A stretch of DNA of 64,000 nucleotides from an uncultured Gammaproteobacteria bacterium (GCA_963729605.1 CAVSNY010000007.1:1280001-1344000); one strand, 5' to 3'; shown: positions 1-64,000, counted from the first letter of the stretch. The notes: generated from the letters alone by a model not told the origin. Numbers and translations: made by a program.

Positions 1-262
1 TCGATCTGCGCTTCGATCATTTGCCGCAGAGTCTCCGGTATGCCTAGGTCGATCTCTTCCAATGGATGCCTGAGTCGCCAACGTCCCTCCTCTCACGAAA
101 TGAGATTCCGGCGCGTCAGGTGGTCCAGGCACCACGATGAACAGCGGATTACCCTCGGTGTTCCGATAGATGGGCTCCGCCAGACCCACCGGCTCTCCGC
201 CATCCAGCCAATCCACCGCGAGATATTCCGCAACGTCGGACTTGGAGAACGGCTCGAGCGCC
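1..262 (-). pseudogene. Fragment of an AAA/STAND-type ATPase domain (large transcriptional-regulator type), with a frameshift and an in-frame stop; runs off the window edge
   Basis: Manual minus-strand translation gives LEPFSKSDVAEYL...GLAEPIYRNTEGNPLFIV, then after a frame change LDHLTRRNLIS*EEGRWRLRHPLEEIDLGIPETLRQMIEAQI. The 'TEGNPLF' and 'GIPETLRQMIEAQI' motifs are typical of this family. No intact N-terminus upstream. Confidence 0.7.
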
Positions 263-858
263 CAAGAATCGGGCGCCGCCGATGGGTCTGTTCGCCTGAC
301 AAAAGATAGCACCAGTTCGTCGAGGCATCATGCCTTTGCGTGATTTATTCGATGGCCATCGCTAGGCTGAAGGTTTACGGTAAAATAATAGGGTAGTGCA
401 GGATGCTTAAAACGGTATGAGTTTAGCGTAGAGTCCGCAGCGTACTTGGTTCACTCAAGGCTCTCTCATGGTATATTTCGTGTATCGACGACCTGACTTA
501 AAACAGGTTATTGAAATTAAATTGCAATTATGGATGATTTACAATCAAGTGAAGTGAGGGGCATCCCGCCGTGACGATGGACGGCTTTTTGGCCTATCTC
601 TTGCCTGAAATTTCGATGTCTTTTGAATATTCCGGTCTGGCCATCAGAGACGATGCGCCTGAACGGTGATGGACTTTCACTGACTGACTGCCTTGCCCAG
701 CGCAAGGTATCAAGATCACTGTTCATTTTCACTTTGACGACTTCAATTCCCGCCACCATATAAAAAGTCATCTTGACCGAAGCCGCGGATCACGGCCGAG
801 GTCCGCAAACACGCAGGATGCCTTTTCGGCAAAGCCGGTCATAACGCCAGGGACGGCG

Positions 859-3800
859 TTGACCATCCAAGGTTCGAGCAAGGAGCATGTCATAGCCATC
901 AAAGATTTCGGATTTTCGGCGTATATACGGAATGCGCTGCGCCACGACCGGGATACCGAGTTGTTGCGCTCGGAGTTGTTCAGCATCGAGCAATTGAAAC
1001 GTCACGCGGTCACGCTGGCGGGTCAGCATCGAATCGATTCGCGTTCGGGGCCGGACAGATTGCTGCCACGGCTGGCGGACAACGCGCGCGTCTTGCTGGC
1101 GGCCTATGACGTCGTGACCGCCGCCGCCACCCAGGGACAGCGGATCGTGCCGGCGGAGGCCTGGCTGCTCGACAATTTCTACCTGATCGAACAGCAGGTC
1201 ACGCTGGCGCGCCGGCATTTGCCGCGCGGCTACAGCCGCCAGTTGCCGCGACTGGCCGAGGGTCCGTCGGCCGGTTTCCCCCGCATCTACGACCTGGCGT
1301 TGGAGCTGATTTCTCACATGGACGGTCGCGTCGACGGCGACAATGCCACCCAGTTCATCGCCGCTTACCAGGCCGTCGAACCCTTGAAGCTGGGCGAATT
1401 GTGGGCCTTCCCGATCATGCTGCAGTTGGCGCTGCTGGAAAATTTGCGCCGGGTCGGGGTGCGCATCGCTCAGCGGCGCGAGGAGCGCGATGCGGCCATC
1501 ACCTGGGCGGACCGCATGCTCGCCACGGCCGAAAGCGAACCAAAACAGCTGATCCAATTGCTGGCCGAGTTTGCCAATGCCGATGTGCCGCTGACCGCGC
1601 CGTTTGTGGAGGAATTTTACGCTCGGCTCCAGGCCCAGGGACCCGCCATGGCCTTCGTGCAAACCTGGGTCGAGCAAAAACTGCTCGAACAGGGGGTGAC
1701 CGCAACCGAGTTGTCGGAGGCGGCCGGCCGCACCGCCGCGGCCAACCAGATATCCATCGCCAACAGCATCGGCAGCCTGCGTTTCATCGGCGCCATGGAC
1801 TGGACGCATTACGTCGAGTCGCTCAGCGTCGTCGAACAGATTCTGCGCGAAGACCCGATGGAACATTACGCCAGCCAGGATTTCGCCACCCGCGACCGCT
1901 ACCGGCATGTCATCGAAGACGTGGCGCGACGCAGCGCGTATAGCGAAATGGCGGTGGCGCGCGAGGCCATCGCGCTGGCACGGGCGACCGCCGCGCAGCG
2001 GGGCGCGCATGACCGCGGCGCCCATGTCGGCTACTACCTGATCGATCGGGGACGGCGGGATCTGGAGCGTGCGGTCGGCTACCGGCCGTCGTTGAAATCC
2101 CGGCTCAGCCGGGCGTGCCGAAATCTCCGCCTGCCGCTTTATCTCGGCCCCATCCTGCTGCTCACGCTACTCGCGGCGGCGGCCGTGCTGTTCGTGCTCG
2201 GCGGGCTCGATGCTGGGTGACTGGCGATTCTGGTTTTTTGCGCTTCCCCTCGTGATCGGCGCTTCGGCGCTGGCCGTGCCGCTGGTGAATCTGCTGGTCA
2301 CGCTCACCCTGCCGCCGCGTGCCTTGCCCCGCATGGATTTTTCCAAAGGGATTCCGGACGGCCATCGCACCATGGTGATCGTTCCCACCCTGCTGACCAA
2401 ACCGCAGGACGTCGACGATCTGCTCGAAGCCATGGAAATCCGCTATCTCGGCAATCGCGATCCCAATCTGTTCTTTGCCTTGCTGACGGATTTTCGCGAC
2501 GCCCCCGAGCAAACGCTGCCGGAAGACGCCGCCTTGCTCGATCACGCGCGCGCCGGCGGTCGAGGCGCTCAATGAAACCTACCGCGACGACCGCCCATGC
2601 ATCTTCTATTTGTTTCACCGGCCACGCCTGTGGAATCCCTTCGAGCGGGTGTGGATGGGTTACGAGCGCAAGCGCGGCAAGCTCGAGCAGTTCAATGCCC
2701 GGCTCAGGGGCGAGGCGCCCACGGCCTTTTCGGAGATCGTCGGTGATCCGTCCATTCTTCGCTTCGATCCGCTACGTCATCACCCTCGATACCGACACGC
2801 AATTGCCGCGCGACGCGGCCCGCACGCTGATCGGCAACCTGGCGCATCCGCTCAACCGGCCGGTCTACGACGCCGGCAAGGGCCGCATCGTCGAAGGCTA
2901 CGCGATCCTGCAACCGCGCGCCTCGATCAGTCTGACCAGTGCGGGCCAGTCACGCTTTACCAAACTGTTCGCGGGCGATTCGGGCATCGATCCCTACACG
3001 CGCGAGGTGTCGGATGTCTACCAGGATCTGTTCGGCGAAGGCTCATTCATCGGCAAGGGCATCTACGACGTCGATGCGTTTCGTCAGGCCGTCGACGGAC
3101 GTTTTCCGGAAAATCTCATTCTCAGTCACGATTTGCTGGAAAGCGGCTATGCGCGTTCGGCCCTGGTGACCGATGTCGAGCTCATCGAAGCGCATCCGGC
3201 CAGTTACGCCATCGAGGCCAGCCGGCGCCACCGCTGGATACGCGGCGACTGGCAACTGGCCGGCTGGTTGCTGCCGCGCGTCCCCGGGCCATCCGGCCCG
3301 AATGGAACGAAGGCGAAGCGGCAAGCGAATCCGCTCTCGGCCCTGTCGCTGTGGAAGCTGTTCGACAACCTGCGGCGCAGCCTGGTGGCGCCGGCGCTGC
3401 TGGCCCTGCTGGCGGGTGGATGGCTGCTGGGTCCGGGCCCCGGGTGGTTGTGGGCCCTGCTGGCGGTGGCGGTGGTGTGCCTGCCCGCCCTGCTGTCCAG
3501 CGTGATCGAGCTGGTTCGCAAGCCGAAAGAACGCGACTGGCTGGTGCACCTGAACCTGACCGGCAAATCCGCGGGGCGCCCGATCGCGCTTGCCTTGCTG
3601 ACCCTGGCCTTTTTGCCCTACGACACGCTGATCTGCCTGAGCGCGATCTTTCGCTCGGCGATACGCATGCTGTTCACGCGACGCGGCCTGTTGCTGTGGC
3701 AGCTACCCGCCTACGCGCGCCGCAATACACGCCGCACGCTGGCCGAATTTTTCCGCGAGATGTGGATCGCGCCGACGCTCGCGGCGGCGCTGAGTGCGGC

Positions 3801-6800
3801 ATTGGCGATGGCAAGCCAGCCGGCGGCGTGGCTCTATGCCGCCCCCATCCTGCTGCTGTGGCTGATGTCGCCCGTCGATCGGCTGGTGGATCAGCCGGCC
3901 GCTGGCCAACTCCGTTCCGGCTTTGAGCGTCGATCAGCGGGCCTTCCTGCGGACATCGGCCCGCCGCACCTGGCGTTACTTCGCGGACTTCGTCGGTCCG
4001 GATGACAATTGGCTGCCGCCCGACAACTTCCAGGAATACCCGGTCCCGGTCATCGCCTCGCGCACCTCGCCCACCAACATGGGCATGTCGCTGCTGGCCG
4101 ACCTGGCGGCATACGATTTCGGTTATATCCCGGCCGGGGAGTGCCTCCAGCGTATCGGCAATACTCTGGCCTCGATGGAAAAACTGGAGCGTTACCGCGG
4201 CCATTTTTACAACTGGTACGACACCCGCACGCTGCAACCCCTGCATCCGCAATACGTCTCGTCGGTGGACAGCGGCAACCTGGCCGGCAGCCTGCTCACC
4301 CTGCAGGCGGGACTGGCCGAAATGAAGCATCAGCCGGTGCTGTCGGCCAGCGCGTTCCGGGGACTGCAAGACACCCTGCAGGTGCTGGCCGAACAATTGC
4401 CCGCTTCTCCCACCCCCGAGTTGGCGAAAAAGATCCGCGTGCTGCAAGACACCCTGCGCGCGCTTACGGCGGACGGACCGCCGTTGACGCTCATGGCCGC
4501 CGCCGGCGCGCTGGACCAGCTACATCGCACGGGCGGAACGCTGATTGAATCGCTGCGGGCGGATTTCGATATCGATGGCGAACTGGTTTACTGGGCGCGG
4601 GCATTCGACCGGCAAACCCGCGCCCTGGGGGACGAGTTTGCGTCCCTCGTGCCCGCGTCGTGGCAGGGCAGCGCCATCCCGACCCGGATGGAACTCGCCG
4701 GCGCGGGCGCGGCGGGCGCGCTGACCCAGCTCGGGCTTATCGATGACCTGATCCAGCGTTGCCGCGCATTGGCGGCGATGGATTTTGAATTTCTCTACGT
4801 TACGGCGCGCTGCCTGTTGGCCATCGGCTACGACGTCGGCGAGCGGCGCCGCGATCCGGCCTGCTACGACCTCTTGGCGTCGGAAGCGCGCCTGGCCAGT
4901 TTCCTGCTCATCGCTCAGGGACAGGTGCCGCAGAAACATTGGTTCTCGCTCGGCCGCCTGCTGACCAGTCATGGCGGCGACGTGAGCTTGATTTCGTGGA
5001 GCGGCTCGATGTTCGAGTACCTGATGCCGCAATTGATCATGCCGAGTTACCCGAACACCCTGTTGGAGCAGACCTGCAAGGCCGCGGTGTCGCGCCAGAT
5101 CGAATACGGCCGCCAGCGCGCGGTGCCCTGGGGAATTTCCGAGTCCTGCTACAACGCCACCGACATGCGCCAGGTCTACCAATACCGGGCCTTCGGCGTG
5201 CCTGGTCTCGGCTTCAAGCGCGGGCTGGGGGACGACCTGGTCATCGCGCCCTACGCCAGCGCCCTGGCGCTGACGGTGATGCCGCGGGAGGCGTGCCGCA
5301 ACCTGCGGACGCTGGCCGGCCAGGGCTTCCTCGGCGCCTACGGATTCTACGAGGCGATCGATTACACGCCGTCGCGGGTGCCGCGCGGCAAGCCTCACGC
5401 CATCGTGCGTTCGTTCATGGCCCATCACCAGGGCATGAGCCTGCTGGCCTTCGCGCATGTCTTGCTCGACCAGCCGATGCAGCGCCGCTTCATGTCCGAC
5501 CCGCTGGCGAGGGCGACCGAATTGCTGCTGCAGGAGCGCGTGCCGAAGAAGGGCGCCACCCTGCATCCGCACGCCGCCGAAGTGAGCGCCGCCGCGCATC
5601 CCCCCAGCGCGGACATGGGCTCGATCATGCGCGTGTTTACCGAACCGAACACGCCGATCCCGGAAGTGCATTTGTTGTCGAATGGCCGCTACCACATCAT
5701 GGCGACCCATGCCGGCGGCAGTTACAGCCGCTGGCGCGACCTCGCGGTGACCCGCTGGCGCGAGGACGTCACCTCCGACGGCTGGGGCACGTTCATTTAT
5801 CTGCGCGACCGTGACAGCGGGCGGTATTGGTCGGCGGCGCACCAGCCGACCCTGCGCCGGGCCGATCACTACGAGGCGATCTTCGTGCAGGCACGCGCCG
5901 AATACCGGCGGCGCGATCACGCCATCGAAACGCACACCGAGATCAGCGTGTCCCCTGAAGATGACGTCGAGATTCGCCGCATCACGCTCACCAACCAGTC
6001 GTCGCGGCGCCGTCACATCGAGGTGACCAGCTACGCGGAAGTGGTGCTGGCGCCGTTGAACGCCGACCTCGCGCACCGCGCGTTCAGCAATCTATTCGTG
6101 CAGACTGAAATCCTGCCCGAGCGGCAGGCGATCCTCTGCACGCGGCGGCCGCGCACGCCCGGTGAACAAGTGCCGTGGATGTTTCATCTGTTGGCCGCGC
6201 CGGGCGCGACGGCGGACGATCCGTCTTACGAAACCGACCGCGCCCGCTTCATCGGACGCGGCCGCACCGCAGCCAACCCGCTGGCGCTCGACGGCGGCGA
6301 CAGCCCGATCAAGCTGTCGAACACCGCGGGGCCGGTGCTCGATCCCATCGTGGCGATCCGCCGCACGTTGAGTTTGTCTCCCGACGCAATCAGCGAGCGT
6401 GCAGATCATCTCCGGCGTCGCGGAAACGCGCGCGGCCGCATTGGCCTTGATCGAAAAATATTGTGATCGCCACTTCGTCGAGCGTGCTTTTGAAATGGCC
6501 TGGTTCCAGAGCCAGGAGGTGTTGCGCCACCTCAACGCCACCGAAGCCGACGCCCAGGTGTACGGCCGCTTGGCCAACTCGGTCATTTACGGCAATGCCC
6601 TGCGCCGCGCCGCGCCCGGCATCATCGCCCGCAATCAGTTGGGACAGTCCGGGTTGTGGCGATTCGCCATCTCGGGCGACCTGCCGATCGTCCTGCTGCA
6701 TATCGGCGACGTCAACCGCATCGACTTGGTCAAGCAAGTGCTGCAAGCGCACGCCTATTGGCGCATGAAGGGCCTGGCCTCCGACCTGGTGATCGTGAAC

Positions 6801-9499
6801 GAGGATTTCTCGGGTTACCGGGCGGTGTTGCAAGACCTGATCATGGGTTTGATCAACGCGGGGCCCGCGGCGCAGGTGCTCGACAAACCGGGTGGGGTCT
6901 TCGTGCGGCGTGCCGAAGAGCTTTCCGAGGACGAGCGGGTGCTGCTGCAGACGGTCGCCCGCATCGTCTTCAGCGATACCGGCGAGACCCTGATCGAGCA
7001 AGTCGAACGTCGTGTGTCGGCGGAGCGTGCGTCGGACCTGCTGGAGCCCGTGCAGCAGGCGGCCGTCGAACCGGTGTATCCGCTGGCGGCGCGCGAGCGC
7101 ATTTTCTAGCAACGGTCTGGGCGGCTTCACGCCCGACGGGCGCGAATACATCATCACCCTCGAGCCCGGCCGGAATACGCCGGCGCCGTGGGTCAATGTG
7201 ATTGCCAGCCCGCATATCGGCACGGTCGTGAGTGAAAGCGGCAGCGCCTATACCTGGGTGGAAAACGCGCACGAGTTCCGCCTCACCCCCTGGCACAATG
7301 ACCCGCTGTCCGACAGCAGCGGCGAGGCGCTCTACATCCGCGACGAGGCAACGGGTACCTTCTGGTCGCCGACGCCGTTGCCCGCCCGCGGCCGCTCCGG
7401 CTATGTGTGCCGTCACGGCTTCGGCTACAGCGTATTCGAGCATTACCAGGCCGGCATCGCCTCGGAACTGTTCACCTACGTCGCCATGGACGCGCCGGTG
7501 AAATTCGTGGTGGTCAAATTGCGCAATCATTCGAAGCGCGCGCGCAGCCTGTCCTTGACCGGATATTGGGAACTGGTGCTCGGTGAGTGGCGCCACGCCA
7601 ATCTGATGCACATCGTCACCGAAATAGACGCGCACAGCGGGGCGCTGTTTGCCCGCAACGCCTACGGCCGCGAATGCGCCAAGCGGGTGGTCTTCGCGCA
7701 GGTCAGCGAGCGCGAGCGCTCGGTGAGCGGAAACCGCACCGAGTTCATCGGCCGCAACGGCTCGCTGGCCAGCCCGGCGGCGATGCGCCGCAAACGCTTG
7801 TCGGGCAGGACCGGCGCCGGCCTGGATCCGTGCGCGGCGATTCAGGCCCGGATCGAACTGGCCGCGGGGCAAGAACGCGAGATCGTGTTCGTCTTCGGCG
7901 CGGCCCGCGACGCCGGCGAAGCGCGCCATTTCATCCAGCGCTTCGGCGGGCGCGCGGGTGCGCGGCAGGCGCTGGAAACGGTGTGGGAACATTGGAACCG
8001 CACCCTCGGCGCGGTGAATGTGGACACGCCCGACCCCGCGCTGAACGTGCTGGCCAACGGCTGGCTGGTGTATCAAACCTTGTCGTGCAGGCTGTGGGCG
8101 CGCAGCGGCTATTATCAGTCCGGCGGTGCCTACGGTTTCCGCGATCAATTGCAGGACACCATGGCCCTGATCCATGCGACTCCGTGGCTCGCCCGCGAGC
8201 AATTGATCCGCTGCGCCGGGCGCCAGTTTCTCAAGGGCGACGTACAGCACTGGTGGCACCCGCCCAACGGACAGGGCGTGCGCACCCATTTCTCCGACGA
8301 CTATCTGTGGCTGCCGTATGCGACCTGCCGTTATGTGCGGGCGACCGGCGACACGGGCGTGCTCGACGAGTCCATCCATTTCCTGGAGGGCCGCGAGCTG
8401 TATCCGGAAGAGGAGGCCTACTACGATCAGCCGCAACGTTCGCCCGAAGCGGCCAGCCTGTATGAGCATTGCGTGCGCGCCATCAAACACGGCCTGCGTT
8501 TCGGCGTTCATCAATTGCCGCTGATGGGTTGCGGCGACTGGAACGACGGCATGAATCTCGTCGGTCGCGATGGCAAGGGCGAGAGTGTGTGGCTGGCGTG
8601 GTTCCTGTATGAGAATCTCGAGTTGTTTGCGGGTTTGGCGCGTGACCGGAACGACGCGGACTTCGCGGAGCTGTGCGGCGCTCAAGCGGCGCTGCTGCGC
8701 AAACACATCGAAACCCAGGCCTGGGACGGCGCTTGGTATCGGCGCGCCTATTTCGACGACGGCACCCCGCTGGGCTCGTCCGTCAACGACGAATGCCAGA
8801 TCGATTCGATCAGCCAGAGCTGGGCGGTCATCTCGAACGGCGGCGATCCGGAGCGGGCCCGCCAGGCGATGACGGCGGTCGATCAGCGCCTGGTGCGACG
8901 CGACCGGCGGATCATCCAGCTGCTCGACCCGCCCTTCGACAAATCAGATCTGGAGCCCGGCTACATCAAGGGCTACATCCCCGGGGTGCGCGAGAACGGC
9001 GGCCAATATACCCACGCCGCGATCTGGACCACGATGGCATTTGCCATGATGGGCGACACGAAACGCGCGTGGGAATTCTTCGCCATGCTCAATCCCGTCC
9101 ATCACGGCAGCACGCCCGAGGCCATCGAACGCTACAAGGTCGAGCCCTATGTGATGTGCGCGGACATCTATGGCGTATCGCCGCACACCGGCCGCGGCGG
9201 CTGGACCTGGTACACCGGCGCGGCGGGCTGGATGTACCGGCTGACCGTGGAAACCCTGCTGGGCCTGCAACTGGAAGTGGACCACCTGCGCATTGCGCCG
9301 TGTATCCCCGACGGATTGGGATTCCTACAAGATCCACTATCGTTATCGCGATACCGTCTACCACATCACCGTCAAACGTGTCGGCGGGGCATCGGGGCGG
9401 GTCACCCGGGTGAGCCTGGACGGTGCCGAACGTCCCGACACACGCATTCCGCTGCTCGATGACCGCCGGGAGCATTTCGTCGAGGTGGAGTTGGGCTAA
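859..9499 (+). CDS. ndvB: Cyclic beta-1,2-glucan synthase (NdvB/ChvB/Cgs; glucosyltransferase region plus GH94 phosphorylase region), ~2,877 aa, split by seven apparent +1 frameshifts
   Basis: Consecutive ORF pieces carry family motifs: LRSELFSIEQL, WLLDNFYLIEQQ, GYERKRGKL, ITLDTDT, LSHDLLES, RTSPTNMG, SWSGSMFEYLMP, YYQSGGAYGFRDQLQD, GDWNDGMN, ENGGQYTHAA, GGWTWYTGAAGW. Removing one base at ~2216, ~2553, ~2758, ~3878, ~6388, ~7107 and ~9310 gives one frame of 2,878 codons. The exact start codon is uncertain. Confidence 0.9.
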
Positions 9500-9504
9500 A
9501 GGGG

Positions 9505-9550
9505 TTCGCGAAAGAATAATTCCGTATGCAGGAAGCGATTCTTTCGCGGA
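9505..9550 (+). terminator. Long hairpin downstream of ndvB (possible terminator or mRNA-stabilising stem)
   Basis: TTCGCGAAAGAAT (9505-9517) pairs with ATTCTTTCGCGGA (9538-9550), with an inner TTCC/GGAA stem. No strong U-tract. Confidence 0.45.
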
Positions 9551-9809
9551 TATTAAACGCATCTTAATATTGGCGGCGCGCGCAACACGGATGTGATTTC
9601 GCTGTTGGGTATGCGTAGGCGAGGTTGATGGCGATCGGGTGCGTTGTATATTGTGCCGGGGAGAGGACGGGTGTCTCCGCTTGACGCCAGGTTTCGGTGC
9701 CGGCACTGACCACGGAAGATGGGTATTATTCTTGAAGGTTTGCTGAACCATCGCATGAGGGCGCGGGCGCTTAACCGATACGCGCAAGCAATAATCATAT
9801 TTTTGCTAG

Positions 9810-10319
<510 letters not shown>

Positions 10320-10450
10320 CGCGTTGTTGAAGAAAACGGCTTGCGCGGCATCGCCCCCATTCAACGGCAATGATCAGACGTTTGAAAAGCAGGCGAGGCA
10401 ATCGCCGTGAATCGTGAGAGAGCCGTGATCGGCCTTTTTACGAACCGGCG

Positions 10451-10657
10451 TTAATTGGGGTCCACAAATTTGGATTTGGTTTTGGCGGCCCGTTCATACC
10501 AGTAACTGGATTGCTGGGCGTCGGGGGGCAGGCCCATCCAGCCTTTTTCATAGGCCCGGCCCAAAAATTCCTGTGCGATTACGTTGCCGTTTTCCGCGAC
10601 TTTGCGGAACCAGGTTAGAGACGCCTTCCCAGGCTGTTCACTCTCCGACATGCTCAT
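10451..10657 (-). CDS. Small Sel1-like-repeat protein (68 aa), possibly a remnant
   Basis: WFRKVAENGNVIAQEFLGRAYEKGWMGLPPDAQQSSYWYERAA fits the SLR consensus. A GAGGGG RBS precedes the ATG at 10657. Confidence 0.6.
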   Translation of the reverse strand: MSMSESEQPGKASLTWFRKVAENGNVIAQEFLGRAYEKGWMGLPPDAQQSSYWYERAAKTKSKFVDPN

Positions 10658-10869
10658 CCCCTCTTCATCGTAGCGAGCCCCTCTCGCTTCAAAGCCGGCC
10701 GGGCTCGTTTTGGTTGTTGGTGCTGGGTCTGTATGGAAGGCGGGCATTGTAGGGTGTCGTCCCCCCCAGGCGGCAATGGGGGGAAGTACGGATTGCTACA
10801 TTTTGAAATAGGAACATCTTGCCCCGCTTGTTGCGGAGCGGCATAACGCTTATCCTATGTCCCTCTTCG

Positions 10870-10960
10870 GGAGAGGTACCGAAGCGGTCACACCGGCACC
10901 GACTCGAAATCGGTTGGGGCTTTACCGCCCACGAGGGTTCGAATCCCTCCCTCTCCGCCA
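10870..10960 (+). tRNA. tRNA-Ser (anticodon CGA), long variable arm, encoded CCA
   Basis: GGAGAGG/CCTCTCC acceptor stem, ACCGA-CTCGAAA-TCGGT anticodon arm, GGTTCGAATCC T-loop, discriminator G then CCA. Confidence 0.96.
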
Positions 10961-11184
10961 ATCTCAAAAAGTTATAAATTTAGCCTCGCGTAAACGTAAT
11001 CGCTTGGGGCGCGGTGCATTTTTGATAGTTGTGACGTGACGCCCCCACCTCTCATACCATCCCATGGACTGAAGATTGCTCCCTTGTTTGAAAGCATCGA
11101 GCGGTCATCGCCCGTGAGGCCGCTTACGACGGCATCCGGCCCTTCGCGACCGCCGCGTGATTCGCGGCGACGGACCCTTCGAGG

Positions 11185-11240
11185 GTGTCATGTATCCGTA
11201 ATACCTTCGTCATGCGAGCGCCATATCCCGGCCCTATAGT
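11185..11240 (+). promoter_or_regulatory. Tandem Pho boxes (PhoB sites) and -10 element of the pstS promoter
   Basis: GTGTCAT (11185), CCGTAAT (11196), TCGTCAT (11207) and GCGCCAT (11218) recur every 11 bp (consensus CTGTCAT). TATAGT at 11235 lies 10 bp after the last repeat, as in E. coli pho promoters. Confidence 0.8.
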
Positions 11241-11280
11241 TGCGCCATCTGCGATTCGCAGCAACTTAAGGGAGGAAAAC

Positions 11281-12273
11281 ATGAATAAACCGGCCGCTAC
11301 CGCTGTGCTGCTGCTATCCGCGACGATGACGTTGACCGCCCATGCCCGCGATCTGATCAAGGTTGACGGGTCCAGTACCGTGTTTCCCATCACCGAAGCC
11401 GTGGCCGAGGAATTCCAAAAGGCCGAGAAAGGCAAGACCATGGTCACCGTGGGCATTTCCGGTACCGGCGGCGGTTTCAAGAAGTTCTGCCGCGGTGAAA
11501 CCGACATCTCCGATGCCTCGCGTCCGATCAAAGATTCCGAGAAGAAGCTGTGTGCCGAGAATGGCATCGAGTACATCGAACTGCCGGCGGCCCTGGACGC
11601 GCTGACCGTGGTGATCAATCCCAAGAACACCTGGGTGGATCACCTGACGGTAGAAGAACTGAAAACGGCATGGTCGCCCGAGGCCCAGGGCAAGATCACC
11701 AGTTGGAAGCAAATTCGCCCCAGCTTTCCCGACCGGCCCTTGGTGTTGTTCGGCGCGGGCACCGATTCGGGCACCTATGACTATTTTGTCGAAGCCATAG
11801 TCGAGGGCAAGTCCACCCGCGGCGATTTCACCGCCAGCGAGGATGACAACGTATTGGTGCAGGGCGTGGCCAACGACGTCAACGCCATGGGCTTCTTCGG
11901 TCTGGCCTATTACGAAGAAAACCACGACAAACTCAAGGCCGCACCCATTTCCTGGAAGGGCGGCAAGGCCGTATCTCCTTCCGTGGAGAATGCCAAGAAC
12001 GCCAGCTACCAGCCGCTGTCACGTCCGATCTTTATCTATGTGAACAAAAAATCGGCCGACAGCAAGCCTTACGTGGCCCGTTTCGTCGAGTTTTACATGG
12101 ATAAAAAACACGCCGCGTCGCTGGTCAAGGAGGTGGGTTATGTCCCGCTCCCCGATAAGGCCTATGACATGGCGTTGGAGAAGTTCAAGAACCGCGTCAG
12201 CGGCACCGTGTTCCATGGCGCCGAGGTGGGGGTGGGCATCGAGGAACTGCTGGCCCGTACGCCGACCCATTAA
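11281..12273 (+). CDS. pstS: Phosphate ABC transporter substrate-binding protein
   Basis: Signal peptide; [26 protein letters not shown] and [11 protein letters not shown] motifs; GGAGG RBS. Confidence 0.95.
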
Positions 12274-12282
12274 GTCGAGCAT

Positions 12283-12312
12283 GAGTGGGGCGGCGCGAGC
12301 CGCCTCGCACTC
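12283..12312 (+). other. Intercistronic GNRA-tetraloop stem-loop between pstS and pstC
   Basis: GGGGCGGC-GCGA-GCCGCCTC stem with flanking GAGTG/CACTC pairing, at the usual position for a pstS mRNA-stabilising hairpin. Confidence 0.55.
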
Positions 12313-12342
12313 TGATTGGTGATCATCGATAGAGGCTCTGAC

Positions 12343-13296
12343 ATGAACCCGGTCAATTCACTCCCCAGCCGCGACCTGGACCCGCGCCGGCCCTATGGCG
12401 CCAGTGAAGAATTTTTGCGTCGCCGGGCCTTGTGGAATCAGCTTGCCGGCTATCTGCTGTTTTTCGCCGCCGCCGCGTCGGTGTTGGTCACGGTAGGTAT
12501 CGTGTATGTGCTGATCCGCGATTCGCTGCCTTTCTTCCAGCAGGTTTCGCTGGGCGAGTTCTTCACCGATACCCAATGGACGCCGGTATTCGAAAATGCC
12601 CGCTTCGGGGTGATGACCCTGGTGTCGGCCACCCTGACGGTGGCGGGCATCGCGCTGGCGGTGGCCATTCCAGCCGGACTGGGGCTGGCGATTTATCTCA
12701 GTGAATATGCCCATCCCAAGGTGCGTGAGACCGTCAAGCCCTTGCTCGAGTTGCTGGAAGGCGTGCCCACGGTGGTCTACGGGTTTTTCGCGCTGCTGTT
12801 CGTGACCCCGCTGTTGCAGATATTCCTTCCCGGCCTGTCGGGGTTCAATTTGCTGGCGCCGGGTTTGGTGATGGGCATCATGATCCTGCCGTACACCGCC
12901 TCGGTCAGCGAGGACGCTATGCGCAGCGTCCCGATGGGATTGCGCGAGGCGGGTTATGCCCTGGGCTATTCCCGTTTCCGCGTCGCCAGCCGAGTGGTGA
13001 TTCCGGCGGCGTTGTCGGGGATCACCGCGGCCTTCATTCTCGGTATGTCGCGGGCGGTGGGCGAGACCATGGTAGTGGCCATCGCCGCGGGACAGAATCC
13101 CAACTTCGGTTTCAATCCCCTCGAGGGCGCGGCCACCATCACCGCCTATATCGTGCAGATGGCCATGGGTGATCTGCCGCACGGTTCCCTCGCTTATCAA
13201 TCGGTGTTCGCCGCGGGCCTGGCCCTGTTCGTGATCACCTTGGTATTCAACCTGATCGGCTTCTATCTGCGCCGGCGCTTTCGCGAGGTGTATTGA
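12343..13296 (+). CDS. pstC: Phosphate ABC transporter permease PstC
   Basis: [27 protein letters not shown] (EAA loop), SRAVGETM; multiple TM helices. Confidence 0.95.
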
Positions 13297-14231
13297 TGAC
13301 CGCGTCGACTCCCTCGGCATCGCAGCATGACCTGGCGCGCATCGTCGCCGCCAACCGCCGTGTCGACGTGGTGATGGCCAGCGTCGGTATCGTGATATTG
13401 ATGATCGCCACCGCCATGCTCGCCGCCGTCTTCATCGATCTGGTGGCGAGCGGTTGGGCGCGGCTGGTCAATCCGGATTTCTATATCAACTTCCCGTCGC
13501 GCCATCCTGAAAAGGCCGGCATTATCTCCGCCATGGTGGGGACCAGCCTGGTGATGTTGACCACGGCCGTGATCGCCATCCCCCTCGGCGTGGCGGCCGG
13601 ACTGTATTTGGAAGAGTATGCGCCGAAGAACTGGCTGACGGATCTCATCGAAATCAACGTCAGCAACCTGGCCGGGGTGCCGTCCATCATTTACGGCCTG
13701 TTGGCGCTGGGTCTGTTCGTCTACGGTTTCGATCTCGGCGAGACCGTGCTTACCGCCGGGCTGACGCTGGCCCTGCTGATTCTGCCGGTGATCATCGTCG
13801 CCACCCGCGAGGCGGTGCGCGGCATTCCGCAAGACTTGCGCGAAGCGGCCTACGGCCTCGGCGCCGACAAGTGGCAGGCGGTGCGCCTCTACGTGCTGCC
13901 GGCGGCCCGCCCCGGGATTCTCACCGGCATCATCGTGGGACTGGCGCGCGCCATCGGCGAGGCGGCACCGGTGATCACCATCGGCGCGCTCACCTTCATC
14001 GCCTTCCTGCCGCCCGCCCCGTGGCAGGCCGAGCCGCCGTTCATCAATTTCGACTGGCTCACCAGCCCGTTTACGGTCATGCCCATCCAGATGTTCAACT
14101 GGGTATCCCGGCCGCAGGCGGAATTTCATATCAACGCCGCCGCCACCGGCGTGGTGCTGATGGTGATGACGCTGGCGATGAACGCGCTCGCGATTTACAT
14201 CCGTTTACGCCTGCGCCGGCAGCAACGCTGA
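13296..14231 (+). CDS. pstA: Phosphate ABC transporter permease PstA
   Basis: [37 protein letters not shown]; TGATG overlap with the pstC stop. Confidence 0.95.
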
Positions 14232-14253
14232 GTACGGCGAGGGACTTCCGACC

Positions 14254-15102
14254 ATGCAACGACAAGCGAAAAAACCTATGAACGAGACTATTACGCGAGA
14301 CGCCGTCGAACCGGCGCGTGAGGTGCCGCCCGTGGTGGCCGGTGCGCCCGCGCTGCGGGCCGAGGTGCGCAAACTCAGTTTTTGGTACGGCGGCACCCAG
14401 GCGCTGCAGGCGGTCGATCTGCCGGTGTCGGATAGAAAGGTCACCGCCCTGATCGGGCCGTCGGGTTGCGGCAAAAGCACGCTGCTGCGCAGTTTCAACC
14501 GCATGCACGATCTCTATCCCGGCAACCGCTACAGCGGCGAGATTCGCCTCTACCCCGAGAATCGTAATCTGATCGAGATGGAGCCCGGCTTGGTGCGATT
14601 GCGCATCGGCATGGTGTTCCAGAAGCCCAATCCCTTTCCGAAATCTATCTACGAAAATGTGGCGGCCGGTCTGCAGGTGCGGGGCATAGTCAACAAGAAA
14701 ATCTTGGACGAGCGTGTCGAGCAGGCGCTGCGCGGCGCCGCGTTGTGGGACGAGGTCAAGGACCGCTTGCGTGATTCGGCTTACGGACTATCGGGCGGAC
14801 AGCAGCAACGGCTTTGCATCGCACGCGCGCTGGCGCCGCAACCCGACATCCTGCTGCTCGATGAACCCACGTCGGCGCTGGACCCGATCGCCACCGCCAA
14901 GATCGAAGACTTGCTCACCGAGCTGCGCGGTACGGTGACGGTCATCATCGTCACTCATAACATGCAGCAGGCCGCGCGAATCTCCGATTTCACGGCCTAT
15001 ATGCATCTCGGCAAGCTGGTGGAATACGCCGTCACCGACGAGTTGTTCACCGTACCCCGGCATCAGCTGACCCGAGACTACATCACCGGCCGTTTCGGTT
15101 AA
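14254..15102 (+). CDS. pstB: Phosphate ABC transporter ATP-binding protein
   Basis: GPSGCGKST Walker [33 protein letters not shown]-terminal DYITGRFG. Confidence 0.96.
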
Positions 15103-15122
15103 CCGCGCGGATAAGGAATACC

Positions 15123-15821
15123 ATGAACGATAAGCACACCCTGCGTATTTTCGACGAAGACCTCAAGGCGCTGAGTGAGGAGGTGATACATCTCGCCATC
15201 CGCGTCGCCGAGGAGCTCGACGCCGCCCTCGAGGTTTTGCTCACGGGGGATGCCGCGGCGGCCCGGGCCGTCATCGACAGCGATCGCCAAGCCGACGATT
15301 TGCAGGACCGGATCAATCACCACACCGCCCGCACCCTGGCGCGGCAGCAGGCCATGGCCGACGACTTGCGCGCCATCCTGGCCGCCGCGCGTATCGCGCC
15401 TCACCTGGAACGTATCGGCGATTACGCCAAGAATACCGCCAAGCGCAGCCAGCGCCTGACTCAGCCCATCGACGCCGAACTCGCGGCGCAGTACCGCTGG
15501 ATGGTCATCCGCATCCAATCCATGCTGCGCCGGGTGACCGAGGCTTACGCCCAGCACGATGCCCGCGCGGCCAATGTCGCCTGGGCGGACGATGCCGAGC
15601 TGGACGCCGTCTACGCCAAGCTCTTCGAGCGTCTGCTGGACATCATGCGTGAAGACAGCCGCCGCGTGGCCGACGGCACTCAGTTGCTGTTCATCGCCAA
15701 AGGATTGGAACGGGCCGGCGATCATGTCACCGACATCGCCGAAGAGGTGTATCTGATGGTGACGGGCAAACCCTTGCAAGGTCCGCGGCCCAAGGTGGAC
15801 GAACAGGGTGGAAGCCTCTGA
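15123..15821 (+). CDS. phoU: Phosphate signalling complex protein PhoU
   Basis: ARQQAMADDLR, LERIGDYAKN and LERAGDHVTDIAE repeats; follows pstB. Confidence 0.93.
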   Translation: MNDKHTLRIFDEDLKALSEEVIHLAIRVAEELDAALEVLLTGDAAAARAVIDSDRQADDLQDRINHHTARTLARQQAMADDLRAILAAARIAPHLERIGDYAKNTAKRSQRLTQPIDAELAAQYRWMVIRIQSMLRRVTEAYAQHDARAANVAWADDAELDAVYAKLFERLLDIMREDSRRVADGTQLLFIAKGLERAGDHVTDIAEEVYLMVTGKPLQGPRPKVDEQGGSL

Positions 15822-15972
15822 GCCACGCGGAGGCCGCGCCACGGACATCTGAAGCCCAAGTATTCCGCCGCGGTGTTCAACGCTTGGTCATCGATCTGAA
15901 GAAAAATGAAAATCGCGCGGTCGCCTTCCGGGCAGGGAGGCCAATGCCGCGGATATAGGGGCACGGGCCGTG

Positions 15973-15989
15973 TCCTGAAATTTTCAGGA
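15973..15989. promoter_or_regulatory. Perfect 8-1-8 palindrome upstream of arsC (candidate repressor operator)
   Basis: TCCTGAAA-T-TTTCAGGA, ~75 bp before the arsC start. The regulator is not identified. Confidence 0.45.
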
Positions 15990-16063
15990 TGGAATTATTC
16001 AGAGCTTCCCTAAGAAAAGCTGCGGTAACATGGCCTTTATCCCGTTGCTGCTGAGGAATCGTT

Positions 16064-16498
16064 ATGAATCTGCTGTTTCTTTGTACCGGTAATTCCTGCC
16101 GTTCGCAGATGGCCGAGGGCTGGGCGAAAAAATGCGCGCCGGCCGGCTGGAGCATTGAATCGGCCGGCATCGAAGCGCACGGCAAGAATCCCCGCGCCAT
16201 TGCGGTGATGGGGGAAGCGGGCGTCGATATCTCGCAACAGGCATCGACTCGATTGACCGATGCCATGCTGCGGCGCGCCGATTATCTGGTGACCGTCTGC
16301 GGTCACGCCGACGAGCATTGCCCGGCGCTGCCCGCGGCGATCCGCAAGGAGCACTGGCCGCTCAACGATCCGGCCAAGGCCACGGGCACGGAAGAAGAGA
16401 TCATGGCGGTGTTTCGTGCCACTCGCGACGAGGTTCGCGCTCGAACCGAAGATCTGATCGCGCGCCTGGCGCGCGAGGAGGCCGCGGCGGGGGCCTAA
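16064..16498 (+). CDS. arsC: Arsenate reductase, thioredoxin-coupled (LMW-PTP fold)
   Basis: CTGNSCRSQMAEG P-loop, VCGHADEHCP resolving cysteines, HWPLNDPA; adjacent to acr3. Confidence 0.92.
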   Translation: MNLLFLCTGNSCRSQMAEGWAKKCAPAGWSIESAGIEAHGKNPRAIAVMGEAGVDISQQASTRLTDAMLRRADYLVTVCGHADEHCPALPAAIRKEHWPLNDPAKATGTEEEIMAVFRATRDEVRARTEDLIARLAREEAAAGA

Positions 16499-16548
16499 CA
16501 GTCCCGAACCGCAAGCGCAAGCACGCATCGGCGAGGTCCCGGGCAACG

Positions 16549-17673
16549 ATGAATACGCAAACTGAAACCGCGGTGAAGAAAGACGGCGCCGGAATAGGTT
16601 TTTTCGAGCGCTATCTGACGGTCTGGGTGTTGCTGTGCATTATCGCGGGTATCGCCCTGGGACATTTTTTCAACGGGGCGTTCCAGGTGATCGGCTCGCT
16701 GGAAGTGGCGCGGGTCAATCTGCCGGTGGCGGTGCTGGTTTGGCTGATGATCATTCCCATGCTGCTCAAGATCGATCTGCGCGCGCTCAGCGGAGTGCGC
16801 CGGCATCTGCGCGGCGTGGGCGTGACGCTGTTCGTCAACTGGGCGGTCAAACCTTTTTCCATGGCGGTGCTGGCCTGGCTGTTTATCGGCTGGTGGTTCC
16901 GTGACTGGCTGCCGGCGGATCAGATCGACGGTTATATCGCCGGACTGATCATACTCGCCGCGGCGCCGTGTACCGCCATGGTGTTCGTCTGGAGTCATCT
17001 GTCGCGCGGCGAGCCGCACTTCACGCTGTCGCAGGTGGCGCTCAACGACGTCATCATGATCTTTGCCTTCGCGCCGATTGTTGGATTGTTGCTGGGGCTA
17101 TCGGCCATCAGCGTGCCCTGGGAGACATTGCTGTTGTCGGTGGCGCTTTATATCGTCGTGCCGCTGATCATCGCCGGTCTGTGGCGCCGCCGGCTGCTTA
17201 AGGGTGAGCATGGCGATGCACGTTTGCAGCGGGTGCTGGAACGCCTGCACTTCCTGTCGGTGACGGCCCTGCTGGTCACGCTGGTCCTGCTGTTCGGTTT
17301 TCAAGGCGCGCAGATCATCGCCCAGCCGCTGGTGATCGCGCTGCTGGCAGTGCCGATTCTGATCCAGGTGTTCTTCAACTCCGGCCTGGCTTATTTTCTC
17401 AATCGCGCGGTACGCTCGCCGCACTGTGTGGCGGGACCTTCGGCGCTGATCGGCGCGAGCAATTTCTTTGAACTGGCGGTCGCCACCGCGATCGTCCTGT
17501 TCGGCTTCGAGTCCGGCGCCGCGCTCGCGACGGTGGTCGGTGTGTTGATCGAAGTGCCGGCGATGTTGGCGGTGGTCGCCGTCGTCAATCGCAGCCGCGC
17601 CTGGTACGAGCGTCGCGCCGGTGTACCGACCTACGAGCAATGTTGTCCCCCGGCCGCGCCTGCCAGCCGATGA
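16549..17673 (+). CDS. acr3: Arsenite efflux pump, ACR3 family
   Basis: FFERYLTVWV, NWAVKPFSM, AAAPCTAMVFVWS, QVALND, GASNFFELAVA, GVLIEVP. Confidence 0.94.
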   Translation: MNTQTETAVKKDGAGIGFFERYLTVWVLLCIIAGIALGHFFNGAFQVIGSLEVARVNLPVAVLVWLMIIPMLLKIDLRALSGVRRHLRGVGVTLFVNWAVKPFSMAVLAWLFIGWWFRDWLPADQIDGYIAGLIILAAAPCTAMVFVWSHLSRGEPHFTLSQVALNDVIMIFAFAPIVGLLLGLSAISVPWETLLLSVALYIVVPLIIAGLWRRRLLKGEHGDARLQRVLERLHFLSVTALLVTLVLLFGFQGAQIIAQPLVIALLAVPILIQVFFNSGLAYFLNRAVRSPHCVAGPSALIGASNFFELAVATAIVLFGFESGAALATVVGVLIEVPAMLAVVAVVNRSRAWYERRAGVPTYEQCCPPAAPASR

Positions 17674-17881
17674 CCGGTGGGGGCCCGCGTGGCGGAGCGG
17701 ATTGGTTGTGGAACAGGGTCGCGGCGTCATGTCCCGTTCCTGGCTGTTCACGATGGATAAACTCGGTCAAGATGATGCGCCTGGCCAGATGCCATTGGTT
17801 TATGCGCCGACCGAATAAAAGAGTAAGCGACCCTTGAGTCGAGTCCGCGCATCGAGGCCTTTCTACGTATAGAGGGAAAAG

Positions 17882-19684
17882 ATGCGCACTCACACCGAGA
17901 AATCCGCCGACGAACACGCCCAGGCCGAGCTTGCCGGCGCCAAAAAACGCAGTGACGCCGCGGCCGTTCAATTCGAAGACCAGCGGTCCGCCGCCCTGGC
18001 GCAAAGGCAATTAAAACAAGCGGCCGATGCCAGCCCGCAGGTAAAACAACTGCAAGCCGCCCAGCAGGCGTCCGACCGCAAACTCACGCCGGGCGCCGCG
18101 CTGGCGCCGGTTCAAAATGCTAATCGGACCGGATTGCCCGATGGATTGAAGACGGGTATCGAAACCCTTTCCGGCCACTCCCTGGACGATGTGAAGGTGC
18201 ACTACAACTCGCCGCGACCGGCGCAGTTGCAGGCCTTGGCCTATGCGCAAGGCGCGGATATTCATATGGGACCGGGTCAGGAAAAACACCTGCCCCACGA
18301 GGCGTGGCATGTGGTGCAGCAGAAACAGGGGCGGGTAAAACCCGGCGTGCGGACACGGGACGACTCCATCAATACCGATCAGGCGCTGGAACACGAAGCG
18401 GATCGGATGGGCGCGCAGGCGCTGAGCGCGGCACGCGAAGCACAGGCGCAGCTTGAACCGGGTATGCAATTGCGGCGCAATCCGGCGGACGGGCCGGTGG
18501 CGCAATTGAAACCCGTCACCGTCACCGTGACGGGCATCACCCATCTGGTGGCGATGAGCGGCGGTTCGGTCATGGAAGGCCGCGAGTATCTGGAAGTGGG
18601 GGAACGCGACGCGCTTTTAATCGACACCGAGGTGAAATACCGTTCCCGGCGCGGGCCCAATCAGAAAATATACGGCGAGTCGGACGAAGAGGGGCCGCAG
18701 GTCTATCGCTGGTTCAAGGTGCTGCAAGTGAACGGCAAGCCGGTGCCGGAGAATATCTTTATCCGCGACGAGACCTTCGTGGCGGAGAGCCCGGAGTTGC
18801 TGGGCAGGCGTCCCGCGAAACTCGATCCTACTCAGCGCGACCGCGTGACACCGGAAGAAGAACCCTTGTTCGTCATTGCCGGCGAGATCGTCGGCAGGGC
18901 GGCCGCGGTCGCGCCCCAGGACGGTGCCATGCGCCGTTTGGTCGAAACCTGGAAGTCGTTCAAAAAGCCCGGTCACGATGTGATGAAGACCTACAAATTG
19001 ATGCAGGTCTGTTATGCCTTGAGCGTCCATCCGCGCATCGCGGTCTTGCTGAAGGACGAGGCGGGCGTAATAAAAGTCAAAAGGATCGTCGCCATCGTGG
19101 CCGGTATCATCGGCCGGCAAATCATCCAGGAGTGGTCTTCCAATCCCAGCGATGACATCGCGAAAAGAGGCGAGGCCTGGACGTTTTTCTGCGACGGGGT
19201 GGAGTATTTGTCGAAGCGGCAGGATCAGCTCAATACGTATTTCGCCAATTGTCTGGAACACGACAAAGGGTATGGCCAAACCCATGCGTCGGCTTCCGAC
19301 TATCTGTTATTCAGCGTCGAATCCAGCGGCGGGGTGGAAGACAGTTTCGTCGATGTGCTGCGCAGGGCCTTGCATGAGCATTCCAATACCAACATCTGGG
19401 ACGGCGGACAGGCCGGCAGCGGTAAATTGAGCGATCAGCTCACGCGCGCGGTTGAAACCGAAACCATGAAGAGCCGGAAACCCGTCGTGCAAGAAGACAT
19501 GATGTGGTCGAGGATCGTGACCGCCGTCATCGACGCCAAGAACCCGGTGCAAAAGGAATGGGCCTACGCCGCCATCATCCGGAAAAACGCCGCGACGCTG
19601 TTCGAGACGGTGAGGCGGTTGGTTCCTACGACTTTCCCCTTGAGTATGGATAGACTCGAAGACGTGTTGTCTCTATTTGGCTAA
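17882..19684 (+). CDS. DUF4157 (eCIS core domain) protein with an unassigned C-terminal region; putative eCIS effector
   Basis: TGLPDGLKTGIETLSGHSLDDVKVHYNS...AQLQALAYAQGADIH...HLPHEAWHVVQQKQGRV...LEHEADRMG is the DUF4157 signature (HExxH). Lies 1 kb upstream of the eCIS on the same strand. Confidence 0.85.
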   Translation: MRTHTEKSADEHAQAELAGAKKRSDAAAVQFEDQRSAALAQRQLKQAADASPQVKQLQAAQQASDRKLTPGAALAPVQNANRTGLPDGLKTGIETLSGHSLDDVKVHYNSPRPAQLQALAYAQGADIHMGPGQEKHLPHEAWHVVQQKQGRVKPGVRTRDDSINTDQALEHEADRMGAQALSAAREAQAQLEPGMQLRRNPADGPVAQLKPVTVTVTGITHLVAMSGGSVMEGREYLEVGERDALLIDTEVKYRSRRGPNQKIYGESDEEGPQVYRWFKVLQVNGKPVPENIFIRDETFVAESPELLGRRPAKLDPTQRDRVTPEEEPLFVIAGEIVGRAAAVAPQDGAMRRLVETWKSFKKPGHDVMKTYKLMQVCYALSVHPRIAVLLKDEAGVIKVKRIVAIVAGIIGRQIIQEWSSNPSDDIAKRGEAWTFFCDGVEYLSKRQDQLNTYFANCLEHDKGYGQTHASASDYLLFSVESSGGVEDSFVDVLRRALHEHSNTNIWDGGQAGSGKLSDQLTRAVETETMKSRKPVVQEDMMWSRIVTAVIDAKNPVQKEWAYAAIIRKNAATLFETVRRLVPTTFPLSMDRLEDVLSLFG

Positions 19685-20721
19685 TCCCGCATTTAGATAA
19701 ACTCCCTGCTTGTATAGCGAATGCATCCCAGCATGATCGAGCAGCGATCCGTGCGAGAGAAATTATTGCGCGGCCGCGCGCTTGTGCGCGTCGGTTTATG
19801 ACAGCCGCCGCCGTCCTGTGAAAAAAATATTGACAGCATTTCTGTCGCATAAGCCTCAGCCGCATGATGGATGGATTTTATTGATATCGATTCAGCTAAA
19901 TGTAGCGAGATGTAGCGAGGGTGCCGCAAGTTGAAGATCGTGTTGAAGGATGAGTGGTAATTGATTGGCCTTGTTATCATTCAGCGTGGAAATGCCATGG
20001 GCGGGCTTGCCGGCTAACATAATGTTAGACACAAAAGAGAATTGCGCTCGGGCGTGAGTAGGTGTAGAAAGAATCCACGCAGTTGGTCATACGAAAAAAA
20101 ATAACAGTCAGCTCATGATGAGTTGACCCACAACAAAGTGCCTTTAGGGAATCCGGCCGGATGGTGGTGGCTGGGTTCACTGTTAGGCGGGCGGCCTTCA
20201 AAGGTCTGCCATCGACGACGCCATAACGGGTGTGGTTCTGGAGGGATGCGACATGGAAGCGGGGTTGGCGATGTTTTCCGATGGAGGTGCACCCATCGAG
20301 GCGGATAATCAGCGCCATGTTTATCCGAGCCAGGCAATAAAAAAATCACGTCGACGTTCACTTGTTCAAAATGGCGCTTTTCCGGCGCCGATTCCCCGCG
20401 CAATCCTTAGATTCGACACTGGCCGATATGCGGTCCCGCGGCCGCATGCGGGCGATGATTCCAGTTTTCCCCTTGGCGGATTTCGCACGGCTACGCCGCG
20501 GCTTGAATTTTCTTTCGGACGGAAAATCCCGGTCGTCCGCCACGGCGATTTATTGCGCGGGCATTGCTCGCGGGCTGCGTCGTTAACCAGGCCGACCGTT
20601 TCAAGTCGGGATATCATCCGCCGTTGCGGTCGCCCGCGCGCTTGACGCGTCGGGATGAGTAGAAATTTTTCCGTTGTAACCGAAAAGTCACGCGTATAAA
20701 TAATAATTAGGATTTCGACTG

Positions 20722-21294
20722 ATGATCGACGCCGCTATCAGCCATATTGCAGGTCAATTGAATCAATACTTAAAAAGTATTTTCGAATTGAGCGAGGATG
20801 TGGTGGTGATCTCCAATATCTTGGAACAAGATGGCAATGTGGCCTCCCACATCAATAACAAGCTCGTGGTGTTTCTGGTCAACATCGAAAGGGACACCTC
20901 GCCGCAACGCCAGCCCAACGGTGTGCCGGGCGGTGAGCGGGCGGTGGTGGGGTTTCCGCCGATCTATCTCAATTTATATCTGATGTTCGCCGGCCACTTC
21001 AGCGGCAAGAATTATCCGGAGGCGCTTAAATTCGTCTCGAATACCATCGCCTTTTTTCAGGGGCATCCGGTATTCGATCATCACAATTCACCGGACTTAG
21101 ATCGACGCATCGACAAGCTGGTGCTGGATATCGAAAACCTGAATTTGAAAGATCTGGGTGCCTTGTGGGGGGCGCTCAGCGGCAAATACCTGCCTTCGGT
21201 ACTCTACAAGATCCGCATGGTCGCGGTGGACGCGGGTGACGTAAATACCCAGGTGCCGACCCTGAAAACTCCGCAAAATTCGTTCAATCACTAG
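20722..21294 (+). CDS. DUF4255 tail terminator/cap protein (Afp16/Pvc16-like)
   Basis: KLVVFLVNIERD, PPIYLNLYLMF, YPEALKFVS..IAFFQ, LWGALSGKYLPSVLYKIRM; first gene of the cluster. Confidence 0.85.
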   Translation: MIDAAISHIAGQLNQYLKSIFELSEDVVVISNILEQDGNVASHINNKLVVFLVNIERDTSPQRQPNGVPGGERAVVGFPPIYLNLYLMFAGHFSGKNYPEALKFVSNTIAFFQGHPVFDHHNSPDLDRRIDKLVLDIENLNLKDLGALWGALSGKYLPSVLYKIRMVAVDAGDVNTQVPTLKTPQNSFNH

Positions 21295-21303
21295 CCGATA
21301 GCC

Positions 21304-22167
21304 ATGGGTGCGTATCTTCCGTTATTCAGCATCGAGGTGGAGCACCGCTTCTTCGCGGCGGGACTCGCTCCGTCATTGACATTCGTGCCGACGCCGGCCT
21401 GCGCGCGCCTGATCGATAACGCGAGTCTCCTGAGAAGAGACACCAACAACGGCCTCCGGTTGTTTTATGACAGCGCGCGCGCCGACGGCTTGCGGCTGTA
21501 TGCCGACGGCGACGAAGCGTGCACGCTGGGTTTCAAGGTCTACGCGCGCGATGCCTTGTTCATGAACTACACCGACCCGCTGACCTATCGGGACGAGGCC
21601 ATCCTCTATTTCGATAATCGCGCGGCCGGCGCCGTGGGCGGCAGGCTGCGTTTGCACCAGGCGGAACATGTGAACGATCGGGATTTCCAGCCTATCGACG
21701 CCGCCCGCGTCGCCGGCCTGCTCGATAAAAAGGATTTGCTGGTCCGGCCGTCGTTTCTGATCGACATCGTATTGGGAGAAGGCGGACTTGGTTTTGCCGA
21801 CTCCGATGCTCCAGTGGCGCGGAATTATTATCTGAGCTTCGACGCCCGCCGGACTTTTTGGAAATATTGCCTGATGGGTGATGCCGCCCGGAAAAATTTA
21901 TTCATAACCGATCTCGCCAATCAAGTGGGGTTCGAGGCCGCGGGTGAGGAAATCTTACCCGATCAACGAACCATGATGGTATTCAGGTCCACGTCGCCCA
22001 TTTCACTGCAAGAACGTTTCGATTATCGGTTCCAGTTGCGGGAACGGGGCACCGGCGCCGGCCGGGTGTTGATCAAACGATTGCCGGTCGCATCGGCGAA
22101 TCACCTCAATAGGGAAATCATCGATGGGGAAGAGCGGGTAGTTTCGGAAATTTATGTCAACTGCTAG
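21304..22167 (+). CDS. eCIS accessory protein between cap and sheath (cap-adaptor candidate)
   Basis: YLPLFSIEVEHRFF N-terminus, F.ARRTFWKY, FRSTSPISLQER, LIKRLP..S and VSEIYV motifs. The position matches the gene after DUF4255 in MAC/AlgoCIS-like loci. Function is inferred. Confidence 0.6.
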   Translation: MGAYLPLFSIEVEHRFFAAGLAPSLTFVPTPACARLIDNASLLRRDTNNGLRLFYDSARADGLRLYADGDEACTLGFKVYARDALFMNYTDPLTYRDEAILYFDNRAAGAVGGRLRLHQAEHVNDRDFQPIDAARVAGLLDKKDLLVRPSFLIDIVLGEGGLGFADSDAPVARNYYLSFDARRTFWKYCLMGDAARKNLFITDLANQVGFEAAGEEILPDQRTMMVFRSTSPISLQERFDYRFQLRERGTGAGRVLIKRLPVASANHLNREIIDGEERVVSEIYVNC

Positions 22168-22186
22168 TCACTGAAAGGACGAGATC

Positions 22187-23746
22187 ATGGGACAGATGAA
22201 GACGCCTGGCGTTTATATCGTAGAGAAAAACGCTTTTCCGAACTCCGTGGTCGAGGTGGCGACCGCGGTGCCGGCCTTTATCGGTTATACCGAGAAGGCA
22301 GACAACAAGGGAAAGGCCTTGGCCAACAAGCCGTGGCGGATCACCTCCATGGCGGAGTTTCATAATTATTTCGGATTTGCCCCGACGCCCTCCTTCGAAC
22401 TCGGCGTCAAGGACAAGCCCGCGGCCGGCGCGCCGCCCGTCCCCGCGGAGGAAGCGCCGGCGTTTTCCTATGCCGGCAAGGATTACACCCTGACCCACAA
22501 AGGCGGCAAATACCTGCTGTATTACAGCATGCTGCTGTTCTTTCAAAACGGCGGCGGGCCTTGCTACGTGGTGTCGGTCGGCAGTTATCAGGACGACATC
22601 GCCGCCGACAAGCTGCAACTGGGCATCGAGCTGCTGGTCAAGGAACAGGAACCCACCATGGTGGTGATACCCGACGCGGTATTGCTGGCCCAGCCGGATT
22701 GCATCAGCGTGCAGCAGGCGGCCTTGTCCCACTGCGGCGGAAAAATGAAAAACCGGGTGGCGATCCTCGATATCTGGGACGGCGCCAAGGATAGACAGGA
22801 TCCCGCCGGCGATCCCATCGAGAAATTCCGCGACGCCTTGGGAATAAATTTTCTCAATTACGCCGCGGCCTATTATCCCTGGGTGAACACCACCATCGTC
22901 CAGGACAAGGACCTGAGCTACGAAAACATCTCCAACAAGGACGTGCTGCAACAGGCGTTGCGGGACGAGCTGCATTTGCCGGACCAGGCCGATCCCACCG
23001 CGTCGGCCAAGGTCAAGCAGCAAATCGACGCGATCAACAACATCACCAGCGATTGGCAAGGGGTGAAGCCGGAAGAGGTCGATACCAATAAACTGCTGTT
23101 GAACAAGACCCTGGTCGTCATGAGTCCGTTGTTCGGCACCGTGTTGACGGAGATCAAGAACAAGCTCAACCTGCTGCCGCCCAGCGGCGCCATGGCCGGC
23201 GTGTACACCATGGTGGATAACGCCCGCGGGGTGTGGAAGGCGCCGGCCAACGTCAGTCTCAACGCGGTGGTGTCGCCGGCGGTGAACATCACCCACGACG
23301 AGCAGGAAGACCTCAACGTCACCACCCAGGGCAAATCGATCAACGCCATCCGCGCCTTCATCGGCGAAGGCACTTTGATTTGGGGCGCGCGGACCTTGGA
23401 CGGCAACAGCCTCGATTGGCGTTACGTCAACGTGCGGCGGACCATGATCATGCTGGAAGAGTCGATCCGGCTCGCCACCAAGGCCTATGTGTTCGAGCCC
23501 AACACCGCCAACACCTGGGTCACCATCAAGAGCATGATCCGCAATTTCCTGACCGGCATCTGGAAACGCGGCGGCCTGGCCGGCGCCTCGCCGGACGACG
23601 CCTTCAGCGTGCACGTCGGCCTGGGCGAGACCATGACCCCGGAGGATATTCTTGAAGGCATTTTGCGCGTCACGGTGCTGGTGGCGATTTCGCGCCCCGC
23701 GGAATTCATCGAGATCACCTTCCAACAGCAGATGCAGAAATCTTGA
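22187..23746 (+). CDS. Contractile tail sheath protein (Afp2/3/4-like)
   Basis: TPGVYIVE, TAVPAFIGYT, LPPSGAMAGVY, GVWKAPAN, WGARTL, WRYVNVRR, VFEPN, RPAEFI. Confidence 0.96.
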   Translation: MGQMKTPGVYIVEKNAFPNSVVEVATAVPAFIGYTEKADNKGKALANKPWRITSMAEFHNYFGFAPTPSFELGVKDKPAAGAPPVPAEEAPAFSYAGKDYTLTHKGGKYLLYYSMLLFFQNGGGPCYVVSVGSYQDDIAADKLQLGIELLVKEQEPTMVVIPDAVLLAQPDCISVQQAALSHCGGKMKNRVAILDIWDGAKDRQDPAGDPIEKFRDALGINFLNYAAAYYPWVNTTIVQDKDLSYENISNKDVLQQALRDELHLPDQADPTASAKVKQQIDAINNITSDWQGVKPEEVDTNKLLLNKTLVVMSPLFGTVLTEIKNKLNLLPPSGAMAGVYTMVDNARGVWKAPANVSLNAVVSPAVNITHDEQEDLNVTTQGKSINAIRAFIGEGTLIWGARTLDGNSLDWRYVNVRRTMIMLEESIRLATKAYVFEPNTANTWVTIKSMIRNFLTGIWKRGGLAGASPDDAFSVHVGLGETMTPEDILEGILRVTVLVAISRPAEFIEITFQQQMQKS

Positions 23747-23788
23747 GCGCGATTTTTAATAACGATGGACAGATAAAGGAGGAGCGTT

Positions 23789-24247
23789 ATGGCAGATGAC
23801 GGATCAGCACAATCTACGGCCATCTGGCCGATACCGAAGTTTCATTTTCAGGTGAAATGGGACGCGCAAGTGATGTCGTTCCAGGAGGTGTCCGGCCTCG
23901 ACGTCGAGTCGCAACCCATCGAGTATCGCCACGGCGACAGCCCGGAATTTTCGGTGATCAAGATGCCCGGCATCAAAAAGACCGGCAACGTCACCATGAA
24001 GAAGGGCGTGTTCAAGACGGATAATAAATTCTGGGACTGGTTCAACCAGATCAAGATGAACACCATCAAGCGCGTGCCGGTCACCATCAGTCTGCTCGAC
24101 GAAACCGGCGCGCCGACCATGGTGTGGACGCTGGCCAACGCCTGGCCCACCAAGATCACCGGCACCGATCTCAAGTCGGACGGCAACGAAGTGGCGGTCG
24201 AATCCATCGAGATCGCCCATGAAGGACTCACCATCGCCAACGGCTGA
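23789..24247 (+). CDS. Major tail tube protein (T4 gp19-like, Afp1)
   Basis: FQEVSGL, IEYRHGDSP, KMPGI, VTMKKG, ISLLDE, WTLANAWPTK, NEVAVESIEIAHE; AGGAGG RBS. Confidence 0.94.
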   Translation: MADDGSAQSTAIWPIPKFHFQVKWDAQVMSFQEVSGLDVESQPIEYRHGDSPEFSVIKMPGIKKTGNVTMKKGVFKTDNKFWDWFNQIKMNTIKRVPVTISLLDETGAPTMVWTLANAWPTKITGTDLKSDGNEVAVESIEIAHEGLTIANG

Positions 24248-24260
24248 TGGGGGGAGGGGG

Positions 24261-24300
24261 GTATGGAGTGGCGGGTCTAGGCCCGTCACTCCTACTTTAT
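24261..24300 (+). terminator. Terminator-like hairpin after the major tube gene
   Basis: GGAGTGGCGGGT-CTAG-GCCCGTCACTCC 12-bp stem (with G-U pairs) followed by TACTTTAT. Confidence 0.6.
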
Positions 24301-24332
24301 AAAGGACTATTCTCAGCGCGGCGGGTTTGAGC

Positions 24333-24800
24333 ATGTCGTCCATTTTTACCACCGACGATTATCCACCTTCTTCCTTTTATTTTAAGGTGGTGTTCGCGGC
24401 GACACTGGGTATGACCGACACCTCGTTTCAAAAGGTGAGCGGCATCGGTTCGCAGATCGAGACCGAGGAAGTGGTCGAGGGCGGCGAAAACCGCTACGTC
24501 CATCAACTGCCGACCAAGGTCAAACACCCCAAGCTGGTGTTGGAGCGCGGCATCGCCGCCATCACCTCGCCGCTGGTGATCTGGTGCCGCTCGGTGCTGG
24601 AGGCCGATTTCATCGCGCCCATCGTGCCGATGCCGATCAGCGTGTTTCTCTTGAATGAAAATAAAATCCCGATCCGGGCCTGGACCTTCGCCAACGCCTA
24701 TCCGGTGAATTGGGAAGTGGACAACTTCGCGTCCACCAAAAACGAAGTGGCCATCGAGAAGATCGAATTGAATTACAACTATTCCAACAGGTTGATTTAA
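24333..24800 (+). CDS. Second tail tube protein (gp19-like, Afp5)
   Basis: YPPSSFYFKV, FQKVSGI, EGGENRYVHQLP, LVLERG, AYPVNW, VAIEKIELNY. Confidence 0.9.
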   Translation: MSSIFTTDDYPPSSFYFKVVFAATLGMTDTSFQKVSGIGSQIETEEVVEGGENRYVHQLPTKVKHPKLVLERGIAAITSPLVIWCRSVLEADFIAPIVPMPISVFLLNENKIPIRAWTFANAYPVNWEVDNFASTKNEVAIEKIELNYNYSNRLI

Positions 24801-24803
24801 ACC

Positions 24804-24983
24804 ATGCCGATAGAAGTTCGCGAACTGGTGATTCGTTCCACCGTGCAGCAAGAAGGCGGCGGCGACACCTGCGGCCGCGAGGAAGGCGATGCCGCGCGCG
24901 ATAATCAGGAACTGAAGGAAGACATACTCGCGGAATGCCGCAGGCTGATCTTGGAATTGCTGGCGGAAAGGCGGGAGCGTTAA
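24804..24983 (+). CDS. Small DUF5908-like protein (Afp6/plug-like), 59 aa; absent from the ORF track
   Basis: Manual translation MPIEVRELVIRSTV...EDILAECRRLILELLAERRER*. It fills the gap exactly, and its TAA abuts the next ATG. Confidence 0.8.
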   Translation: MPIEVRELVIRSTVQQEGGGDTCGREEGDAARDNQELKEDILAECRRLILELLAERRER

Positions 24984-25679
24984 ATGGCGGGACTCAGCAC
25001 CGGCCTCAAAAAGAAGTTGAGCATTTCGCCGTGCACCGTCGACAAAAGCGGCACGGTCACCGTCGAAAGCGGCGCCTTCGAGGTAATGCTCAATCCGTCG
25101 TCGTACAGCCATGAGCATTCGATCTGCTACAACCAGAAGAAGACCTTCGGTCAATTGGGTTCCGACAGCAAGTTCAGCGGCGTCAATGCGGAGAAGGTGA
25201 ATTTCGAGATCGTCATCGACGGCACCGGCGTGGTGAATCTGCCGATACCGGGCATCGGTTCGCCCGACGTCAAGACCCAGATCAAACAGCTCAACGACAT
25301 CGTGTATAAATACGACGGCAACGACCACCAGCCCCAGCACGTGCGGCTGTTGTGGGGCAGCCTGATCTTCTTCGGCCGGCTGACCTCGATGTCGGTGTCG
25401 TACACCTTGTTCAAACCCAGCGGCGAGCCGCTGCGCGCCAAGGTCAAGCTGGCCTTCACCGGTTTCATGAGCAAGGAAGAGGAGGCTCTCAAGGCCAACC
25501 GCTCGTCGCCGGACCTCACTCATCTGGTGGAGGTCAAGGCCGGCGATACCCTGCCGTTGCTGTGTCACCGCATCTATAAAGACAGCTCCTATTATCTGGA
25601 GGTGGCGAGGGCCAACAACCTCACCAACTTCCGCGACATCAAGCCTGGCGTCAAACTCCATTTTCCACCGTTGAGATAA
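24984..25679 (+). CDS. Tube initiator / LysM-domain protein (Afp7-like)
   Basis: FEVMLNPSSYS, IVIDGTG, LLWGSL.F.GRL, YTLFKPSGEPLRAKV, and a C-terminal LysM-like VKAGDTLPLLCHRIY...VARANNL. Confidence 0.88.
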   Translation: MAGLSTGLKKKLSISPCTVDKSGTVTVESGAFEVMLNPSSYSHEHSICYNQKKTFGQLGSDSKFSGVNAEKVNFEIVIDGTGVVNLPIPGIGSPDVKTQIKQLNDIVYKYDGNDHQPQHVRLLWGSLIFFGRLTSMSVSYTLFKPSGEPLRAKVKLAFTGFMSKEEEALKANRSSPDLTHLVEVKAGDTLPLLCHRIYKDSSYYLEVARANNLTNFRDIKPGVKLHFPPLR

Positions 25680-25682
25680 GCC

Positions 25683-27476
25683 ATGGCCAGTTCACCCAGA
25701 GACGCGGTCGGCAGCGTCGTCAAGCTGACGATTTCCAGCAACGGTACGCCCTTGGACGAGACCATCCAGATCATTTCGGTGTCGGTCAGCAAGGCGATCA
25801 ATAAAATTCCCAGCGCGCGGCTGGTGATCCTCGACGGCGACATGCCGACGCAGACCTTTCCGGTGAGCGACGCCGACACCTTCAAACCGGGCAGCGCCAT
25901 CACCATCAGCGCCGGTTACGACCAGGATGCCGAGACGATCTTCGACGGCGTGGTGATCGGCCACGGCATCGAGATCAGCGGCAATAATTATTCGCGTCTG
26001 GTCATCGACTGCCGCGACAAGGCGGTGGCCATGACCATCGGCCGTAAGAACGCCAACTACGTCGATCAAAACGACAGCGACATCATCGGCACCCTGATCG
26101 GCAACTACGGCGGCCTGTCCGCCGACGTCGGCGCCACCGCCACTCAACACAAGGAATTGGTGCAGTACTACTGCACCGACTGGGACTTCATGCTCGCGCG
26201 CGCCGAGGCCAGCGGCCTGCTGGTGAACGTCGACGCCGGCAAGCTGACGGTCAAGGCGCCGGATGCCAGCGCCTCGCCCGAATTGAAGGTGAGTTACGGC
26301 GACGACCTCATGGAGTTCCACGCCGACATGGACGCGCGCACCCAGTTACGCCAAGTCACCGGCCTCGCCTGGGACCCCGAGACCCAGGCGGTGGTGGAAG
26401 AGCAGGTCTCGCCGCAGACTTTGAACAGCCAGGGCGACCTCGCGGCGGCGACCTCGCCGCAGGTGATCGGTCTTGCATCGTACCGGCTGCAGACCGCGGT
26501 GCCGCTGGAGCAGACCGCACTCAAGGACTGGGCCACCGGCCGGCAAGTGAAGGCGGGCCTGTCGCGCATCCGCGGCGAGATGAAATTCCAGGGCAGCGCC
26601 AAGGCCAAGCCGGGCGGCCTGATCGAACTCGACGGCGTCGGCACGCGCTTCAGCGGCAAGGTGTTCGTGAGCGCGGTGCGCCACGACATCGTCAACGGCA
26701 ACTGGACTACCGAGGTCGCGTTCGGCATGTCGCCCGACTGGTTCGCCGAGCGCCGCGACCTCACCGCGCCGCCCGCCGCCGGGCTGTTGCCGGGGGTCGA
26801 GGGGCTGCAGATCGGCGTGGTCATGAAGCTCGACGCCGATCCCGAGGGCGAATTCAAGGTGCAGGTATCGGTGCCGCTGATGCAGGCCGCGACCGACGGC
26901 GTGTGGGCGCGGCTCGCGAAGTTCTATGCCTCCAACGGCTTCGGCGCGTTCTTCATTCCCGAGATCGGCGACGAGGTGGTGCTGGGTTACTCTCAACAAC
27001 GATCCGTCGCTATCCGGTGATCCTCGGCAGCCTCTACAGCAGCAAGCACAAGCCGCCGTACCCGCTCACCGCCGACAATTTCACCAAGGCGCTGGTGACC
27101 CGGAGCAAGCTCAAGATCGAGTTCGACGACGACAAGAAAGTAGTGACCATCGTCACGCCCGGCGCCAACACTGTCGTGATCAGCGACGACGACAAGTCAA
27201 TCCTGCTGCAAGGACCAGAACAACAACACGGTGAAGCTCAGCGCCGACGGCATCGTCCTCACCAGCCCCAAGGACATCAAACTCACCGCGCAGGGCCAGG
27301 TCAGCATCACCGCCACCGGCAACGCCTCCATCACGTCGCAGGCGGACGTGAAGATCGAGGGACTCAACATCAACAGCAACGCCAACGTCGGTTTCGTCGC
27401 CAAGGGCAGCGCCAGCGCCGAGCTGTCCGCCTCGGGGCAGACCACGGTCAAAGGCGCGATGGTCATGATCAATTAA
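25683..27476 (+). CDS. vgrG: VgrG/gp27-gp5-like spike (Afp8-like), ~596 aa, with three apparent +1 frameshifts
   Basis: QYYCTDWDFMLARAE, GLQIGVV, FFIPEIGDEVVLG, (Y)LNNDP(R)YPVILGSLYS, a beta-helix tail ending VKGAMVMIN. Removing one base at ~26991, ~27007 and ~27210 gives a single frame of 597 codons. Confidence 0.88.
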
Positions 27477-27504
27477 CCAAACGATTACCTTCAAGGAGGA
27501 CACC

Positions 27505-27807
27505 ATGCCGCCCGCGGCGCGAATTACCGACATGCACACCTGCCCCATGCAGACCCCCGCGTTTCCGCCGCCCATCCCCCACGTCGGCGGACCGGTCATC
27601 GGCCCCGGCGTGCCCACCGTGCTGATCGGCAAGTTGCCTGCGTCGGTGGTGGGCGACAATGCGGTCTGCGTCGGTCCGCCGGACGCGATCGTCAAAGGTT
27701 CGGCGACGGTGATGATCAGCAGCCGACCCGCGGCGCGTTTGGGCGACACCACCGCCCACGGCGGCAGCGTCGTGCTGGGTTGTCCCACGGTGATGATCGG
27801 CGGCTAG
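27505..27807 (+). CDS. PAAR spike-tip protein (Afp10-like)
   Basis: MPPAARITDMHTCP, PHVGGP, CVGPPD, PAARLGDTTAHGG. Confidence 0.94.
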   Translation: MPPAARITDMHTCPMQTPAFPPPIPHVGGPVIGPGVPTVLIGKLPASVVGDNAVCVGPPDAIVKGSATVMISSRPAARLGDTTAHGGSVVLGCPTVMIGG

Positions 27808-27817
27808 GACGGCGGGC

Positions 27818-28234
27818 ATGAGCATCGACAAATCCTTTCTCGGCACCGGCTGGGGCTTCCCTCCCGAATTCAATCTGCGCACCCGCGAGGTGAAGATGGT
27901 TTCGGAAGAGGACGACATCCGCGACAGCCTGCGGATCCTGTTCTCGACGACCCCGGGCGAACGCCTGATGCAGCCGACCTACGGTTGCGGTTTGAAGACC
28001 CTGGTATTCGAGCAGTTCAGTGAAACCACGATCACCGAAATAAAGGACATGGTGGAACGGGCGGTGTTGTTCTTCGAACATCGCATCACCTTGAACGGTG
28101 TCGATGTCGAGGCCGAGGGTATTTATGAAGGCGTGATCAAGATCCTGTTGACCTATACCGTCAGGACCACCAACAGCCGCAGCAATATGGTTTATCCCTT
28201 TTATTTCCTGGAGGGGACCAATGTCAGGCAGTGA
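27818..28234 (+). CDS. gp25/GPW-like sheath initiator (Afp9-like)
   Basis: FLGTGWGFPP, ILFSTTPGERLMQPTYGCGL, NMVYPFY. Confidence 0.92.
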   Translation: MSIDKSFLGTGWGFPPEFNLRTREVKMVSEEDDIRDSLRILFSTTPGERLMQPTYGCGLKTLVFEQFSETTITEIKDMVERAVLFFEHRITLNGVDVEAEGIYEGVIKILLTYTVRTTNSRSNMVYPFYFLEGTNVRQ

Positions 28235-28359
28235 AACACCGCCAGGGATCCAGGTCGCGCCAAGCCGTTCCGCATTTTCTCGGCGGCGGCGGGTGCGTGC
28301 TGAATTTAATTGCTTGTTGAATGAACCGCCGTTGTTTCCGGCGATGTGCGGGCACACTC

Positions 28360-31300
28360 ATGGCTGATTGGACACGGTTGCCGATAACCGACGGCACGGC
28401 CCAAAGCGACCGCTTTCCGGCCGCCTTGCGCGAAGGGTATTTCAACGTGGACGAAATGCGCTACGAAGAGCTGCTCGCCATGAGTGCGGAGTTCGCGTCC
28501 ACCTTGCGTTTTTATAATCTCCAAAACGAGCCGGACGGTGATTGGGCGGAACTGTTCGCCAATGATGAAGCGGTGATCATGGCCCAGATACTGGCCACCG
28601 ACTTGAAACAAGAAGAAGCGGCGTTTTTGCACCTGTTGGAGAAGGATGACGCGGATCAGGCGCGGGTCTTTATTTTACAATGGGCTTCCCGCGTCAATGA
28701 GTGGTACAAACGGCTGAATGTCTCGGGCCAGCGCAGCGGAACCGCCTTGAGCTGGAAGCTTGCCGAGTTGATAAAGGTCAGGCTGGCCGCCGATCTGCGC
28801 AATATCGTCGGACACCTCGAGCTACGGCCGATAACCTTGGCCGGATCGACGTCGGGTCTTTCAAGCGAGTTCGATGCTATTTGGTCGTTGGCCGAGCGTG
28901 GTTTTGATTCGCTTGAGCACCCCGCCGGCCTCCTGCATGTAAAAGAGTCAAGCGAGCGCAAAGGCGTGCTGCGTTCCGGTTTCTATGCTTTTTATAACGC
29001 CGTTTCCTACCTCAAACGCATCACGCCGGCTTACTTTGAAGAGAGCCTGCACAGTCAGGCCCACGGCCCCGCGATCGGCTTGTTCCTGGCCTTTTTAAAG
29101 CTCTACCGGAAAATTCAGGACAACACCAATCGTTTCACGCAACGGCATTTGGATTTTTATTATTACGATTTTTTACAGTTCAAACCGCGTCCGCCGGTGG
29201 CGGACAGTGTCTACCTGGTGTTTGAATCGGTGCCGGCCGCCAAGGATATCCCCATTCCCAAGCACACGGCGTTTTCCGCGGGCAAAGGCGATGCGCAAAA
29301 GGTGTTGACCTATGGCGCTGATGCCGCCATGACGGTGAACGATGCCCAGGTCGGCTCTTTATGCACGCTCCATTTGGAGCGGGATGAATTGTTGTCGCCG
29401 GAAAAAGAACTGGCTTACATCACCCATGTCAGGACCCATCAGCTCGCCCCGGCCGGACAGGACGGCGCCGACTTACCCGCGGTGCCGCTGTTCGGCGCGG
29501 CCAAAAAGGAGGCGCGCCGCAGCAGCGCCCTGGGCGCCCGGGTCGGATTCGCCGCGGCAAGTCCGGCCTTGCTGCTGCTGGAAGGCGAACGCGAGATCGA
29601 GATCACCCTGTGTTACGCGGATCCGCCCGATATCGATGAGGTGTCAGGCAAGGGCTTGCTGGCCTCGTTGAGCGAGGCCAACACCGAGGAGAGATTTTTC
29701 TCTCTCTTCGGCAAGCTGATGACGCGTTATCTGCTGTTGCACCGGGACTGGCTGAGCGAGGAGCACAAGAAATACATCCTGGATAAGGCCCGCAAACGTG
29801 TCTCCGAGGTCTCTCTGGGAGTGATCGGCGGGTTGCTTGAGCGCGGCCGCCAGGATTTTTTCTACAAGCTGTTTAGAAACGCCTTTCATATCAGTCTTAC
29901 CGCGGAAACCGGCTGGCTCACGGTCGCCAATTACGCGGTGATCCCTTTTGGCGAGGGTGACCCGCTGAAACGCAATGGCCTGAAAGTCGCGCTGAGCTTG
30001 GGGCCGGAGGTGGCGCCCATCGTTCCTTATGCGGCGGCCCTTCATGGCGGCGATTGGGACACGCGGTTGCCGATGATCCAGTTTTTGGTGAATAGCCAGG
30101 CGGATTATTATCCTTATTCCATACTGCGCGATTTGATCCTGAAGGAGATCGTGATCGAGGCCAGGGTCAAAGGCATCAAGAATATCGTGGCTTACAATAA
30201 TCATGGTCAGATCGACCCCACCGCGCCGTGGAATCCATTCGGTCCGCTGCCGGGCGATCATTCCTATTTCATCATCGGCAGTCATGAAGCGGCCAAAAAA
30301 CAGCTTACCGCCTTGGATGTCAATATCGAGTGGGGCGAACTGCCGAAGTCGGCGGGCGGTTTTGAGGCATATTATAAAGAGTACGGTGACTCTTATAATA
30401 ACCAGGCCTTCAAGGTGACCATGTCGGTGTTCCGCGACGGGGTATGGCAGCCGGCCAAGAGCGATATCAATAACACGGCGTCGCTATTCGACGCCACGGC
30501 GGACGGCGATGGGCTGAGCGGTGAAAAGACGCTCAAAGTCGGTGTCCTGCATCATTTCAAGACCGTCAGTCCGGCGCTGGCGCCGGAGGCCTATCGTTAC
30601 GACATGAAGGCCAGGAACGGTTTTTTCAGGTTTACCTTCCTGGGATCGGATGGCGCGTTCGGCCACAAGATTTACCCTTTGCTGTTGACCAAGGCTTTGT
30701 CGGTCAATGTCAATGCGAAGCTCAAAAAGCTCAAGCCTATCCCCAACCCACCCTACACCCCGCTCATCAACCGGATGACCTTGGATTACACGGCCAAAAG
30801 CGTCATTGAGTGTGCTACCGGCAGGCATGAAGGCGGAGATGCCCTGCGCGAGAAATTATTTCACATCCATCCTTTCGGCATGGAAGAGATATCTTTCGCC
30901 GGGAAAGACAAATTTCATTATTTGCTGCCTCGTCATCTCGACTACGGCAATTTATTCATCGGTATCGTCGCGCGCCGTTTGGGCGGGATGCTCACCTTGT
31001 TTTTTCACATGGCCGCCGATTCCACCCAAGACGCCGCGGGTGACCGGCCGGCGATCAACTGGTATTACCTGGCGTCGAATCGCTGGCAGCCTTTGGAAAA
31101 GGCCAGGGTGATTTCCGATACGACGCTGGGATTTTTGTCGTCGGGCATCGTCACGCTCGACATACCCGAAGCGATCAATCGCGACAATACCATCATGCCG
31201 AACGACCGCTATTGGCTGAGGGTCTGCGCCGATAAGAATCTGCAATCCTTCAGCGGCTTGTATACGGTGCGCGCGCAGGCGGTGAAAGTCAGCCGGCTCG

Positions 31301-32235
31301 CGCAGCGTGATTCCGCGCAATTTCCGGAAAATGCGGTGCCGGCGGGGAGCATCCGGCAAGCCGTGGTTGCCCTGCCCGGCTTGGCAAAGCTGCTGCAGCT
31401 GGACGGTTCATTCGGCGGGCGGCCGCAAGAAACCCCGGCGCAACTCAAGACCCGGATCAGCGAGCGGCTGCGTCACAAAAACCGGGCGTGCACGCCCTGG
31501 GATTATGAGCGGCTGGTGTTGGAACGCTTTCCCAATCTTTACAAAGTCAAGTGTTTCGCCAACAGTGTCAGCAGCGAGGTGGATAAGCCGCAGCCCGGCC
31601 ACGTCATGATCGTGGTCGTGCCTCATTTGCGGATCACGGGCGCGGCGCAGGATTTCATGCCCATGGTGAATTCGGTGGAGCTGTATCAGATCCGCGAATA
31701 TCTGCAAGGGTTGGCGCCGCCCTTCGTTAATATCGCCGTGCGTAATCCGCTGTACGAACGTATACAAGTAAGGTGCACGGTCAAATTCAGCCGGGATGCC
31801 CAAGCCGGTTATGACGTGAAACGGTTGAATCAGGCCATCATCGATTACATCTCGCCCTGGCATACGACCGGCTATCAGACGACGTTCGGCTGGATTATCC
31901 GGCGCGAAGACATCGAATCCTATGTCCGCGGATTGGAGTACGTGGGCTTCGTCACCAATTTCTCCATGCTGCATATCGTCAAGGATGACGCAGGCCGCTA
32001 CAACTTGGCCGATACCGCGCGAATCGAAACGGCGGTGTCGCGTCCGACTCAACAGCAGTCCGGTCATTTCGAACAGATCCGCCCGCGCTATCCATGGAGC
32101 CTGGCCATCCCCGTCATGGATCACTACATTGAAACCATGCCCATTATGCGCAGTATCGCCGCCGAACCGACCGGTATCGAGGAGCTAGAAGTGGGAAACA
32201 CCTTCATAATAAACGCAGAACGCAACCATGGCTAA
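28360..32235 (+). CDS. Baseplate J/gp6-like wedge protein (Afp11-like), ~1,291 aa
   Basis: FTQRHLDFYY, PFGPLP, DTTLGFLSSGIV, SFGGRPQE, RISERLRHKNRA.TPWDYERLVLERFP. Confidence 0.88.
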   Translation: MADWTRLPITDGTAQSDRFPAALREGYFNVDEMRYEELLAMSAEFASTLRFYNLQNEPDGDWAELFANDEAVIMAQILATDLKQEEAAFLHLLEKDDADQARVFILQWASRVNEWYKRLNVSGQRSGTALSWKLAELIKVRLAADLRNIVGHLELRPITLAGSTSGLSSEFDAIWSLAERGFDSLEHPAGLLHVKESSERKGVLRSGFYAFYNAVSYLKRITPAYFEESLHSQAHGPAIGLFLAFLKLYRKIQDNTNRFTQRHLDFYYYDFLQFKPRPPVADSVYLVFESVPAAKDIPIPKHTAFSAGKGDAQKVLTYGADAAMTVNDAQVGSLCTLHLERDELLSPEKELAYITHVRTHQLAPAGQDGADLPAVPLFGAAKKEARRSSALGARVGFAAASPALLLLEGEREIEITLCYADPPDIDEVSGKGLLASLSEANTEERFFSLFGKLMTRYLLLHRDWLSEEHKKYILDKARKRVSEVSLGVIGGLLERGRQDFFYKLFRNAFHISLTAETGWLTVANYAVIPFGEGDPLKRNGLKVALSLGPEVAPIVPYAAALHGGDWDTRLPMIQFLVNSQADYYPYSILRDLILKEIVIEARVKGIKNIVAYNNHGQIDPTAPWNPFGPLPGDHSYFIIGSHEAAKKQLTALDVNIEWGELPKSAGGFEAYYKEYGDSYNNQAFKVTMSVFRDGVWQPAKSDINNTASLFDATADGDGLSGEKTLKVGVLHHFKTVSPALAPEAYRYDMKARNGFFRFTFLGSDGAFGHKIYPLLLTKALSVNVNAKLKKLKPIPNPPYTPLINRMTLDYTAKSVIECATGRHEGGDALREKLFHIHPFGMEEISFAGKDKFHYLLPRHLDYGNLFIGIVARRLGGMLTLFFHMAADSTQDAAGDRPAINWYYLASNRWQPLEKARVISDTTLGFLSSGIVTLDIPEAINRDNTIMPNDRYWLRVCADKNLQSFSGLYTVRAQAVKVSRLAQRDSAQFPENAVPAGSIRQAVVALPGLAKLLQLDGSFGGRPQETPAQLKTRISERLRHKNRACTPWDYERLVLERFPNLYKVKCFANSVSSEVDKPQPGHVMIVVVPHLRITGAAQDFMPMVNSVELYQIREYLQGLAPPFVNIAVRNPLYERIQVRCTVKFSRDAQAGYDVKRLNQAIIDYISPWHTTGYQTTFGWIIRREDIESYVRGLEYVGFVTNFSMLHIVKDDAGRYNLADTARIETAVSRPTQQQSGHFEQIRPRYPWSLAIPVMDHYIETMPIMRSIAAEPTGIEELEVGNTFIINAERNHG

Positions 32236-33004
32236 ACGTAATCGCGATACGCTCAAGCATTTTTTCAGCAAGGGTTCGTTGCCTTCCGAAGATCAATTCC
32301 ATGACTTGATCGATTCGGCGGTGAACCAGATCGATGAAGGTTTCGACAAATCGCCGGACCACGGCCTGGAAATCACACCATTGGGCAGCCGTGACGGCTT
32401 GATCAGTTTTTTCAGAAACCAGGATCCCGAAAAACCGATCTGGTCGATAAATTACGGCGGGACCAACGATGGCCTGATTTTTAATAATCAGGCCAATAAA
32501 ACCGCACCGCTGACCTTGGGTTCCGACGGCAAAGTCGGCATCGATAACCGGCTGCCGAAATGGAGTCTCGATGTAAACGGCGTGGTCGCCGCCAAGGGAC
32601 GGATAGGCGTCTACAAACAAGGCCTGGTTCCGGCCGACGGCAAGTGGCATGACCTTACCGATGAACTCAGCGGCGTGCATGCGTTCGAGATCATCGCCGG
32701 AGCGGGTAAGAAAAAAACCGGACGTTATGCGCTAATTCACGCCTTCGCCTTGAACTGCTTCAATCCGCTGGGCTGGTTTTTCAATTTTCTCAACCGGAAA
32801 AAGGCCATCGATTGCCGGCAGGCTTATTATCGTTCCATGAGTGACAAATTAAAATTGCGTTGGCGCGGCGATAATAAAAAATATTACTTGCAAGTGAAAT
32901 CGAATAGCGATTACGGCGATGATGTGCAAATCCGCTACTACCTTACCCAGCTCTGGTTCGACGAGGACATGTCAGAGTCCTGGCAGGATGTAGGAAGAAA
33001 ATGA
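32228..33004 (+). CDS. Short tail-fibre/adhesin-like protein (Afp13-like position)
   Basis: N-terminal RDTLKHFF.KG.LPSE.QF.DLIDS, typical of eCIS fibre attachment domains; one GKVGI...P...LDVNG fibre repeat; only 258 aa. Confidence 0.6.
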   Translation: MAKRNRDTLKHFFSKGSLPSEDQFHDLIDSAVNQIDEGFDKSPDHGLEITPLGSRDGLISFFRNQDPEKPIWSINYGGTNDGLIFNNQANKTAPLTLGSDGKVGIDNRLPKWSLDVNGVVAAKGRIGVYKQGLVPADGKWHDLTDELSGVHAFEIIAGAGKKKTGRYALIHAFALNCFNPLGWFFNFLNRKKAIDCRQAYYRSMSDKLKLRWRGDNKKYYLQVKSNSDYGDDVQIRYYLTQLWFDEDMSESWQDVGRK

Positions 33005-33075
33005 AGTGTCATTAGCGGTGATGAAGGGATTATTCCAGAGATGATGTAGCGGTCTTATAAAATTCGGGAATAGCC

Positions 33076-35550
33076 ATGGCTGAAAGTTTGACAATAGATA
33101 AAAAAGATCGTCGCGACGACGACATCCATTTTGCGGCGCTCAAAAAGGATGGAATAAAATACATTCAGCAATTGTCAGGAAAGAACTGGACGGACTATAA
33201 CATCCATGATCCTGGCGTCACGATACTCGAGCAGCTTTGTTATGCCCTCACCGATTTGGCATATCGCGCTGATTTTAGCGTTGAAGACCATCTTAGCGAT
33301 GAGAAAGGCCGGATTGATTGTGCTCGGCAGGCGCTTTACCCGCCGGAGAAAATATTGTCGGCCAGGCCGACGACCATCAGCGACTATCGTAAAGTTATTT
33401 TCGATACCGTGCGTGAGTTGGATAACGTATGGTTGATTCCTCTTCAAGATCCAGACTGCAACGGCCTATATCGAGTCATGTTGAGGATTAAAGAGGAAGT
33501 CGCCGCGGAAAACGTCAAAGACGTAATTGACAAAGTACGTATGGTCTATGAAAAAAATAGAAACTTATGCGAAGACATAGACGATATTATTCTTGTTAAA
33601 GACGTGACTTGTGAATTGCATGCCCAGATCGAAATTAACGATGTAGATGCGGCGGCTGATATTCTGGCCAGAATATATTACGAAGTCGCCAAACACATTA
33701 CAGCGGGGATGCGTTTCCATCCGTATGAAAATCTTCTGAGATCGGGAGTAAGTCTTGATGAGATATTGGAAGGCCCTTTCTGTCGCCATGGCTACATTAA
33801 AGAGAACGAATTGGGCGATGTCACGCAAGATATTCTGATCAGCGACCTATTCTCTATCATCAAAGCGATAGAGGGCGTTGACCGGATTAAAAGTCTTTAT
33901 GTAGAGCAGGATGGAAAAATATATGATTCTAGCTTGCGCAGCCCAGGGCCTGACACCGCATTGCGGCTTCATATTCCGAATAACAAGGAAGATATCAATA
34001 TATCGGTCTTTAAAGATGGTCGGCTGGTGCCAGTCTCCATTAAAGAATTCAGGGCGCGTTATGATGAAATAAATTTTTCCCGGCAGACGCGCATTCATTC
34101 TCTCGAGGATGTGTCTTCGCTTTATCCGCCACCTCATGGGCAATATCGCGACTTGCGTGCTTATTCAAGCATGCAGAACGATTTTCCGGCGATCTATGGC
34201 ATAAATCGTTATGGCGTGCCGACGTCGGATTCGTTGGAAAGTAAAGCGCGTTCCCGCCAATTGAAATCTTATCTTGTTATGTTCGAACAATTTCTGGTTA
34301 ATCATGGAGCCTGCCTCCATGAACTACGAGATTTGTTTTCAACGGAAATAGGTTCAGTTAGCACTTATGCTTATGATGTCCTGAGGAGCGAGCAGATCGG
34401 GGATTTGGATGCGGTTTATCCAGAAAACGCGGCCGCATTGATCAATGAAGTTCTGAAAAAATACGATAATTACGTGGATAGGAAAGGACGTCTTCTTGAT
34501 TATCTCTTGGCCTTGTATGGCGAGTCTTTTTCTCAGCAGGCCATTACTCACTTCAACTATTACTATACCTCTTCTGAGTTGAAGAAGGAGATCATAAGAA
34601 ATAAAGCCGAATTCTTAATACAGATTCTAGAATTGGGAAAGGAAAAAGCCGCCGCGTTTAATTATCATCATTTTTCCTGCAACCAATCGAATATGGCTGG
34701 TCTGCAGCGGAAGCTCTGTATTATGCTGGGTTTTAAACGGCGAAAAAATATTTCACTTACCATGGGCATGGTCAGGCGCGGATTGAAATTAATTCCCGAT
34801 GAAGAATCAAAACAATTTAATGAAGTCAATTGGAATATCAAATTCACTGACATGGATGACATCGATAAATATATAAGAAAAAATTTTGAGTATGTGAGTC
34901 CAACTGAGAAGGAAGGGAAAGTCGACTATAAAAAGACACGGAAATATCTTTGTAATATTTCATTTTTTAAAAACCATGTCGTAAATGAATCTTTGTTAAC
35001 CGATGGAATATATCTAGACACCTATAAAGTTGCACAATTGACGTCAGATGGCGGATATCAGCTAGTTTTCCAACCAAGACAAAGCAAGGATGTATGGTAT
35101 TTAGGGACGTATCGGGATCAATACAATGCGGCAGATGCAGCGAACGCCTTGCAAAAATTCTTAATACAGCTAAATAGAGAAAGCGAAGGATTGTATCTTG
35201 TTGAACATATATTATTGAGGCCCGGTTTTAAAAAAAATCACGATGACTTAAATTTAAACGATGACGAAAATTTCTATTCCTTTAGGCTTAGCATCCTATT
35301 TCCTTCTTGGAGCGCGCGGTGCCAAAACCATGATTTTCGATTTCTGTCCGAGGAAATGATACGTAAGGAATGTCCCGCCCATCTTTCCCCTGATATTTAT
35401 TGGCTGAATTTTTTTGAATTTACTCATTTTGAACATCTTTATAGACAATGGCTGAAACTAAAATGCGGTCATCGTCGTAATGGAAGCGACCTCGATATGG
35501 CGTCTAAAAAACTTATCCAATTTTTATTAAATCACCGGGTTGCCAAGTGA
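33076..35550 (+). CDS. Baseplate wedge protein (Afp12-like)
   Basis: WTDYNIHDPGVTILEQLCYALTDL.YR, RNLCED, EGLYLVEHILLRP, ECPAHL. Confidence 0.88.
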   Translation: MAESLTIDKKDRRDDDIHFAALKKDGIKYIQQLSGKNWTDYNIHDPGVTILEQLCYALTDLAYRADFSVEDHLSDEKGRIDCARQALYPPEKILSARPTTISDYRKVIFDTVRELDNVWLIPLQDPDCNGLYRVMLRIKEEVAAENVKDVIDKVRMVYEKNRNLCEDIDDIILVKDVTCELHAQIEINDVDAAADILARIYYEVAKHITAGMRFHPYENLLRSGVSLDEILEGPFCRHGYIKENELGDVTQDILISDLFSIIKAIEGVDRIKSLYVEQDGKIYDSSLRSPGPDTALRLHIPNNKEDINISVFKDGRLVPVSIKEFRARYDEINFSRQTRIHSLEDVSSLYPPPHGQYRDLRAYSSMQNDFPAIYGINRYGVPTSDSLESKARSRQLKSYLVMFEQFLVNHGACLHELRDLFSTEIGSVSTYAYDVLRSEQIGDLDAVYPENAAALINEVLKKYDNYVDRKGRLLDYLLALYGESFSQQAITHFNYYYTSSELKKEIIRNKAEFLIQILELGKEKAAAFNYHHFSCNQSNMAGLQRKLCIMLGFKRRKNISLTMGMVRRGLKLIPDEESKQFNEVNWNIKFTDMDDIDKYIRKNFEYVSPTEKEGKVDYKKTRKYLCNISFFKNHVVNESLLTDGIYLDTYKVAQLTSDGGYQLVFQPRQSKDVWYLGTYRDQYNAADAANALQKFLIQLNRESEGLYLVEHILLRPGFKKNHDDLNLNDDENFYSFRLSILFPSWSARCQNHDFRFLSEEMIRKECPAHLSPDIYWLNFFEFTHFEHLYRQWLKLKCGHRRNGSDLDMASKKLIQFLLNHRVAK

Positions 35551-35556
35551 AATTTT

Positions 35557-38500
35557 ATGTTTCCCAGCATAAAAAATAGGCATGTAATAGAAAAGACGGC
35601 GTTCGAAGTGGCTTATGGCAGCGAAGAGGATGCATTCGCTCAGCATGCGGCTTTAGATGAACTGGTTAAGCGGCGTTTGATAAAGACTGTCGAACAGGTT
35701 TTCGACGAAGTCTCCGATTCGACGAATGTAATACAACTGGGGAGTCTGGAGATAGATCTTGGAATTGTAAATTACGCATCTTATGCGGATGAGATGGATG
35801 AGCGTCTCAGGGAAAGGCTGCGGGAATTATTCCGGAAAAAAATGCGGGTGGAACAAGTAGGCAACTCGCAGACTATCGGTATCCTAAGTGAGGAAAAATC
35901 CGATCTAGTTAAGATGAAGTATTACCTTATTAAGGGTTGTCTTCCATGGAATGCCGAAGCTCTTGATGGTCAGGTGCACGTCGGCCTTCTGGAGCGAATT
36001 CTTAAAAACAGTGCGAAAGATTTTTTAGTATTCCTTAAAAAGACGGAATGCCGGGATATCATTATCAGCCGCTTAGTTCAGCAATTCCCCGGAAAATTCA
36101 TGAAAGAATTGTTTGGCCTTATTACAAACCATCAAGAACCCGACCTTGCTGAATTAGTAGTGCATCTTCAGCGCATTCTCGTCAATTCTACAGTGTTTAA
36201 AAATATGGAGAAGGAAAAAATATCTAATTTTTTCTGGGAAAAGCTATTTGATGCGTTGCTGAGAAAACATTCGTCAGTTAATTCCGATGGAATCCTGGCC
36301 GGCATTATAAAAGCGATTGAATTGATTTCTTATAAAACAGGGGAGAAGTTTTATCGAGTGTTGATGAATGAGATTTTTATATTCATGGAAAATACAGGGC
36401 GAAAAAACAATCTTGATTATATTCGTAAACGATTATCAAGCGCGCCTGATGTCGCAGAAACGAGTTCTCATTCTAATATTGTTTCAGAAATAGCCCAAAA
36501 TAATTTGATGAATATCAATGAAGAAATAGCGGTAAAAAATAATGAATATAATAAATTCCTGCCGAGTATCTCATTTAAAAAGCAGCCGATTAATTATTAC
36601 GGGGAAGGGTGCAACCAAAATAAATTTATATTAATATCTGACGCCAATAAGTTTAATAATATTCCATATATCGGTCAGTCCATACAAGGATTTCCAAGTC
36701 ATAGAATATTAAAAAATTGTAAAAAAAATGACGAGGAATTTTTTGAAGAATCAACCCTCTCTGAAAATTCGGCTGCATGGAATCCTAGTATATTTTCATG
36801 GAGGAAAGAAGAATTTTATAGTTTATCTAAATCACTCCTCGAATCGGAAAATAAAATAGCGGAGAATAATAAAGGTCAAGAATTAAACGACGAAGATATT
36901 CTGAGAGCTTGTGAAATTTATGAATATATACTCCAGAGATTATTTTCAATAAAGGTCGATAATACACATTTAAAATGTTTTGCGTCATTGATTGATGAGC
37001 TTGCCAAAATTTCGGCGGCGCACGTTTTAAAATTGTATAGAGAATTTCAAGTAGAAAAACCATCGGCATCGCAATTGGAGTGCCGGCTTTCTTCTCAAGA
37101 TTTGCGTCGTCTTATAGAAGTCTTTGTTGATCTTGGCCAACAGCAGGATATAAAAGCATCCTCTGCGTTGTTGTATAACATAAATTATTATGCGGATAAG
37201 ACGATTGATGTTAACAGATTTTACGCAAAAATTATTGAGAGAATTTCACGAAATGTGTCTATAGATTTCGATGAAATAATTTGTGAAAAATCTTTTTTAA
37301 ATAAAGAAGAATATATATTCATTACTCAGGATCATGTTTTAAATAATCATGATATTTCAAAAATATCTAATGTAGGTGATGAATCGAAAAATAATCAAAA
37401 TTTAATTGATGATCTGGATTTACTATTTACAGCCGACGATATGCGATCGGCGATCAGGTTCTTCATTGTAAGCGCAGGCTATGAAGGGTCTTCATCTTAT
37501 TCGTTTATATCTAAGATTGAGCATTACTCAGCCCTTGTCATTAATAAAAAGAAATATTATGGAAGAATATTAGAGTGTGTACTTTTAAAAAAGTATATTA
37601 ATTTTAAAAAAATACTTGAATTTTCTTCTGAGAAAATCAATTTAAATTTCGACGATAAAAAACATGATTTTTGCGCATTGAGTCATAATTTTTATTATAA
37701 ATATGCTCAGGCCGTGTCATTGCTTGGAGTGTCTCCCCAAGGCAAAATCGTGCCGTTAGAAAACCAGTCTTCAGGTGATCAATATTTAATCGGATCTAAT
37801 GCTTTTACGCCAGAATGGCGTTCAATGGATCGCCCTACAAAGAAGGGTTCTATTGACGAGATCACTAAAAAAAATATTCGTGGTAATTTTGATAAATCCA
37901 AAAAAAATATAAAAAAAACAATAAAAATATATTATGGAAACAAATCCAAACCAATAAAATTAGAGGGGTACTTGGATGGGGTCGGCGTCGATACGTTGCA
38001 AGTGATAATGCATCGTGCCCCACCATCCTTGAACTTATCGAATTATAAGTTTTTTCAAAAAAAGTCGAGTATAGATAGACATTTTTATAATAGTGATGGT
38101 GGTAATCAGATTCAGCTCATATTTTCTCAAGCCGGCTACAGTAAATATTTAGAGTTGACGCATCGTTATTATAAGTTTTTTGAAAATGACAGGGAATTCT
38201 TTATAGAAGGTCGCTTGATCACAGATAAATTTTATAAGGGAGGTGATGGAGATATCAACACGATTCATTTAAAAAAGCGAGTTAATGAACGCTTGTCTGT
38301 CCAGCCTGTTAATAAATGTATATTAAATTATTTTTTAAAAGTACGAAATTCTAAAATCGGTGTTATAAAAAATGCATATGAGTTTCTTAGCCTGTTCCCC
38401 GTCCATAAAAAAACTATCCTAAATAAACTTGTTGATAACAAATCAAACCAGAGTATTGCCGAAACATCAGGTTTGATCGCTTTGAGTCGGAAGTACATTA

Positions 38501-40635
38501 GTGGCGGTTTTCCAGAAGATTTATCAGAAATCGTCGTTTGCACGCCATCAAGTATAAATTATGACACAAAGAAACATCGCCTTGCATGGCCAAAACTATT
38601 CTTAGTCGAAAATATTATTTCTACTTGCTGGTATGTCGGAAATGATGATGGCATAGTTTTCGAATTTGAAGATATAACTAGTGATGAAATATTTACGGCA
38701 ATTAAAGGTCCTGAAGTTAGTTATTTGATAGAAAATAAATTTGGTATTTATTCCACGCAAGATAAATTGTCAGAGTCACTTTTTCGGGAGTCATTTGAGG
38801 TTTCTGAACCATCGGTAGCGCATGGAGAGAATGCGATATTTTCAGCGCTACCCAATAATGATTTTTCCGGAGTGTCCATCCTTTTAACCGATATTGATAA
38901 TGATACGTCTGACAAGTTTGGTGGCGCATCTATTGTTGCTTCTGCTCATTATTTAAAAGATGCATCTAAGATAAAATATGAAAATATCGATCGGGAATCC
39001 AAAAATGGACCGGATTACGTTTTTAATAATAGATTAAATATAGAATTTCATCGTCATGTCGAGAGCGATTCAGCGTTCGTTGAAAAAAACATGCCGGGTA
39101 TGTGTAATGTGATATGGCGGATTAATAAAAAAATCGACGATGGGAAAAGCGTTTCTGCATATCTTGTAGATCTTTATGAAGTCATATCAGATAAAAAACC
39201 AGTTACGATTCCCTTTGATAGTCTGTCATATTGTTTCTATAAAATTAGAAACAAATGTCTTTCGAGTATGGATAATGTTATTTTTTCATTGGGTAATAGA
39301 AAAATTAATTTTGAATTTTCATCCAAAAAAATTGATGTGAAAATCAATGATTATTCAAATAATAAAAATTCGGTATCTGAAGTAAAAATAAATGAAATAT
39401 TTCAGTATATTTTTCCTGTCCATGCCAAAAATAATTATTTTGATTTGAATTATACTCCGCGGAATGTCGATAGTGAGATGTGGGAGGAAGCGGAAACTAT
39501 TTGTGATAAATTCTCATCAATTATTAAAAAATCCGTCGAATCAAGCGCGGAATTTAATGAAGACGCAACCCCTGGCCAACTGATCCGCGTAATGGATTAT
39601 ATCTTGTCCACTCAGTCGAGGCGGCTTTTTAAGACGTTGCCGCCACGGCTGAGAAATAGGCGTATTTGCGAAAGACTAATTGAAGTGTTGCCCGAACGAC
39701 AGTTGACGAGAATTCTTCTGTTGTTAAAAGCTGAAGAATATCGCCATGTTCAGCTCAGTGCGGATATGATTGTTCAGGCCTGTTATGGTTATAGGCCGGG
39801 CATTAAATTTCCCCAATTAAATTCTTTGAAATGGCGCTTTATATTTTGTTATTTATTCGAGGAAAGTAGATCCTTTGATGAAGAATTGTTTGTGGTTGGC
39901 TTAACCGACTATTTGTCTAAAAAAATAAGTTATGAATCGAATGAGAAATTTCGCTCAGGGCTTTGTCAACGCTTGGCGATGAATATTTTGCCATCCACTC
40001 GTGATCTAAGTTTGAGATTTATTAAAATATTGAGCGCTACGGTTCAGCCGGTAAATGATTTTTCTGAGAATTTTGACGTCTCTCGGTCCGTTATTTTGCC
40101 AAATAAAAAAAATAAACCATTATTCCAATCTTCTGAGCAGATATATATCGCCAATGCCGGACAGGTGTTGGTTGCACCTTATCTCACCAGATTGTTCCGC
40201 ATTCTCAATCTTATGGATCAATCCGTTTTCAGGGATCGAATAGCAGCCGAGCGTGCTGTTCATTTATTGCAATTTATGGTGAATGAACGTGTTGATGCCC
40301 CAGAACATCAGCTTGTTCTTAACAAAATACTATGCGGCATCGATCCTGGATTGCCCATAAAAAAAGAAATTCAAATTTACGACCATGAAATAGAGTTGGT
40401 GGAAAGTCTTTTGCAGGCGGTGATAAAAGCGTGGAGTGGTATTGGGAACACGTCGATTTCTGGTCTGCGCGAAATATTCTTTCAGCGGCAGGGTAGGTTG
40501 TATCTAAAGGGCGATGCCTGGCAGTTGCAGGTTGAGAAGAAATCATTTGACATGCTTTTAGACAAGATTCCATGGAATTACTCGGTAATTAAGCTGCCGT
40601 GGATGGAGCGGGTGATTTATGTTGATTGGCGATAA
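35557..40635 (+). CDS. Contractile injection system tape-measure protein (Afp14-like), 1,692 aa
   Basis: N-terminal LEIDLG and YLIKGCLPW; C-terminal IYIANAG.VL..PYL, LVLNKILCG, FFQRQG.L, FDMLLDKIPW..S.IKLPWM...YVDW; sits between Afp12 and the ATPase. Confidence 0.85.
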   Translation: MFPSIKNRHVIEKTAFEVAYGSEEDAFAQHAALDELVKRRLIKTVEQVFDEVSDSTNVIQLGSLEIDLGIVNYASYADEMDERLRERLRELFRKKMRVEQVGNSQTIGILSEEKSDLVKMKYYLIKGCLPWNAEALDGQVHVGLLERILKNSAKDFLVFLKKTECRDIIISRLVQQFPGKFMKELFGLITNHQEPDLAELVVHLQRILVNSTVFKNMEKEKISNFFWEKLFDALLRKHSSVNSDGILAGIIKAIELISYKTGEKFYRVLMNEIFIFMENTGRKNNLDYIRKRLSSAPDVAETSSHSNIVSEIAQNNLMNINEEIAVKNNEYNKFLPSISFKKQPINYYGEGCNQNKFILISDANKFNNIPYIGQSIQGFPSHRILKNCKKNDEEFFEESTLSENSAAWNPSIFSWRKEEFYSLSKSLLESENKIAENNKGQELNDEDILRACEIYEYILQRLFSIKVDNTHLKCFASLIDELAKISAAHVLKLYREFQVEKPSASQLECRLSSQDLRRLIEVFVDLGQQQDIKASSALLYNINYYADKTIDVNRFYAKIIERISRNVSIDFDEIICEKSFLNKEEYIFITQDHVLNNHDISKISNVGDESKNNQNLIDDLDLLFTADDMRSAIRFFIVSAGYEGSSSYSFISKIEHYSALVINKKKYYGRILECVLLKKYINFKKILEFSSEKINLNFDDKKHDFCALSHNFYYKYAQAVSLLGVSPQGKIVPLENQSSGDQYLIGSNAFTPEWRSMDRPTKKGSIDEITKKNIRGNFDKSKKNIKKTIKIYYGNKSKPIKLEGYLDGVGVDTLQVIMHRAPPSLNLSNYKFFQKKSSIDRHFYNSDGGNQIQLIFSQAGYSKYLELTHRYYKFFENDREFFIEGRLITDKFYKGGDGDINTIHLKKRVNERLSVQPVNKCILNYFLKVRNSKIGVIKNAYEFLSLFPVHKKTILNKLVDNKSNQSIAETSGLIALSRKYISGGFPEDLSEIVVCTPSSINYDTKKHRLAWPKLFLVENIISTCWYVGNDDGIVFEFEDITSDEIFTAIKGPEVSYLIENKFGIYSTQDKLSESLFRESFEVSEPSVAHGENAIFSALPNNDFSGVSILLTDIDNDTSDKFGGASIVASAHYLKDASKIKYENIDRESKNGPDYVFNNRLNIEFHRHVESDSAFVEKNMPGMCNVIWRINKKIDDGKSVSAYLVDLYEVISDKKPVTIPFDSLSYCFYKIRNKCLSSMDNVIFSLGNRKINFEFSSKKIDVKINDYSNNKNSVSEVKINEIFQYIFPVHAKNNYFDLNYTPRNVDSEMWEEAETICDKFSSIIKKSVESSAEFNEDATPGQLIRVMDYILSTQSRRLFKTLPPRLRNRRICERLIEVLPERQLTRILLLLKAEEYRHVQLSADMIVQACYGYRPGIKFPQLNSLKWRFIFCYLFEESRSFDEELFVVGLTDYLSKKISYESNEKFRSGLCQRLAMNILPSTRDLSLRFIKILSATVQPVNDFSENFDVSRSVILPNKKNKPLFQSSEQIYIANAGQVLVAPYLTRLFRILNLMDQSVFRDRIAAERAVHLLQFMVNERVDAPEHQLVLNKILCGIDPGLPIKKEIQIYDHEIELVESLLQAVIKAWSGIGNTSISGLREIFFQRQGRLYLKGDAWQLQVEKKSFDMLLDKIPWNYSVIKLPWMERVIYVDWR

Positions 40636-40639
40636 TCAC

Positions 40640-41986
40640 ATGGCGGGTAATAATGTGAACGCAGCATTTTTTGAGAAAGAAATAGCTTGGTTCTCTACAG
40701 TGCTGGAAACACGTATTAGTCTCTATTTTGAACAAGATTGTCCATATCACAGCATTTATGAACTCGTTCCCCCCGCGGTGGAAGGAGACGCTTCGGAGTA
40801 TGCAAAACTAGTAAGAAAATACGATATCGATTTCGATGAGCGTATCGTACTCATCCTGGCGCTATTGCCCCACATACGCCCTCAAGCGCTGGATACATTT
40901 TTCATTCAGAATAAAAACTTTGATAGGAATTTTACCGAGTTCGGCGGCTGGAAAGCTAAAAATCATGGTGGATTCTTGCCTACTTGTGAAACGGCGGCTT
41001 TTATTCTGGCAGGTACCGATTTGGCGAAACGTTTCGAAATTATAAGGCTATTCGAACGTGAGCATTTTTTTGCACGGAAAGATATTTTAAAAGTTGAACA
41101 TCCTGGTAATAACGAATCTTTTTTTAGTAGCGCCTTGCTTATTACCGCCGAGTATATAAATCGTTTTACCTCCGGAATCTATCATAAGCCCGATTACAGC
41201 ATTCACTTTCCAGCCAAACTCATTACTACCCAACTGAGCTGGGATGACTTGGTTCTGGCGCCTGAAGTGCTCGATGAAATCGAGGATATCATGGCGTGGT
41301 TGAAGCATTCCGGGACCATTCTGCAAGATTGGAATTTGGCGAAGGCGATTAAGCCGGGATACCGCAGCCTTTTTCATGGGCCGCCGGGTACGGGCAAGAC
41401 TCTAACCGCGACACTTATCGGTGCCTCCGCGGGTGTCGACGTTTATCGCATCGATCTTTCCATGGTGGTCTCCAAATATATAGGCGAGACTGAAAAGAAT
41501 CTGGCCAACGTCTTCGATCAAGCTCAGCACAAGAATTGGATATTATTTTTCGATGAAGCCGATGCCTTATTCGGAAAACGGACCCAGACTTCCAGCGCCA
41601 ACGATAGGTATGCCAATCAGGAAATTTCTTATCTGCTGCAACGTATCGAGGATTTTCCTGGCGTGGTTATTCTGGCTACCAATCTCAAGGCCAATATCGA
41701 TGAAGCATTCGCGCGTCGTTTTCAGACAGTGGTCTATTTTCCATTGCCGGATCCCGAGCAGCGGCTGCGTTTGTGGCGGGGGATATTAAATGGGAAACAG
41801 CGGCTCGCCGCGAATGTTGATTTAGAAAGTCTGGCCGAGGATCATGAATTATCCGGTGGCGCGATTATTAATGTGGTGCGTTACGGCGCCATTAGCGCGT
41901 TGAAAAAATCGGAAAATCTAATTACCTATGACGCCCTTTTGAAGGGAATAACCCGTGAGCTGATGAAGGAGGGGCGTACCCTCTAA
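40640..41986 (+). CDS. AAA+ ATPase of the eCIS (Afp15/Pvc15-like)
   Basis: GYRSLFHGPPGTGKT Walker A, VVSKYIGETEKNL, LFFDEADALFGKRT Walker B, DRYANQEISYLLQRIE, IDEAFARRF. Confidence 0.93.
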   Translation: MAGNNVNAAFFEKEIAWFSTVLETRISLYFEQDCPYHSIYELVPPAVEGDASEYAKLVRKYDIDFDERIVLILALLPHIRPQALDTFFIQNKNFDRNFTEFGGWKAKNHGGFLPTCETAAFILAGTDLAKRFEIIRLFEREHFFARKDILKVEHPGNNESFFSSALLITAEYINRFTSGIYHKPDYSIHFPAKLITTQLSWDDLVLAPEVLDEIEDIMAWLKHSGTILQDWNLAKAIKPGYRSLFHGPPGTGKTLTATLIGASAGVDVYRIDLSMVVSKYIGETEKNLANVFDQAQHKNWILFFDEADALFGKRTQTSSANDRYANQEISYLLQRIEDFPGVVILATNLKANIDEAFARRFQTVVYFPLPDPEQRLRLWRGILNGKQRLAANVDLESLAEDHELSGGAIINVVRYGAISALKKSENLITYDALLKGITRELMKEGRTL

Positions 41987-42063
41987 AGTTGAATGTTGGA
42001 CGCCTAGTTTTTTCATTTTTCATGGAATGAATGATCTCGCGATATTAAGGATAAAGATATCAA

Positions 42064-43569
42064 ATGAAAAAGATAGCTGAGTATATGTTGTATTTACTCC
42101 TATTGGTTTATTGGAGTGCGGCTGGCGCCGCTGAAAATACCGGCATGGTTGAACGGTCAGGTTCGGTTTCCGAGAACGCCGCTAGCGAAACCGTTACCGT
42201 CGAGCCGACGGTTGATGTGAGCGTTCCGAGTGCTGTAATGCTGGATACCGAGGTACCTTCGCAACCGACGCCGGCATCAGCACCGGCAGTCGTGCTTCCG
42301 GCCGCGCCTGAGCTTCCTGTGCCGGCATCTTCGTTTAGTCAGCGCTTTAATCCGCCAAAGCCGGATCAATCGGATGCATTTCCTGTATGGGAGGCGACGG
42401 ATTGCGGTTGTGTCCCTGATTCATCTATGCAGACTTATGGCTTTTTCCGTATCGATGGTCAAGTTGCGCCGGCCAAGATAAATTTTGAGGCATTGTCGCG
42501 TGTCGCTTATTTTTCACTGTCTCCCGATATGGTAGGCAATATCGAAGTACCGGAGGCGTGGAACGGCAAGAATTTTACTCAGGTTGCGCATCGTTACGCG
42601 ACCGATGTCGATTTGGTGATAAGTCAACATGAGTGGTGTTCCGAATCGTCTAAGACCGCGTGTTTACATGATGCATTGGAGCTGGATAAAAGTTATGTCC
42701 TGCAAAACTTGATCGATGAAATAGTCGAGGCCACCAAAGCGGTTGAGGCGGATGGGGTGACCATAGATTTTTCAGGAATTCCAAGCGAACTTAATAACGC
42801 CTATCATTTTTTCATAAAACGTTTGAGTAAACGCTTGCAGCAGGAGGATGTCGAATATCGGCTTAACGTGATTGTGGAAAACGTGGCCGAGCTTGAACGC
42901 CTCTTCAATAGAAAAGATATTCTGGATGGTTTGAGCGATAGCAAAGATTATGTCAATTTATTCATAATCGGTTGGCCGAATGGCGGTGATCAGGCTGAAG
43001 TGGTAAACCAGCTGGACAATGCTTTCTGGAAAAGTGGTATTGAGTCAAATCAGGCCCTGGTGATGCTTGATGCTTCTGATCGGGAATTCTCGGTCAAATA
43101 CGATTTAATACTTAAAAGGAATTTCGGCGGAGTCGGTATATGGGACTTGGCCCATGCCGATGATGCTTGGAATACCACGATCATGGCCGGGTTCGCGCAG
43201 GAGGCTCAGCAGCAGAACGTCGATTATGTAAATCAAGTGTTGCAAAAGATCTTGCCGGCAAGTTTTTGTAAGTTTATCTGCCCGAACCGAGACATTATTA
43301 GCGGTGTACTTTCCATCGTAGCCGGGATTTATATAATTATAATTTTGTCGGCGATTGTATTCTTCGAATTGCGCGATTTTTTGAAAAAATATATTTTGTA
43401 TGTAATCGGACTTGGCTTGACGATTGTTGTGGTGTTTATTTCCATAGTGATTTGCGTTCCCTTTTGGCGAGGTTATCAAACGGAGATTACTTTGTTATTA
43501 ATACTTTCTGCGCTTGGCTATTTCCTGAAAAGCAATGCCGATAAAAAACGAGAAGCTAATTATCCGTGA
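42064..43569 (+). CDS. Exported GH18 (chitinase)-fold-like protein with a degenerate catalytic motif and C-terminal transmembrane helices
   Basis: Signal peptide (...SAAGA|AE), Pro/Ala-rich linker, LSRVAYFSL, ADGVTIDFS (vs DGxDxDxE), FGGVGIWDL, and 2-3 hydrophobic helices at the C-terminus. Confidence 0.6.
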   Translation: MKKIAEYMLYLLLLVYWSAAGAAENTGMVERSGSVSENAASETVTVEPTVDVSVPSAVMLDTEVPSQPTPASAPAVVLPAAPELPVPASSFSQRFNPPKPDQSDAFPVWEATDCGCVPDSSMQTYGFFRIDGQVAPAKINFEALSRVAYFSLSPDMVGNIEVPEAWNGKNFTQVAHRYATDVDLVISQHEWCSESSKTACLHDALELDKSYVLQNLIDEIVEATKAVEADGVTIDFSGIPSELNNAYHFFIKRLSKRLQQEDVEYRLNVIVENVAELERLFNRKDILDGLSDSKDYVNLFIIGWPNGGDQAEVVNQLDNAFWKSGIESNQALVMLDASDREFSVKYDLILKRNFGGVGIWDLAHADDAWNTTIMAGFAQEAQQQNVDYVNQVLQKILPASFCKFICPNRDIISGVLSIVAGIYIIIILSAIVFFELRDFLKKYILYVIGLGLTIVVVFISIVICVPFWRGYQTEITLLLILSALGYFLKSNADKKREANYP

Positions 43570-43763
43570 TGGGTTGACCGTTTGAAATAAAAACGACTTT
43601 GTATATCGGGAGCGCGTGCACCGGCCATAAGCGACGAATGCTAGACGCTCCCCGTTTATTTAGCGGGTTTATCAGCAGTTCTACGCCTTCTCCTCTTTTT
43701 TTATCGCCGGAAAACGGTTCTTTCTGATCCGGCCAGGTAGATAAGCTTTAAAATTCAGTAGAC

Positions 43764-43782
43764 TATTTACGACATGTAAATA
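43764..43782. promoter_or_regulatory. Perfect 7-5-7 palindrome upstream of the metallophosphoesterase operon
   Basis: TATTTAC-GACAT-GTAAATA in an AT-rich intergenic region; TTGACA at 43862. Confidence 0.35.
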
Positions 43783-43972
43783 ACGGTGTCCGACTTGCGA
43801 GTCCGCCCGCATCGATTTTTCATTCAAATATCCCCAGTTATATAAATAAATTCTTTTAGTGTTGACATCGACTAAAGATGAGCTTAACTCTGTTTTATCC
43901 CTGTGATTTTGAATATGCCTCGGTGCAACTGTAGGCCAGATTCGTGGTGGGAATATCAACGGAGGGAGCGTT

Positions 43973-44989
43973 ATGAAAAAAATCTCTAGGCGTGAATTTC
44001 TAGGCATTTCCACCAAGGTGGGCGCGGCAACATTCTTCGCGGGGACTTTTGCGCCTTCTGCCACCAGCTTTTTTGGATGGGCCGGTGTGGCCGAGGCAGC
44101 AACCAAGAAAATCACTGCGTTTAATTTTGCGGTTATCAGTGATTCCCATTTATATGATATCAAAGATCATGTATTTGACGGCATTTTGGAACGGGCGGTG
44201 AATGATGTAAATGCTATGCAGCCTGCACCGGACTTCGTGTTGTATGGCGGCGATATCGGACAACTGGGTTTGGCCGCCGAGTTGGATAAGGGTAAACGGA
44301 CGCTGGATAAACTTAAAATGCCTTACAAAATCATCCCTGGCGAACATGATTGGTATCTCGACATGGGTAAAGCCTGGGGTGAACGCTTTGGTAAAATACC
44401 CTGGTCTTTCAATCACAAGGGAGTCCATTTTATCGGCATGAATTCCATTCTGGTAAAAGACTTTTGGACGGCCAAGGGTCTGACGCCGGTCGAACGTATG
44501 GATTGGATGGCCGAGCTGGAATGCCATCGTTGCGGCCTGTGGGGTGTGAGGGAGGAACAGCTCGATTGGCTGGTAAAGGATGTCAAAGGTCTCAGTCCCG
44601 ATACGCCGGTGGTGATATTAACGCATTCGCCGCTGTGGGATTACTACCCGCGTTGGAATTTCCAAACCGAAGACGCCCGGGAGATACGGGCCATTCTGCG
44701 TAAATTCGAAAAGGTGATCGCCATTCACGGCCATGTCCATCAGGTGGTCTATAACCAGATTGGCAATATCGCGTCTGCGGGTTTGCTGGCCACGTCGTGG
44801 CCGTGGCCTTATCCACCAATCGAGCTTCCTTATCCCGATATACGAATGAACCGCGTGGACCCGGCGGATATTTATGACGGTCTGGGCCCAAGTCAGGTAT
44901 CTCTAAGCGGCGATTTCGCGGGCATGATGAATTATCGCACCTGGTCGGATCTTCTGCCGGAAAACGTCAAACGCGGTTTGAAGCTTTAA
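43973..44989 (+). CDS. Tat-exported calcineurin-like metallophosphoesterase
   Basis: SRREFL twin-arginine signal; metal-binding motifs DSH, GGD, GEHD, THSP and GHVH; GGAGG RBS. Confidence 0.85.
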   Translation: MKKISRREFLGISTKVGAATFFAGTFAPSATSFFGWAGVAEAATKKITAFNFAVISDSHLYDIKDHVFDGILERAVNDVNAMQPAPDFVLYGGDIGQLGLAAELDKGKRTLDKLKMPYKIIPGEHDWYLDMGKAWGERFGKIPWSFNHKGVHFIGMNSILVKDFWTAKGLTPVERMDWMAELECHRCGLWGVREEQLDWLVKDVKGLSPDTPVVILTHSPLWDYYPRWNFQTEDAREIRAILRKFEKVIAIHGHVHQVVYNQIGNIASAGLLATSWPWPYPPIELPYPDIRMNRVDPADIYDGLGPSQVSLSGDFAGMMNYRTWSDLLPENVKRGLKL

Positions 44990-45004
44990 GCGAAGGGAAC
45001 AGCC

Positions 45005-45499
45005 ATGAATAAACGGAAAGCGTATAGCGTAGCGGCGGCCGTCATGATTAGCCTGGCCATTTCAGGCGTCATGTTGGTTGAGCCTGCCCTGGCGAAAAAA
45101 CCATTTTCCGCCGCGGAAACGGCAGATCAGCGCAATGCCCTGCTCGCCGCGGTGGCCAAAGGCGACGCGCTTTGGCATGACGGCAAACTCGGCACCAATG
45201 GTCTGGCCTGCGCCAATTGTCATCCCGACGCCTCGGCCGCCAACCCGGAGACCTGGCCTAAATTTCAAACAAATCTCGGCAAAGTGGCGACACTGAGGGA
45301 TATGATCAACTGGTGTATCAGAATCCCACTGGCGGGCGAAGCGCTCGCCCTCGATAGCGACGACATGATCGCCTTGGAGGCCTACGCGACTTATATGTCC
45401 CGCGGGATTCCGCTGGCCCCTGGTAAGGACTATCAGAGCGGCGCGGTACCGGTAAAAAGCGGCCCTGGTTATCCTACCGGCGATGACGGTGATTTATAA
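45005..45499 (+). CDS. Periplasmic mono-haem c-type cytochrome, SoxA/TsdA-like domain
   Basis: Signal peptide, CANCH haem motif, then WPKF...GKVATLRDMINWC...GEAL..DSDDMIALEAY, resembling the SoxA/TsdA haem domain. Confidence 0.75.
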   Translation: MNKRKAYSVAAAVMISLAISGVMLVEPALAKKPFSAAETADQRNALLAAVAKGDALWHDGKLGTNGLACANCHPDASAANPETWPKFQTNLGKVATLRDMINWCIRIPLAGEALALDSDDMIALEAYATYMSRGIPLAPGKDYQSGAVPVKSGPGYPTGDDGDL

Positions 45500-45604
45500 A
45501 GACAGATATCGCCACCTTCTGCGTTGAAGAGAATCACGGCTCGTAGTTTATTCGCCGCAGCAGACGGCGGTCGTGTTTAACGGGCTTCTCAAGGAACAGA
45601 CTTT

Positions 45605-46168
45605 ATGCGAATCCTCATCCGGTTTTTTCTCAGTATGCTTTTCGGCATGTGTTTAGTGGCTCCACTGTGGGCGCAAACCTGCGATAAATCCTCCATCGCA
45701 GAGTCAACGCCTACCACTCGCTTTGATACCGTTGCCGACGACACGGTGGTGGATAAAGAAACCGGCATCACCTGGATGCGCTGTGCCTTGGGCCAAAAAT
45801 GGGATGGCATTACCTGCGCAGGCAAGGCCGACACGTATAATTGGCAAGAGGCCATGGAAATCGTCGCCAAGATGAACAAAGCCGCGTACGGTGGCCGCAC
45901 CGACTGGCGGGTGCCTTATGTTCCCGAACTGGCATCGATCATCGAACGGCAATGTTTCAATCCGCGGGTGAATTTGGCGGTATTTCCGGCTACGCCCTTG
46001 CTGGCATTTTGGACCGGCATGGAAAAAATGGGCCGCCCCGATATGGCTTACATCCTGGATTTCGATAAAGGCAACGCCGCGCCTTCTGAGAAGGCTTTTA
46101 AAGGGGCGGTTCGTTTGATGCACGACGGCCCGAACGGGCCGTGGTGGAAGATGCCGCAGATGCGTTGA
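45605..46168 (+). CDS. DUF1566 (Lcl C-terminal-like) exported protein
   Basis: Signal peptide, TVVDKETGITWMRCALGQ, YNWQEA, DWRVPYVPELASI, FWT. Confidence 0.82.
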   Translation: MRILIRFFLSMLFGMCLVAPLWAQTCDKSSIAESTPTTRFDTVADDTVVDKETGITWMRCALGQKWDGITCAGKADTYNWQEAMEIVAKMNKAAYGGRTDWRVPYVPELASIIERQCFNPRVNLAVFPATPLLAFWTGMEKMGRPDMAYILDFDKGNAAPSEKAFKGAVRLMHDGPNGPWWKMPQMR

Positions 46169-46272
46169 CCGTGCGTTGAAAAAACCGCTAAACATATTTT
46201 AGACGTCATTCGGGCGGATGGGTGGCACGGAAAGCAGGGTGGGTTCTCCGTGCTTTCAAAGTTAATTTTCGA

Positions 46273-46740
46273 TTACATCTGCGACTGAAGATAATTCGGC
46301 AGACCGATCTTGTCGATCAAGCCCAACTGCTGTTCCAGCCAATAGGCATGATCCTCCTCGGTATCCCTGAGCATCCCCAGCAGGATTTCACGGGTTTGAT
46401 AATCCGCGGCACCTTCACAATAGGCTATCGCCGTTTTTAAAGAGGCGGCCACGCCGGTCTCGAGTTTCAAGTCATGTTTGAGCATTTCGGGGACATTTTT
46501 GCCGATGTGCAAGGGTTCCCGTTTGGAGACATCCGGCGTGCCCCCCAGGAATAAGATCCGTTCGATCAAGGCCGCGGCATGACCCTGTTCATCGGCCATT
46601 TCGTGATTGATGCGTTCGTAAAGTTTATGCAGTCCCCAGTTCTGGAGCATGCGCGAATGCAAAAAATATTGGTCGATGGACGTGAGTTCATTGGCCAGGA
46701 GTTTGTTGAGGTGCGCGATGACTTTTTTATCGCCTTGCAT
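46273..46740 (-). CDS. bfr: Bacterioferritin, ferroxidase-type subunit (no haem-binding Met)
   Basis: NELTSIDQYFLH, DEQGH (E51 and H54 kept, M52 replaced by Q), DTEEDH. Confidence 0.92.
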   Translation of the reverse strand: MQGDKKVIAHLNKLLANELTSIDQYFLHSRMLQNWGLHKLYERINHEMADEQGHAAALIERILFLGGTPDVSKREPLHIGKNVPEMLKHDLKLETGVAASLKTAIAYCEGAADYQTREILLGMLRDTEEDHAYWLEQQLGLIDKIGLPNYLQSQM

Positions 46741-46788
46741 GGTCTGCTCCCTAAAAGGTGTGGATAATGGCGAAAAAGACCCGAGTCT

Positions 46789-47253
46789 TTACATCATGGC
46801 CTGCTGGTAATTTTCCAGACCCATTTTGGCGATGAGATCGAGTTGCGTTTCCAGCCAGTCGATGTGTTCTTCCTGGTGTTCCAACACCTCTTCCAGCGAT
46901 TCACGGGAGACATAATCGGCGACCGACTCGCACAGGCCGATCGCTTCGCGCAACAGGGGTATCGTGTTGCGCTCGAATTTGAGATCGCATTCCAGCATCT
47001 CTTTGACGTTTTCGCCCAGCAGCAGTTTGCCGAGGTTTTGCAGATTGGGCAGGCCTTCCAGAAGCAATATCCGCTCGATCAATTTGTCGGCGTCTTTCAT
47101 GGCCTCGATGGAGGCCGCGTAGGCCTTGTCGTTGAGTTTGTGCAGCCCCCAGTTTTTAGACATGCGGGCGTGGAGGAAATATTGATTGATCGCGGTCAAA
47201 CGATCGGTGAGGACCTTGTTGAAAATTTTGATGACCTTAGGGTCGCCTTGCAT
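46789..47253 (-). CDS. bfr: Bacterioferritin, haem-binding subunit (ferroxidase ligands degenerate)
   Basis: [20 protein letters not shown] (E18 to R), EAMKDAD (M52 kept; E51 to A, H54 to D), [13 protein letters not shown] (E127 to Q). Confidence 0.92.
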
Positions 47254-47389
47254 GCGGTACACTCCTCGAGGTAATTCTTGGAGCTGTATTCTATCCGCTT
47301 TTTTCGGAATGCACGAAAGCTTATCGATGACGCCGCCGCCCAATTAAGGGTGACAAGGTGGGGGAATTAAAGTAGGGAGTAGGGACCGC

Positions 47390-47587
47390 TCACGACGTGG
47401 CGAATGCGGATTCCATCTCTTGTTCGGCCAGGGCGTCCTGCAGGACCTCTTTGGCGCAAGGCGCGCATTTGCCGCATTGCGTCGATACGCCCAGCCGGTC
47501 GCGCAAGTGGCGCAGGCTGCATGCCCCGGCGGCGGCCTCGCGGCGGATGGCGGAATCAGTCACATTCAGGCAGATGCATACATACAT
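47390..47587 (-). CDS. bfd: Bacterioferritin-associated ferredoxin
   Basis: MYVCICLNVTD...QCGKC [2Fe-2S] motif, upstream of the bfr pair. Confidence 0.93.
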   Translation of the reverse strand: MYVCICLNVTDSAIRREAAAGACSLRHLRDRLGVSTQCGKCAPCAKEVLQDALAEQEMESAFATS

Positions 47588-47615
47588 GGCTGGACCCTGA
47601 TTAAGCTCGTTACAT

Positions 47616-47645
47616 AATCTAAACGTAAATAAGAACTATTGTCAA
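47616..47645 (-). promoter_or_regulatory. bfd promoter with an overlapping Fur-box-like site
   Basis: Minus-strand TTGACA (47645-47640) and TAGATT (47621-47616). GTAAATAAGAACTATTGTC (47625-47643) matches 12/19 positions of GATAATGATAATCATTATC. Confidence 0.55.
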
Positions 47646-47844
47646 TTATATCGGCACATGTCAGCGAAAGTTAAGGGGGCATGTCGTTCGGTCCTGGCGA
47701 TGAACGACTGGGTTGGCATGTTATCTAGTTGATTAATATAATTTATTCTCAGGATTGCCCCTGAAGGAATCGGCCCGATTGACGGAGATTGTTGATTCCT
47801 TTCCGCCAGCCTTCGTGAGGACTGCAAAAAAATTCCTTCCCTCC

Positions 47845-49626
47845 TCAATGCAAAGCCCCTTGGGCGACGCTTTTTTCCAATTGGCGGAGCGCCTTTTCGA
47901 TGGCGCCGCGCAAGGCTCGGGCATGGGGGCTCAGCCGGCCGTCCGCGCGCAGATCGAAGGTGATCCGTTCATCTTCGATGATGTAGCCGATGCTGAGCAT
48001 ATGCGGCCGCGGACCGATCGGGCCGAAGGCGGCGACCCCGGGAAAACCCGAGCCGTTCGATGCCAGCACGTCTTGGCGGGTCAGCATCTTTAAACCTTTA
48101 TCGAGGTGTGCGAGCACGTCGTGGCGCCAACTGTTGATTGACCAGATTTTTTGAGCGGGGTTGGCTGCCTGTACCGCGTTGAGGGCCAACAAGTGGGCGA
48201 TGAGACCGCGCCCGCTCTTGGCGCGCAACACCAGATTCTGATGCGCCTTCACTGCGCGGCGTATCTGCGCCGCGAGGCGGTAGTGGTTGCCGGCGGCGCG
48301 CATGCCGGCCACCACCGCCATGGATTCGGCGGTGACCGGCACGATGAAATCCATGCGGCCGCCGGCGAAGTGGCGGGTCTGCACCGGCTCGACGATGCTG
48401 AGCGGCCGGCCGGTCACCTCGGCGATGGCCACTTGCAGGGCCAATTGCACCATGGCGTCGGGGCTGAGTTGCAGGGATTTCAAACGCTGGGCGCCGATGC
48501 CCGGCGTGACCCAGGACTCGATATGGCGTTGCGTGCGGGTTTCGCCGAGGCTTTGCCGGGCCTGTTGCAGATTTTGCGCGAGCGCGCTTGAAATATGCCA
48601 CGCCACCTTGCGGCTTCGGATCAGGGAATGACCGCTCGTCATGCTTGAAACATTCATCGGCAGATTCAAACTTTCACTGTGCAGGCGCGTGGCGAAACCG
48701 AGGGCGACGCTACCGTCCACCGCGGCGCGTTCGAAACACAGGCCGGCCTTGCCGTTTTCCATCACGATGATCTGCATACTCTTGTCGTAGTAGCGATTGT
48801 GGGCGTTGCCGTCGCGCAGGGTCGCCGCGACGCCGTTCAATGAACCGGGGGCCGCGCCGTTGTCCAGACACAACACGAACAAGGATTTTTCCAGGATGGA
48901 AATCGCTTGCCGGTTTTTTTCGTTTTGACAGAGCACGCCGCGCAGCCGCGCCCACTCCTCGCGCGGCAGGGCCGACAATAATCCCGGCGCCGCGTTGTCG
49001 TTTTCCAGCGCGGTGCCGGCGTTTTCGACGATGTATTCCAGCGCCTCCTCGATCGCGGCGACGGGTAACGGCCCGTGCTGAAGATCGACGGCGAGGCAGT
49101 AGACCTGACCGTTGGCCAGCACCGCGACATGGCGCGTGCCTTCGGTGGTGACCATCTCGTCGCAGCCGGGACGGGGCAGGCGGTGAGTGGCGAAGCAGCG
49201 ACGATACTGCTCCATTTCCAGCGGCAGATTGGCGACCATGTCCGGCGAAAGCTGGCGGCTGTCGATGCGTTGATGGAGATTCAACGCGGCCGCCATCAAA
49301 CGCGCGGCGCGGCCGGTGAGCGTCTCGGCCCGCGCGTCGTCTTGCAGCAAAAGCACGTAGTTGTTGCTGAACGGCAGGCCGCCGCGGCAACTCAACCACA
49401 TGCGGGTGAGCCCCTCGGCGCACCAGTTGGTGCCCTGTTCGCGGGCGAGACTCAGCAGGCGTTCCTGTTGCCTGGTCTGGGCGGCGCCGTAGAGTTCCAA
49501 TATCAGTTTGGATTTCAGCCGCTGCACGCCGTTGAGCAAGGGGGACACGCTGCGGATGCAGGCGGTGAGGGTGTCCGCCAGCGGAGGTATGGGTTGACGA
49601 AGAAGGCCGCGTGCTGTGGGTTTCAT
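47845..49626 (-). CDS. Choline/carnitine O-acyltransferase family protein, catalytic His replaced by Arg
   Basis: PIPPLADTL, PLEMEQYRRCF.T.RLP, FVLCLD, NRYYDKSMQ, GLCFERAAVDG (vs EHSxxDG), SPDAMVQLALQ, EPVQTRHFAGGR. Confidence 0.82.
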   Translation of the reverse strand: MKPTARGLLRQPIPPLADTLTACIRSVSPLLNGVQRLKSKLILELYGAAQTRQQERLLSLAREQGTNWCAEGLTRMWLSCRGGLPFSNNYVLLLQDDARAETLTGRAARLMAAALNLHQRIDSRQLSPDMVANLPLEMEQYRRCFATHRLPRPGCDEMVTTEGTRHVAVLANGQVYCLAVDLQHGPLPVAAIEEALEYIVENAGTALENDNAAPGLLSALPREEWARLRGVLCQNEKNRQAISILEKSLFVLCLDNGAAPGSLNGVAATLRDGNAHNRYYDKSMQIIVMENGKAGLCFERAAVDGSVALGFATRLHSESLNLPMNVSSMTSGHSLIRSRKVAWHISSALAQNLQQARQSLGETRTQRHIESWVTPGIGAQRLKSLQLSPDAMVQLALQVAIAEVTGRPLSIVEPVQTRHFAGGRMDFIVPVTAESMAVVAGMRAAGNHYRLAAQIRRAVKAHQNLVLRAKSGRGLIAHLLALNAVQAANPAQKIWSINSWRHDVLAHLDKGLKMLTRQDVLASNGSGFPGVAAFGPIGPRPHMLSIGYIIEDERITFDLRADGRLSPHARALRGAIEKALRQLEKSVAQGALH

Positions 49627-49806
49627 CGCTGTTACTGCTCCCTAAGATGCGTTGTGCTGATTAGTACGGCTCAGCTTAAGCATGGCGCGAGCGCTTACCG
49701 TGACCTTGGTCACACGCGCCGGACCAAAATTGTCGGATTGTGACGCAGTGGGGCAAATGCTGCCGCGGCGGGGCGGCGTGGCCGGTGTTCGGCCGTGGCG
49801 CGCGGG

Positions 49807-51267
49807 TCAGCTTTCGGCGGTGTGATGCCCGAGATGGGCGCGGAAGAGGTCGAGAGTGTCGCGCCGGGTCTGGTCAAGATCGAGCACCGGGGCGGGGTAA
49901 TCGGCGCCGATGTGTATGCCGGCCGCGTCCAAGACCGGGCGCGGCGCGGTCCAGGGTTGATGGATCCAGCGTTTGGGCAGCGCGGCGAGTTCGGGTAACC
50001 AGCGCTGCAGATAACGGCCTTCGGGATCGAATTTTTTACTTTGCAGCACCGGATTGAAAATCCGGAAATAAGGCGCGGCGTCGGCGCCGCAACCGGCCAC
50101 CCATTGCCAGTTGAAACTGTTGTTGGCGAGATCGGCGTCCACCAAGGTGTCCCAAAACCAGCGCGCGCCCTCCCGCCAGTCGATGCGGCAATTCTTGACC
50201 AGAAACGAGGCGGCGATCATGCGGACCCGGTTGTGCATCCAGCCGGTCTGCCACAACTGACGCATGCCCGCGTCGATGATGGGAAAACCGGTCTGGCCGA
50301 GTTGCCAGGCATGCAGCAGGTGTTGCGCGTCCTGCCGCCACGGCAGTTCGCCGAAGCGCGGATTGAGCGGGCGATCGGTGGTATGTGGAAAATGATAAAG
50401 GACGTGGTGGGCGAATTCGCACCAGCCGAGTTCGCGGATCAGGCTTTCGGCCGCCTGCGTCAAGCCGCTGGTCTCGCCGCGATGGGCCCAATCGTTCAAA
50501 GTCCAGAGGATTTGCTGCGGGGTGATCTCGCCGAAATGCAAGTGCGGTGAGAGGCGCGAGGTGCCGGGCCGGTCGGGATAATCGCGCCATTGCGGATACA
50601 AGGCCAATGCCGATTGGGAAAAGGCCCGCAGCCGCTGATGGGCGCCGGCCTCGCCGGGCTGCCAGGTGTCGTGCAAGCCGGCATACCAGGGTTTGCTCGG
50701 CAGCAAACCCAGTTCGGTGAGGGCGAGAGAGGACAGGCCGCCGGGCACCGTCGGCAAACCGCTGGGGCTGGACAAAGGCGCGGGCGGCGACAAGCGTTGT
50801 TGGCAGACCCGCCAAAAGGGCGTGAAAACTTTGTAAGGTTCGCCGGTTTTATTGCGCAGCGTGCCCGGTTCGAATAACAGCCCGGCGTGGTACTGATGGC
50901 ACTGGACGCCCGCATCACTCAATTGTTGCGCAACCCGCCGGTCGCGCGCGATGGCCGCGGGCTCGTAACAGTGATTCCAATACACATCGCTCGCACCGCT
51001 TTGTTTGATGATAGATAACAGTTCGGCGGCGCTGTCGCCGCGCCGGATGATCAGGCGGCTGCCCAGCCGTGCCAGCGTGCCATTCAAGGCATTGAGACTT
51101 TGATGCAGCCACCAATTGCCGGCGGCGCCCGCGGGCCACGGTGCCTGTTCTTCGGGGGCGTGGATGTAGACCGGGACGATGGCGCCTCCTGCTGCGAGGG
51201 CATTATGCAAGGCGGGATGGTCGGCTACGCGTAAATCATTGCGGAACCAGACTAGGGTTGTCGTCAT
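49807..51267 (-). CDS. phrB: Deoxyribodipyrimidine photolyase (class I CPD)
   Basis: WFRNDLRVADHPAL, TSRLSPHLHFGEI, TGFPIIDAGMRQLWQTGWMHNRVRM, DADLANN, GADAAPYFRIFNP. Confidence 0.95.
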   Translation of the reverse strand: MTTTLVWFRNDLRVADHPALHNALAAGGAIVPVYIHAPEEQAPWPAGAAGNWWLHQSLNALNGTLARLGSRLIIRRGDSAAELLSIIKQSGASDVYWNHCYEPAAIARDRRVAQQLSDAGVQCHQYHAGLLFEPGTLRNKTGEPYKVFTPFWRVCQQRLSPPAPLSSPSGLPTVPGGLSSLALTELGLLPSKPWYAGLHDTWQPGEAGAHQRLRAFSQSALALYPQWRDYPDRPGTSRLSPHLHFGEITPQQILWTLNDWAHRGETSGLTQAAESLIRELGWCEFAHHVLYHFPHTTDRPLNPRFGELPWRQDAQHLLHAWQLGQTGFPIIDAGMRQLWQTGWMHNRVRMIAASFLVKNCRIDWREGARWFWDTLVDADLANNSFNWQWVAGCGADAAPYFRIFNPVLQSKKFDPEGRYLQRWLPELAALPKRWIHQPWTAPRPVLDAAGIHIGADYPAPVLDLDQTRRDTLDLFRAHLGHHTAES

Positions 51268-51338
51268 TATTGTTTATCTGAGTTGTGGGCGTGGAATTTT
51301 TTATCTAATAGTTAAGCGGTATCGCCATGCGCGTGTTT

Positions 51339-51881
51339 CTAAGACTGGGGTTTTTGCAGCGTCTTAAGCGCGGTGATGACTTCGCTGCTGTGAGTATCGG
51401 GATCCACCTTGCGATAGATTTTCGCGATATGGCCGGCCGGATCGATGATGAAGGTATGACGGCGCGCGTGGCTGAGCGGTCCCAAGGACCAGTAGGTGCC
51501 GTAGGTTTTCGAGACCGTGGCCTCCGCGTCGGAGAGCAAGGGGAAAGGCAGTCCATGTTTCTCGGCGAACGCGGCGTGGCTGGCGGCGCTGTCCAGGCTC
51601 ACGCCCAGCACCTGCGCGCCCAGGGCCTTGATGTGCATGATGTCGTCGCGGAAACCGCAGGCCTCTTTGGTGCAGCCCGGCGTGTCATTTTTGGGATAGA
51701 AGTAGAGGATGACCCACTGTCCTTGATAAGCGGACAGCTGCTGCGGCTTTCCGTTTTGATCGACCAAGGTGAAGTCGGGCGCGGGTTGGCCGATGCTGAA
51801 CTCATCGGCCTGCGCGGTGGCCAGGCCGAGCGCTGCGAATAAAGCGATCGCGACTTTCTGCAATGAAGAAGGATACGGCAT
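51339..51881 (-). CDS. bcp: Peroxiredoxin, BCP/PrxQ family, with an N-terminal signal peptide
   Basis: YFYPKNDTPGCTKEAC (CxxxxC), LPFPLLSD, RHTFIIDP; N-terminal ...GLATAQA|DE signal. Confidence 0.88.
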   Translation of the reverse strand: MPYPSSLQKVAIALFAALGLATAQADEFSIGQPAPDFTLVDQNGKPQQLSAYQGQWVILYFYPKNDTPGCTKEACGFRDDIMHIKALGAQVLGVSLDSAASHAAFAEKHGLPFPLLSDAEATVSKTYGTYWSLGPLSHARRHTFIIDPAGHIAKIYRKVDPDTHSSEVITALKTLQKPQS

Positions 51882-52191
51882 GGGGTGCTCCCGGTTGACG
51901 TGTATCAGGTACCGCCCGGCCTCTGGATGACACATAGTAAACAAAATCACAAAAAGAATACATCGTATTAGTCAATGGCGATGTGTCCGGCGCGGTCTTG
52001 TTATCAAAGTCGGTCATTTATGAGGCCATGCTCTTTAGCTTATTCCCGTTCCATGCAGGGGGATGGTCTTCGATGGGTGCGGAGCGCCCTGGAACGGGAA
52101 AGCTGGGGAGTAGATCCAAGTACAAGCCTCAATAAAAATAGCATTGGTAAAGCGGTGGCTTTAATAATGACGTTCTTATTACTATAGCGCC

Positions 52192-53115
52192 ATGACCCTG
52201 ACCGAACTCCGTTATATCGTGGCCCTGGCTCGCGAGCGTCACTTTGGGCGCGCCGCCGAAGCCTGCTTCGTCAGCCAGCCCACCCTCAGTGTGGCGGTGA
52301 AAAAGCTGGAAGACGAATTGAACATCGTCTTGTTCGAACGCGGCAAAACCGAAGTGAGCGTCACGCCCATCGGCGAGGCGGTGATCGTCCAGGCCTTGCG
52401 GGTGCTCGAAGAAGCGGAGCGGGTGAAACAAGTGGCGGCGCAGGGACGCAATCAATTGGCCGGCCCGTTGCGGCTGGGGGCGATTTATACCGTCGCGCCT
52501 TATCTGCTCCCGCAATTGATCCCCGCTTTGCATAAACGCGCGCCCGCCATGCCCCTGCTGATCGAGGAAAACTATACCGGGCGGTTGCGGGAAAAACTCA
52601 AGCAAGGCGAATTGGACGCCATCATCGTCTCCCTGCCTTTCACCGAGCCGGGGATCGAGGTGCGGCCCGTGTATGAGGAACCGTTCATGGTGGTCATGCC
52701 GAGTTCGCACCGCTGGCATGGGCGCGCATCCATCGCGGTAAGCGAACTGGCGACGGAGACCTTGTTGTTATTGGGCGCCGGTCATTGTTTCCGCGATCAG
52801 GTGTTGGGCGCCTGCCCGGATTGCCGGCGCGGCGCCGGCGAGCGTTCGCTGGAAAAAAGCGTGGAAGGCACCTCGCTGGAAACCGTGCGCCATATGGTGG
52901 CCTCGGGGATGGGTATCACCGTGTTGCCTTGTACCGCCGCGGGCGCCGACAAATACTCGCAACGGCTGCTGACCTCGAAACCCTTCAAGGCGCCCGTGCC
53001 GCAACGGCAGGTGGCCTTGGCCTGGCGCGGCAGTTTTTCGCGGCCCGACGCGATCGCGGCCGTGGAGGCGGCGATGCGCGGTTGCAAACTCAGCGGCGTG
53101 ACATTCCTCAAATAG
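52192..53115 (+). CDS. oxyR: Hydrogen peroxide-inducible LysR regulator
   Basis: HFGRAAEACFVSQPTLS HTH, GHCFRDQV peroxidatic Cys with a downstream Cys, TSLETVRHMVASG. Confidence 0.93.
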   Translation: MTLTELRYIVALARERHFGRAAEACFVSQPTLSVAVKKLEDELNIVLFERGKTEVSVTPIGEAVIVQALRVLEEAERVKQVAAQGRNQLAGPLRLGAIYTVAPYLLPQLIPALHKRAPAMPLLIEENYTGRLREKLKQGELDAIIVSLPFTEPGIEVRPVYEEPFMVVMPSSHRWHGRASIAVSELATETLLLLGAGHCFRDQVLGACPDCRRGAGERSLEKSVEGTSLETVRHMVASGMGITVLPCTAAGADKYSQRLLTSKPFKAPVPQRQVALAWRGSFSRPDAIAAVEAAMRGCKLSGVTFLK

Positions 53116-53148
53116 GTAAAAGCTATCTTGCGTATATCGACAATCAAT
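53112..53148. promoter_or_regulatory. OxyR binding site upstream of rubrerythrin
   Basis: ATAG-N7-CTAT-N7-ATAT-N7-CAAT vs consensus ATAG-N7-CTAT-N7-ATAG-N7-CTAT; the first ATAG contains the oxyR stop codon. Confidence 0.8.
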
Positions 53149-53230
53149 TAGCCGGACCCATACCGGCTGCCTATGATGTCTCCCAACCCGCCGGTCCGCG
53201 GCGAAATGTTAATGAGAGGAGACAGTCATC

Positions 53231-53704
53231 ATGAAAAAACCATCAGTGACGGTGCAAAACATCGAAGCCGCTTTCGCCGGCGAATCCATGGCGAATATCA
53301 AATACCGCTATTTCGCCGAGGTCTGCCGCCGTCATGGCGACGAGGAATCCGCCAGGGTGTTCGAGGACACCGCGGCGCAGGAGGTGCAGCACGCCTTCGG
53401 CCACATGGATTTGTTGTATCCCAAGGATCAACTCGATCCGGCGCGTTGCCTGGAACTGGCGATACAGGGCGAGACCTACGAATACACGGAGATGTATCCG
53501 GGCTTTCGCCACCTGGCCGAGCAGGAGCGCAACGACGCGGCGGTCAAGGAATTCGACGAGCAGATCGCCGAATCGAAGGAACACGCCGAACGGTTTCAAA
53601 ATACCTTGGAAAAGGCCGCCAAACGCTTCGCGGCCCTGACCGGCGTCGAAAAGCGTCACGCCGAACGTTATGCGGCCAATTTGCAACGCGTCAAGCGGGC
53701 TTGA
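53231..53704 (+). CDS. rbr: Rubrerythrin (di-iron domain only)
   Basis: AFAGESMA..KY..FA, QEVQHA, GETYEYTEMYP, ESKEHA, VEKRHA; no C-terminal CxxC rubredoxin domain. Confidence 0.9.
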   Translation: MKKPSVTVQNIEAAFAGESMANIKYRYFAEVCRRHGDEESARVFEDTAAQEVQHAFGHMDLLYPKDQLDPARCLELAIQGETYEYTEMYPGFRHLAEQERNDAAVKEFDEQIAESKEHAERFQNTLEKAAKRFAALTGVEKRHAERYAANLQRVKRA

Positions 53705-53748
53705 ACGGCTCGACTCGAAAATAGCTCAACCAACGCTGGAGTGTGATC

Positions 53749-53919
53749 ATGAAAAAGTGGGAATGTGTAGTGTGCGGTTTTGTGTATGATGAAGCGGTCG
53801 GCATGCCTAAGGAAGGCATCGCCGCCGGCACGCGCTGGGCGGACATCCCCGACCATTGGGAATGCCCCGATTGCGGTGTCGCGAAGTCCGACTTCGAAAT
53901 GGTGGAAATCGCCGCGTAG
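53749..53919 (+). CDS. rubA: Rubredoxin (56 aa); absent from the ORF track
   Basis: Manual translation [56 protein letters not shown], with two CxxCG motifs. Confidence 0.95.
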
Positions 53920-53941
53920 AATATCCGCACGGCGAAGGGCG

Positions 53942-53971
53942 AGGGCGGCCGCGTGCCGCCCTTCGATTTTT
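53942..53971 (+). terminator. Terminator-like hairpin after rubredoxin
   Basis: AGGGCGGC-CGCGT-GCCGCCCT followed by TCGATTTTT. Confidence 0.5.
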
Positions 53972-53999
53972 GATAACCGAATTCAGCAGGGTGCGAGGC

Positions 54000-55148
54000 A
54001 TGGAGAACGTAGTCATCATCGGTAGCGGCCTGGCGGGTTACACGCTGGCCAAGGAATTGCGCAAATTGGCGCCGGCGCTGCCGATCCGCATCTTGACGCT
54101 CGATGACGGCGCCTCTTATTCCAAACCGATGTTGTCCAACGCCTTGGCCAAGGGCAAGACCGCGCAAAGCTTGGCGATGGCCAGCGCGGAAGACATGGAG
54201 GCGCAGTTAAATCTCACCATAACCACCCACACCGCGGTCACCGCCATCGATACCCGGGCCCACACGCTGGCGACCGCCATGGAAGAGATTCCCTATGGCA
54301 AACTGGTGTTGTGCGTCGGCGCGGAGCCGATCCGTCCGCCCTTGGCGGGCGACGCCGCCGACCGCGTGTTGTCGGTGAATAATCTGGCGGACTACGCGGT
54401 GTTTCGCGATGCCTTGGAAAGCGCGCAGCGGGTGGCCATCATCGGGCCGGGATTGATCGGCTGCGAATTCGCCAACGATCTGCTCGGCGCGGGTAAACAG
54501 GTGGCGGTGATCGGGCCGGGCGCCGCGCCCCTCGATCGCTTATTGCCCACCGAGGCCGGCGCCGCCTTGCAAAACGCCTTGGCCCGGCAGGGCGTGACCT
54601 GGCATTTGGGCGCGACCGCGCTGCGGGTCGATCGCCAGGATGAGACGTATCGAATCACGCTGTCCGACGGCGCCACGCTGCACGCCGATTGCGTGTTGTC
54701 GGCGGTGGGCCTGCGGCCCAATCTCCAACTCGCCAAACTCGCCGGTTTGCAAACCGCCCGCGGCATCGTGGTCGATCGCCATCTGCAAACCAGCGCGCCC
54801 GATGTCTACGCCCTCGGCGATTGCGCCGAAGTGGAAGGCCTGGTGTTGCCGTTCGTGATGCCGATCATGCATGCCGCGCGCGCCTTGGCGCCGACCTTGG
54901 CGGGCACACCCACCGCCGTGAATTATCCCGCCATGCCGGTGGTGGTGAAGACCCCGGCCTGTCCGGTGGTGGTGTCGCCGCCGGCGGCGGACGCGGCAGG
55001 CGAGTGGCGCATCGAGCAGGTGGATGACGCTGGCGTGCGCGCCTTGTACCGCGGCGGCGACGGACGCCTGCTGGGCTTCGCCTTGACCGGCGCGGCGGCC
55101 GCCGAGCGTCAAACCTGGAGCAAGGAACTGCCGCCGGTACTGGGATGA
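54000..55148 (+). CDS. rubB: Rubredoxin-NAD(+) reductase (FAD-dependent)
   Basis: IIGSGLAG, YSKPMLSN, IIGPGLIGCEFANDL, YALGDCAE, YPAMPVVVKTP. Confidence 0.9.
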   Translation: MENVVIIGSGLAGYTLAKELRKLAPALPIRILTLDDGASYSKPMLSNALAKGKTAQSLAMASAEDMEAQLNLTITTHTAVTAIDTRAHTLATAMEEIPYGKLVLCVGAEPIRPPLAGDAADRVLSVNNLADYAVFRDALESAQRVAIIGPGLIGCEFANDLLGAGKQVAVIGPGAAPLDRLLPTEAGAALQNALARQGVTWHLGATALRVDRQDETYRITLSDGATLHADCVLSAVGLRPNLQLAKLAGLQTARGIVVDRHLQTSAPDVYALGDCAEVEGLVLPFVMPIMHAARALAPTLAGTPTAVNYPAMPVVVKTPACPVVVSPPAADAAGEWRIEQVDDAGVRALYRGGDGRLLGFALTGAAAAERQTWSKELPPVLG

Positions 55149-55166
55149 TTCAGTACGGCGGTCATC

Positions 55167-57965
<2,799 letters not shown>

Positions 57966-58049
57966 TACGTCTCTCTCAAAATACAAAAGAATCAGAACTA
58001 TAAATTTTGCGGGATGCGGCTCCGATAATCGCCGCGAGGCTGGGCCTTG

Positions 58050-58898
58050 TCAACGATTCTCGTTGCGCGAGATGCGCGCCAGCAGCCAGTCGAGGGCGGC
58101 GTAGGGTAGCACACGGCGGGCGGCGGCAAACAGATAGGTGGGCACGGTGACCGGATAACGCCGCCGCGGTCGCGCACTCTCCAAGGCGTGGATCACCCGT
58201 TTCAACACCGCCTCGGGCGGCAGGGTGAACGGCGCGGCGGGGCCGGCCTTTTCCAGCCTTTTGAGCACGCCCCGGTAGTGATCGCGATGGGCGCTGTGGT
58301 CGATGTCGATGGTGCGCCGGAAACCGGCCAGGGAATTGGCGCGGAAACGGCTCTTGATCGGACCGGGCTCGATGAGCGCGACGTGGATGCCGCTGGCCGC
58401 CAGCTCCAGGCGCAAGGTATCGACCAGACCTTCGAGGGCGAACTTGCTGGCGTTGTACGCACCCCGATAGGGCATGGCCACCAGGCCGAGCAGCGAGCTG
58501 TTGTAAATCAGCCGGCCGTGGCCTTGGGCGCGCATCACGGGGATGACGCGGTTGGTGAGCTCCTGGGTGCCGAACAGATTGGTCTCGAATTGCGCGCGCA
58601 AGACCGCGCGGCTCAAATCCTCCACCGCGCCGGCCTGGCCGTAGGCGGCGTTGTTGAACAGCGCGTCCAATGTGCCGCCGGTGTGGCGCAATACTTCGTC
58701 CACCGCCTGGTGTATGGAAGCGGAGTCGTCGAGATCGAGGTGCAGCGTCTCCAGCCCTTGCTCTTGCAGACGGGCCACGTCCTCCGATTTCCGGGCGCTG
58801 GCGAAGACCCGGTAACCGCGTTGCCGCAGGCCGAGCGCCATGCACAGGCCGATGCCGCTGGAGCAGCCGGTGATCAGTATGGATTTTGAATTCATCAT
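58050..58898 (-). CDS. Short-chain dehydrogenase/reductase (YbbO-like)
   Basis: ITGCSSGIG, LFNNA, YNASKFALEG (YxxxK), LIEPGPI. Confidence 0.9.
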   Translation of the reverse strand: MMNSKSILITGCSSGIGLCMALGLRQRGYRVFASARKSEDVARLQEQGLETLHLDLDDSASIHQAVDEVLRHTGGTLDALFNNAAYGQAGAVEDLSRAVLRAQFETNLFGTQELTNRVIPVMRAQGHGRLIYNSSLLGLVAMPYRGAYNASKFALEGLVDTLRLELAASGIHVALIEPGPIKSRFRANSLAGFRRTIDIDHSAHRDHYRGVLKRLEKAGPAAPFTLPPEAVLKRVIHALESARPRRRYPVTVPTYLFAAARRVLPYAALDWLLARISRNENR

Positions 58899-58938
58899 GG
58901 TGCTTATTGGAAGGCAGTCGTGATTCTACGCGCCGCCG

Positions 58939-59070
58939 CTGAACCTGTTCAATCCGATCGTGTATTTCAGCGGCTTCCGCTGGACCTGCTACGGCACCGC
59001 GGCGGTCGCCATCGACATCAGCCTCGCGATGACGCTGGGCTTCGTCGTCGCGTGCGTGGCAGGCCGCGCC
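58939..59070 (+). pseudogene. C-terminal remnant of an ABC-2-type permease (YadH-like)
   Basis: Reads LNLFNPIVYFSGFRWTCYGTAAVAIDISLAMTLGFVVACV, matching the LFNPVVYLISGFRW.FYG...SL.MTL.F tail of this family. The 5' part of the gene is absent. Confidence 0.6.
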
Positions 59071-59102
59071 GTCCGGGCGGCGCCCCCGCAGTACACGCAT
59101 CG

Positions 59103-62100
59103 CTACGCCGCCGGCCGCGCCCCCGCCGCGGCCGGCGGCGGACGGCGCCAATTGAGCACCATCAACGTGAGCGCCGGCAGGAAGGTCAGCGTGACGATGC
59201 TCGCGCCCAGCAGGCCGAACAACACGATCGCGCCGAGGCCGCGATAGAGCTCGGTGCCCGCGCCAGGGATGAACACCAGCGGCGACAGGCCGACGATGGT
59301 GGTGAGCGTCGACATCGCGATGGGCCGCAGCCGCGTTTCCACCGCCTCGCGCACCGCCTCGCGCGCGGCCATGCCGGCCTCGCGCACGTTGCTCATCGCA
59401 CGGTCGACGATCAGGATCGGGTTGTTGACCACCGCGCCCATCAGGATCAGAAAGCCCAGCATGGTGATCATGTCGAAGGACTGATGGATCGGATTGAGCC
59501 CCACCGCCGGCAGCAGCCCGCCCACCCAGTTCATCAGGTACAGGCCGAAGATGCCGCCGGCGACGCCGAGCGGCACCGCGGTCATGATCAGCAGCGGATA
59601 ACCCCAATGGCGGAAGATCGCCACCATCACGAGATAGATGATCACGGCCGCGACCAGGAAGTTGGCGCCCAGCGCGGCGCGCGTCGCGTCGAGCTGATCG
59701 CTCGCGCCCGAGATGTCGAGCGTGACGTCGGCCGGAATCGCGCCCTGTTCGCGCAGATGCCCCACCACCTCGTCGCGCACCACCTGCACGCCGGTCTCGA
59801 GCGCGACCTCGCGCGGCGGGATGATGTTGAGCGTCACCGTGCGCCGGCCGTTGATGCGGCGCACGTTACTGGTGTCGACGGTCTCGACGATCTCCGCGAG
59901 CGCCGCCAGCGGCACCACCGCGCCCTGCGGCGTGTGGATCAGCAGGTGGCCGATGTCGTCGATGCTCGCGTCCTGTCCGGCCGCGCTGTAGAGATAGATG
60001 TCGATCTTGTCGTCGTCCATGAAGAACTCGTCGACGAAGGCGCCGTCGGTGAACGCCGCGACCGTGAAGCCGAGCGCCTGCGCGCTCATGCCGAGTTCGC
60101 GCGCGCGCGCCCAGTCCGGGCGCACCTCGATCATGGGCTGCGACAGCGACAGCGTCGCCGGGTCGGCCTGGATGCGCGGACCGTCGAACACCTCTTCGGC
60201 GCGCCGCAGCGCGGCGAGCGCCGTGTCGTAGATCGAGGCGAGGTCCCGGCCCGAGATGTCGAGGTTGACGCTGCGCGTGCCGCCGTCGTTGCTGCTGATG
60301 ATGGAGCCGCGCGACGCGAACGCGCGCATGCCGGGATACTCGCGGTATTTCTCGGTCAGGGCGTCCATGAGGGCGTGGATGTGATCGGGATTCTTGGTCT
60401 CGGCGATGATGAAGATCCGCTGCGGCTCGACCAGCATGATCAGGAAGGCCAGCGCCGGCACCGCCGCCTCGCCGCGCGCGTAGCGCTCGGGCTCGTCGTC
60501 GAGGAACGGCACGAAATGCGCGTGCAGTTCGTCGGCGATGGCCGACATGGTCTGGATGTTGTAGCCGGGCGGCGCGTTCATCGCGGCGAAGGCCTTGGCC
60601 TCTTCGCCCTCCGGCAGATATTCGGCGGGCGGCGTGAGGCCGACGATGATCGCCGCGCTCGCGAGCACCGTGCCGGCGAGCGTGGCGATGCGGCGTGCGC
60701 GGGTATCGATCAGCCGGTCCACCATGGCCAAGGTCCACGCCCGCATGCGCGAGGGCGCGGGCGGCCGGTTCTCGGCGCCGAAGCCGAGCCGCGCGCTCGC
60801 GGTCGGCACCACGGTGATCGCGACGAGCATCGACGCGATGATCGCCGCCGAGATCGCGATCGCGACGTCGGAGTAGAGCTGGCCGGCCTCTTCCTCGATG
60901 AACACCAGCGGGATGAACACCAGCACCGTGGTCAGCGTCGACGCCAGCACCGCCGGCCACACCCGCCGCACGCCGTTCACCGCGGCGTCGAACAGGCCGC
61001 GGCCGCGGCGGCGTTCCTGCTCGATGCTCTCGAGCACGACGATGGTGTTGTCGAGCGTCATGCCGATCGCGAAGGCGACGCCGGCCAGCGAAATGACGTT
61101 GATGGTGCGGCCGAGCGCGAGCAGGCCGAGGAAGGCCGCGATCGTGCAGACCGGGATGCCGATGACGCCGATCAGCGTCGCGCGCCCCGAGCGCAGGAAC
61201 AGATACATCACCAGCGTCGCGAGCACCGCGCCCAGCGCAAGATTGGTCCAGACGTTCGCGAGCGAGTCCTCGACGTAACGCACGTCGTCGCTGGTGAGCG
61301 CGAGGTTCATGCCGGCGGGCTCGAGCACCTCGCGGTTGATGGCCTCGACCTCGGCCATCATGGCGTCCTTGATGTCGATGACGTTGGAGCCGGCCAGGCG
61401 CCGCACCGAGAGCCGGATCACGGGCGCGCCGTCGACATAGGATTTACTGGAGATCTCGAACTGGCCGAGGCCGATCTCGGCGACCTCGCCGAGGCGCGTC
61501 ACGGCGTCGCCGCGGCGCACGAGGATCAACTCCTCGAGCGCGGCGATGTCTTCGAAGCGGCCGATGGTGCGCAGCAGATAACGCCGCTTGCCCGATTCGA
61601 GTTCGCCGCCGGAGACGTCGCGGTTGCGCTCGACGATGGCCTGGCGCACGTCGCTCACGCCGAGCTCGCGCTCGGCGAGCCGCACGGGATCGATACGGAT
61701 CTGGATCTGGCGCTCGGCGCCGCCGCGCACGTCCACCTGCGACACGCCCTGGATGCGTTCCATGCGCGGCCGCACGTTGTCGTCGATGAAGTCGCGCATC
61801 ATGTCCATGTGGAGGCCGCGCGGATTGCCGGGCAGCGGCGCGACGCGGAAATGCATGAAGGCGTTCTGCGAGAACGAGGTCGCGAACACGCGCGGCTGAT
61901 CGACGTTGAGCGGGTACGACGGCACCTGGCTCAAGGCGTTGTTGATCTGGATCAAGGCCTCGTTCATGTCGACGCCGTACGGAAACTCGAGCTCGATCTC
62001 GGCCGAGCCGCTCTGCGCGCGCGCGACCATGCGTTGCAGGCTCGGCAGATTGCGCAGGTATTGTTCCTGTTCGATCAGGATCTCCTGCTCGATGTCCTGC

Positions 62101-62261
62101 GGCGTCGCGCCGGGCCAGGTCGTGACCACGGTCACCGTGCGCACCTCGAGATCGGGGATCATCTGCACGGGGATGCGCAGGGCCGCGGCGATGCCGAGCA
62201 CGCAGATGATCAGCACCGCGACCGTGGTCAGGATGCCGTGGCGGATCAGGCCTTCGAACAT
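59103..62261 (-). CDS. RND efflux permease (AcrB/AcrD/AcrF family)
   Basis: 1,052 aa; WPGATPQDIEQ, INVISLAGVAFAIGMTLDNTIVV, ASTLTTV.VF.P, GAVVNNPILIV, RLRPIAMSTLTT. Confidence 0.94.
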   Translation of the reverse strand: MFEGLIRHGILTTVAVLIICVLGIAAALRIPVQMIPDLEVRTVTVVTTWPGATPQDIEQEILIEQEQYLRNLPSLQRMVARAQSGSAEIELEFPYGVDMNEALIQINNALSQVPSYPLNVDQPRVFATSFSQNAFMHFRVAPLPGNPRGLHMDMMRDFIDDNVRPRMERIQGVSQVDVRGGAERQIQIRIDPVRLAERELGVSDVRQAIVERNRDVSGGELESGKRRYLLRTIGRFEDIAALEELILVRRGDAVTRLGEVAEIGLGQFEISSKSYVDGAPVIRLSVRRLAGSNVIDIKDAMMAEVEAINREVLEPAGMNLALTSDDVRYVEDSLANVWTNLALGAVLATLVMYLFLRSGRATLIGVIGIPVCTIAAFLGLLALGRTINVISLAGVAFAIGMTLDNTIVVLESIEQERRRGRGLFDAAVNGVRRVWPAVLASTLTTVLVFIPLVFIEEEAGQLYSDVAIAISAAIIASMLVAITVVPTASARLGFGAENRPPAPSRMRAWTLAMVDRLIDTRARRIATLAGTVLASAAIIVGLTPPAEYLPEGEEAKAFAAMNAPPGYNIQTMSAIADELHAHFVPFLDDEPERYARGEAAVPALAFLIMLVEPQRIFIIAETKNPDHIHALMDALTEKYREYPGMRAFASRGSIISSNDGGTRSVNLDISGRDLASIYDTALAALRRAEEVFDGPRIQADPATLSLSQPMIEVRPDWARARELGMSAQALGFTVAAFTDGAFVDEFFMDDDKIDIYLYSAAGQDASIDDIGHLLIHTPQGAVVPLAALAEIVETVDTSNVRRINGRRTVTLNIIPPREVALETGVQVVRDEVVGHLREQGAIPADVTLDISGASDQLDATRAALGANFLVAAVIIYLVMVAIFRHWGYPLLIMTAVPLGVAGGIFGLYLMNWVGGLLPAVGLNPIHQSFDMITMLGFLILMGAVVNNPILIVDRAMSNVREAGMAAREAVREAVETRLRPIAMSTLTTIVGLSPLVFIPGAGTELYRGLGAIVLFGLLGASIVTLTFLPALTLMVLNWRRPPPAAAGARPAA

Positions 62262-62310
62262 CGTGCCGTCGATGCGGGTGAGTGCGCGAACGCCGCGGCG
62301 CGCGCCGGGT

Positions 62311-63393
62311 TCACGGCCGCTGCTCCAGGCGCACGCGCTGGCCGGGCCGCAGCACCTCGTTGCCCTTCACGACCACGCGCGCGCCGGCGTCGAGCCCGGA
62401 ACGGATCTCGATGCGGCCGTCGAAGGCGAGCCCGGTCCGCACCTGACGCTCGCTGACCGCGGGCGCGCCGTCCTTATCCTCCACCACCCAGACCGTGACG
62501 CGGCCGTCGGGATAGCGGATCAGCGCATCGCGCGACACCACCACCGCGCGCCGGCCCGTCTCGAGCTCGAGACGGGCCTCCGCCGACATGCCCGGCGTCA
62601 TCGGCACGCCGCCGTCGGCGAGGCGCACGTGCAGCGTGAAGGTGCGCGCGGCCGGGTCGCTGACGGGCACGACCGCCGTGACGCGGCCGTCGTAGCGCCG
62701 TTCGGGGAGCGCATCGATCTGCACCGACACGGGCGTGCCTTTGGCGATGCGCGGGAAATAGGCCTGCGGCGCCTGAAAATCGAGGCGCAGGCCGTCGAGG
62801 GCGACGAGCTCCACCACCGGCGTGCCGGGCTCGATCCATTCGCCGGCCTCGGTGAGCTTGCGGCTCACCACCCCCGCGAACGGCGCCGGCAGGCGGTGGC
62901 GCTCGACGAGTTCGGCCTGGTGCTGCCGTTCGGCCTCCAGCCGCGCCGCGGCCGCGGTCGCGACGCGCACCTCGGCCTCGCGCGACAAGAGCTCGGTCTG
63001 CGCGATGCTGTGGCCGCCTTCGAGGCGCTTGACCTCGTCGAAGCGGCGGCGCGCATCGGCCAGCCGTTCGGCGGTCTCGCGCGCGGCGGCCTCGCTGCGG
63101 CGCAGCTCGAATTCCGCGAGCGTGTCATCCAGCTCCAGCAGCGGCGCGCCCTTGGCGACGCGGTCGCCGGCATCGACGCCGATGGTCTCCACCAGGCCCG
63201 CGATCGCGGCCGACACCTGCGCGACCCGCGGCGCGACCACGGTGCCGCTGAGCCGCACGGGATCGATGATGGCCGCGGTCCCGGCGGTCTCGGCCGCGAC
63301 GAGGGTGGCCGTATCGGGATCCGCCGCCCACGCCGTCACCGACATCCCGAGCGCGAACGCCGTACCGATCGCAGATAGTCTCTTTGCCATCAT
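62311..63393 (-). CDS. RND periplasmic adaptor (membrane fusion protein)
   Basis: Signal peptide, GDRVAKGAPLLELD, APFAGVV, DPAARTF, PGMSA, GLDAGARVVVKG. Confidence 0.92.
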   Translation of the reverse strand: MMAKRLSAIGTAFALGMSVTAWAADPDTATLVAAETAGTAAIIDPVRLSGTVVAPRVAQVSAAIAGLVETIGVDAGDRVAKGAPLLELDDTLAEFELRRSEAAARETAERLADARRRFDEVKRLEGGHSIAQTELLSREAEVRVATAAAARLEAERQHQAELVERHRLPAPFAGVVSRKLTEAGEWIEPGTPVVELVALDGLRLDFQAPQAYFPRIAKGTPVSVQIDALPERRYDGRVTAVVPVSDPAARTFTLHVRLADGGVPMTPGMSAEARLELETGRRAVVVSRDALIRYPDGRVTVWVVEDKDGAPAVSERQVRTGLAFDGRIEIRSGLDAGARVVVKGNEVLRPGQRVRLEQRP

Positions 63394-63677
63394 GAGCTGT
63401 AGCACGCCCGCTTGCGGAATATAAACATGCTTGTCGAGACGACAAACGTGAGGCCGAGGATTAAGGGTAGCGATTCCCGCCATGGGTCACAACCACACGG
63501 TAATCAATGATTAGGTCGCGGGCGCGATGGTAGGCGGACATATCCAGTCAATCCGCGTTAATTCACCGATTGAATGACATGCGAGATGCGTTCAATTCCG
63601 CCACGGTTCACTGAAGATCGATGACGCCAGGCGTCGCGGTACAACCGACAACATTCACATTCCAAGGAGCGCTCACC

Positions 63678-63806
63678 ATGCCCGCAGTGAAACAAGCAGC
63701 CCATGCCAAAGGCGATTTTTTCGTCGATTACGAAGAAAAGTTATTCGAGGACATCGAGGCCGAACCCGGTGAAAAGGCCTTGGTGACTTTTCACACCGTG
63801 GCCTTC
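63678..63806 (+). pseudogene. 5' fragment of an MSMEG_0572/Sll0783 (NitB-like) nitrogen-starvation protein
   Basis: AAGGAG RBS; MPAV...[32 protein letters not shown] matches the family N-terminus, which normally continues EGSIG. Similarity stops abruptly here. Confidence 0.75.
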
Positions 63807-63863
63807 CCTCACCCTGACGGCTGCGCCCCCTCGCCGCGCGCTCCCCTCTCGCGGGAGGGGGAG
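63806..63863. repeat. REP-like palindromic element
   Basis: CCCTCACCC...CTCCCCTCTC-GCG-GGAGGGGGAG resembles the widespread CCCTCACCC...CCCTCTCCC..GGGAGAGGG extragenic repeat and begins exactly where the NitB-like similarity ends. Confidence 0.5.
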
Positions 63864-64000
63864 TCGCTTCGAGGTTTTCGTACCGAATGGGCCGGCTGGG
63901 CTTACGCGCTTATTTAACTTCCCAATGGAACGGGATTCTCAATGCAGAATGGTTCGCCCGAAATAATCCATCGTCAGGCAGCATCCCACTCGCCGAATTT

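Follow-up and report, generated by a model that had tools for sequence, protein, structure and literature searches.

Judged from its sequence, the window (the whole stretch of 64,000 nucleotides that we analysed) carries a complete eCIS-type system of the AlgoCIS/T6SS-iv branch, and its best protein matches place the locus as an additional SalCIS-like member, neither an uncharacterised type nor a duplicate. The encoded machine is a phage-tail-like injection system of a type described only recently and, by analogy, probably membrane-anchored and very long. The gene set itself is ordinary; the AT-rich ruler gene and the broken reading of the spike gene are odd. A Pfam profile scan placed a co-oriented CIS gene set on the + strand at 17882-43569, with the following features:

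17882-19684, +, DUF4157/eCIS_core candidate cargo, 600 aa (Pfam E 2.4e-8)
19685-20721, no strand, gap of 1 kb between cargo and cap, no convincing ORF (ORF list)
20722-21294, +, cap (Afp16/Cis16a), Pvc16_N (Pfam E 1e-32)
21304-22167, +, Cis16b-like cap adaptor, 287 aa (PDB 9r9n_C E 4.8e-6)
22187-23746, +, single sheath, 519 aa (SalCis2, 9r9h, E 1.4e-217)
23789-24247 and 24327-24800, +, two tubes, gp19-type (Pfam E 1e-49 and 7e-36)
24804-24983, +, plug (Afp6/Cis6), 59 aa (DUF5908 E 7.8e-16)
24984-25679, +, tube initiator (Afp7/Cis7), 231 aa (CIS_tube E 4.5e-45)
25683-27476, +, VgrG spike in three frames (Phage_GPD and Phage_base_V; tblastn with relatives)
27505-27807, +, PAAR tip (Pfam E 6e-23)
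27818-28234, +, gp25 wedge (Afp9) (Pfam E 6.5e-23)
28321-32235, +, Cis11 cage protein, Baseplate_J, 1304 aa (SalCis11, 9rce_A, E 2e-156)
32228-33004, +, conserved 258-aa protein at the Cis13 position, fibre- or anchor-like (conservation in relatives)
33076-35550, +, Cis12 cage protein, 824 aa (SalCis12 E 2.6e-78)
35557-40635, +, tape measure, CIS_TMP, 1692 aa (Pfam E 4.5e-106)
40619-41986, +, AAA+ ATPase (Afp15/Cis15), 455 aa (Pfam AAA E 8e-30)
42064-43569, +, Cis20-like envelope protein, GH18-like, 501 aa (SalCis20, 9r9a_B, E 2.3e-10)

Pfam and PDB matches located the eCIS core, in Afp nomenclature, all in this one locus (tube, sheath, Afp7, Afp8, Afp9, Afp11, Afp12, Afp14, Afp15 and Afp16), the Afp8 homologue being present yet split over three frames in the assembly. 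The original prediction of a complete, co-oriented eCIS locus with an upstream DUF4157 gene and a very long ruler was borne out by Pfam wherever it placed a gene (the 287-aa, 258-aa and 824-aa genes matched no family), including DUF4157/eCIS_core in the first gene and CIS_TMP in the 1692-aa protein. The LysM domain assigned to the 231-aa tube initiator found no Pfam LysM match even at E ≤ 1; a LysM-like C-terminal motif is seen by eye only. The flanking genes are housekeeping genes (Pst/PhoU, GH94 glucan synthase, ferritins, photolyase, aconitase and RND efflux), and, as predicted, the 33 flank ORFs scanned contained no head, holin, endolysin or T6SS membrane-complex family; neither TssJLM nor ClpV was found among these ORFs or the locus genes. 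Genome-wide, the search for lysis genes covered two families, PF00959 and PF03245, with 0 matches in the host genome (61% G+C, 7 contigs, 94.5% completeness). The gap at 19685-20721 matched no Rfam family and its promoter scan did not rise above shuffled sequence; it is possibly the regulatory region of the operon.

The system had been regarded as uncharacterised, but PDB sequence searches identified SalCIS of Salmonella enterica subsp. salamae (Ejaz et al., Nat Commun 2026, PMC13266070; PDB 9r9h, 9r9i, 9r9n, 9rce and 9r9a) as its closest relative, with sheath, Cis11, Cis12, Cis16b and Cis20 matching SalCIS chains best or exclusively. Residues 1-519 of the sheath aligned to 1-519 of SalCis2, likewise a 519-aa single sheath, with ~64% identity (manual count on the alignment), and the PDB match to Alg2 (E 1e-108) was far behind that to SalCis2. 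Among the X-loop salt-bridge residues read from this alignment, K43 is retained, D322 is changed to E and R84 to A. Both systems have a long Cis11 (1304 versus 1323 aa), and the matches of Cis11 to tCIS (E 2e-105) and Alg11 (1e-94) were weaker than that to SalCis11. Window Cis11 residues ~431-518 aligned ambiguously, at the sequence level only, to SalCis11 393-474 or 498-560; the extended helical domain IV of SalCis11 comprises residues 419-549 (PMC13266070), and Cis11 looks to have a helical insert at this site, shorter than that of SalCis11. Cis12 has no tCIS-type extension, as in SalCIS, and also matched Alg12 (E 1e-74). The Cis16a and Cis16b cap is shared as well: the sole PDB match of the 287-aa protein was a weak one to SalCis16b over its C-terminal 114 aa, and the protein is kept in relatives at 31-41% identity.

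The protein at the Cis13 position, which SalCIS also has, found no Pfam, NCBIfam or PDB match. It occupies the same position in relatives at 27-54% identity, including Saprospira and Aureispira MAGs, and is 69% identical to its counterpart in genome G005, in which the AAA+ ATPase is 77% identical. A Cis20-like gene also lies at the same position in G005. The downstream gene, predicted to be membrane-anchored and GH18-like, indeed encodes a GH18-like domain; its product also contains a Pro/Ala-rich linker, and hydropathy shows a signal peptide and, at the C-terminus, three TM helices. SalCIS likewise has a Sec-exported Cis20 with three TM helices and a domain of this kind. The only PDB match of the window's protein, a weak one, was SalCis20 over the domain and TM region. 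The GH18-like domain scored 25.4 bits, under the Pfam cut-off of 29.6, and the motif alignment showed DGVTIDFS where the GH18 catalytic acid is usual; the terminal Glu of DxxDxDxE is thus missing, and it is also absent from six of the seven aligned family members. Cis20-like ORFs of 740-1011 aa adjoin the locus in all five relatives' genomes searched, compared with 501 aa here and 864 aa for the SalCis20 chain.

In the candidate cargo, a disordered N-terminus is followed by a DUF4157 domain, whose HEAWH motif lies at residue 139, by an SH3b-like beta domain (~210-300) and by a helical C-terminal domain at ~325-600 (structure models with pLDDT 66 and 84). Against cell-wall-binding SH3b domains, the beta domain gave VIA Z 5.0-7.2, a range that the tool calls common. 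The C-terminal domain had no Foldseek or VIA match, and its homologues are mostly fused to DUF4157; the DUF4157 domain shares 59-67% identity with proteins encoded upstream of relatives' loci. In the SalCIS paper, a homologue of the HEXXH effector SalCgo2 is reported in every SalCIS-like operon (PMC13266070). In domain and motif, the window's DUF4157/HExxH cargo resembles those of SalCIS, and it may correspond to either SalCgo1 or SalCgo2.

The locus also differs from SalCIS, and near-identity to a characterised eCIS was not found: beyond the sheath, the accessories are far more distant, with very divergent Cis16b (E 5e-6) and Cis20 (E 2e-10), the latter ~360 aa shorter. The SalCIS paper describes an operon that runs in both directions, its ATPase gene lying upstream of two effectors (PMC13266070), whereas in the window locus all genes point the same way and the cargo precedes the cap. 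Further differences are the host, an environmental bacterium of 61% G+C, and the AT-rich ruler with its orphan middle. AlgoCIS of Algoriphagus machipongonensis (PDB 7adz, 7aeb) belongs to the same clade Ib, is built from the same core parts and uses an AAA+ ATPase to load HExxH cargos, but its sheath has 692 aa and it gave no match to the Cis20-type membrane protein. In the group formed by the Amoebophilus asiaticus T6SS-iv and the Aureispira/Saprospira CIS, relatives of Cis11 and the 258-aa protein are carried by Saprospira grandis DSM 2844 and by Aureispira and Saprospiraceae MAGs, in the same local gene order. In the Aureispira/Saprospira CIS, however, Cis11 is 27-33% and the sheath 47-50% identical, and no ruler match was found within the flanks fetched. 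The tCIS of Anabaena (PDB 7b5h), a membrane-attached CIS, has a homologous sheath (E 7e-98), Cis11 (2e-105) and Cis12 (1e-73), but its Cis12 has 1335 aa with a large extension, while the window's 824 aa are near the 804 aa of SalCis12. Cis11 relatives were found in 34 of 114 candidate stretches (one-genome-per-species contigs), with the same gene order where the contig was long enough. Rulers in related loci have 1410-1679 aa, and >2088 and >2122 aa where the contig end cuts them. The tCIS is anchored at the thylakoid, and AlgoCIS particles are released.

According to the SalCIS report, its particles measure 600-700 nm and are located at the inner membrane, and the system includes a membrane-embedded hydrolase-like Cis20, the cap adaptor Cis16b and DUF4157/HEXXH effectors (PMC13266070). 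The report further states that release was not detected, delimits a cluster of related operons, and ties Cis13 and baseplate geometry to membrane-anchored T6SS-iv/Aureispira-type systems; membrane anchoring is only partly shown in it, and its main text has 0 mentions of a tape measure (PMC13266070). The length, the membrane hydrolase-like protein and the lack of release in SalCIS correspond to three puzzles raised by the original prediction.

Taking the locus as a whole, we consider it likely to encode a SalCIS-like CIS of clade Ib, together with AlgoCIS and T6SS-iv, that is held in the envelope and not released by lysis. The baseplate cage (Cis11/Cis12 and gp25), the VgrG-PAAR spike and the plug would nucleate the tube and single-protein sheath, which would extend along the 1692-aa tape measure until the Cis16a/Cis16b cap closes them. 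Part of the ruler, its middle, would be an in-frame lineage-specific spacer whose length varies among close relatives. The AlgoCIS ruler sets particle length at 0.216-0.229 nm per residue (bioRxiv 10.64898/2026.05.27.728243), and with this coefficient a particle length of roughly 365-390 nm would result, ~3x that of AlgoCIS (~121 nm, with a 526-aa ruler). The AAA+ ATPase, for which a role in cargo loading is described in AlgoCIS (same preprint), would load the upstream-encoded DUF4157 protein into the tube via its disordered N-terminus, as in AlgoCIS and PVC. By analogy with SalCIS, two proteins would hold the machine in the envelope in place of lysis release, the Cis13-like one of 258 aa and the Cis20-like one, which is Sec-exported and has three TM helices; the machine would fire outward. 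Because the cargo has a zincin-like HExxH domain and a domain resembling cell-wall-binding SH3b, we cautiously infer that a neighbouring microbe is the likely target.

A VgrG gene was present as predicted, but not as one ORF. tblastn with the VgrGs of five relatives read it in frame 3 at 25683-26990, frame 2 at 27011-27211 and frame 3 at 27204-27473, and the annotated ORF ends at 27020 (445 aa) against ~597 aa in relatives. The last piece matches DUF2345 (E 1e-4). The breaks are single-base insertions absent from four related contigs: the contigs of four runs have one base fewer at 26990 and at 27009/27010, and, among the matches listed, three of the four also lack the base at 27212. Similarly, the glucan-synthase gene of the window, a conserved gene, is split, with a frame of 822 aa against 2907-3002 aa in three relatives. 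The frame breaks of VgrG may be an assembly artefact.

The CIS_TMP match of the ruler was confined to its two ends, with conserved N-terminal (~1-260) and C-terminal (~1340-1692) regions, while the middle of ~1000 aa is lineage-specific and AT-rich (30-36% G+C). In sheath and spike GC3 is 0.83-0.90; in the ruler it falls to 0.34, the minimum over the 2165 long ORFs of the genome, and independent metagenome contigs show the same G+C fall. This trough was absent from the original prediction. The ruler middle diverges ~2.4x faster than the C-terminal domain. All four indels listed among the rulers of relatives' contigs are multiples of three, and near-identical strains showed in-frame length changes of -6, -48 and +3 nt, as well as -87 aa in P0002.

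Two alternatives concern how the machine works, and whether it does. It could be a classical released eCIS like AlgoCIS, PVC and Afp, with particles that are freed by lysis and attach to their targets by means of the 258-aa fibre-like protein, and with lysis genes elsewhere or unrecognised. The locus has the core gene inventory of eCIS, AlgoCIS chains come next after SalCIS among the PDB matches, and the SalCIS authors state that release possibly escaped detection because activation conditions are unknown (PMC13266070). However, the locus includes the Cis20 membrane and Cis13-like proteins that mark the SalCIS cluster, and no lysis family occurs in the window, nor genome-wide for PF00959 and PF03245, these two families giving a weak argument; we regard lysis release as quite unlikely. 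It is also unlikely, if a little less so, that the locus is inactive in this strain and heading for loss through real spike frameshifts. The extra bases are missing in contigs from four runs and four studies, and the spread is patchy (two of 12 family genomes have a SalCIS-type sheath, and none of three same-genus genomes has the ruler). If the breaks were real, the spike would lack the beta-helix and PAAR seat, and the machine would probably be dead. Against this, the three insertions total +3, the pieces out of frame retain 52-78% identity to relatives, the glucan synthase is split too, each of the other 17 genes is unbroken, even the 1692-codon frame in 33% G+C DNA, and completeness is only 94.5% despite 7 contigs, which together argue for assembly indel errors.

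The other two concern the origin of the AT-rich DNA. The 3' half, which is AT-rich and comprises Cis12, the ruler, the ATPase, Cis20 and genes to ~47 kb, may have entered by recombination from a not yet sampled AT-rich organism with a related system; we consider this possible though on balance doubtful. GC3 drops from 0.83-0.90 to 0.34-0.48 inside one operon, and in 10 relatives the ruler has the G+C of its own locus. Furthermore, the ruler middle found no homologue beyond the immediate lineage among 1.84 billion representatives, and the ruler middle of G005 aligns with that of Pseudohongiella over ~1130 aa while the window's does not. On the other hand, the window is sister to G005 in both the 5' (support 100/99) and the 3' concatenated tree (SH-aLRT 99, from a quick search version), with symmetric terminal branches (0.14/0.12 and 0.64/0.64) of similar relative depth. 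The G+C shift is a gradient with no step, and G005 declines in the same direction, though less steeply (0.80 to 0.57). That the high-G+C/low-G+C join is a chimeric assembly of two organisms is extremely improbable: the genome behaves as a metagenome-type assembly with frame errors, but contigs of runs X4 (39,522 bases, covering 25001-44500) and X3 (10,882 bases, covering 25001-35159), ~93-96% identical and from other studies, span the high-to-low G+C region and contradict such a join, and the AT-rich DNA is an island within a 1.4-Mb contig.

For the SalCIS-like, envelope-held machine that we favour, we tentatively suggest, as an idea that is itself rather unlikely, that the ruler middle is a lineage-specific spacer selected almost only for frame and length, not sequence. 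This would explain the missing homologues, the fast divergence, the in-frame length shifts and the drift to ~30% G+C, which may be near the organism's mutational equilibrium. If so, the G+C trough would be a local relaxation of a genome-wide G+C-keeping process, and natural populations would tune the length of the machine, at 350-400 nm, and hence its cargo capacity, by indels in a ruler indifferent to sequence.

The window, G000:C7:1280001-1344000, belongs to a 3.48 Mb genome of 7 contigs (61.0% G+C, completeness 94.5%) and carries the contractile injection locus at 17882-43569. Through Pfam searches, we confirmed the gene inventory of the original prediction and found eighteen genes, all co-oriented on the + strand; the LysM domain assigned to a 231-aa protein was not supported by Pfam. 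The genes follow one another in this order:

17882-43569, + strand, opening genes: DUF4157/eCIS_core protein, Pvc16_N cap, 287-aa accessory protein, one sheath
17882-43569, + strand, continued: two gp19 tubes, DUF5908 plug, CIS_tube, VgrG, PAAR, gp25
17882-43569, + strand, continued: 1304-aa Baseplate_J protein, 258-aa protein, 824-aa protein
17882-43569, + strand, closing genes: 1692-aa CIS_TMP (the ruler, 35557-40635), AAA ATPase, GH18-like protein (weak match)

Sequence searches of the PDB showed that the sheath matched chain 9r9h_T over residues 1-519 of 519 (E 1.4e-217), with about 333 of 519 identities (64%) counted on the alignment, while the runner-up was Alg2 of AlgoCIS (E 1e-108). 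The 1304-aa protein (Cis11) matched 9rce_A (1323 aa) at E 2e-156, and the 824-aa protein (Cis12) matched SalCis12 at E 2.6e-78, with Alg12 almost equal. The 287-aa protein had "SalCis16b - cap" as its sole match (E 4.8e-6), and the GH18-like protein (Cis20-like) had 9r9a_B (E 2.3e-10), the aligned parts spanning the domain and the transmembrane region. Judged by sequence, the contractile injection system of Salmonella enterica subsp. salamae, SalCIS, is clearly the closest PDB system to the locus.

As described in the SalCIS paper (PMC13266070), these particles are typically 600 nm long, reach 600-700 nm in minicells and adjoin the inner membrane. The paper describes one sheath protein, Cis16b as a cap adaptor, an extended Cis11 and, as a predicted anchor, a trimeric Cis13; its Cis20 is Sec-exported and has three transmembrane segments and a periplasmic hydrolase-like domain. 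According to it, secretion or release was not detected, the effectors are two HEXXH proteins, one with DUF4157, and the related operons form a new cluster. Since SalCIS chains are closest in the PDB and its description agrees, the three puzzles of the supposedly uncharacterised system, namely a very long ruler, a GH18-like gene with a membrane anchor and the lack of a lysis cassette, turn out to be hallmarks of the recent SalCIS type. Genuine and complete, the locus encodes a SalCIS-type contractile injection system of an environmental bacterium, adding one member to a kind that became known in 2026. By analogy with SalCIS, the machine would be several hundred nm long and anchored in the envelope, and would most likely fire a DUF4157 effector outward.

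We scanned 33 flanking ORFs and found housekeeping genes:

Flanks of the locus: GH94 glucan synthase, TadA-like deaminase, Pst/PhoU, SBF, metallophosphoesterase, cytochrome c, Lcl_C
Flanks of the locus, further genes: two ferritins, photolyase, AhpC, LysR, aconitase, RND efflux
2572-9462, + strand: cyclic-glucan-synthase-like gene with GT2, glucoamylase, two GH94 supersandwich and GH94 catalytic domains

None of these 33 ORFs belonged to head, lysis or T6SS membrane-complex families, which bears out the predicted absence of a lysis cassette from the window. Genome-wide, the two lysis families searched, Phage_lysozyme (PF00959) and the Rz spanin family (PF03245), gave no match either. Scanning 17-22 kb and 41.5-46.5 kb for promoters and terminators was uninformative, Rfam matched only a tRNA at 10870-10957, and the 24 runs listed include no RNA run. 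Four overlapping ORFs, not all in one frame, make up the glucan-synthase gene, whose open frame is 822 aa here against single ones of 2907-3002 aa in three relatives; it is either a pseudogene or the product of assembly indel errors.

The GH18-like protein carries a signal peptide, a Pro/Ala-rich linker and three hydrophobic C-terminal helices. At the GH18 D-x-x-D-x-D-x-E position it reads DGVTIDFS, the SalCis20 chain reads DGITLDID, and the Glu is missing in six of seven aligned family members. This speaks against Cis20 being a canonical GH18 enzyme, and binding or scaffolding seems at least as likely a role as hydrolysis. The window Cis20, short and lacking the canonical catalytic residue, goes beyond the ordinary.

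The candidate cargo is a 600-aa protein with HEAWH at residue 139, within DUF4157. Its C-terminal 400 residues recur in 6 proteins (35-95% identity) and partly in 5 more, 8 of these 11 carrying DUF4157, a distribution typical of eCIS-associated polymorphic toxins. The predicted models (pLDDT 66 for the whole protein, 84 for residues 320-600) contain a beta domain at 210-300 and a helical C-terminal domain. The best structural neighbours of the beta domain were cell-wall/teichoic-acid-binding SH3b domains of S-layer proteins, autolysins and endolysins (Z 5.0-7.2, rmsd 2.0-3.3 Å over 59-71 residues), a range that the tool terms common. For the cargo, a sequence search of the PDB gave nothing at E <= 1, NCBIfam no match, and Foldseek with both models nothing at E <= 0.001; for its C-terminal domain, the best VIA-align score (Z 4.5) was uninformative and ESM Atlas returned no usable match.

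The genome has 5 DUF4157 genes in total. Three lie away from both CIS loci and are possible orphan cargos; one belongs to a second, different eCIS-like locus (L051, L052):

G000:C6:12405-12602, G000:C7:21605-21802 and G000:C4:283627-283824: three further DUF4157 genes, in open frames of 289, 380 and 548 aa
G000:C3:336000-361100, - strand: sigma-54 activator, gp19 tube, 667-aa AAA+ protein with winged-helix domain, papain-like protein
G000:C3:336000-361100, - strand: 1216-aa DUF4157 protein (105 bits), CIS_tube, 171-aa Phage_base_V spike
G000:C3:336000-361100, - strand: Baseplate_J proteins of 269 aa and 1041 aa, the latter with a PA14 domain

The sheath of this second locus (527 aa) is 41% identical to the window sheath over its C-terminal part, and CIS_TMP found no match within the locus. 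Its sheath type is the commoner one in the host family (G000, the source genome, and G001, G002, G005, G006), in which the SalCIS type occurs in 2 of 12 genomes (G000 and G005).

Of 114 candidate stretches in a Cis11 scan with one genome per species, 34 were confirmed as loci, with identities of 27-39%. Their carriers are uncultured Gammaproteobacteria, members of Pseudohongiella and Cellvibrio (C. mixtus J3-8 among them) and an Oxalobacteraceae MAG; Saprospira grandis DSM 2844, Aureispira and other Bacteroidota carry more distant ones. Relatives with long enough contigs keep the window order (DUF4157 protein, cap, 16b, sheath, tube, tube, Cis7, VgrG, PAAR, gp25, Cis11, 258-aa protein, Cis12, ruler, ATPase), and Cis20-like ORFs of 740-1011 aa directly adjoin the locus in all five relatives' genomes searched. 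One locus (L025, PAOF01000030.1), on a contig labelled Candidatus Neomarinimicrobiota, clustered tightly in the tree with a Gammaproteobacteria MAG, next to Pseudohongiella, which may reflect a binning error or transfer. Contigs with close relatives of the window locus were found in biofilter, wetland and bioreactor metagenomes, and 20 runs from 12 studies share 0.20-0.34 of sampled words with it.

Nearer the host, the ruler was present in 1 of 40 relatives and in none of three same-genus genomes (completeness 96, 99 and 75%). G005, from another genus of the same family, has a syntenic locus with amino-acid identities to the window of 91% and 86% for the first and second tubes, 86% for Cis7, 69% for VgrG (intact in G005, 597 aa), 48% for Cis11, 69% for the 258-aa protein, 45% for Cis12, 77% for the ATPase and 50% for Cis20. 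Its DUF4157 cargo (L041, G005:C81, 19668-20867, 400 aa) lies downstream of Cis20 rather than upstream of the cap, and its glucan-synthase gene is on the same contig at 57-59 kb; the neighbourhood is thus shared but rearranged.

Using five relatives' 597-aa proteins as tblastn queries, we found that the reading of the window VgrG passes from frame 3 (25683-26990) to frame 2 (27011-27211) and back to frame 3 (27204-27473), the annotated ORF stopping at 27020. The state of this spike gene is a further feature of the locus that is out of the ordinary. We compared contigs of four metagenome runs (X1, X3, X4 and X14) with the window. All four have one base fewer at 26990 and one fewer at 27009 or 27010. 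They also share a +1/-1 pair at 26447/26461, and the base at 27212 is missing from three of them, as listed. The window gene thus has three single-base insertions, net +3, absent from near relatives. The other indels listed in 25001-44500, to which 47 unlisted ones add, are intergenic or multiples of three. Since the glucan-synthase gene is also split, the genome combines 94.5% completeness with 7 contigs, and the pieces outside the main frame keep 52-78% identity to relatives, the breaks are probably assembly errors. Real decay is the less favoured reading, although all five single-base differences fall within 770 bases of one gene, a clustering unlike random error. A genome-wide frameshift proxy counted 249 same-strand, different-frame, high-GC3 overlapping ORF pairs, a figure with no control genome on which we do not lean.

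Pfam CIS_TMP covers only residues ~1-240 and 1337-1691 of the ruler. Its length is a family trait, since relatives' ruler ORFs measure 1410-1679 aa (>2088 and >2122 aa where contig ends cut them) and database homologues 1103 to 2252 aa. Among 1.84 billion representative proteins, the middle (residues 301-1330) had one lengthwise match, P0003, at 76% identity, the other 19 hits covering a roughly 130-residue module (ruler residues ~440-583). In a word-indexed search, P0002 (1605 aa) and P0003 (1691 aa) were full-length relatives, and 9 further matches covered 10-19% of the query. The G005 ruler (1407 aa) and the Pseudohongiella ruler align over about 1130 residues, and the window middle aligns with neither; it was therefore replaced, or diverged past recognition, in the window's lineage. 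No ruler match was found in a PDB sequence search, nor relatives in two scans of JGI metagenome contigs; ESM Atlas scored the middle only 0.75-0.76 to CIS_TMP clusters, a lead at best. Repeats were rejected, as TRF found one 42-nt array only and self-BLAST of the protein none.

Among close relatives the ruler varies in length. Compared with P0003, the N-terminal part reaches an identity of 0.85 and the C-terminal part 0.90, against 0.74-0.77 for the middle, and P0002 lacks 87 residues in three blocks. Against the window gene, the X4 contig shows -6 nt at 36530 and 105 nt swapped for 102 other letters at 38401-38507, X1 and X3 a net -48 nt at 36786-36836, and X3 and X4 +3 nt at 38926; these changes are all in-frame. 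Alg14 (526 aa) is reported to set AlgoCIS length at 0.229 nm per residue, and the slope across CISs to be 0.2156 (bioRxiv 10.64898/2026.05.27.728243); the main text of the SalCIS paper never mentions the tape measure (PMC13266070). Extrapolated with these coefficients, the window particle would be about 365-390 nm long, and the 1605-aa variant would give one about 20 nm shorter.

The ruler also marks the bottom of a G+C trough. From about 0.65 near 27 kb, G+C declines little by little to 0.30 at 36.5-39.5 kb, and it is not back up until 48 kb. GC3, the G+C at third codon positions, is by gene as follows:

Sheath 0.83; VgrG 0.90; Cis11 0.71; 258-aa protein 0.62
Cis12 0.43; ruler 0.34; ATPase 0.48; Cis20 0.48; next five genes 0.56-0.69
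43973-47343, the five genes downstream of Cis20: metallophosphoesterase, SoxA-like cytochrome c, Lcl_C-domain protein, two ferritins

No other of the genome's 2165 ORFs of 300 aa or more (median 0.74) has a GC3 as low as the ruler's. In 10 relatives ruler G+C equals that of its own locus, and the G005 cline is only mild (GC3 0.80 to 0.57). The depression of GC3 extends to the five downstream genes; the metallophosphoesterase, the one among them for which G005's 30 kb were searched, was not found there. Other low-G+C stretches of the genome (C5:80000-88000, C5:157000-167000 and C7:1211000; 0.39-0.45 in 2-kb windows) are all higher than the ruler region.

An assembly chimera was rejected for the low-G+C half, as contigs from other studies bridge the join: an X4 contig of 39,522 bases spanning 25001-44500 and an X3 contig of 10,882 bases spanning 25001-35159, both about 93-96% identical to the window. 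In trees of 13 rows, the 5' concatenate (two tubes, Cis7, VgrG N-terminal part, PAAR, gp25) and the 3' concatenate (Cis12 and ATPase, quick tree version) both placed the window as sister to G005, with support of 100/99 and SH-aLRT 99, respectively. This placement, with symmetric end branches of window and G005 (0.14/0.12 and 0.64/0.64) and a similar relative depth, speaks against import of the AT-rich half from a distant lineage. With the chimera rejected and the trees against distant import, we lean slightly towards AT enrichment in place, centred on the novel ruler middle; import of the AT-rich part from an unsampled AT-rich near relative is possible, if rather unlikely. What goes beyond the ordinary in this locus is the orphan, AT-rich, length-variable ruler together with the trough around it. 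Such an extreme trough inside one operon is an evolutionary signal, and the effect is positional.

SalCIS-type machines are no Salmonella oddity, as related loci also occur in environmental Gammaproteobacteria (Pseudohongiella, Cellvibrio and the window's lineage) and Bacteroidota, and the locus provides divergent sequences for their least-understood parts, Cis20, Cis13 and Cis16b. The rulers of the family, from 1,400 to >2,100 aa, would allow the 0.22 nm-per-residue rule to be tested far outside its measured range, and near-identical strains offer, in their in-frame length variants, a natural counterpart of the engineered AlgoCIS ruler mutants.
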